A stretch of 24,000 nt of DNA from positions 1,475 through 25,474 of the forward strand of contig JANTGY010000016.1 of assembly GCA_024762695.1 (NCBI GenBank), written 5' to 3'. Origin of the DNA: Anaerolineae bacterium (lineage in GTDB: Bacteria > Chloroflexota > Anaerolineae > Promineifilales > Promineifilaceae). A program made the position numbers and the translations under genes. The stretch's first letter is position 1; every line of letters begins with the position of its first letter. This document shows, piece by piece, positions 1 through 24,000 of the stretch. The notes beneath the pieces were generated by a model. It was not told the DNA's origin. It was given only the letters and a program-made list of their open reading frames with translations, and did not search any database.

Positions 1-35
1 AGATGCGAGAGCTATTATTTTTAAGGAGAAACAAA

Positions 36-374
36 ATGGCTAAACCATTTGCAGTGACCGATGAGTCATTTCAACAAGACGTATTAGATTCCGAACTACC
101 GGTATTGGTAGATTTTTGGGCCGACTGGTGCGGTCCCTGCCGCATGATTGCGCCTTCCGTCGCCGCCATCGCTGAAGAGTATGAAGGGGCAATCAAGGTT
201 GCTAAAGTGGATGTTGACGAAAATCCGGCCATCCCCGGTCGTTACGGGATTGTAGGCATCCCTACCGTCATGTTATTCAAGGGCGGTCAGGTCGTTGAGC
301 GCATGGTTGGCGCTTATCCCAAAGACCGTATCGTTGCCCAAATTTTGCGACATCTGGACACAGCCGCCGCGTAA
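36..374 (+). CDS. trxA: thioredoxin
   Basis: ORF 3..374 carries the WCGPC redox motif ([15 protein letters not shown]) and has thioredoxin length. AAGGAG lies 7 nt upstream of the ATG at 36 (MAKPFAV), favouring that start over the ATG at 3. Confidence 0.9.
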
Positions 375-399
375 CTCATACTCAATTTAACGAAAGAAC

Positions 400-432
400 A
401 AACGCTTGCTCTGCAAAGAACAGGCGTTTTTT
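400..432 (+). terminator. intrinsic terminator after trxA
   Basis: 9-bp stem AAACGCTTG / CAGGCGTTT (one G-U pair) with a 12-nt loop, followed by a T6 run. Confidence 0.65.
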
Positions 433-454
433 GCTATAAGGAGGCAGTATAAAC

Positions 455-1369
455 ATGCTTGAAATTGCGATTATGGTTGAAGGGCAAAATGGTTTGAATT
501 GGCCGCGTTGGAAAAGGCTGGCAACGGCCGTTGAAGAACTAGGCTTCGTCGGTCTTTACCGCTCCGATCATTACACCAACGCCAACCCGCCGGATAAAGA
601 GTCGCTGGAATTATGGGTATCGTTGACCTGGTTAGCCAGCCACACCAAGCGCATTGAATTTGGACCGCTCGTCTCGCCCGTCTCCTTCCGTCAACCAACG
701 ATGACGGCGCGGATTGCCGGCGCAATAGACGATTTATCTGGCGGGCGGTTAACGTTGGGACTAGGCGCGGGCTGGCAAGAGCGCGAACACACGAATTACG
801 GTTGGGATTTGCTGGATGTGCCGCAGCGTTTTGCCCGGTTTGAAGAAGGGCTGGAAATCATCACACAACTGCTTCACAATGATGATCCGGTGGATTTTGC
901 CGGGGATTATTACCAAACCAATGAAGCAGTTCTGCTGCCTCGCCCACAGCGACCGGGCGGGCCGCCCATCCTCATCGGCGGCAACGGCCCCAAACGTACA
1001 CTGCCCCTGGCGGCGCGTTACGCTTCAGAATGGAATGCGGTTTATGTTTCAGCCGCTCGGTTCGCCGAGTTAAGCGGAATGTTGGATGAGATGTTGGTTG
1101 GAAACGGCCGTGCACCTTCCAACGTCCGCCGATCCCTCATGACTCGCGTCGAAATCGGCAATGACAACCAACTCCAAGCCAAATTCGCTCATTCCAGCCT
1201 GACTCTGGACGAACTCCGGCAACGTGGGCTGGTCCTAGGAACCGGCCCGCAAATCGTCGAGCAGTTGGAGCAGCTTGAAGACGCGGGCGTGCAGCGCGTC
1301 ATGCTGCAATGGCTCGATCTAGACGATATGGACGGACTAGAAAAACTAGCCAACGCCGTTTTGTCCTGA
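455..1369 (+). CDS. LLM-class (luciferase-like) flavin/F420-dependent oxidoreductase
   Basis: 304 aa. N-terminal IMVEGQNGLNW...LGFVGLYRSDHY and GGRLTLGLGAGWQEREH match the luciferase-like monooxygenase TIM-barrel family by recall. AAGGAGG lies 9 nt upstream of the ATG. Confidence 0.8.
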   Translation: MLEIAIMVEGQNGLNWPRWKRLATAVEELGFVGLYRSDHYTNANPPDKESLELWVSLTWLASHTKRIEFGPLVSPVSFRQPTMTARIAGAIDDLSGGRLTLGLGAGWQEREHTNYGWDLLDVPQRFARFEEGLEIITQLLHNDDPVDFAGDYYQTNEAVLLPRPQRPGGPPILIGGNGPKRTLPLAARYASEWNAVYVSAARFAELSGMLDEMLVGNGRAPSNVRRSLMTRVEIGNDNQLQAKFAHSSLTLDELRQRGLVLGTGPQIVEQLEQLEDAGVQRVMLQWLDLDDMDGLEKLANAVLS

Positions 1370-1395
1370 CACCCTCAGCCACGCCAAAAACAAAA

Positions 1396-1436
1396 AACCT
1401 CTTGTCCGGATTGACCAGACAAGGGGTTTTTTCTGT
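1396..1436 (+). terminator. intrinsic terminator after the LLM oxidoreductase
   Basis: 11-bp stem AACCTCTTGTC / GACAAGGGGTT (one G-U pair), 11-nt loop, then a T6 run. Confidence 0.7.
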
Positions 1437-1480
1437 TTTGGGCAATAGAGTCGTTTCTGACTTAACAAATACTTGCCGTT

Positions 1481-1569
1481 GTCATACCCCCACCTTCGTG
1501 AGGGCAAGCTCTGCGAAGGCAGGTATCCCTCTTTTTTTAGGAATGGATTCCCGCCTGCGCGGGAATGAC
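1481..1569. repeat. REP-like palindromic element (GTCAT...ATGAC family), copy A
   Basis: gtcatacccccaccttcgtgagggcaagctctgcgaaggcaggtatcc resembles the copy at 13678. It ends in the hairpin ATTCCCGC-ctgc-GCGGGAAT (1547..1566). Lies between convergent genes. Confidence 0.6.
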
Positions 1570-1602
1570 ATGATCAGTTTTTACAAAAGAACAAACTATT
1601 GT

Positions 1603-2067
1603 TTATTCCGTGTCCTCAACCGAATCCGCGTCCTCTGGGGACTTCTCGGCAGCCCCAAATTGTCCGGCCAGCTTGCCCAGCTCTTCGCTAAGCCATTGCA
1701 AGCCCTGCACCAGCCCCTCGCGGGTTTTACGGCCCAAATCGCCCGTTTCAATTTTGGTCTTGATTTCAGCCGCTTCTTCCTTTACTTTGGCCGCCGCCTG
1801 ACTTTCTTTAGCCTCGCGGATAGCTTTATCTACTTCGCTCACAAAAGATTTCACACCTTCGCGTATTTCACCTTCCACACGATGCCGTTCTTCGCTGTTC
1901 CAGGCCGTTTGCACCGTGTCGGCAAATTGGCGACCCAAATCTTTCAGTTCTCCGGAAATATCGCGCTTTGTCGTATCCGCTTTGGCCGCTTCTTCTTCCT
2001 CTACCGGAATTTCAACTTTCAACCGTTCTTTAATTTCTTCCACACTGGGAATTTGTTCATCGCTCAT
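1603..2067 (-). CDS. hypothetical acidic coiled-coil protein
   Basis: ORF 1603..2085. AAGGAG sits 9 nt upstream of the internal ATG at 2067 (MSDEQIPS), and no SD precedes the ATG at 2085. Glu/Lys-rich with no recognisable catalytic motif. Confidence 0.5.
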   Translation of the reverse strand: MSDEQIPSVEEIKERLKVEIPVEEEEAAKADTTKRDISGELKDLGRQFADTVQTAWNSEERHRVEGEIREGVKSFVSEVDKAIREAKESQAAAKVKEEAAEIKTKIETGDLGRKTREGLVQGLQWLSEELGKLAGQFGAAEKSPEDADSVEDTE

Positions 2068-2142
2068 GATGTCATACTCCTTCATTCAGAAACCTATCAT
2101 ATGACATGCTTTACGTAGTTGACTAAAGTTGGTTGCAATAAC

Positions 2143-3129
2143 TTAGTTCTCAATCTTTTTGAGCGACCAATTATCGACAAAGAAGCCATTGGTTGACAGC
2201 GCATACCGTCCACGAAAACCGACGCCAATTTGCACAGTTTGAGCCTGAGCAACGGTAAAGGTATGGGTAAACGTGTTGCGTTGTCCAAATACAGGCAGGA
2301 ACCAGCCCGTTTCGGCCCCGGTTACGATAAAGCGGACTTCTCCAGAAAGCGGATCGCTAGCCCATATTTTTTGGTGGTTTTCATAACCCATCACCATGTC
2401 TGGGAACAGATTGATCTCAAATTGGTAGGTTCCTGGCTCCAGGTGCATATCGGTCAGCAGCCTCATGCTGATGGCGCCATTGCCTTTAAACATTTTGACG
2501 GTATGCGTGCCATCCCAAATGAACAGGGCGTGTTCGTCGGGCGGCAGTTGGGAGGATGGCAATACGCGCGTTTCTGGTCGCACATAAACATCCCAAGGAT
2601 TGTCGCCAAAGCCGGTTGGTCCTTCGTCCCATTGGAAATACCAGCCATTGGGTAATTGCAATTCGGGTATGCCGTCTTTGTTGTAATGCCCTTCCTCAAA
2701 AGATGCATTGGTCAGAATATTCTGGCCTAATATGGGGTCAGAAGGGATGGTTGGCGGCGGTGGCGGCGCTGTAGGTTGGGGCGGGGAAGTAGGCGGCACG
2801 GCCGTTGCCGTAGGCGGCACGGCCGTTGGCTCTGGCGTGTTGGTGGGAATGGGGATGGGCGTGTCTGTTGGCGGGGCCGGCGTAGCGGTGGGCACGGCCG
2901 TACTGGTGGGCGGCGGCGGAACCGGCGTGTTCGTCGGCGGAATCGGCTCCGGCGTCCAGGTAGGCGGAACTTGGGCGACAGCATCGTCCGTTTCTACATC
3001 CGACAATACCGTTGGCGCAACCGCTGCCCGCGTCGGCAAGATAGAATCGGTTTGGCAAGCGGCCAATACCAGCGCCATCATCATCAATGCCGCGAACCGG
3101 CCGCTAAATAACTGTTTCTTTAGTAACAA
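2143..3129 (-). CDS. lipoprotein with Pro/Thr-rich linker and C-terminal carbohydrate-binding-module-like beta-sandwich
   Basis: TTG start with GGAGG 9 nt upstream. Signal peptide plus lipobox (MMMALVLAAC), a PT linker of about 90 aa, then about 200 aa beginning NASFEEG..., which looks like CBM4/9 or a galactose-binding-like fold by eye. Confidence 0.65.
   Translation of the reverse strand: MLLKKQLFSGRFAALMMMALVLAACQTDSILPTRAAVAPTVLSDVETDDAVAQVPPTWTPEPIPPTNTPVPPPPTSTAVPTATPAPPTDTPIPIPTNTPEPTAVPPTATAVPPTSPPQPTAPPPPPTIPSDPILGQNILTNASFEEGHYNKDGIPELQLPNGWYFQWDEGPTGFGDNPWDVYVRPETRVLPSSQLPPDEHALFIWDGTHTVKMFKGNGAISMRLLTDMHLEPGTYQFEINLFPDMVMGYENHQKIWASDPLSGEVRFIVTGAETGWFLPVFGQRNTFTHTFTVAQAQTVQIGVGFRGRYALSTNGFFVDNWSLKKIEN
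2789..2830. repeat. 21-nt in-frame tandem duplication inside the PT linker
   Basis: gtaggcggcacggccgttgcc followed by gtaggcggcacggccgttggc (20/21 identical). Each unit carries one ACGGCCGT. Confidence 0.8.
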
Positions 3130-3267
3130 AATAGATAACCTCCAAGCATAGAATGAATCCGCTAAATTGTATGATTGCCCCAGGTAACAGGCAAATACCG
3201 GCGGTCGCCGTTTACCCTACAGAGACCAGCCATTTTCTATACAATCAAATTTTTAAGGGTGGAAGGA

Positions 3268-3297
3268 TTGACGGCCGTTCCCCCTTCCGTCTATAAT
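3268..3297 (+). promoter_or_regulatory. sigma70-like promoter (TTGACG, 18-nt spacer, TATAAT)
   Basis: -35 TTGACG at 3268..3273 and perfect -10 TATAAT at 3292..3297. It points into a gene-free region. An ACGGCCGT copy at 3271 overlaps the -35. Confidence 0.4.
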
Positions 3298-3303
3298 GTA
3301 CAA

Positions 3304-3522
3304 TAAGAAACTGCCATAGAATCCCGGATTTTTAAGAGACGGATCGAGGTAGTTAGACGGTCTTTGAAATCTCCAATAGCGCGCCCGCCCGCTTTCGACA
3401 TGTATGAAGAAGTACCGGGTCGAAGCCAACAACTGTCTGCGGCCGCCATGAGATTCACCTACATAAAACCGCCCTAACGCTCGATTAACTAAACGCCTTT
3501 TAGACCAATCCGGGATTTTTTT
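3304..3522 (+). ncRNA. candidate structured small RNA, about 220 nt, rod-like fold
   Basis: Lies downstream of the promoter above. 3320..3330 AATCCCGGATT pairs perfectly with 3507..3517 AATCCGGGATT. The helix continues 3331..3338 / 3497..3504 after a 2-nt bulge, with further helices 3343..3348 / 3480..3485 and 3352..3356 / 3474..3478. T7 run at 3516..3522. The G-U pairs are valid only on the + strand. Confidence 0.35.
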
Positions 3523-3587
3523 GCGCCTGGGTAAAACGCAGTAAGGTTGCAAGGTCATGCGCTAACCCTGCCCACACGCTCTCCATC

Positions 3588-4016
3588 CTACCCCATCTCT
3601 TCAATCCGAAAATCTGTCCGCACGGTTGCGCCGGCCTGTTTAAACATGATGCTGGCTGAACAATATTTGGTTTGGGACAGCTCGATGGCTTGCTCGACCG
3701 CTTTGGCTGATACATTTTTCCCACGCACAATGTAGAGAATATCAACTTCGGTGTAAACGGACGGTATTTCATCGGCCCGCACGCCACTGATTTCAATCTC
3801 GACATCACTGACATTTTCCCGTTTCTTCCGCAATACATGAACCACATCCATCGCCGTGCAGCCGGCCACGCCCGCCAGGAAAAATTCCATCGCGCTGCCG
3901 CCGTTCTCAGCGTTGGATTGTCCGCTTACGTCAAATTCATAACCAGAACCAAGCTTACCGCGAAAATGGAGATTTTTCCCTTTCCAGGTTAGTTTTGCTG
4001 TGTTTGTTTTTGCCAT
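3588..4016 (-). CDS. OsmC/Ohr-family peroxiredoxin-like protein
   Basis: 142 aa with the two family cysteines in context (GVAGCTAMD and TKYCSAS). GGAG upstream of the ATG. Confidence 0.85.
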   Translation of the reverse strand: MAKTNTAKLTWKGKNLHFRGKLGSGYEFDVSGQSNAENGGSAMEFFLAGVAGCTAMDVVHVLRKKRENVSDVEIEISGVRADEIPSVYTEVDILYIVRGKNVSAKAVEQAIELSQTKYCSASIMFKQAGATVRTDFRIEEMG

Positions 4017-4051
4017 TTGTTTCTCCGTTTTTTTGAATTTGGCCGCGAGTA

Positions 4052-4064
4052 TAGGTGAAAACGG
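4052..4064. repeat. 13-nt match to the MITE terminus (solo end?)
   Basis: TAGGTGAAAACGG is identical to the first 13 nt of MITE copy 1 (6543..). Here it runs directly into an ACGGCCGT copy (4061). Confidence 0.4.
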
Positions 4065-4081
4065 CCGTCAAGTCACACAAG

Positions 4082-5194
4082 CTAACGGCCGTATCGCCTT
4101 ATCACCGCCATCACCTCATCCACCGGCAGGGCATGGCGCGTATTGCCATCGCGTCCCACAACCGTGCGGGCCATGAACAAGCTGTTGTAAATCGCCTCTT
4201 CAACCGATTCGATGACTGCCAATGAGAATACGCTCATGATGGGTTGCAGGTGGAGATAAGGCCGTTCCACAACCAATTGCTCTGGCCTATCAGGAAAATG
4301 AACGGCCGTACTGAAAGCAATGACAAAATCGCCGCTGCCGCCATGAACAGCGCTGCCCGTCCGCGCCAGTCCCAAAACCGCCCGCTTACACAACCGGCCT
4401 AACTGGCGACTGTTCAACGGCGCGTCCGTCGCCAATACAATCATAATCGAGCCGTCTTCAGTGCGATTAGCGCCTTCTGGCGGCCGCAAATGCTTCCCGA
4501 CCGGAACGCCGGCAATTGTAAGCTCTTCGGGACGGCCGTAATTGCTCTGCACCAACGCCCCCACCGTAAAGCCCCCCTTCTCCGCTGGCAAAACCCGACT
4601 GGCCGTGCCGATGCCCCCCTTCCAGCCAAAACAGCTTGTTCCCGTCCCCGCGCCCACAGCGCCCTCGGCTACCGGGCCAGTCGCTGCCTTGGCAACGGCT
4701 GCGCGTACTTCTTTCTCGCCAATCGGTCGCGCTTGAATGTCGCTCAAGTAACCATCGCTCGTCTCGCCCACGACCACATTCACACTGGCGTAACCTTGCC
4801 GCCCCGTTTCCGCAAAGCCGACGCCAATATGCGGGTTTTGCTCAATCGCCAACGCTATCAGCGCATCGGCTACGCGGGGGACGTTCAGTGTGCCCGTCAG
4901 AGCAATAGGCGATTCCAACCGGCCCAGTTCCCTGGCCTGCTCAAAGCCAAACACTTTGCCAAAACCATTGATGGTATGAACGGCCGTCGCCACCTTTTTA
5001 TCGTACAAATTACCCAGATGCGGCAAAATCACTGTCACCCCAGTGCGAAACGGGCCGCTCCCTGGCCGCCAGACCCCCTCGCCGGCAAACAGCGTCTCAT
5101 GCCCGACAGCCACCCCAACCACATCAGTGATGCCGTTCAACGGCCCCCTCTCCAAACGATTAATCATGATGTTCAACTCAGCAAAACGCGGCAT
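4082..5194 (-). CDS. P1/S58-family peptidase (DmpA-type L-aminopeptidase/D-esterase)
   Basis: 370 aa. NGITDVVGVAVGH near the N-terminus and the self-processing region GTGTSCFGWKGGIGTASR are typical of DmpA/BapA-type Ntn hydrolases. AAGGAG 7 nt upstream of the ATG. Confidence 0.85.
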   Translation of the reverse strand: MPRFAELNIMINRLERGPLNGITDVVGVAVGHETLFAGEGVWRPGSGPFRTGVTVILPHLGNLYDKKVATAVHTINGFGKVFGFEQARELGRLESPIALTGTLNVPRVADALIALAIEQNPHIGVGFAETGRQGYASVNVVVGETSDGYLSDIQARPIGEKEVRAAVAKAATGPVAEGAVGAGTGTSCFGWKGGIGTASRVLPAEKGGFTVGALVQSNYGRPEELTIAGVPVGKHLRPPEGANRTEDGSIMIVLATDAPLNSRQLGRLCKRAVLGLARTGSAVHGGSGDFVIAFSTAVHFPDRPEQLVVERPYLHLQPIMSVFSLAVIESVEEAIYNSLFMARTVVGRDGNTRHALPVDEVMAVIRRYGR

Positions 5195-5367
5195 TTTTCA
5201 CTCCTTTTCATATGAGTCTTCAGTAAAACAGTATGCGCCGCTCCATAAACGCGCCCCTGATAGTACCAATTTCCCTCCTCCCTTCACCCCTTTGTAACGG
5301 ATTTTGTAACAAATTCAGTTTATGATAAAGCTAAGAAAACCATTCACTATATCCATATGAGCTTACA

Positions 5368-6522
5368 ATGTTGAATTTAAAAACCAAAGTCATTCCCTGC
5401 CCTAACTGCAACCAACTCGTTTCGCGTGAAGAACGGACTTGTCCCTACTGTCAATCCGATCTGGCGATTGCGGCCGTCATTGCCGAAAGAGCGATGTCGG
5501 CGTCGCCCTTATTTAGCAGCCAACCTGCCGCGCCGGAAATGTTGGTCACGCGCGTGGGCGATCTTCTGGTGCAAGAGGGCTTTTTGGCTGAGGCTGATTT
5601 ACACCGCGCCCTGGACGTTCAGAAAGAACGTTCCCAACAAGGAAACCATATCCGTATCGGTCAACTTTTGATAGAGATGGGATTGATTCGTCCTGACGCG
5701 CTGGATCAGGTCGTCACACAGCATATTTTGCAGTTGCAAGAAGCGTTAACGCAAAGTAACCAGCGCTTAGAAAATCAAGTGCAGCAGCGTACAATCCAAT
5801 TACAAAATGCGCTAGCCAAGCTGTCCGAACTAAACCAACTCAAGTTAAATTTCATCTCCAATATATCGCATGAGCTGCGAATGCCCATGCAATTCTTAAT
5901 TGGCTATTTAGATTTGATGAATGGCGGAGCCTTAGGCAAAATGACTGAGCAGCAGGCCAAAGCGGTAGACTCCATGATGGGAGCCAGCAGCCAGTTACAG
6001 CGGCTGATTGAAGATTTGTTACAATTTTCGTCGGCAGCCGATGGCAATTTGCCGCTGGATATGGCCCCGATTACGCTGGATATGCCAGTCAACACGGCCG
6101 TTTCCCATACCCAGCCCAAAGCATTTGCCAGAGAAATCACCCTCAACAACGACCTCTACCCGCGCATCCCCAAAGTCATCGCCGACAATCAAAAAATCAC
6201 TTGGGTTGTCGAACAATTCTTAGACAACGCCATCAAATTCACCCCTGCTGGCGGCAAAGTACGCATCGAAACCATCCCTGTCCGGGGAGACGTTACCGTC
6301 AAAGTAACCGATACCGGCATCGGTATTCCACAAAACCGGATTGAAGAAATTTTTGAGCCTTTCCATCAGCTTGACGGCTCCACCACCCGCAGTTATGGCG
6401 GCACGGGCCTCGGCCTGGCTCTGGCCCGCAACATCGTAGAAGCGCACGGCTCGACCATTCATGTAGATTCCCAGGTGGGTGAAGGAACCTGCTTCTCCTT
6501 TGCATTGCCCGCCCTCAACTAA
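5368..6522 (+). CDS. soluble sensor histidine kinase (zinc ribbon + T2SSE_N/MshEN-like motifs + HisKA + HATPase_c)
   Basis: CPNC..17..CPYC zinc ribbon, tandem RVGDLLVQEGFL.../RIGQLLIEMGLI... motifs, a coiled coil, H-box ISHELRMP, and the ATPase motifs DTGIGIP and GGTGLGLALARNIVEAHG. No TM segments. Confidence 0.85.
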   Translation: MLNLKTKVIPCPNCNQLVSREERTCPYCQSDLAIAAVIAERAMSASPLFSSQPAAPEMLVTRVGDLLVQEGFLAEADLHRALDVQKERSQQGNHIRIGQLLIEMGLIRPDALDQVVTQHILQLQEALTQSNQRLENQVQQRTIQLQNALAKLSELNQLKLNFISNISHELRMPMQFLIGYLDLMNGGALGKMTEQQAKAVDSMMGASSQLQRLIEDLLQFSSAADGNLPLDMAPITLDMPVNTAVSHTQPKAFAREITLNNDLYPRIPKVIADNQKITWVVEQFLDNAIKFTPAGGKVRIETIPVRGDVTVKVTDTGIGIPQNRIEEIFEPFHQLDGSTTRSYGGTGLGLALARNIVEAHGSTIHVDSQVGEGTCFSFALPALN

Positions 6523-6542
6523 AACGCAAAACCGCATCAATT

Positions 6543-6640
6543 TAGGTGAAAACGGGAAAACAATAGTCCTCCCGTTTTCCCTGAGTAAACCACAAAGAAT
6601 TTGCGTAAATTTTATCAAAATACTTTTTGTGGTTTACCTA
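6543..6640 (+). mobile_element. MITE copy 1 (98-bp deletion variant), TA-flanked
   Basis: TA|GGTGAAAACGGGAAA...GTGGTTTACC|TA. Hairpin 1 is GAAAACGGGA/TCCCGTTTTC and hairpin 2 is GTAAACCACAAA/TTTGTGGTTTAC. Lacks the 18-nt gtcatttgaatgag... segment present in the other copies. Confidence 0.75.
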
Positions 6641-6649
6641 TCAACACCT

Positions 6650-6678
6650 CAAGCCTGATTCCCATCGAATCAGGCTTG
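6650..6678 (+). terminator. perfect 12-bp hairpin, a possible terminator after the kinase gene
   Basis: CAAGCCTGATTC-ccatc-GAATCAGGCTTG. No strong U-tract follows, so its function is uncertain. Confidence 0.35.
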
Positions 6679-6852
6679 ACCCGTTTAAATAGAGCTTATG
6701 TTTTCTGTTTTTTTAACCTTTTAAGGGTTTGAGGAGATGAACGCCAAATGTAAGAACGGTTCACGGCCCCCCTCCCAGATATGCCGATTACTCCATTATA
6801 ACCGTACTTAGGCGTTATTGAATATAAAATCGTCTAAAGATAGAATGTTAAT

Positions 6853-6885
6853 CAGGGTAGTCTCATCTACCCTGGTTATTTTTTT
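6853..6885 (+). terminator. canonical intrinsic-terminator-like hairpin abutting the SD of the GGDEF/HD-GYP gene
   Basis: CAGGGTAG-tctcat-CTACCCTG, then GTTATTTTTTT, followed immediately by GGAGG (6886..6890) and the ATG at 6899. Confidence 0.55.
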
Positions 6886-6898
6886 GGAGGCGATTGCT

Positions 6899-9649
6899 AT
6901 GCCACGACGAGCTTGGGCATATATTTGGTTTATTTTTATCACAGGCATGATTGTCGTTCTGTTGGCCGGACTGGATTTCAGCGTCACCGGTAGCTTATCA
7001 GAACAATGGCCCATCCTCGTGGCTTTGACAATTTTCGCTACGCTGGCCCAATTGTTTAAAGCTGAAGCGCCCGATCATCAAATTTATCATACAACCCTGG
7101 TCTTTCAATTTGCCGGGGTCGTTTTGCTTCATCCTGCTCTCTTTGCATTCTTAATCATCATTCCACATTTAGCAGAATGGGTGCGGGAACGATTATTTGT
7201 TGAGAACAGCCGCCATCTACGCGATTGGTATTTGCAACCCTTTAATATCTTCCTCCATATTATCGTTGGCGCATTAACGCATATTGTCTATTTCTCGCTT
7301 TCGAATGTATTAGTTGAATTTGGCAATGTGGCGGCGCTGATAACGGCCGTTACCGCCGCCGCCATCTACGTTATCCTCAACCACCTCCTCGTCGGGTTAG
7401 CCATCGTCTTCGCCAGAGGCGTATCCTTGCGCGAATCAGGCATCATGGCCGCCAGCAGCCTCGTCGCCGACCTGGTATCACTGCTCATGGGCTACGCAGT
7501 ATCCGTATTTTGGCAAATCAACTTGTGGCTGGTTTGGATCGCTCTAGCGCCGTTAATCGTCATCTACCGCGCTCTATCCATCCCCAATTTAGAACGCCAG
7601 GCCCAAATGGATGCCAAAACGGCAGTGTGGAACGCCGGCTATTTCAAAACAGCGCTGCAAACTGAACTTAACCGCGCCCAAAGTTTGCGCCGTCCCTTAA
7701 CGCTGGTCATGGCCGATTTAGATTATCTACGCCGCGTCAACAACACCTACGGCCACTTGGCCGGCGACGCCGTCTTACAAGGCGTGGCCCGCATTCTGCG
7801 CGAATCGGCCCATGACTTCGACATCGTTTCTCGTTTTGGCGGCGAAGAATTCGCCATTCTTATGCCGGAAACAACAGCAGAGCAAGCGCTGGAACGCATC
7901 GAGATCATGCGCAATGCCATCGCCGCAGCCGAATTCACTTCAACCGTCCACGATGAGATCATCAAAGTCACCATGAGTTTTGGCATTGCCGCCCGCAAAG
8001 GTGACAGCCAATCAGCCGCCGACATCGTCCACTGCGCCGATATAGCCGTCTACCAGGCCAAGGAAAACGGCCGTAACCGTAGCTACATCTACGACTACAA
8101 ACGAGACCGCAACCTAAAACTCCCCAACGCAGCCAGCGAACTACCCGAAACGCCAACCAACACCGCGAAGCCCCTCCTCCCCACAATTTCCATCCCCAAC
8201 CATGCAGTTCCAGCCCCCCCAGGCAAAACAGCGGCTCCCGAAAAACAGGCGTCCGAAATCACCTCTCCACAAATGTCGCCGCAGGTCAAGACTTACATAG
8301 TCAGCGTCGCCATCTTCGCCGCCACCTTAATAATGCTGTCCTATCCATTCGATTTAGCCCCGGATTGGACAGGATTACTAGCCTTTGTCGGTCTGGTACT
8401 GTTAGTCGAAGCCCTGTCCGTCGAAATTCATGTCCGCGACTCAACAGTCTCCACCTCAGTCGCGCCCTACATGGCCGCCATTCTACTCTTTGGCCCCATC
8501 GCCGCCGTCATCATTGCGCCGATCATCGCCCTGGTCAATCTCATTAAACGGCGCGGCCCCTTCTCACGCGCCCTTTTCAATACCGGCAACCACGCCATTA
8601 CCGGCTTGTTGTGCGCTGAGTTCATCCTATTCAGCGGCCGGGCCATCACCACCTGGCCGATCATGGTTCAAATCATGGTTAGCCTGGCCACAATCAGCTT
8701 TGCTTACTTCGTCACCACTGGACTGCTGGCTGTCGCCATCAGCCTGGACAGCGACCAACCGCTTTCGCGCGTATGGACAGAACGTTTCCGATGGCTGGCG
8801 CCTTACTACCTGGCCCTCGGCTTCGTCGTCTACGCCCTTATTTTTAGCTACGTCTCCGCTGGCATCTTAGGCATTTTAGTCGTCCTGGTTCCCCTGCTCA
8901 TGCTGCGATTCAGCCAAAAACAATACGTTGACCACACAGAAGAGCTTGTTCAACAATTACGCGCCAACAACCAGGAACTACGCATCCAGTCCGAAGAAAT
9001 CACCCTACTCAACGAAGAGTTATTGCTCACCCTGGCCCGCTCTATTGACCTGCGCGACCCTTACGTAATGGAACATGCTAAAAACGTGGCCCGCTACGCC
9101 GTTCTAACCGCGCAAGAATTGGGGCTATCCCCAGAACGCATTGAGCACATCCGTAAAGCAGGACTTTTACACGACATTGGCAAACTGGGCATTCCTGAAG
9201 TCGTCCTATTCAAGCCGTCTGATTTAACAGATGATGAATACGAACTCATTAAAGAGCATGTCAACATCGGAGCCGAACTTATTTACGGCTGCCACTCCCT
9301 CCACAATCTCATTCCATTTGTGCAACACCATCATGAACGCTTCGATGGCAAAGGCTACCCCAGTCAAATATCTGGCGAAGAGATTCCTCTGGAAGCGCGC
9401 ATCCTAAATCTGGCCGATGCGGTGGAAGCAATGGCCTCCGATCGCCCTTATAAATTAGCCGAATCGCCAGAAGAAATTTTAGAAGAAGTCACCCGCTGCG
9501 CCGGCGGCCAATTCGATCCCAATGTCGTAGAAGCTTTCCGGCGCGTGGTAGACAAGTATGGCTACAGCGTCATCGTCAATTCGGCCCGCAACGTGCAGGC
9601 CGGCGCATACGCCTCGGTCAAAACGCTTAGCCAGGAACCCCATCGCTAA
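6899..9649 (+). CDS. bifunctional c-di-GMP protein: membrane module 1 + GGDEF + Pro-rich linker + membrane module 2 + HD-GYP
   Basis: GGAGG 8 nt upstream of the ATG at 6899 (the ORF track begins at a TTG at 6818). About 8 TM helices; GGDEF domain about 7610..8095 with GGEEF at 7838..7852; second block of about 7 TM helices (about 8280..8910); HD-GYP domain with LHDIGK and HHERFDGKGYP (about 9030..9560). Confidence 0.85.
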   Translation: MPRRAWAYIWFIFITGMIVVLLAGLDFSVTGSLSEQWPILVALTIFATLAQLFKAEAPDHQIYHTTLVFQFAGVVLLHPALFAFLIIIPHLAEWVRERLFVENSRHLRDWYLQPFNIFLHIIVGALTHIVYFSLSNVLVEFGNVAALITAVTAAAIYVILNHLLVGLAIVFARGVSLRESGIMAASSLVADLVSLLMGYAVSVFWQINLWLVWIALAPLIVIYRALSIPNLERQAQMDAKTAVWNAGYFKTALQTELNRAQSLRRPLTLVMADLDYLRRVNNTYGHLAGDAVLQGVARILRESAHDFDIVSRFGGEEFAILMPETTAEQALERIEIMRNAIAAAEFTSTVHDEIIKVTMSFGIAARKGDSQSAADIVHCADIAVYQAKENGRNRSYIYDYKRDRNLKLPNAASELPETPTNTAKPLLPTISIPNHAVPAPPGKTAAPEKQASEITSPQMSPQVKTYIVSVAIFAATLIMLSYPFDLAPDWTGLLAFVGLVLLVEALSVEIHVRDSTVSTSVAPYMAAILLFGPIAAVIIAPIIALVNLIKRRGPFSRALFNTGNHAITGLLCAEFILFSGRAITTWPIMVQIMVSLATISFAYFVTTGLLAVAISLDSDQPLSRVWTERFRWLAPYYLALGFVVYALIFSYVSAGILGILVVLVPLLMLRFSQKQYVDHTEELVQQLRANNQELRIQSEEITLLNEELLLTLARSIDLRDPYVMEHAKNVARYAVLTAQELGLSPERIEHIRKAGLLHDIGKLGIPEVVLFKPSDLTDDEYELIKEHVNIGAELIYGCHSLHNLIPFVQHHHERFDGKGYPSQISGEEIPLEARILNLADAVEAMASDRPYKLAESPEEILEEVTRCAGGQFDPNVVEAFRRVVDKYGYSVIVNSARNVQAGAYASVKTLSQEPHR

Positions 9650-9672
9650 TCGATTATGGTTTAACTGTATCG

Positions 9673-9697
9673 GTCATTCCTGCGAAGGCAGGAATCC
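9673..9697. repeat. REP-like palindromic element, copy B (hairpin between convergent genes)
   Basis: GTC-ATTCCTGC-gaag-GCAGGAAT-CC. Same ATTCC-N8-GGAAT format as 1547..1566. Confidence 0.6.
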
Positions 9698-9730
9698 AAG
9701 TCTGACAGTCAAGAAATGTCTGTGTAGATA

Positions 9731-10498
9731 TTATGGTTTTAACTTGAGTGGGTTCGCTTCACGAATCAACGCCCGCGCCAAAATTACAGCCGGGTCAATG
9801 ACAATGAGTTCATCCAGGCGCGTTTCGGGGATGGCTAACGGTATTTCGGTACAGCCCAAAATCACAGCTTCCGCCCCTTGTTGACGCAAATTTTCTACGC
9901 CTTGCAACAACCCTTCTCTGGCTCTCTGGGCATGGCGGCCCAGCGCTTTGATGCCATAGTGGGGATGGTAAATGGCCGGGTGAATAACCTCGGTTTGCAA
10001 TTGCTTGTCGGGAACAAGCGTCGTCAACCCTTTTGGTTCCAACAAATCAGGATAAATTTGCGCCCGATAAGTCCCGGTGGTGGACAGAACGCCGATGCGT
10101 CGGAGGCGCGGGTATTGCTGGCGGATATGCTGCGCGGTTTCGGCGATCATGTGCAAGAATTTGATTTGGCTGCCAGCGGCTTGCAGTTGGGCCATAACGA
10201 CATCGAAGATGGGCGGAGCATGGGCGGTGTTGCAAGGAATGGCGGCGATGGCGGCTCCGGCGCGTTCCAATTGTTGCAGTTGGTTGAAGATGGCGTAAGC
10301 AGGGTTCTCCGCTGTCTGCCCCAATAAGAATGCGGTCCGATCTGGCAGTTGGTTGGGCTGCGACAGGCTAATTACCGTTAAATGTTCTTGGTCTGTCTCG
10401 GCGAGAGTCTCTTGCAAAATTTTGCCCAATAAATCCAGCCCGGCAAACGGCCCTGCGCCGCCCACAACGCCGATGACTTTCTCATCAGTTTGATTCAT
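9731..10498 (-). CDS. aspartate/glutamate racemase family protein
   Basis: 255 aa. IGVVGGAGPFAG plus the two catalytic Cys contexts IPCNTAH and LGCTEIP. GGAG upstream. Starts 9 nt after the upstream methyltransferase gene. Confidence 0.85.
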   Translation of the reverse strand: MNQTDEKVIGVVGGAGPFAGLDLLGKILQETLAETDQEHLTVISLSQPNQLPDRTAFLLGQTAENPAYAIFNQLQQLERAGAAIAAIPCNTAHAPPIFDVVMAQLQAAGSQIKFLHMIAETAQHIRQQYPRLRRIGVLSTTGTYRAQIYPDLLEPKGLTTLVPDKQLQTEVIHPAIYHPHYGIKALGRHAQRAREGLLQGVENLRQQGAEAVILGCTEIPLAIPETRLDELIVIDPAVILARALIREANPLKLKP

Positions 10499-10507
10499 AT
10501 CGCTCCA

Positions 10508-11692
10508 TCAAGCCGGTTTTTGCACAAGCGCGGCCCGGAAGCCGCGCCGTTTTTTGTCTTTTTGCAGCCTCAAGCGCCCTAAATTGGGCAGTAATCGCTG
10601 CATCAGACTGCTTTTGGCGCTGATCAGAACCTGGCCGTTGGGCGCGAGTAAGGCGTCCAGTTGACTTGGCAGGAGGTCGGGCCAGGGAACGCCGGGATCG
10701 GCGTCGGGGAAAGCGACGATGAAATCATATTGGCCGTCTAAATCCAAAATGGAAGGCTGATGTGCCGTTGAAATTTTAGCCTGTTCAAGGCCATTTTCGA
10801 CTAGATTTTGGGCGGAAATGGTCAGGCTGAGTAAATCGCGGCTGCCCAATGTGATGGCGGACACGGCCGTTCCCCACCTCTTCCCCATATAAACCGGCAC
10901 ATGCCCCTGCCCTGGATTCCACACAAGGACACGGCCGTTCACCATCACATCTTTCAACAAGTCATAGGCAACGGCCGTCTGGAAGCCCAATTGGTCAAAC
11001 TCTGGCAGATTGTAGACGGTCTGCAATTGGTAGGCGGCGCGGGGCGCTTTGAAGCGGGATTGGGCGCGGAAGTAAGGCGGCAATGGGTTCGTAGACACGG
11101 ACGTCTCGCCACCCCGAAAATGGAATACCGTGTATCCCTTGCCCGCTTCCTTCAACAGCATCTCGCTGCCCTGTTTTTGTAATTGCGCTTCGATATGGTC
11201 GGCTAACGGCCGTACAATCACCACCGCCGCTAGCCCTGTTTCCGTCAAATGGCGCGGCATTCGGGCCAGCATATCGGCCAGCGCCGACTCGCCCGCCTTG
11301 CCCGGCAAATTAGAGACGATTAAATCAAAACGGCCGTCGCCCAAACCCTGCAAAGCCAATCCGCCGGGGACAGCGACATCGGCCAGCTTGTTCAAACGCG
11401 CATTGCGCTGCGCGAAGGCTAACGCCAGCGCATCCCGGTCTTGCGCCGTCAGCGCGATGGCCGGATTAACCTTTTGCAAGCTCAATCCAATCACGCCCAC
11501 GCCGCAGCCCACATCCAAAACGGCGCCAATTTCGGCCAGCGGAACCTCTTTGGCGATGGTTTTGAGCAGCAGCCGCGTCCCCTGATCCACGTCAAAACTG
11601 CTAAACAACGACTGCGACAAATCAAACTGCAATTCCTGACGGTAAAAGCGGAATTTGACCCGCTTGTTGACGAATAAGTCCAGATTACTCAT
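10508..11692 (-). CDS. class I SAM-dependent methyltransferase (RsmC/RlmG-like small-domain type)
   Basis: FSSFDVDQGTRLLL, the SAM motif VLDVGCGVGVIGL, and DLIVSNLPGK in place of NPPFH. Its start codon overlaps the ABC gene stop (ATGA at 11689..11692). Confidence 0.65.
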   Translation of the reverse strand: MSNLDLFVNKRVKFRFYRQELQFDLSQSLFSSFDVDQGTRLLLKTIAKEVPLAEIGAVLDVGCGVGVIGLSLQKVNPAIALTAQDRDALALAFAQRNARLNKLADVAVPGGLALQGLGDGRFDLIVSNLPGKAGESALADMLARMPRHLTETGLAAVVIVRPLADHIEAQLQKQGSEMLLKEAGKGYTVFHFRGGETSVSTNPLPPYFRAQSRFKAPRAAYQLQTVYNLPEFDQLGFQTAVAYDLLKDVMVNGRVLVWNPGQGHVPVYMGKRWGTAVSAITLGSRDLLSLTISAQNLVENGLEQAKISTAHQPSILDLDGQYDFIVAFPDADPGVPWPDLLPSQLDALLAPNGQVLISAKSSLMQRLLPNLGRLRLQKDKKRRGFRAALVQKPA

Positions 11693-13512
11693 GCGGGAGA
11701 CGCTCCGGTGGCAAATTGCATTTGGTGGAGGCGGAAGTACAACCCCGCCTCGTCGGCCAGTAAATCAAGATGCGCTCCTTGCTCGACAACCTGCCCCTTA
11801 TCCAACACCAACACCCAATCGGCGTTGACGACGGTGCTTAAACGATGGGCGATGACGAAGGAGGTACGGCCGTCCATTAACCGTTCCAACGCCGCCTGCA
11901 CCAAACGCTCGCTCTCGCTGTCCAGTGATGAGGTGGCTTCGTCCAGGATGAGAATGCGCGGGTCTTTGAGGATAGCGCGGGCGATGGCGATGCGCTGCCG
12001 CTGGCCGCCGCTGAGCTTGACGCCGCGCTCGCCGACCATTGTCTGGTAGCCGTCGGCCAATTCGTTTTGGATGAAATCGTGGGCATTGGCCGCCCGCGCC
12101 GCCACTTCAATTTCTTCCTGTGTCGCGTCCAACTTTCCGTAGCGGATGTTGGCCTCAACGGTGTCGGAGAACAAAATCGTTTCTTGGGGAACGATACCGA
12201 TTTGGCGGCGTAAGCTTTGACTGGTCACGTCGCGGATGTCACGGCCGTCTATGCTGATACGGCCGTCGCCCACATCATAAAAGCGCGGAATCAGGTTCAC
12301 CAATGTGGATTTTCCAGCTCCGCTCGGCCCAACCAAAGCAATAACCTGCCCCGGTTCGGCGGTGAAGGAGACATTTTTCAGCACCGCGACTGAGGGCACA
12401 TAATCAAAGGCGACATTTTCGAAGGCGACACGGCCGTTTACCGGCGGCAATGGCTGAGCGTCAGGCAAATCGGTGATTTCTGGCTCCGTATCCAGCAAGC
12501 CAAACAACCGCTCCGTTGCCCCCAACGCCGATTGGAATTGGGCGTACAGCCCGGCCAACGACGCAATCGGCCCGGCCACCATCATCGTGTACACCAAATA
12601 AGCCACCAGCCCGCCTGCCGTCAACCGCCCCTGGATAACCTCAAAGCTGCCATACCACAGCGTAAATGTGATGGACGCGAAGGCCATAAAGCCAATAATC
12701 GGCCCCAAAAACGAGGACACTTTGGCCCGATACATCGCCGCTGCAAAGGTTTCGTTAACCTTACCGCTAAAACGGCCGATTTCATGCGTTTCACGAGCAA
12801 ATGATTTGACAATGCGGATGCCGGAGACCGTCTCTTCGACGACATTGGCCGCTTCCGCCAGCGCGTCCTGCACCTGTTTCGACGCTGTGCGGATTTTGCG
12901 CCCCAGCCAGACCATTGTCAAGGTGATCACGGGAATGCCGGCCAAAATGACCAGCGTCAACCGCCAGTTGAGGTAAAAGAGCAAAACGGCCGCCCCCAGC
13001 AGGGTGACGATTTGGCGTAATAAGGCGACGAGATTGTCGGTTACGGCCGTTTGCAGCAAGCTCACATCATTCGTCAACCGCGAGATAAACTCGCCCGTGC
13101 GCCGGTCGGCATAATAACTGAGCGACAGCCGCTGCAAATGCGTGTACACGCCTATGCGAATATCGGCCACCGCCCGCTCACCCACATAAGCCAGCGACAG
13201 CCGATGCACAAAACTGAACAGCGCCTGTACGATAAAAACCGCCAGCAGAGCCAATGCCAACTGGTTCAATCGCGGCAAATCCAAATCAATCAAGACAAAA
13301 TCCACCAGGCTGCGAATCACCAGCGGCAAAATCAGCCCCAAAGCCACGCTAAACAGCAGGGCAATGATGGACACAATCATCCATTTTCGATATGGCTTGA
13401 CATAAGCCAATAGGCGGGAATAGGTGTGCAGGCTTTCCCGCGTCAAGCGCGGCGCTTGTTTGTCCGGGTCGGCTTCATGGCCCCGGCCCACTCGTCGTAA
13501 TCGTAAAGTCAT
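11689..13512 (-). CDS. ABC exporter, fused permease/ATPase (MsbA/ABCB-like)
   Basis: 607 aa. Six-TM ABC_membrane region, Walker A GPSGAGKST, signature LSGGQRQRIAIARA, Walker B ILILDEATSSLD. Confidence 0.9.
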   Translation of the reverse strand: MTLRLRRVGRGHEADPDKQAPRLTRESLHTYSRLLAYVKPYRKWMIVSIIALLFSVALGLILPLVIRSLVDFVLIDLDLPRLNQLALALLAVFIVQALFSFVHRLSLAYVGERAVADIRIGVYTHLQRLSLSYYADRRTGEFISRLTNDVSLLQTAVTDNLVALLRQIVTLLGAAVLLFYLNWRLTLVILAGIPVITLTMVWLGRKIRTASKQVQDALAEAANVVEETVSGIRIVKSFARETHEIGRFSGKVNETFAAAMYRAKVSSFLGPIIGFMAFASITFTLWYGSFEVIQGRLTAGGLVAYLVYTMMVAGPIASLAGLYAQFQSALGATERLFGLLDTEPEITDLPDAQPLPPVNGRVAFENVAFDYVPSVAVLKNVSFTAEPGQVIALVGPSGAGKSTLVNLIPRFYDVGDGRISIDGRDIRDVTSQSLRRQIGIVPQETILFSDTVEANIRYGKLDATQEEIEVAARAANAHDFIQNELADGYQTMVGERGVKLSGGQRQRIAIARAILKDPRILILDEATSSLDSESERLVQAALERLMDGRTSFVIAHRLSTVVNADWVLVLDKGQVVEQGAHLDLLADEAGLYFRLHQMQFATGASPA

Positions 13513-13588
13513 TTTTAACCTTTCCGCATTTTAGCGTTTCAACCGGTCAGCTTGTCAGCAATTCAGCTGCGAAATTGGACACGGAAGA

Positions 13589-13635
13589 ACGCGGATTGGC
13601 ACGGATAAGAAACCAAAATCCGTGTTAATCCGCGT
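13589..13635 (+). repeat. long intergenic hairpin (18-bp stem)
   Basis: ACGCGGATTGGCACGGAT-aagaaaccaaa-ATCCGTGTTAATCCGCGT. The two non-Watson-Crick positions are G-U pairs only on the + strand. Confidence 0.55.
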
Positions 13636-13677
13636 CCCAAAACTCTTTTCTTACCAAAATATAGTGCAACTGTACAG

Positions 13678-13755
13678 GTCATTCCCCGCCTTCGTGAGGG
13701 CAGTCTCTGCAAAGGCAGGAACCCATAACATGGATACCCACCTTCGCGGTATGAC
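13678..13755. repeat. REP-like palindromic element, copy C
   Basis: gtcattccccgccttcgtgagggcagtctctgcaaaggcaggaaccc...ggtatgac aligns with copy A (1481..1569). Confidence 0.6.
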
Positions 13756-13791
13756 AATCGGGAGATGCCTGCGTAAATTCATATCAGAAAT

Positions 13792-15711
13792 CTAATAATC
13801 AGAAGCCGCCCCAGCCCCCTTCTCCCCGGTCAGCGCCTCTCTTACAATGGCCACACCGCTGCTGGCTCCAATTCGATTAGCTCCAGCGGTGATGACGGCC
13901 AGCGCATCGGCATAAGTGCGTACGCCGCCAGACGCTTTGACTCCCGCCTTCACCCCCACTGTTTGCCGCATCAAGGCCACATCTTCCGGCGTGGCTCCGC
14001 CGCCGCTGAAACCGGTGGAGGTTTTGACGTAATCGGCCCCGGCGCGCACCGCCATCCGGCAGACCCGTTCTTTTTCGGCATCGGTCAGATAACTGGTCTC
14101 AATGATAACTTTGCACAACACATCATGCGCGTGGGCGGTGGCGACCACAGCGGCGATGTCGTCTTCGACCAGCTCATCATCCTTCGCTTTCAGCGCGCCA
14201 ATGTTGATGACCATATCAATTTCATCGGCTCCAGCCATGATGGCGGCGGCCGTTTCGGCCGCTTTGACGCTGGTCAACGTCGCCCCCAGCGGGAAACCGA
14301 CGACGGCGCAGGTTTTGACTTCGGTTCCGGCCAACTGGTCAGCCACAAAAGGCACGTGTCCGGCGTTAACACAGACCGAGGCGAAGTTGTATTCCTTCGC
14401 TTCGTCGCATACCTGAGCCACGTCGGCCTGGGTTGCATTGGCTTTGAGGATGGTATGGTCAATGATGCGGGCAATGCGGGCCGGGTCTTGCGCGATCCAA
14501 TCCAGCAACGGCCGTCCACTGATATGGTCTAAAGTTTTCAACATTTGATTTTTGAAGCTTTGTCCAGCCGACGTCGGCTCCACGCCTAACACATCGGCAA
14601 TCGTGGCCGCCAAATCGGCAAAGGAGGCGCGCACGCCGATATTAGCTCCGGCGCGCGCCGACTTACCGGCAATGAGGATGGGGACGTATTCGCGGGTGTG
14701 GTCGGTTCCAGGGAAAGTGGGATCGTTGCCATGATCGGCCGTGATGACCAAAATATCGTCGTCAGCCAGCGCATCCAAAATTTCCGGCAGGCGGCGATCA
14801 AATTCTTCCAGGGCGTCGCGGTAACCGCGCGGGTTGTTGCGATGACCGAATTTGGCATCGAAATCTACCAAATTGGTGAAGATGAGGCCGCGTTCGGTCT
14901 GTTTGCGCATGGCGGCGATGGTTTTGCTAATGCCGTCATTGTTATCTTGCGTGTAAACGTGCCCGGTGACGCCTTGTTTGTTGAAAATATCAATGATTTT
15001 GCCAACGCCAAAGGCCATCAAGCCCGCCTCTTTGAGGTTGTCCAGCAAGGTCGGTTCCGGCGGCGAGACGGAAAAATCGTGCCGGTTGGCGGTGCGGACG
15101 AATTGCCCCGGTTCGCCAACGAAGGGGCGGGCGATGACGCGGCCCACTTCATGCTCGCCGACCAAAATGTCGCGGGCGATCTGGCACATCTCGTATAATT
15201 CATCTGGCGGAATGACTTCTTCGTGGGCGGCGATTTGGAAGACACTGTCGCCGGAGGTGTAGACGATGGGCTGGCCGGTACGCATATGTTCGGCGCCCAA
15301 TTCTTCGATGATGACGGTGCCGGAGGCAGGGTAGTTGCCCAGGGCGGTCATGCCAATCATGCCCTCAAAATAGCCGATAACTTCGGGCGGAAAGCCGTTG
15401 GGATAGGTGGGGAACGGCCGTTTCAACTCCACGCCCATCAATTCCCAATGCCCGGTGGTCGTGTCCTTACCCGCCGAAACCTCAGCCATACGGCCGTAAA
15501 CGGCCGTTGGCTCCAGTTGCGGGTCAATGCCTTGTAAAACAGCAATGTTGCCCAGCCCCATCTTCTGCAAATTAGGCAGATTCAGGCCGCCAGTGACGCG
15601 GGCGATGTTGCCCAACGTATGACTGCCCACATCGCCAAAATCAGCCGCATCCGGCGCTTCGCCAATGCCTACGCTGTCTAACACAATTACGACAAAACGA
15701 TTAACGTTCAT
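13792..15711 (-). CDS. deoB-deoC: fusion protein: phosphopentomutase (DeoB, N-terminal) + deoxyribose-phosphate aldolase (DeoC, C-terminal)
   Basis: GGAG upstream of the ATG at 15711 ([22 protein letters not shown]..., a DeoB-type start). The DeoB part includes [10 protein letters not shown]. After about nt 14530 the protein reads [12 protein letters not shown]...FASVCVN...DYVKTSTGF...KASGGVR, the class I DERA motifs. One uninterrupted frame. Confidence 0.85.
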
Positions 15712-15728
15712 TTTTACTCCTATCAATC

Positions 15729-15771
15729 GCAAAGGACGCGAAGATCGCAAAAGAATCCCTGCGTCCTTTGC
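15729..15771. repeat. perfect 11-bp-stem hairpin in a divergent promoter region
   Basis: GCAAAGGACGC-(21 nt)-GCGTCCTTTGC. Confidence 0.5.
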
Positions 15772-15950
15772 GTGCTTTGCGGTTCATTATCACCCGGCAA
15801 AACAAAACCAGGCGCAGTAAAGGTATTATACCTCTCTTGCGTCTGGTTGGAATAATCGCCGCAATGCTGCCTATCAAATGTAGGACAAGCTGCTGATTAC
15901 AAACTTCTGATCGATTTCCGATCGTTTAATCCGTAAAGTAGCTTCTGACT

Positions 15951-16066
15951 TAGGTGAAAATGGGAAAGTCATTTGAATGAGAAAAACAATGGTTCTCCCG
16001 TTTTCCCTGAGTAAACCACAAAGAATTAGCGTATTTTTTATCAAAACACTCTTTGTAGTTCACCTA
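15951..16066 (+). mobile_element. MITE copy 2 (full length), TA-flanked
   Basis: TA|GGTGAAAATGGGAAAGTCATTTGAATGAG...GTAGTTCACC|TA. About 90% identical by eye to the reverse complement of copy 4. Terminal inverted repeats GGTGAA/TTCACC. Confidence 0.75.
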
Positions 16067-16107
16067 TGCGAAGGCATATATACCCATTTTTAAATTAGGA
16101 GCGCTAA

Positions 16108-18525
16108 ATGACCAAATCAAAATCATTGTTATTTACTTTCATCACGGCCGTTCTCGGCATGGGGATGGCGGCCTATCTGTTTTTCTGGCTGGACGGCGCG
16201 ACGGTAATCCAGGCCGCGCCAACCGCCACCTGGTATGTCAATGTCGCCACTGGCGATGATGGCAATGGCTGCTTGTCGGCCGGCGACGCCTGCCAAACCA
16301 TCGCCGCCACCGTGGACAAAGCGGCCGACGACGACACCATCCAAATCGCCGCCGGAACGTATGTCGAACATGACATTGAAATTTATAAGCGGTTAACCTT
16401 GATTGGCGCGGGCGCGGGCAGCACAATTCTGGATGGAAACCACGCCGGCCGTGTCTTGAGAACGGGAGCCGCCTCTACGATTGTTGGCGTTACCATTCAA
16501 AATGGAGCGATTATCACGCCATCGGCCCTCATTTTCGACACGAGCGGCGGGGCCATCTTGAACAGCAATTCCTTGACTCTGCGCGACAGTGTGGTGATCA
16601 ACAACGGAGCAATAGGCAGTGGTGGGGCAATTTTCACGCTAAACGGAGCGCTAGTCATCGAAAACAGCGAGATTATCAGCAATACGGCCGTCGGCAACGG
16701 CGGCGCTATTTTCGGCTATTTGACGGCAGGGACGATTTCGGTCACTGATTCGTTGTTGGCTGATAATACGGCCGTCGGCAGTTCAGGCGGCGCAGTTGAC
16801 ACCACCATTGACCTGTATATAAACAACGTCACCGTCCGCGACAACAGCGCCACTTCCTTTGGCGGCGGCTTGAATATCAACGCCGCCGCCACCTTGGAAA
16901 ACAGCCTCATCACCGGCAACGAATCTGCCTCTGGCGCGGCCATCTTCTCTCAATCTAACGCGGCAATCACCCTGACCAACATGACCGTTAGCGAAAACAC
17001 AGCCAGTAATAATCAAGGCGGCATCTACGTAAGCGGTCCCACCGTCTCGCTGGTTGTGCAAAACAGTACCATCGCCAACAACCACCGCACCAACACCGGC
17101 GGAACGGGCTATAACGGCTTAATGATCGGCAACGACGCGTCGGTTGAGATTGTCAACACGATTTTTGCCAATAACGATGATCGAAACTGCGGCGGCACGA
17201 CCGGCAACTGGACATCGTTGGGTTACAACCTATCTACCGATTTCCAATGCGCCCTGACTCAAACGGGCGATCAGCAAGGAATAGACCCGCTGCTGGGACT
17301 ATTGGCCGACAACGGCGGCGCAGCGCTGACCCATGCTCTCCAGGCCAACAGTCCGGCGATTGACGCAGGAACCAATTCTAGCTGCCCAGCCACCGACCAA
17401 CGCGGCGTGACACGGCCGTATGACGGCGATAACAACGGCACAGCCACTTGCGACATCGGCGCTTTCGAGGCCCAACATCGCCTGACAATCGAGGATGTCG
17501 CCATTGTTGAGGGTGACAGCGGCACAGTCAGCGCCGTTTTCACCGTCACCCTTTCCCCCGACCACAGCCAGACGGTAACGGTGGATTATGCCACCAGCGA
17601 CGACACGGCAGCGGCGGGCAGCGATTATACGGCCGTTTCTAACGCCCTCACCTTCAATCCCGGCGAAACAACCAAATTCGTCACCGTTCCCGTGATCGGC
17701 GATTTTAGCGATGAGCCGGATGAAACGTTTTTTGTGACGTTAAGCAATGCAAATAATGCGGCCGTTTTGGACGATACGGCCGTCGGCACAATTATTGACG
17801 ACGACGGCTTGCCGGTTCTGACCATTGCCGACCAAACCCTTTTGGAAGGAGACAGCGGCACAACTAGCATGGTCTTTGACGTCGCCCTCTCCATCGCCAG
17901 TGTAGATGTGGTGACAGTGAATTATGCGACGGTTAACGGTTCGGCGACGGCCGGGGAAGATTATACGGCCGCTGCTGGCGCCCTCACCTTCCAACCCAAC
18001 GAAATCAGCAAACAAATCACCGTACCAATCAATGGCGACGATGTGGACGAGGGCGACAGCGAAGCCTTCACCCTCCAACTCTCCAGCCCTAGCAACGCCA
18101 ACATCAGCGACGGCGTCGGCGACGGAACCATCACCGACGACGACACCGCCCGCTTGTCGCACGGCCTCGGCCCGCAGGTATTTGAAGGCGACAGCGGCAC
18201 GACCCCGGCCACCTTCACCGTGACCCTCTCCACGCCGGCCGATTTCATCATTACCGTTGATTATGCGGTAAACCCCGGCTGCTGCGACGGCCACGCCTTT
18301 GAAGGAACAGACTTCAACCCCGCGTCGGGAACGCTCACCTTCCAACCGGGCGAAACGGTGCAAACCTACGCCGTCCAAATTATCGGCGATACCGAGGCCG
18401 AAGAAGATGAGTTCATCAGTTCCCAAATTAGCAATGCCACTGTCCCCATCTCGGTCAATGGCAGTAATGGCTATATACTGAACGACGATGATTACAAAGT
18501 TTTCTTGCCCATGATTACGAGATAG
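16108..18525 (+). CDS. secreted/anchored right-handed beta-helix protein with three C-terminal Calx-beta domains
   Basis: AGGAG upstream. N-terminal hydrophobic anchor. Many PbH1-type repeats (N.A..GGAI). DQRGVTRPYDGDNNGTATCDIGAFE closes the beta-helix. Then three repeats of about 110 aa (nt about 17480..18492) with the EGDSGT...V.Y.T..G.A.AG.DY....G.L.F.PGE......V.I.GD..E..E.F pattern. Confidence 0.8.
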   Translation: MTKSKSLLFTFITAVLGMGMAAYLFFWLDGATVIQAAPTATWYVNVATGDDGNGCLSAGDACQTIAATVDKAADDDTIQIAAGTYVEHDIEIYKRLTLIGAGAGSTILDGNHAGRVLRTGAASTIVGVTIQNGAIITPSALIFDTSGGAILNSNSLTLRDSVVINNGAIGSGGAIFTLNGALVIENSEIISNTAVGNGGAIFGYLTAGTISVTDSLLADNTAVGSSGGAVDTTIDLYINNVTVRDNSATSFGGGLNINAAATLENSLITGNESASGAAIFSQSNAAITLTNMTVSENTASNNQGGIYVSGPTVSLVVQNSTIANNHRTNTGGTGYNGLMIGNDASVEIVNTIFANNDDRNCGGTTGNWTSLGYNLSTDFQCALTQTGDQQGIDPLLGLLADNGGAALTHALQANSPAIDAGTNSSCPATDQRGVTRPYDGDNNGTATCDIGAFEAQHRLTIEDVAIVEGDSGTVSAVFTVTLSPDHSQTVTVDYATSDDTAAAGSDYTAVSNALTFNPGETTKFVTVPVIGDFSDEPDETFFVTLSNANNAAVLDDTAVGTIIDDDGLPVLTIADQTLLEGDSGTTSMVFDVALSIASVDVVTVNYATVNGSATAGEDYTAAAGALTFQPNEISKQITVPINGDDVDEGDSEAFTLQLSSPSNANISDGVGDGTITDDDTARLSHGLGPQVFEGDSGTTPATFTVTLSTPADFIITVDYAVNPGCCDGHAFEGTDFNPASGTLTFQPGETVQTYAVQIIGDTEAEEDEFISSQISNATVPISVNGSNGYILNDDDYKVFLPMITR

Positions 18526-18534
18526 ATGCAAAAA

Positions 18535-18567
18535 ATCCACCCGGAGGGTCGAAACCTCCGGGTGGAT
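18535..18567 (+). terminator. perfect 13-bp hairpin after the Calx-beta gene
   Basis: ATCCACCCGGAGG-gtcgaaa-CCTCCGGGTGGAT. The U-run is on the opposite strand (A5 precedes the stem on +), so it may work bidirectionally or only weakly on +. Confidence 0.5.
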
Positions 18568-18689
18568 CGCCCATTTGTCATTTATTTCACGAAGTTGTGG
18601 GTCAGCGCGGCGTGCGCTATGCTTGACTCATTGGGGAGCGATTTTATTTTCCGGCAGTGAACCAATAGTCTGCCATTGACGAGGACATT

Positions 18690-19457
18690 ATGCAACGCAG
18701 ACTGATTACTTTGGCAATGATGTATCTAGGCGCGGCAACGGCCGTCATCCTGCTAATTGATGGTCTTTCGATTACGTATGGGGCCAAGGATGCGGTTACA
18801 ACCGTTACCACTGTTCTGTACGACGGCCGTTTGGGGACCCTTCCTGACGACCAAAGTTTTTCCTATGGCGAACTACCTTTCCCCCCGTTTGCCACGCAAA
18901 CGATCAGCGACAGCGGCGTCATTTTGGATTCAACGACCAGCGCCAGCATCCAAGCCGGTTATGGCGTCACTGCCAGCAACAGCATCATACTTGATCGCCA
19001 CACTGGCTATAAAGTTACTTTTGAGGCGCACGTTCTGACGCAAACGGCCGTTAACAATGACCGCGCCGGATTCAGCCTTATCGTTCTCAGCGAGGATTTA
19101 GAAGGTATTGAACTAAGCTTCTGGAACGATCAGATTTTCTCGCAAGATGATGGGGGCAATTTGTTTGGGCGGGGCGAAACGGCCAATTTTGACACGATGG
19201 TCGCACCAACTCTATATGATTTGCAAATTTTTAGCGGCACATACACCTTATCCAGCAGCGGGACAGAAATTATGAACGGCCGTCTCCGCAATTACAGCGC
19301 TTTTGAACCGCCTCCCGGATATCCCGACCCCTATGAAACGCCCAGTTTCATCTTTTTAGGCGACAATACAACCTCCGCCCAGGCCAGCGTCAAAATTGAT
19401 TACGTCGCCGTCCGGCCCAACGATCTCATCTTTCTGCCATTTGCAATTCGGCCTTAA
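18690..19457 (+). CDS. hypothetical secreted/anchored protein (possible lectin-like beta-sandwich)
   Basis: 255 aa with an N-terminal hydrophobic segment LITLAMMYLGAATAVILLI and no catalytic motif recognised. The C-terminal tail LIFLPFAIRP resembles the tail of the upstream gene. The stop codon TAA overlaps the first bases of MITE copy 3. Confidence 0.55.
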   Translation: MQRRLITLAMMYLGAATAVILLIDGLSITYGAKDAVTTVTTVLYDGRLGTLPDDQSFSYGELPFPPFATQTISDSGVILDSTTSASIQAGYGVTASNSIILDRHTGYKVTFEAHVLTQTAVNNDRAGFSLIVLSEDLEGIELSFWNDQIFSQDDGGNLFGRGETANFDTMVAPTLYDLQIFSGTYTLSSSGTEIMNGRLRNYSAFEPPPGYPDPYETPSFIFLGDNTTSAQASVKIDYVAVRPNDLIFLPFAIRP

Positions 19458-19570
19458 GTAAACCACAACAAGTATTTTGATAAATAATACGCTAATTCGT
19501 TGTGGTTTACTCAAGGAAAACGGGAGAACCACTGTTTTCCTCATTCAAATGACTTTTCTCTTTTCACCTC
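19455..19570 (-). mobile_element. MITE copy 3 (full length, most diverged ends)
   Basis: TA|AGTAAACCAC...CTTTTCACC|TC. Inverted relative to copies 1 and 2. Confidence 0.7.
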
Positions 19571-19642
19571 ACTCACGCTCCGGTTCTTATACGCAAGACA
19601 GTGGGAAACGGCCGTTCCCCGCCCCATAACAAAAAACAACTG

Positions 19643-20068
19643 TCAAAGACGGCCGTTCCCATTATCCATCTTGCGTTCCAGAGGAGCCAACTTATCCAAC
19701 TCCCCTTTTTTAAGCTCACATTCCCAGATACGGATAACTTGCCAATTCTTTTGCGTTAACTGCTCCGTAACGTGTTTATCCCGGGCCATGTTACGCTGTC
19801 GTTTCTTTTGCCAATAGTCGGCGTTGGCAGACGGCCGTGTATTGCGACAATCATGCCCGTGCCAAAAACAACCATCCACAAAAACGACAATACGCAGCTT
19901 AGGGAACACAAAATCCGGCTTGCCCAGCAGCTTATAATTGCGCCGCCAGCCCTTCCAGCCTCGTTCCTTGAAAATCTGAATCAGCTTCAGTTCAGTGGAT
20001 TTGTTGCCCTTTGATTTAACCGCCCGCATAATTTCGGAACGTTTTTTCTTGGAAAATGTGTCAGTCAT
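19643..20068 (-). CDS. vsr: very-short-patch-repair endonuclease
   Basis: 141 aa. KKKRSEIMRAVKSKGNKSTE...GKPDFVFPKLRIVVFVDGCFWHGHDC...YWQKKRQRNMARD...WQVIRIWECE matches the Vsr family throughout. The ATG overlaps the dcm stop (ATGA at 20065..20068). Confidence 0.9.
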   Translation of the reverse strand: MTDTFSKKKRSEIMRAVKSKGNKSTELKLIQIFKERGWKGWRRNYKLLGKPDFVFPKLRIVVFVDGCFWHGHDCRNTRPSANADYWQKKRQRNMARDKHVTEQLTQKNWQVIRIWECELKKGELDKLAPLERKMDNGNGRL

Positions 20069-20979
20069 CTTAGATGCAGTATAACCGATTCCAACACCGC
20101 CCGAACCACATTAACGGGAACCGAATTCCCCGCTTGTTTTCGCGCCTGGAAATCGGACACAACAATTTTGTACGAATCGGGGAAGCCTTGCAAACGCAGC
20201 ATCTCGCGGGGCGTCAGCCGCCGTTCGCCGTTGACCAGCAAATAATTGTACGAAGCCCCAGCCCGCAGCGCGCATGAGTAGGGATAAGAACTGACATTGC
20301 CGGACTTGTTCTCATGCCAAACTGACGGCGTGTGTGCTGGCGTATGCGCGTCCAAACGCTTTTGCCGGATTTTTTCGGAAGCGTAATGCTTGGCGGCCAC
20401 ATCGGGTTCGAGGATGGCGCTGAGCGGCGTATAAGCCGCCTGTTTGGTGGGCCATTGAAAGGAAACCGGCTGGCGAAAGCCAACAATAAAGATGCGTTCT
20501 CTTTTTTGCGGCAGGCCATAATCAAGCGCATTTAACACACGATACTCGTGAAAGTAGCCTAAATCAGTCAAGATTTCGTTTATCTTGGTCAAAGTGCGCC
20601 CTTTGTCGTGTCCAACCAATCGCTTGACATTTTCCAGCACGAATGCCTGGGGCTTTTTGGCAGCCAAAATGCGGGCAATGTCGAAAAAGAGCGTGCCCCG
20701 CGTATCGGCAAAGCCTTCGCCTTTGCCAATGATGCTAAAGGGCTGGCAAGGAAATCCGGCAAACAATAAATCATGATCGGGCACATCTTCAGCGGCGATT
20801 TGGGTGATGTCGCCGACGGGCAGGTCGCCGAAGTTGGCCTGGTAGGTTTGGCGGGCGTAGGGGTCAATATCGCTAGAGAAGACGCAGCGAGCAGGGATGG
20901 CGCGGTGGATAAATACCTGTTCAGCAGCTATGCGAAAGCCGCCAATGCCACAAAACAAGTCAATGAAGTTGATGGTCAT
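20065..20979 (-). CDS. dcm: DNA (cytosine-5)-methyltransferase
   Basis: Starts at MTINFIDLFCGIGGFR (motif I). FAGFPCQPFS (motif IV, PCQ), FVLENVKRL (VI), QKRERIFIVGF (VIII), GNSVPVNVV (X). The ORF-track N-terminal extension to 21039 overlaps the upstream gene. The ATG at 20979 lies 1 nt after the rfbH stop. Confidence 0.9.
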   Translation of the reverse strand: MTINFIDLFCGIGGFRIAAEQVFIHRAIPARCVFSSDIDPYARQTYQANFGDLPVGDITQIAAEDVPDHDLLFAGFPCQPFSIIGKGEGFADTRGTLFFDIARILAAKKPQAFVLENVKRLVGHDKGRTLTKINEILTDLGYFHEYRVLNALDYGLPQKRERIFIVGFRQPVSFQWPTKQAAYTPLSAILEPDVAAKHYASEKIRQKRLDAHTPAHTPSVWHENKSGNVSSYPYSCALRAGASYNYLLVNGERRLTPREMLRLQGFPDSYKIVVSDFQARKQAGNSVPVNVVRAVLESVILHLR

Positions 20980-20980
20980 G

Positions 20981-22306
20981 TTATTGGAGGCTGGTAAACG
21001 GCCGTGCAAAATCCCGGAACATCGCCAGCACATAGTCAATCATTTCATGTGTAAGACCAGGATATACGCCAATCCAAAAAGAGCCATTCATAATGACGTC
21101 GGTATTGGCCAATGAGCCAACGACACGATGCGGGATGTTTTGGTAGGCCGGTTGGCGGATGAGATTGCCGCCGAACAACTGCCGGGTGGCGATTTTGCGG
21201 TCGTCGAGGTAACGAATCAATTCGTTGCGGCCAAAGGGAGCTTCAGGCCGCACAGTTAACAGAAAACCAAACCAACTGGGGTCGCTCTTGGGTGTCGGTT
21301 CCGGCAAAACGAAAAATTCCTCCAGCAGTTTGAGACCGTCGTACAATCGCTGCCAATTGCGCTTGCGGGCGGCAATGAAGCCGTCCAATTTTTTTAGCTG
21401 GGCCACGCCGACGGCCGCTTGCATGTCGGTCATTTTCAGGTTATAGCCGATGTGGGAATAAATATATTTGTGGTCGTAGCCGTAGGGTAAATCGCCCAAC
21501 TGCCACTCGAACCGTTTGCCGCAAGTGTTGTCTTTGCCCGGCGGACACCAACAGTCACGCCCCCAATCACGGAAGGATTCGACTAACTTTTTGAGACGGG
21601 GTCGGTCGGTAAGGACAACGCCCCCTTCGCCCATGGTGATGTGGTGAGCGGGATAAAAGCTGACGGTAGAGAGATGGCCGAATGTGCCGGTAAAACGGCC
21701 GTTGTACCGGCTGCCCAGCGCGTCGCAGTTATCTTCAATCAACCATAAATCGTGTTCGTTGGCAACGGCCGTAACCGTATCCAGGTCAAACGGATTCCCC
21801 AGCGTATGGGCAATCATGATCGCTTTCGTCCGCGGCGTGATCGCTTCATCCAAACGAGACACGTCAATATTGTGCGTTTGCAGGTCAACATCCAGAAACA
21901 CAGGCATCATCCCATTTTGAATGATGGGGTTGACGGTGGTCGGAAAGCCGGCGGCGACGGTAACAACCTCATCGCCCGGCTGCAACTGCCGTTTGCCCAG
22001 ACTGGGAGATGTAAGCGCCGACAAGGCCAACAGATTGGCCGATGAACCGGAGTTACATAAGCTGGCGTGGCGCACGCCCAAATAACGAGTTAACTCTTGC
22101 TCGAACAGTTCCGCGTAACGACCAGTTGTCAACCAAAATTCCAGCGAAGAATCTACCAGGTTGACCATTTCGGCGGCGTCAAACACTTTACCGGAAACGG
22201 GCACGGCCGTTTTCCCCGGCACAAACGGCTCATCGCCAAACGCTTCCTCATGATAAGCTTGCACCAGGTCTAAAATTTGTCGTTTAATCGCTTCACTTTT
22301 ACTCAT
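20981..22306 (-). CDS. rfbH: RfbH/DdhC-type PMP-dependent CDP-4-keto-6-deoxy-D-glucose-3-dehydrase (DegT/DnrJ/EryC1 fold)
   Basis: 441 aa, collinear by recall with Salmonella RfbH. His-for-Lys active site [14 protein letters not shown], Cys-rich Fe-S segment [21 protein letters not shown], and SDPSWFGF. Confidence 0.8.
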
Positions 22307-22326
22307 GCTTCGTTCTGCCGCTTAGT

Positions 22327-22385
22327 TGATTTCCGTGCTGGAATTTTATTACGCAGAGGTTCACGGAGAGAAAACAGAGAAAAGG
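22327..22385. repeat. left arm of the repeat cluster flanking MITE copy 4
   Basis: TGATTTCCGTGC (22327..22338) recurs at 22612..22623. ATTACGCAGAG (22348..22358) is inverted at 22593..22603 (CTCTGTGTAAT). Confidence 0.5.
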
Positions 22386-22397
22386 CGGTTTTTATGC

Positions 22398-22513
22398 TAG
22401 GTAAACCACAAAAAGTATTTTGATAAAAAATGCGCTAATTCGTTGTGGTTTACTCAGGCAAAACGGGAGAACCATTGGTTTCCTCATTCAAATGACTTTC
22501 CCGTTTTCACCTA
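22398..22513 (-). mobile_element. MITE copy 4 (full length), TA-flanked
   Basis: TA|GGTAAACCACAAAAAG...CCCGTTTTCACC|TA. Lies in the 5' region of the rfbH-dcm-vsr operon. Confidence 0.75.
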
Positions 22514-22554
22514 GTTTTAGAGAAAAAGTATCATTTTAAACAAGCATCACTCTC

Positions 22555-22623
22555 TCTTCTTCTCTGTGCAACTCCGTGCCTTCTCCGCGTGTCTCTGTGT
22601 AATGTTCTTAATGATTTCCGTGC
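22555..22623. repeat. right arm of the repeat cluster flanking MITE copy 4
   Basis: ttcttctctgtgcaactccgtgccttctccgcgtgtctctgtgtaat is an extended inverted version of the left arm, followed by the 12-nt direct repeat TGATTTCCGTGC. Confidence 0.5.
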
Positions 22624-22702
22624 CCATTATAAACGCCATCGCTCGTCGCAGCGCGTCGTTTACCCTACAAATTGTATATCGAAAAGGGGCAAATGGGGAT
22701 GG

Positions 22703-23242
22703 TTAGCTATTTTTGAGGAATTCGGCGGCGCGGAGGATGCCGATGATGCTTTTGGCATCGCGGATACGGCCGTCTCGCGCCATCGCCGTCAGATCAGATA
22801 AAGTAAACGGCCGTACCTCAATCTCTTCATCTGCATCCTGGGGCAAAGGGTCGGCATGCAAGCCCGTCGCCAGATAAATCTGCATCAACTCATTCGATAG
22901 GCCCGGCGTCGGCCAAATTTCGCCCAGCAGTGTCAACGACTCGGCCCGAAAGCCAGTCTCCTCGCGCAGTTCCCGCTGGGCGCATGCCAACCAATCCTCA
23001 TCCCAGCCGCGCGTTCCCGCCGGCAGCTCCAAAATCGTCTCGTCCAGCGCGCGCCGGTATTGGCGCAGCGCCAGCAGTTCCGGCCCACGCTCTGTCTGGC
23101 GCAGCGGAACCAAAACCACCGCCCCAGGATGTTCTACATAGGCGCGTTCATAGGGAGTGTTGTCGGGGAGAACGGCCGTTTCCGCCACCAATCGCCACGA
23201 ACCAGCCTTCTCCCAGACAAGACGGGGTTTTCTATTATGCAA
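22703..23242 (-). CDS. NUDIX hydrolase (ADP-ribose pyrophosphatase-like)
   Basis: Nudix box GTRGWDEDWLACAQRELREETGF (G-x5-E-x7-REUxEExGU). TTG start with a weak AGGA upstream, so the start is uncertain. Confidence 0.75.
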   Translation of the reverse strand: MHNRKPRLVWEKAGSWRLVAETAVLPDNTPYERAYVEHPGAVVLVPLRQTERGPELLALRQYRRALDETILELPAGTRGWDEDWLACAQRELREETGFRAESLTLLGEIWPTPGLSNELMQIYLATGLHADPLPQDADEEIEVRPFTLSDLTAMARDGRIRDAKSIIGILRAAEFLKNS

Positions 23243-23253
23243 GGGAGAATCCT

Positions 23254-23296
23254 AAAAAAACGTAAGACGTAAAACGCAATTTTGAACGCTTACGTT
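23254..23296 (-). terminator. intrinsic terminator after the LysM gene
   Basis: On the minus strand: AACGTAAG...CTTACGTT followed by a T-run (7 T including the stem end). An alternative inner pairing ACGTAAAACG/CGTTTTACGT is possible. Confidence 0.55.
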
Positions 23297-23313
23297 TTAC
23301 GTTTCGCAATCTT

Positions 23314-24000
23314 CTATTTCTGCGGAATCTTTATAATCTGACCCACATCAATCCGCGTTACATCGGGGATATTATTGTAGGCGGCCAATTCCTCGGCGGT
23401 GAAGCCATAACGCAATCCAATGCGGAATAGATTCTCGCCAGACTGGACGATATGAACTTGCTCGCCGCTTTCCTCTTCTGTATCCGCTTCAGGCGGCGCT
23501 TCAGCGGCGGCGCCCGATTTAATGATTAGCTCTTGACCTACATCAAGCGAATCCAAATCCGAAATACCATTAGCGGCGGCAATATCAGCAATCGAAACAT
23601 CATACAATTCAGCGATGTAGCCCAGCGTCTCGCCAGATTGAACAACGTGAGTCGTGCCAACAGCGGTGTCCGGCGGTTCTTCGGCTGGGGCTTCGCCCCC
23701 GGCGTCTGGCGCGGCCTCTTCTGCCGGTTCATCTGCCACAGCGTCGCCGCCATCATCTACCGGTTCGTCCACAGCAGTCTCGTCAGCAGGAGCCTCGCTC
23801 GTATCGCCGGCATCAACCGCGTCAGTTCCCGCATCATCCACCGACGGCGCGGTGGGAATAATGATCGTTTCGCCTGTGGGAACAACGTCGGGCGATTCCG
23901 TTCCTTCGTCGCGCGGCACGGGGAGCACACAAGAAGAGAGCGCCAACACAAGTATGGCGCTGATAATGATCCAATGAAGTTTTAAGGGTAAGTGTTTCAT
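23314..24000 (-). CDS. lipoprotein with acidic linker and two LysM peptidoglycan-binding domains
   Basis: The ATG is the last three bases of the window. Signal peptide plus lipobox (LALSSC). LysM repeats HVVQSGETLGYIAELYDVSIADIAAANGI...VGQELII and HIVQSGENLFRIGLRYGFTAEELAAYNNI...VGQIIKIP. Confidence 0.8.
   Translation of the reverse strand: MKHLPLKLHWIIISAILVLALSSCVLPVPRDEGTESPDVVPTGETIIIPTAPSVDDAGTDAVDAGDTSEAPADETAVDEPVDDGGDAVADEPAEEAAPDAGGEAPAEEPPDTAVGTTHVVQSGETLGYIAELYDVSIADIAAANGISDLDSLDVGQELIIKSGAAAEAPPEADTEEESGEQVHIVQSGENLFRIGLRYGFTAEELAAYNNIPDVTRIDVGQIIKIPQK

What the first reader, a model, noticed from the sequence alone, without database searches (positions are those of the whole stretch)
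524..23179. Highly iterated palindrome ACGGCCGT: 48 exact copies in 24 kb, in genes and spacers
Reading the window by eye, I find exact ACGGCCGT starting at 524, 1104, 2798, 2819, 2894, 3271, 4061, 4085, 4302, 4532, 4980, 6094, 7343, 8077, 10863, 10931, 10971, 11206, 11330, 11866, 12241, 12259, 12430, 13043, 14508, 15414, 15490, 15500, 16144, 16684, 16768, 17412, 17629, 17776, 18738, 18823, 19044, 19276, 19608, 19649, 19831, 20998, 21694, 21765, 22203, 22766, 22807 and 23172. A given palindromic 8-mer is expected about 0.4 times in 24 kb at equal base frequencies (24000/65536), so the excess is around 100-fold, about one copy per 500 bp. Copies sit inside nearly every CDS in all three frames, giving recurrent T-A-V, [NDYH]-G-R and R-P peptides in unrelated proteins on both strands, and they also sit in intergenic DNA. 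Codon usage and protein motifs therefore cannot explain the excess. Flanks are often extended (AACGGCCGTT, GAACGGCCGTTC, ACGGCCGTTCCC). The density and distribution resemble cyanobacterial HIP1 (GCGATCGC), but with a different sequence whose core contains CGGCCG and GGCC.
Basis: partly seen in the sequence, partly recalled or inferred. Interest (0 to 1): 0.85.

Follow-up and report, generated by a model that had tools for sequence, protein, structure and literature searches.

The report
HIP1-like iterated palindrome in Chloroflexota
The 8-base palindrome ACGGCCGT occurs about 100 times more often than chance in this genome, its Ardenticatenaceae-like relatives and their phages, giving a second, independent case of the unexplained cyanobacterial HIP1 phenomenon.

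Summary
There are 48 exact ACGGCCGT copies in 24 kb, against about 0.5 expected. Two coordinates were mistyped. A synonymous-codon shuffle gives 5.4 ± 2.1 copies in coding sequence, against 46 observed.

The word is a lineage trait. It occurs at 1–2.4 copies per kb in every contig I recovered from related Anaerolineae, named Ardenticatenaceae, Ca. Leptofilum or "Chloroflexota" by their sources. That includes loci found through ftsZ, independently of any methylase. It reaches about 3.5 per kb in a bona fide phage contig. It is absent from more than 80 other genomes.

- 91–98% of all Thr-Ala-Val tripeptides are written as ACGGCCGT, and that tripeptide is 6–10-fold over-abundant.
- Copies at orthologous positions are conserved 4–5 times better than other 8-mers.
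- Single-base variants are enriched only at the outer bases, as in HIP1.

The m5C methylase–Vsr pair inside the window was an obvious suspect, and I rejected it. It is a decayed, foreign R-M cassette, most probably RGCGCY-specific, and is itself poor in the word.

The most likely mechanism is a sequence-specific conversion or repair drive whose recognition protein is encoded elsewhere. This is inferred, not shown. I found no prior description. I file it as a new variant of the HIP kind.

The parts
524..531 (.). ACGGCCGT copy in the luciferase-like monooxygenase gene (+), codon phase 0, encodes TAV
1104..1111 (.). ACGGCCGT copy in the luciferase-like monooxygenase gene (+), phase 1, encodes NGR
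2798..2805 (.). ACGGCCGT copy in the unknown 328-aa ORF (-), phase 0, encodes TAV; first unit of the 21-nt tandem duplication
2819..2826 (.). ACGGCCGT copy in the unknown 328-aa ORF (-), phase 0, encodes TAV; second unit of the 21-nt tandem duplication
2894..2901 (.). ACGGCCGT copy in the unknown 328-aa ORF (-), phase 0, encodes TAV
3271..3278 (.). ACGGCCGT copy in the unknown 101-aa ORF (-), phase 1, encodes NGR
4061..4068 (.). ACGGCCGT copy, intergenic (between OsmC and peptidase S58), 24 nt from the next copy
4085..4092 (.). ACGGCCGT copy at the 3' end of the peptidase S58 gene (-), phase 1, encodes YGR
4302..4309 (.). ACGGCCGT copy in peptidase S58 (-), phase 0, encodes TAV
4532..4539 (.). 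ACGGCCGT copy in peptidase S58 (-), phase 1, encodes YGR
4980..4987 (.). ACGGCCGT copy in peptidase S58 (-), phase 0, encodes TAV
6094..6101 (.). ACGGCCGT copy in the histidine kinase gene (+), phase 0, encodes TAV
7343..7350 (.). ACGGCCGT copy in the GGDEF/HD-GYP gene (+), phase 0, encodes TAV
8067..8074 (.). ACGGCCGT copy in the GGDEF/HD-GYP gene (+), phase 1, encodes NGR (reader wrote 8077)
10863..10870 (.). ACGGCCGT copy in the MTS methyltransferase gene (-), phase 0, encodes TAV
10931..10938 (.). ACGGCCGT copy in the MTS methyltransferase gene (-), phase 1, encodes NGR
10971..10978 (.). ACGGCCGT copy in the MTS methyltransferase gene (-), phase 0, encodes TAV
11206..11213 (.). ACGGCCGT copy in the MTS methyltransferase gene (-), phase 2, encodes VRPL
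11330..11337 (.). ACGGCCGT copy in the MTS methyltransferase gene (-), phase 1, encodes DGR
11866..11873 (.). ACGGCCGT copy in the ABC transporter gene (-), phase 1, encodes DGR
12241..12248 (.). ACGGCCGT copy in the ABC transporter gene (-), phase 1, encodes DGR
12259..12266 (.). ACGGCCGT copy in the ABC transporter gene (-), phase 1, encodes DGR
12430..12437 (.). ACGGCCGT copy in the ABC transporter gene (-), phase 1, encodes NGR
13043..13050 (.). ACGGCCGT copy in the ABC transporter gene (-), phase 0, encodes TAV
14508..14515 (.). ACGGCCGT copy in the metalloenzyme-DeoC fusion gene (-), phase 2, encodes GRPL
15414..15421 (.). ACGGCCGT copy in the metalloenzyme-DeoC fusion gene (-), phase 2, encodes KRPF
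15490..15497 (.). ACGGCCGT copy in the metalloenzyme-DeoC fusion gene (-), phase 1, encodes YGR
15500..15507 (.). ACGGCCGT copy in the metalloenzyme-DeoC fusion gene (-), phase 0, encodes TAV; starts 10 nt after the previous copy's start (2-nt gap)
16144..16151 (.). ACGGCCGT copy in the Calx-beta protein gene (+), phase 0, encodes TAV
16684..16691 (.). ACGGCCGT copy in the Calx-beta protein gene (+), phase 0, encodes TAV
16768..16775 (.). ACGGCCGT copy in the Calx-beta protein gene (+), phase 0, encodes TAV
17412..17419 (.). ACGGCCGT copy in the Calx-beta protein gene (+), phase 2, encodes TRPY
17629..17636 (.). ACGGCCGT copy in the Calx-beta protein gene (+), phase 0, encodes TAV
17776..17783 (.). 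ACGGCCGT copy in the Calx-beta protein gene (+), phase 0, encodes TAV
18738..18745 (.). ACGGCCGT copy in the choice-of-anchor-Y protein gene (+), phase 0, encodes TAV
18823..18830 (.). ACGGCCGT copy in the choice-of-anchor-Y protein gene (+), phase 1, encodes DGR
19044..19051 (.). ACGGCCGT copy in the choice-of-anchor-Y protein gene (+), phase 0, encodes TAV
19276..19283 (.). ACGGCCGT copy in the choice-of-anchor-Y protein gene (+), phase 1, encodes NGR
19608..19615 (.). ACGGCCGT copy, intergenic between convergent genes; sits in the extended near-palindrome GGGAAACGGCCGTTCCCC
19649..19656. ACGGCCGT copy in the C-terminal tail of vsr (-), phase 1, encodes NGR (phase corrected)
19831..19838 (.). 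ACGGCCGT copy in vsr (-), phase 2, encodes TRPS; gained in situ relative to Vsr orthologues, which have T-K-P-A, T-T-P-A and similar
20998..21005 (.). ACGGCCGT copy in the DegT aminotransferase gene (-), phase 2, encodes ARPF; conserved in L082, ACGACCGT in L083
21695..21702 (.). ACGGCCGT copy in DegT (-), phase 1, encodes NGR; conserved in L082 and L083 (reader wrote 21694)
21765..21772 (.). ACGGCCGT copy in DegT (-), phase 0, encodes TAV; conserved in L082 and L083
22203..22210 (.). ACGGCCGT copy in DegT (-), phase 0, encodes TAV; conserved in L082 and L083
22766..22773 (.). ACGGCCGT copy in the NUDIX gene (-), phase 1, encodes DGR; conserved in L082 and L083
22807..22814 (.). ACGGCCGT copy in the NUDIX gene (-), phase 2, encodes VRPF; lineage-specific gain (L082 TCAACCGA, L083 TCAACCTA) that needed Q>R and I>F replacements
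23172..23179 (.). ACGGCCGT copy in the NUDIX gene (-), phase 0, encodes TAV; conserved in L082 and L083

Best explanation
ACGGCCGT is a highly iterated palindrome of the HIP type. It belongs to a lineage of Ardenticatenaceae-like Anaerolineae (Chloroflexota), not to this window alone.

Shown here:
- The word sits at about 1-2.4 copies per kb, which extrapolates to very roughly 8,000-10,000 per genome.
- It is found on chromosomes, on a plasmid-like element and in a phage of this lineage.
- It lies in all codon phases and in spacers.
- It occupies nearly every position where the protein sequence allows it.
- It has changed amino acids to create further positions.
- It is retained at orthologous positions far better than other 8-mers.
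- It slowly invades foreign DNA after acquisition.

Inferred mechanism: a DNA-level, sequence-specific directional process (a molecular drive). When the two strands differ at or next to a near-cognate site, through replication error or recombination heteroduplex, repair or recombination preferentially keeps the strand carrying the intact word. This acts as a ratchet that turns one-off sequences into ACGGCCGT and then protects them.

The strand choice would be made by a protein that recognises the CGGCCG core plus the flanking A/T. Candidates are a methyltransferase with a nicking partner, as in Elhai's model for HIP1, or a DNA-uptake/recombination receptor. That protein is encoded outside this window. 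The m5C methylase-Vsr pair inside the window is not that factor.
For: Excess and nulls:
- 48 copies against 0.5 expected.
- Synonymous shuffle gives 5.35 ± 2.1 against 46 observed.

Lineage-wide distribution:
- 16/10.9 kb, 17/14 kb, 35/21 kb, 11/11.6 kb, 22/11.8 kb and 26/10.8 kb in relatives.
- 28, 34 and 30 copies per 21 kb around ftsZ in Ca. Leptofilum, an Ardenticatenaceae MAG and Dive96_bin3.68. These loci were found independently of any methylase.
- A 65% GC Ardenticatenaceae-like contig has 3.1 per kb.
- 0-2 copies in each of 78 other genomes, and 0-1 in L089 and L091.

Saturation and effect on proteins:
- TAV occurs 80 times against 12.5 expected, and 73 of those 80 are encoded by the word.
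- The same fraction is 44/48, 93/95 and 42/43 in three further sets, and 0/8 in controls.

Variants: inner one-off variants are at or below expectation, including the transversion variant ACCGCCGT that common codons would favour (1 observed against 4.1 expected). Outer variants are 3-13 times enriched.

Conservation: 12/14, 12/12, 6/7 and 5/7 copies conserved against 20-26% for other 8-mers. At 67% nucleotide identity, 3/8-3/9 against 7%.

Gains: gains changed amino acids (Q>R and I>F in NUDIX; K>N in the methylase of L083; K/T>R in Vsr). No unambiguous loss is seen in two three-genome comparisons.

Foreign DNA: the foreign R-M cassette is poor in the word, with 4 copies in 10.9 kb against 20 expected (P = 1.7e-5). 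It gains copies as its GC content ameliorates.

Phage: structural genes carry the word.

Spacing: the coefficient of variation is 1.11, so there is no sign of selection for even spacing.
Against: - No recognising protein was identified. No methylation data exist, so the strand-bias step is pure inference.
- Strong positional conservation is equally what selection for a function predicts. That is the conclusion Xu et al. (PMC5861425) drew for HIP1.
- Elhai's specific G-m5C rule cannot explain the A/T outer bases here.
- Gains often differ by 3-5 bases from the orthologous sequence. That is compatible with many small steps but does not show them.
- All sequences are metagenome assemblies of at most 24 kb per locus. 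Genome-wide density, periodicity and copy number are extrapolations.
Confidence: 0.5

Rival explanations
1. The copies are individually or collectively selected functional sites. They could be binding sites for an abundant dimeric DNA-binding protein (chromosome organisation), or a self-recognition or DNA-uptake tag that favours conspecific DNA. On this reading, abundance reflects fitness benefit rather than repair bias.
For: - Orthologous copies are conserved 4-5 times better than other 8-mers. This parallels the selection argument made for HIP1 (PMC5861425).
- A weak symmetric flank preference (A at -1/-2, T at +1/+2, and G/C further out even in non-coding sites) looks like a protein footprint wider than a typical methylase site.
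- The density of 1-2 per kb matches DUS/USS.
- Recent work links HIP1 to transformation (bioRxiv 2024.09.10.611283; 10.64898/2026.06.24.733823).
- The lineage's phage and plasmid-like element also carry the word.
Against: - Near-saturation of every synonymous opportunity (91-98% of TAV) is more than selection on density or spacing would require.
- Many gains cost amino-acid replacements, which also exceeds what such selection needs.
- Spacing is not regular (CV 1.11).
- A palindrome cannot carry orientation information.
- No competence or binding protein was linked to the word.
Confidence: 0.35
2. The m5C methyltransferase-Vsr pair encoded in the window (19643-20979) creates the excess. The methylase would modify a sub-site of ACGGCCGT, and very-short-patch repair would convert T:G mismatches back to C, as Dcm/Vsr does for CCWGG in E. 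coli.
For: - A PF00145 methylase lies directly upstream of a bona fide Vsr (TIGR00632 above cutoff) inside a word-rich window.
- Elhai reported that every alternate HIP has a matching methylase (PMC4390886).
Against: - The target-recognition region is invariant between word-rich genomes and more than 70 genomes with no enrichment.
- Genomes with a 73-74% identical methylase plus Vsr have 0-1 copies.
- The closest characterised relative, 58% identical with the same recognition motifs, sits beside a HaeII-family nuclease. This is NgoAI, RGCGCY (PMC6789123).
- RGCGCY is specifically depleted (O/E 0.67, against 1.18 for YGCGCR) in 70 genomes carrying the intact system. ACGGCCGT contains no GCGC.
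- The cassette is foreign: GC is 41-44% against 53-58% in the flanks, and it holds 4 copies against 20 expected.
- T:G repair could only act at C positions, yet transversion variants are depleted too.
Confidence: 0.02
3. The excess is a by-product of codon usage, amino-acid motifs, base composition or assembly artefact.
For: The component codons GCC and GGC are the commonest for Ala and Gly, and ACG is frequent for Thr.
Against: - The synonymous shuffle gives 5.35 against 46 observed.
- TAV permutations occur 2-5 times against 25 for TAV itself.
- Copies occur in three phases, on both strands and in spacers.
- The same word appears in independent NCBI, ENA, JGI and Logan assemblies.
- Controls of similar GC content have none.
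Confidence: 0.01
4. The copies are remnants or cores of a dispersed mobile element or satellite, such as REP/REPIN, MITE or a tandem repeat.
For: - One 21-nt tandem duplication carries two copies.
- Some metagenome contigs with the word are a 12-nt satellite, (TGTACACGGCCG)n.
Against: - 46 of 48 copies are in frame inside unrelated conserved genes. Only about ±2 bases of flank are shared.
- There are no length changes at gains.
- The satellite contigs co-enrich GTGTACAC at 10-18 per kb and are a different phenomenon.
Confidence: 0.02

Closest known systems
HIP1 (GCGATCGC), the highly iterated palindrome of cyanobacteria
   Same: - An 8-bp GC-rich palindrome at about 0.5-2.5 per kb, and by far the most over-represented 8-mer.
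- Dispersed in genes (all phases) and in spacers, and clade-wide.
- Conserved at orthologous sites beyond background (PMC5861425 compared).
- One-off variants concentrated at the first and last base (PMC4390886 compared).
- A partial further extension by flanking bases.
   Different: - A different phylum (Chloroflexota, Ardenticatenaceae-like).
- A different core: CGGCCG rather than CGATCG, with no GATC, so no Dam-type site.
- Outer bases are A/T rather than G/C, so Elhai's G-m5C rule does not apply.
- No cognate methylase is known yet.
- Periodicity was not testable here.
- 91-98% of T-A-V tripeptides are encoded by the word. I know of no comparable figure for HIP1.
Alternate cyanobacterial HIPs (GGGATCCC, TCGATCGA, GGCGCC, rCCGGy, GCsGC; Elhai 2015)
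   Same: These are lineage-restricted replacements of the canonical word by another GC-rich palindrome at similar density.
   Different: ACGGCCGT is not on that list. Those cases are sporadic single strains within cyanobacteria. This one spans a whole family-level clade with GC from 51 to 65%.
DNA uptake sequences (Neisseria DUS, Pasteurellaceae USS)
   Same: - About one copy per kb.
- Located in coding regions in all phases.
- Co-evolution with the proteome, with favoured tripeptides (PMC2817400).
- Can accumulate by molecular drive.
   Different: DUS and USS are asymmetric 9-12-mers. No competence link has been tested for this lineage.
Dcm-Vsr very-short-patch repair shaping CCWGG-related words in E. 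coli
   Same: It is a sequence-specific repair bias that alters oligonucleotide abundance. A Vsr gene is physically present in the window.
   Different: The VSP effect is modest and limited to T:G at the methylated C. Here the excess is about 100-fold and involves all eight positions. The local cassette is RGCGCY-type and foreign.
REP / REPIN extragenic palindromes
   Same: Short, abundant and palindromic.
   Different: REPs are 20-40 nt, extragenic and mobilised by RAYT transposases. Here 96% of copies are intragenic substitutions with no length change.

Membership tests
Highly iterated palindromes (HIP1 and alternate HIPs) | A short GC-rich palindrome that is the single most over-represented oligomer, at about 0.5-2.5 copies per kb | tested here: met
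   48 copies in 24 kb (2.0 per kb). The next palindromic 8-mer has 3 copies. Observed/expected is 52-153 across 14 loci.
Highly iterated palindromes (HIP1 and alternate HIPs) | Dispersed through coding (all phases, both strands) and non-coding DNA, and not explained by codon usage | tested here: met
   Phases are 22:17:7, with 2 intergenic copies. The synonymous shuffle gives 5.35 against 46 observed.
Highly iterated palindromes (HIP1 and alternate HIPs) | Shared by a whole lineage and absent outside it | tested here: met
   Present in every related Anaerolineae contig recovered. 0-2 copies in 78 other genomes, and 0-1 in L089 and L091. The boundaries of the clade were not mapped.
Highly iterated palindromes (HIP1 and alternate HIPs) | Copies conserved at orthologous positions more than control octamers (Xu et al. 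2018) | tested here: met
   71-100% conserved against 20-26% for other 8-mers at about 80% nucleotide identity. About 37% against 7% at 67% identity.
Highly iterated palindromes (HIP1 and alternate HIPs) | One-base variants biased to the first and last position (Elhai 2015) | tested here: met
   Outer variants are 3-13 times enriched. Inner variants are 0-3.5 times expectation, mostly at or below 1.
Highly iterated palindromes (HIP1 and alternate HIPs) | A resident, usually orphan, methyltransferase that recognises the core of the word | tested here: inconclusive
   The only methylase in about 300 kb of word-rich DNA is the RGCGCY-type cassette, which does not match the word.
Highly iterated palindromes (HIP1 and alternate HIPs) | Quasi-periodic spacing along the chromosome | not testable with these tools
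   Only loci of 24 kb or less are available. The spacing CV is 1.11 in the window.
Highly iterated palindromes (HIP1 and alternate HIPs) | Occurrence in cyanobacteria, if the family is defined taxonomically | tested here: not met
   The sources name the relatives Anaerolineae, Ardenticatenaceae, Ca. Leptofilum and Chloroflexota.
DNA uptake sequences (DUS/USS) | An asymmetric 9-12 nt motif recognised by the uptake machinery of a naturally competent organism | tested here: not met
   The word is a perfect palindrome. Competence of the lineage is unknown and was not tested.
Dcm/Vsr-type target-site enrichment | The enriched word contains the target of the co-resident m5C methylase, and the C>T variants are specifically depleted | tested here: not met
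   The inferred target is RGCGCY. C>T variants are not specially depleted. The cassette is foreign and poor in the word.
REP/REPIN/MITE elements | Extragenic copies with conserved flanks of 20 nt or more, inserted as units | tested here: not met
   46 of 48 copies are intragenic. Flank information is limited to about ±2-4 nt.

The most novel reading that the evidence does not exclude
ACGGCCGT may be the recognition tag of a lineage-specific DNA-handling system in Ardenticatenaceae-like Chloroflexota. Candidate systems are strand discrimination in mismatch repair, or self-DNA recognition during uptake and recombination. On this reading the tag evolved independently of cyanobacterial HIP1. Hyperabundant palindromes would then be a convergent, general bacterial solution, and the comparison between the two would identify the machinery behind both.
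Probability: 0.3. Interest if true: 0.85.

Novelty: new variant of a known kind. Interest (0 to 1): 0.66.

Why it matters
HIP1 has been known since 1995 and its function is still disputed. The current candidates are a methyl-directed repair ratchet, chromosome structure, and a DNA-uptake signal. All evidence so far comes from one phylum and essentially one word, so correlation and cause cannot be separated.

An independent HIP helps in several ways:
- It lies in a different phylum, with a different core (CGGCCG) and A/T outer bases.
- It supplies the missing comparison. Features shared by both systems, such as a particular methylase class, a nicking enzyme or a pilus/uptake protein, become prime candidates. 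Features specific to one, such as GATC/Dam or the G-m5C rule, are ruled out as general requirements.
- It shows how far a DNA-level process can rewrite proteins. Here a tripeptide is 6-10 times over-abundant.

There are practical uses too. The word could serve as a signature for binning Ardenticatenaceae-like contigs and their phages, and for dating horizontally acquired DNA.

Tried and rejected
1. The methylase-Vsr pair in the window as the cause. I followed this in depth and rejected it.
   - The recognition region is the same as in more than 70 genomes without the word.
   - Homology to NgoAI and specific RGCGCY depletion indicate an RGCGCY target.
   - The cassette is low in GC and poor in the word.
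   - All contigs L082-L087 carry it only because I found them with it (ascertainment). The ftsZ-anchored loci removed that bias.

2. Inferring the methylase target from 4-, 5- and 6-mer avoidance across 62-70 genomes without a hypothesis. This was uninformative. It became clear only once RGCGCY was tested specifically.

3. Naming the 250-aa nuclease of the cassette. Pfam, NCBIfam, PADLOC, PDB sequences and PLSDB all gave nothing.

4. Searching about 300 kb of word-rich DNA for another DNA methylase by motif. None was found.

5. The idea that gains are concerted multi-base replacements. Non-conserved sites mostly differ by 3-5 bases. At 67-84% identity this is not clearly beyond expectation, and some series look stepwise, for example ACTGGCGA, ACCGCCGT, ACGGCCGT. 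Not claimed.

6. Rfam, tRNA and tandem-repeat scans of the window. These found nothing relevant beyond one 21-nt duplication.

7. Literature. I found no paper pairing ACGGCCGT with Chloroflexi, and none pairing Ardenticatena with palindromes other than CRISPR. The first phase and peptide counts had two mis-framed genes and were redone.

Full report
**Observation.** An exact search finds 48 copies of ACGGCCGT in the 24,000-base window. Two are typos: 8077 should be 8067, and 21694 should be 21695. Dinucleotide-preserving shuffles give 0.52 copies (maximum 2), and base composition gives 0.46. Markov models of order 1 to 4 give 0.56, 1.2, 2.3 and 5.7. The order-6 model gives 42.6, but only because almost all ACGGCCG and CGGCCGT 7-mers are already inside the word, so it is not a useful null. 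The next most common palindromic octamer has three copies. Of 66 CGGCCG hexamers, 48 are flanked by A and T. The octamer is therefore the unit, not the hexamer.

**Placement in genes.** With corrected gene frames (superseding), 46 copies lie in 14 of 20 genes and 2 lie in spacers (4061 and 19608). Codon phases are 22:17:7, encoding T-A-V, [N/D/Y]-G-R and x-R-P-x.
- Shuffling synonymous codons among identical amino acids, which keeps every protein and the pooled codon usage, gives 5.35 ± 2.1 copies (maximum 12 in 1000) against 46 observed.
- T-A-V occurs 25 times against 3.6 expected. Its five permutations occur 2-5 times each.

The DNA word therefore shapes the proteins, not the reverse.

**It is a lineage trait.**
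- The window encodes an m5C methylase, and I used it as a handle. Contigs with the closest homologues (75-90% identity) are all Chloroflexota/Anaerolineae assemblies. All are rich in the word: 16/10.9 kb, 17/14 kb, 35/21 kb, 11/11.6 kb, 22/11.8 kb and 26/10.8 kb.
- Seventy-eight other genomes with 64-70% identical methylases have 0-2 copies each. Two genomes with 73-74% identical methylase plus Vsr have 0 and 1.
- Because that set was ascertained through the methylase, I then used FtsZ from one rich contig. Its relatives are named Anaerolineae, Ardenticatenaceae, Ca. Promineifilaceae and Ca. Leptofilum.
- Three ftsZ loci have 28, 34 and 30 copies per 21 kb. They come from Ca. Leptofilum (a 6.36 Mb contig), an Ardenticatenaceae assembly, and another contig of MAG Dive96_bin3.68.
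- A pattern scan for three clustered copies in metagenomes returned further rich contigs at 52-65% GC. The GlyRS of one of them (65% GC, 3.1 per kb) is 89-90% identical to Ardenticatenaceae/Anaerolineales proteins.
- The same scan of viral contigs gave five rich contigs. L221 carries terminase, portal, head-morphogenesis and major-capsid genes, and has 48 copies in 13.6 kb. L213 is plasmid- or phage-like (ParA, FtsK-like, anti-repressor) with 49 in 13.2 kb.

**Properties across the lineage.**
- *Counts.* Pooling seven genomes (104 kb) gives 175 copies against 2.0 expected.
- *Variants.* Single-base variants at the outer position are enriched: GCGGCCGT 31 against 4.7, with C and T variants about 3-fold. 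Inner-position variants are at or below expectation. This includes ACCGCCGT (1 against 4.1), which the commonest Thr and Ala codons would otherwise favour. The independent metagenome and viral sets behave the same way.
- *Flanks.* A is preferred at -1/-2 and T at +1/+2 in all three phases and in non-coding copies. The G/C preference at ±3-4 partly follows codon phase.
- *Saturation.* TAV occurs 80 times against 12.5 expected, with 73 of 80 encoded by the word. The fraction is 44/48, 93/95 and 42/43 in the other three sets. For [NDHY]GR, 77-86% is encoded by the word; for x-R-P-[FLSYCW], 55-77%. In control genomes TAV occurs 8 times against 8.5 expected, and none is encoded by the word.
- *Conservation.* At about 80-84% nucleotide identity, 12/14, 12/12, 6/7 and 5/7 copies are retained, against 20-26% of other 8-mers. 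At 67% identity, 3/8-3/9 are retained against 7%.
- *Gains and losses.* In two three-genome comparisons I see clear gains but no unambiguous loss. Gains can cost amino-acid changes: Q>R plus I>F in NUDIX of the window, K>N in the methylase of L083, and K/T>R in the window's Vsr.
- *Spacing.* The coefficient of variation in the window is 1.11, so spacing is not regular.

**The methylase-Vsr lead.** Positions 20065-20979 (-) encode a PF00145 methylase and 19643-20068 (-) a Vsr. This resembles the methylase association Elhai described for HIPs (PMC4390886) and the Dcm/Vsr effect. The evidence does not support a causal role.
- *Recognition region.* The motif WHENKSGNxSSYPYSCALRAGASYNYLLVNG is invariant between rich and poor genomes.
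- *Cassette structure.* The gene belongs to a widespread mobile cassette of methylase, a 250-aa uncharacterised nuclease, and Vsr. Among the 92 sequences tabulated, the window included, 53 have M+R, 19 M+R+V and 9 M+V. The window has lost the nuclease. In L084 the gene call for the nuclease stops at 176 of about 250 residues, although similarity continues to the full length. In L087 it is internally deleted.
- *Specificity.* The closest characterised relative is a Neisseria gonorrhoeae enzyme, 58% identical with the same recognition motifs. It lies beside a HaeII-family nuclease (PF09554, E = 4e-190), which identifies it as NgoAI, RGCGCY (PMC6789123). In 70 genomes with the intact system, all four RGCGCY hexamers are depleted (pooled O/E 0.67), while YGCGCR is at 1.18. 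ACGGCCGT contains no GCGC.
- *Foreign origin.* In the rich genomes the cassette is foreign: 41-44% GC against 53-58% in the flanks in four of them. It is also poor in the word, with 4 copies in 10.9 kb against 20 expected (P = 1.7e-5). In the window, where the cassette has ameliorated to about 51% GC, two copies have appeared.

The cassette is therefore a useful clock showing that resident DNA acquires the word over time. It is not the cause.

**Mechanism.** What is shown is a strong, DNA-level, directional force.
- It acts at all eight positions, on transitions and transversions alike.
- It acts on every replicon in these cells.
- It overrides synonymous codon preference and some amino-acid conservation.
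- It holds copies once formed.

I infer a sequence-specific conversion or repair drive: a ratchet in which the strand bearing the intact word is preferred when strands differ. This is a generalised form of Elhai's model, or equivalently an uptake/recombination drive. The recognition protein would be encoded elsewhere. I give this 0.5.

The main rival, at 0.35, is selection for a function of the sites themselves, such as protein binding or a self-DNA tag. Conservation and the symmetric flanks fit it equally well. Near-saturation of every coding opportunity and the irregular spacing fit it less well.

Elhai's specific G-m5C rule cannot apply, because the outer bases are A and T.

**Comparison and novelty.** The word meets every sequence-level criterion of a HIP that I could test (see the membership table). 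Two exceptions remain: a cognate methylase was not found in the DNA available, and periodicity was not testable. It is not among the alternate HIPs listed for cyanobacteria. The held literature has no paper linking ACGGCCGT, or any highly iterated palindrome, to Chloroflexi or Ardenticatena. I classify it as a new variant of a known kind: a HIP in a second phylum with a different core.

**Limits.**
- All sequences are metagenome-derived loci of 24 kb or less.
- Copy number per genome (roughly 8,000-10,000) is an extrapolation.
- The boundaries of the clade are not mapped, and Caldilineaceae and Anaerolineaceae were not tested.
- The metagenome and viral sets were selected for clustered copies, so their densities are biased upward.
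- No methylation or experimental data exist.

Noticed in passing
window 19643-20979 (-): An m5C methyltransferase (20065-20979) overlaps a Vsr endonuclease gene (19643-20068) by 4 nt. This is the remnant of a mobile methylase-nuclease-Vsr cassette whose nuclease has been lost here. By homology to NgoAI and by specific RGCGCY depletion in 70 carrier genomes, the target is most probably RGCGCY.
   Followed up: yes
L085:11001-11753 (+); also L091:7532-8281 and 72 of the loci L003-L081: A conserved protein of about 250 aa lies directly downstream of the methylase in most genomes and is presumably the cognate restriction endonuclease. It has no match in Pfam, NCBIfam, PADLOC, PDB sequences or PLSDB, and is unrelated to the HaeII nuclease that partners the Neisseria homologue.
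   Followed up: partly
L084:11163-11906 and L087:6164-7252: Decay of the nuclease gene in word-rich genomes. In L084 the gene call stops at 176 aa although similarity runs on to 250 aa. In L087 the methylase ORF runs into fragments of the nuclease (…LDDVTL…DFDKSW…), which indicates an internal deletion.
   Followed up: partly
window 2789-2828: A perfect 21-nt tandem duplication (GTAGGCGGCACGGCCGTTGCC, 1.9 copies) inside the unknown 328-aa ORF. It accounts for two of the 48 copies.
   Followed up: partly
window 19600-19662: Two copies lie 41 nt apart, between and at the ends of convergent genes. The first is embedded in the near-perfect extended palindrome GGGAAACGGCCGTTCCCC. A similar pair lies at 4061/4085. 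Whether such pairs act as terminator-like structures was not tested.
   Followed up: no
L221 (IMGVR_UViG_3300048592_001391) and L213 (IMGVR_UViG_3300033417_000002): A phage contig with terminase, portal and capsid genes carries 48 copies in 13.6 kb, and a plasmid- or phage-like contig carries 49 in 13.2 kb. In L221 the major capsid gene has none, while the portal gene has 5. In the viral set the outer one-off variants NCGGCCGT are especially frequent (7-13 times expectation).
   Followed up: partly
L138, L161, L151, L111 and about 37 other short metagenome contigs (Ga0056108, Ga0056133-135, Ga0209259, Ga0209459): These contigs have 10-18 copies per kb together with GTGTACAC. They are a degenerate 12-nt satellite, (TGTACACGGCCG)n, and are unrelated to the dispersed palindrome. 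The source organism is unknown.
   Followed up: partly
L233 = NZ_CP119142.1 (PLSDB): A 2.17 Mb Neisseria gonorrhoeae record is filed as a plasmid in PLSDB. It is evidently the chromosome, so its genes are largely unannotated in that table.
   Followed up: no
window 13792-15750 (-): A single 652-aa ORF joins a metalloenzyme-superfamily domain (phosphopentomutase-like) to a DeoC/LacD aldolase domain. This is an apparent fusion of two steps of pentose and nucleoside catabolism.
   Followed up: no
L086 (Logan SRR10294826) and cassettes in L084, L002, L085, L087: The methylase cassette has 41-44% GC inside genomes of 53-58% GC, whereas in the window, L082 and L083 it is at 50-53%. This gives a graded series of amelioration that parallels the gain of ACGGCCGT copies.
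   Followed up: yes
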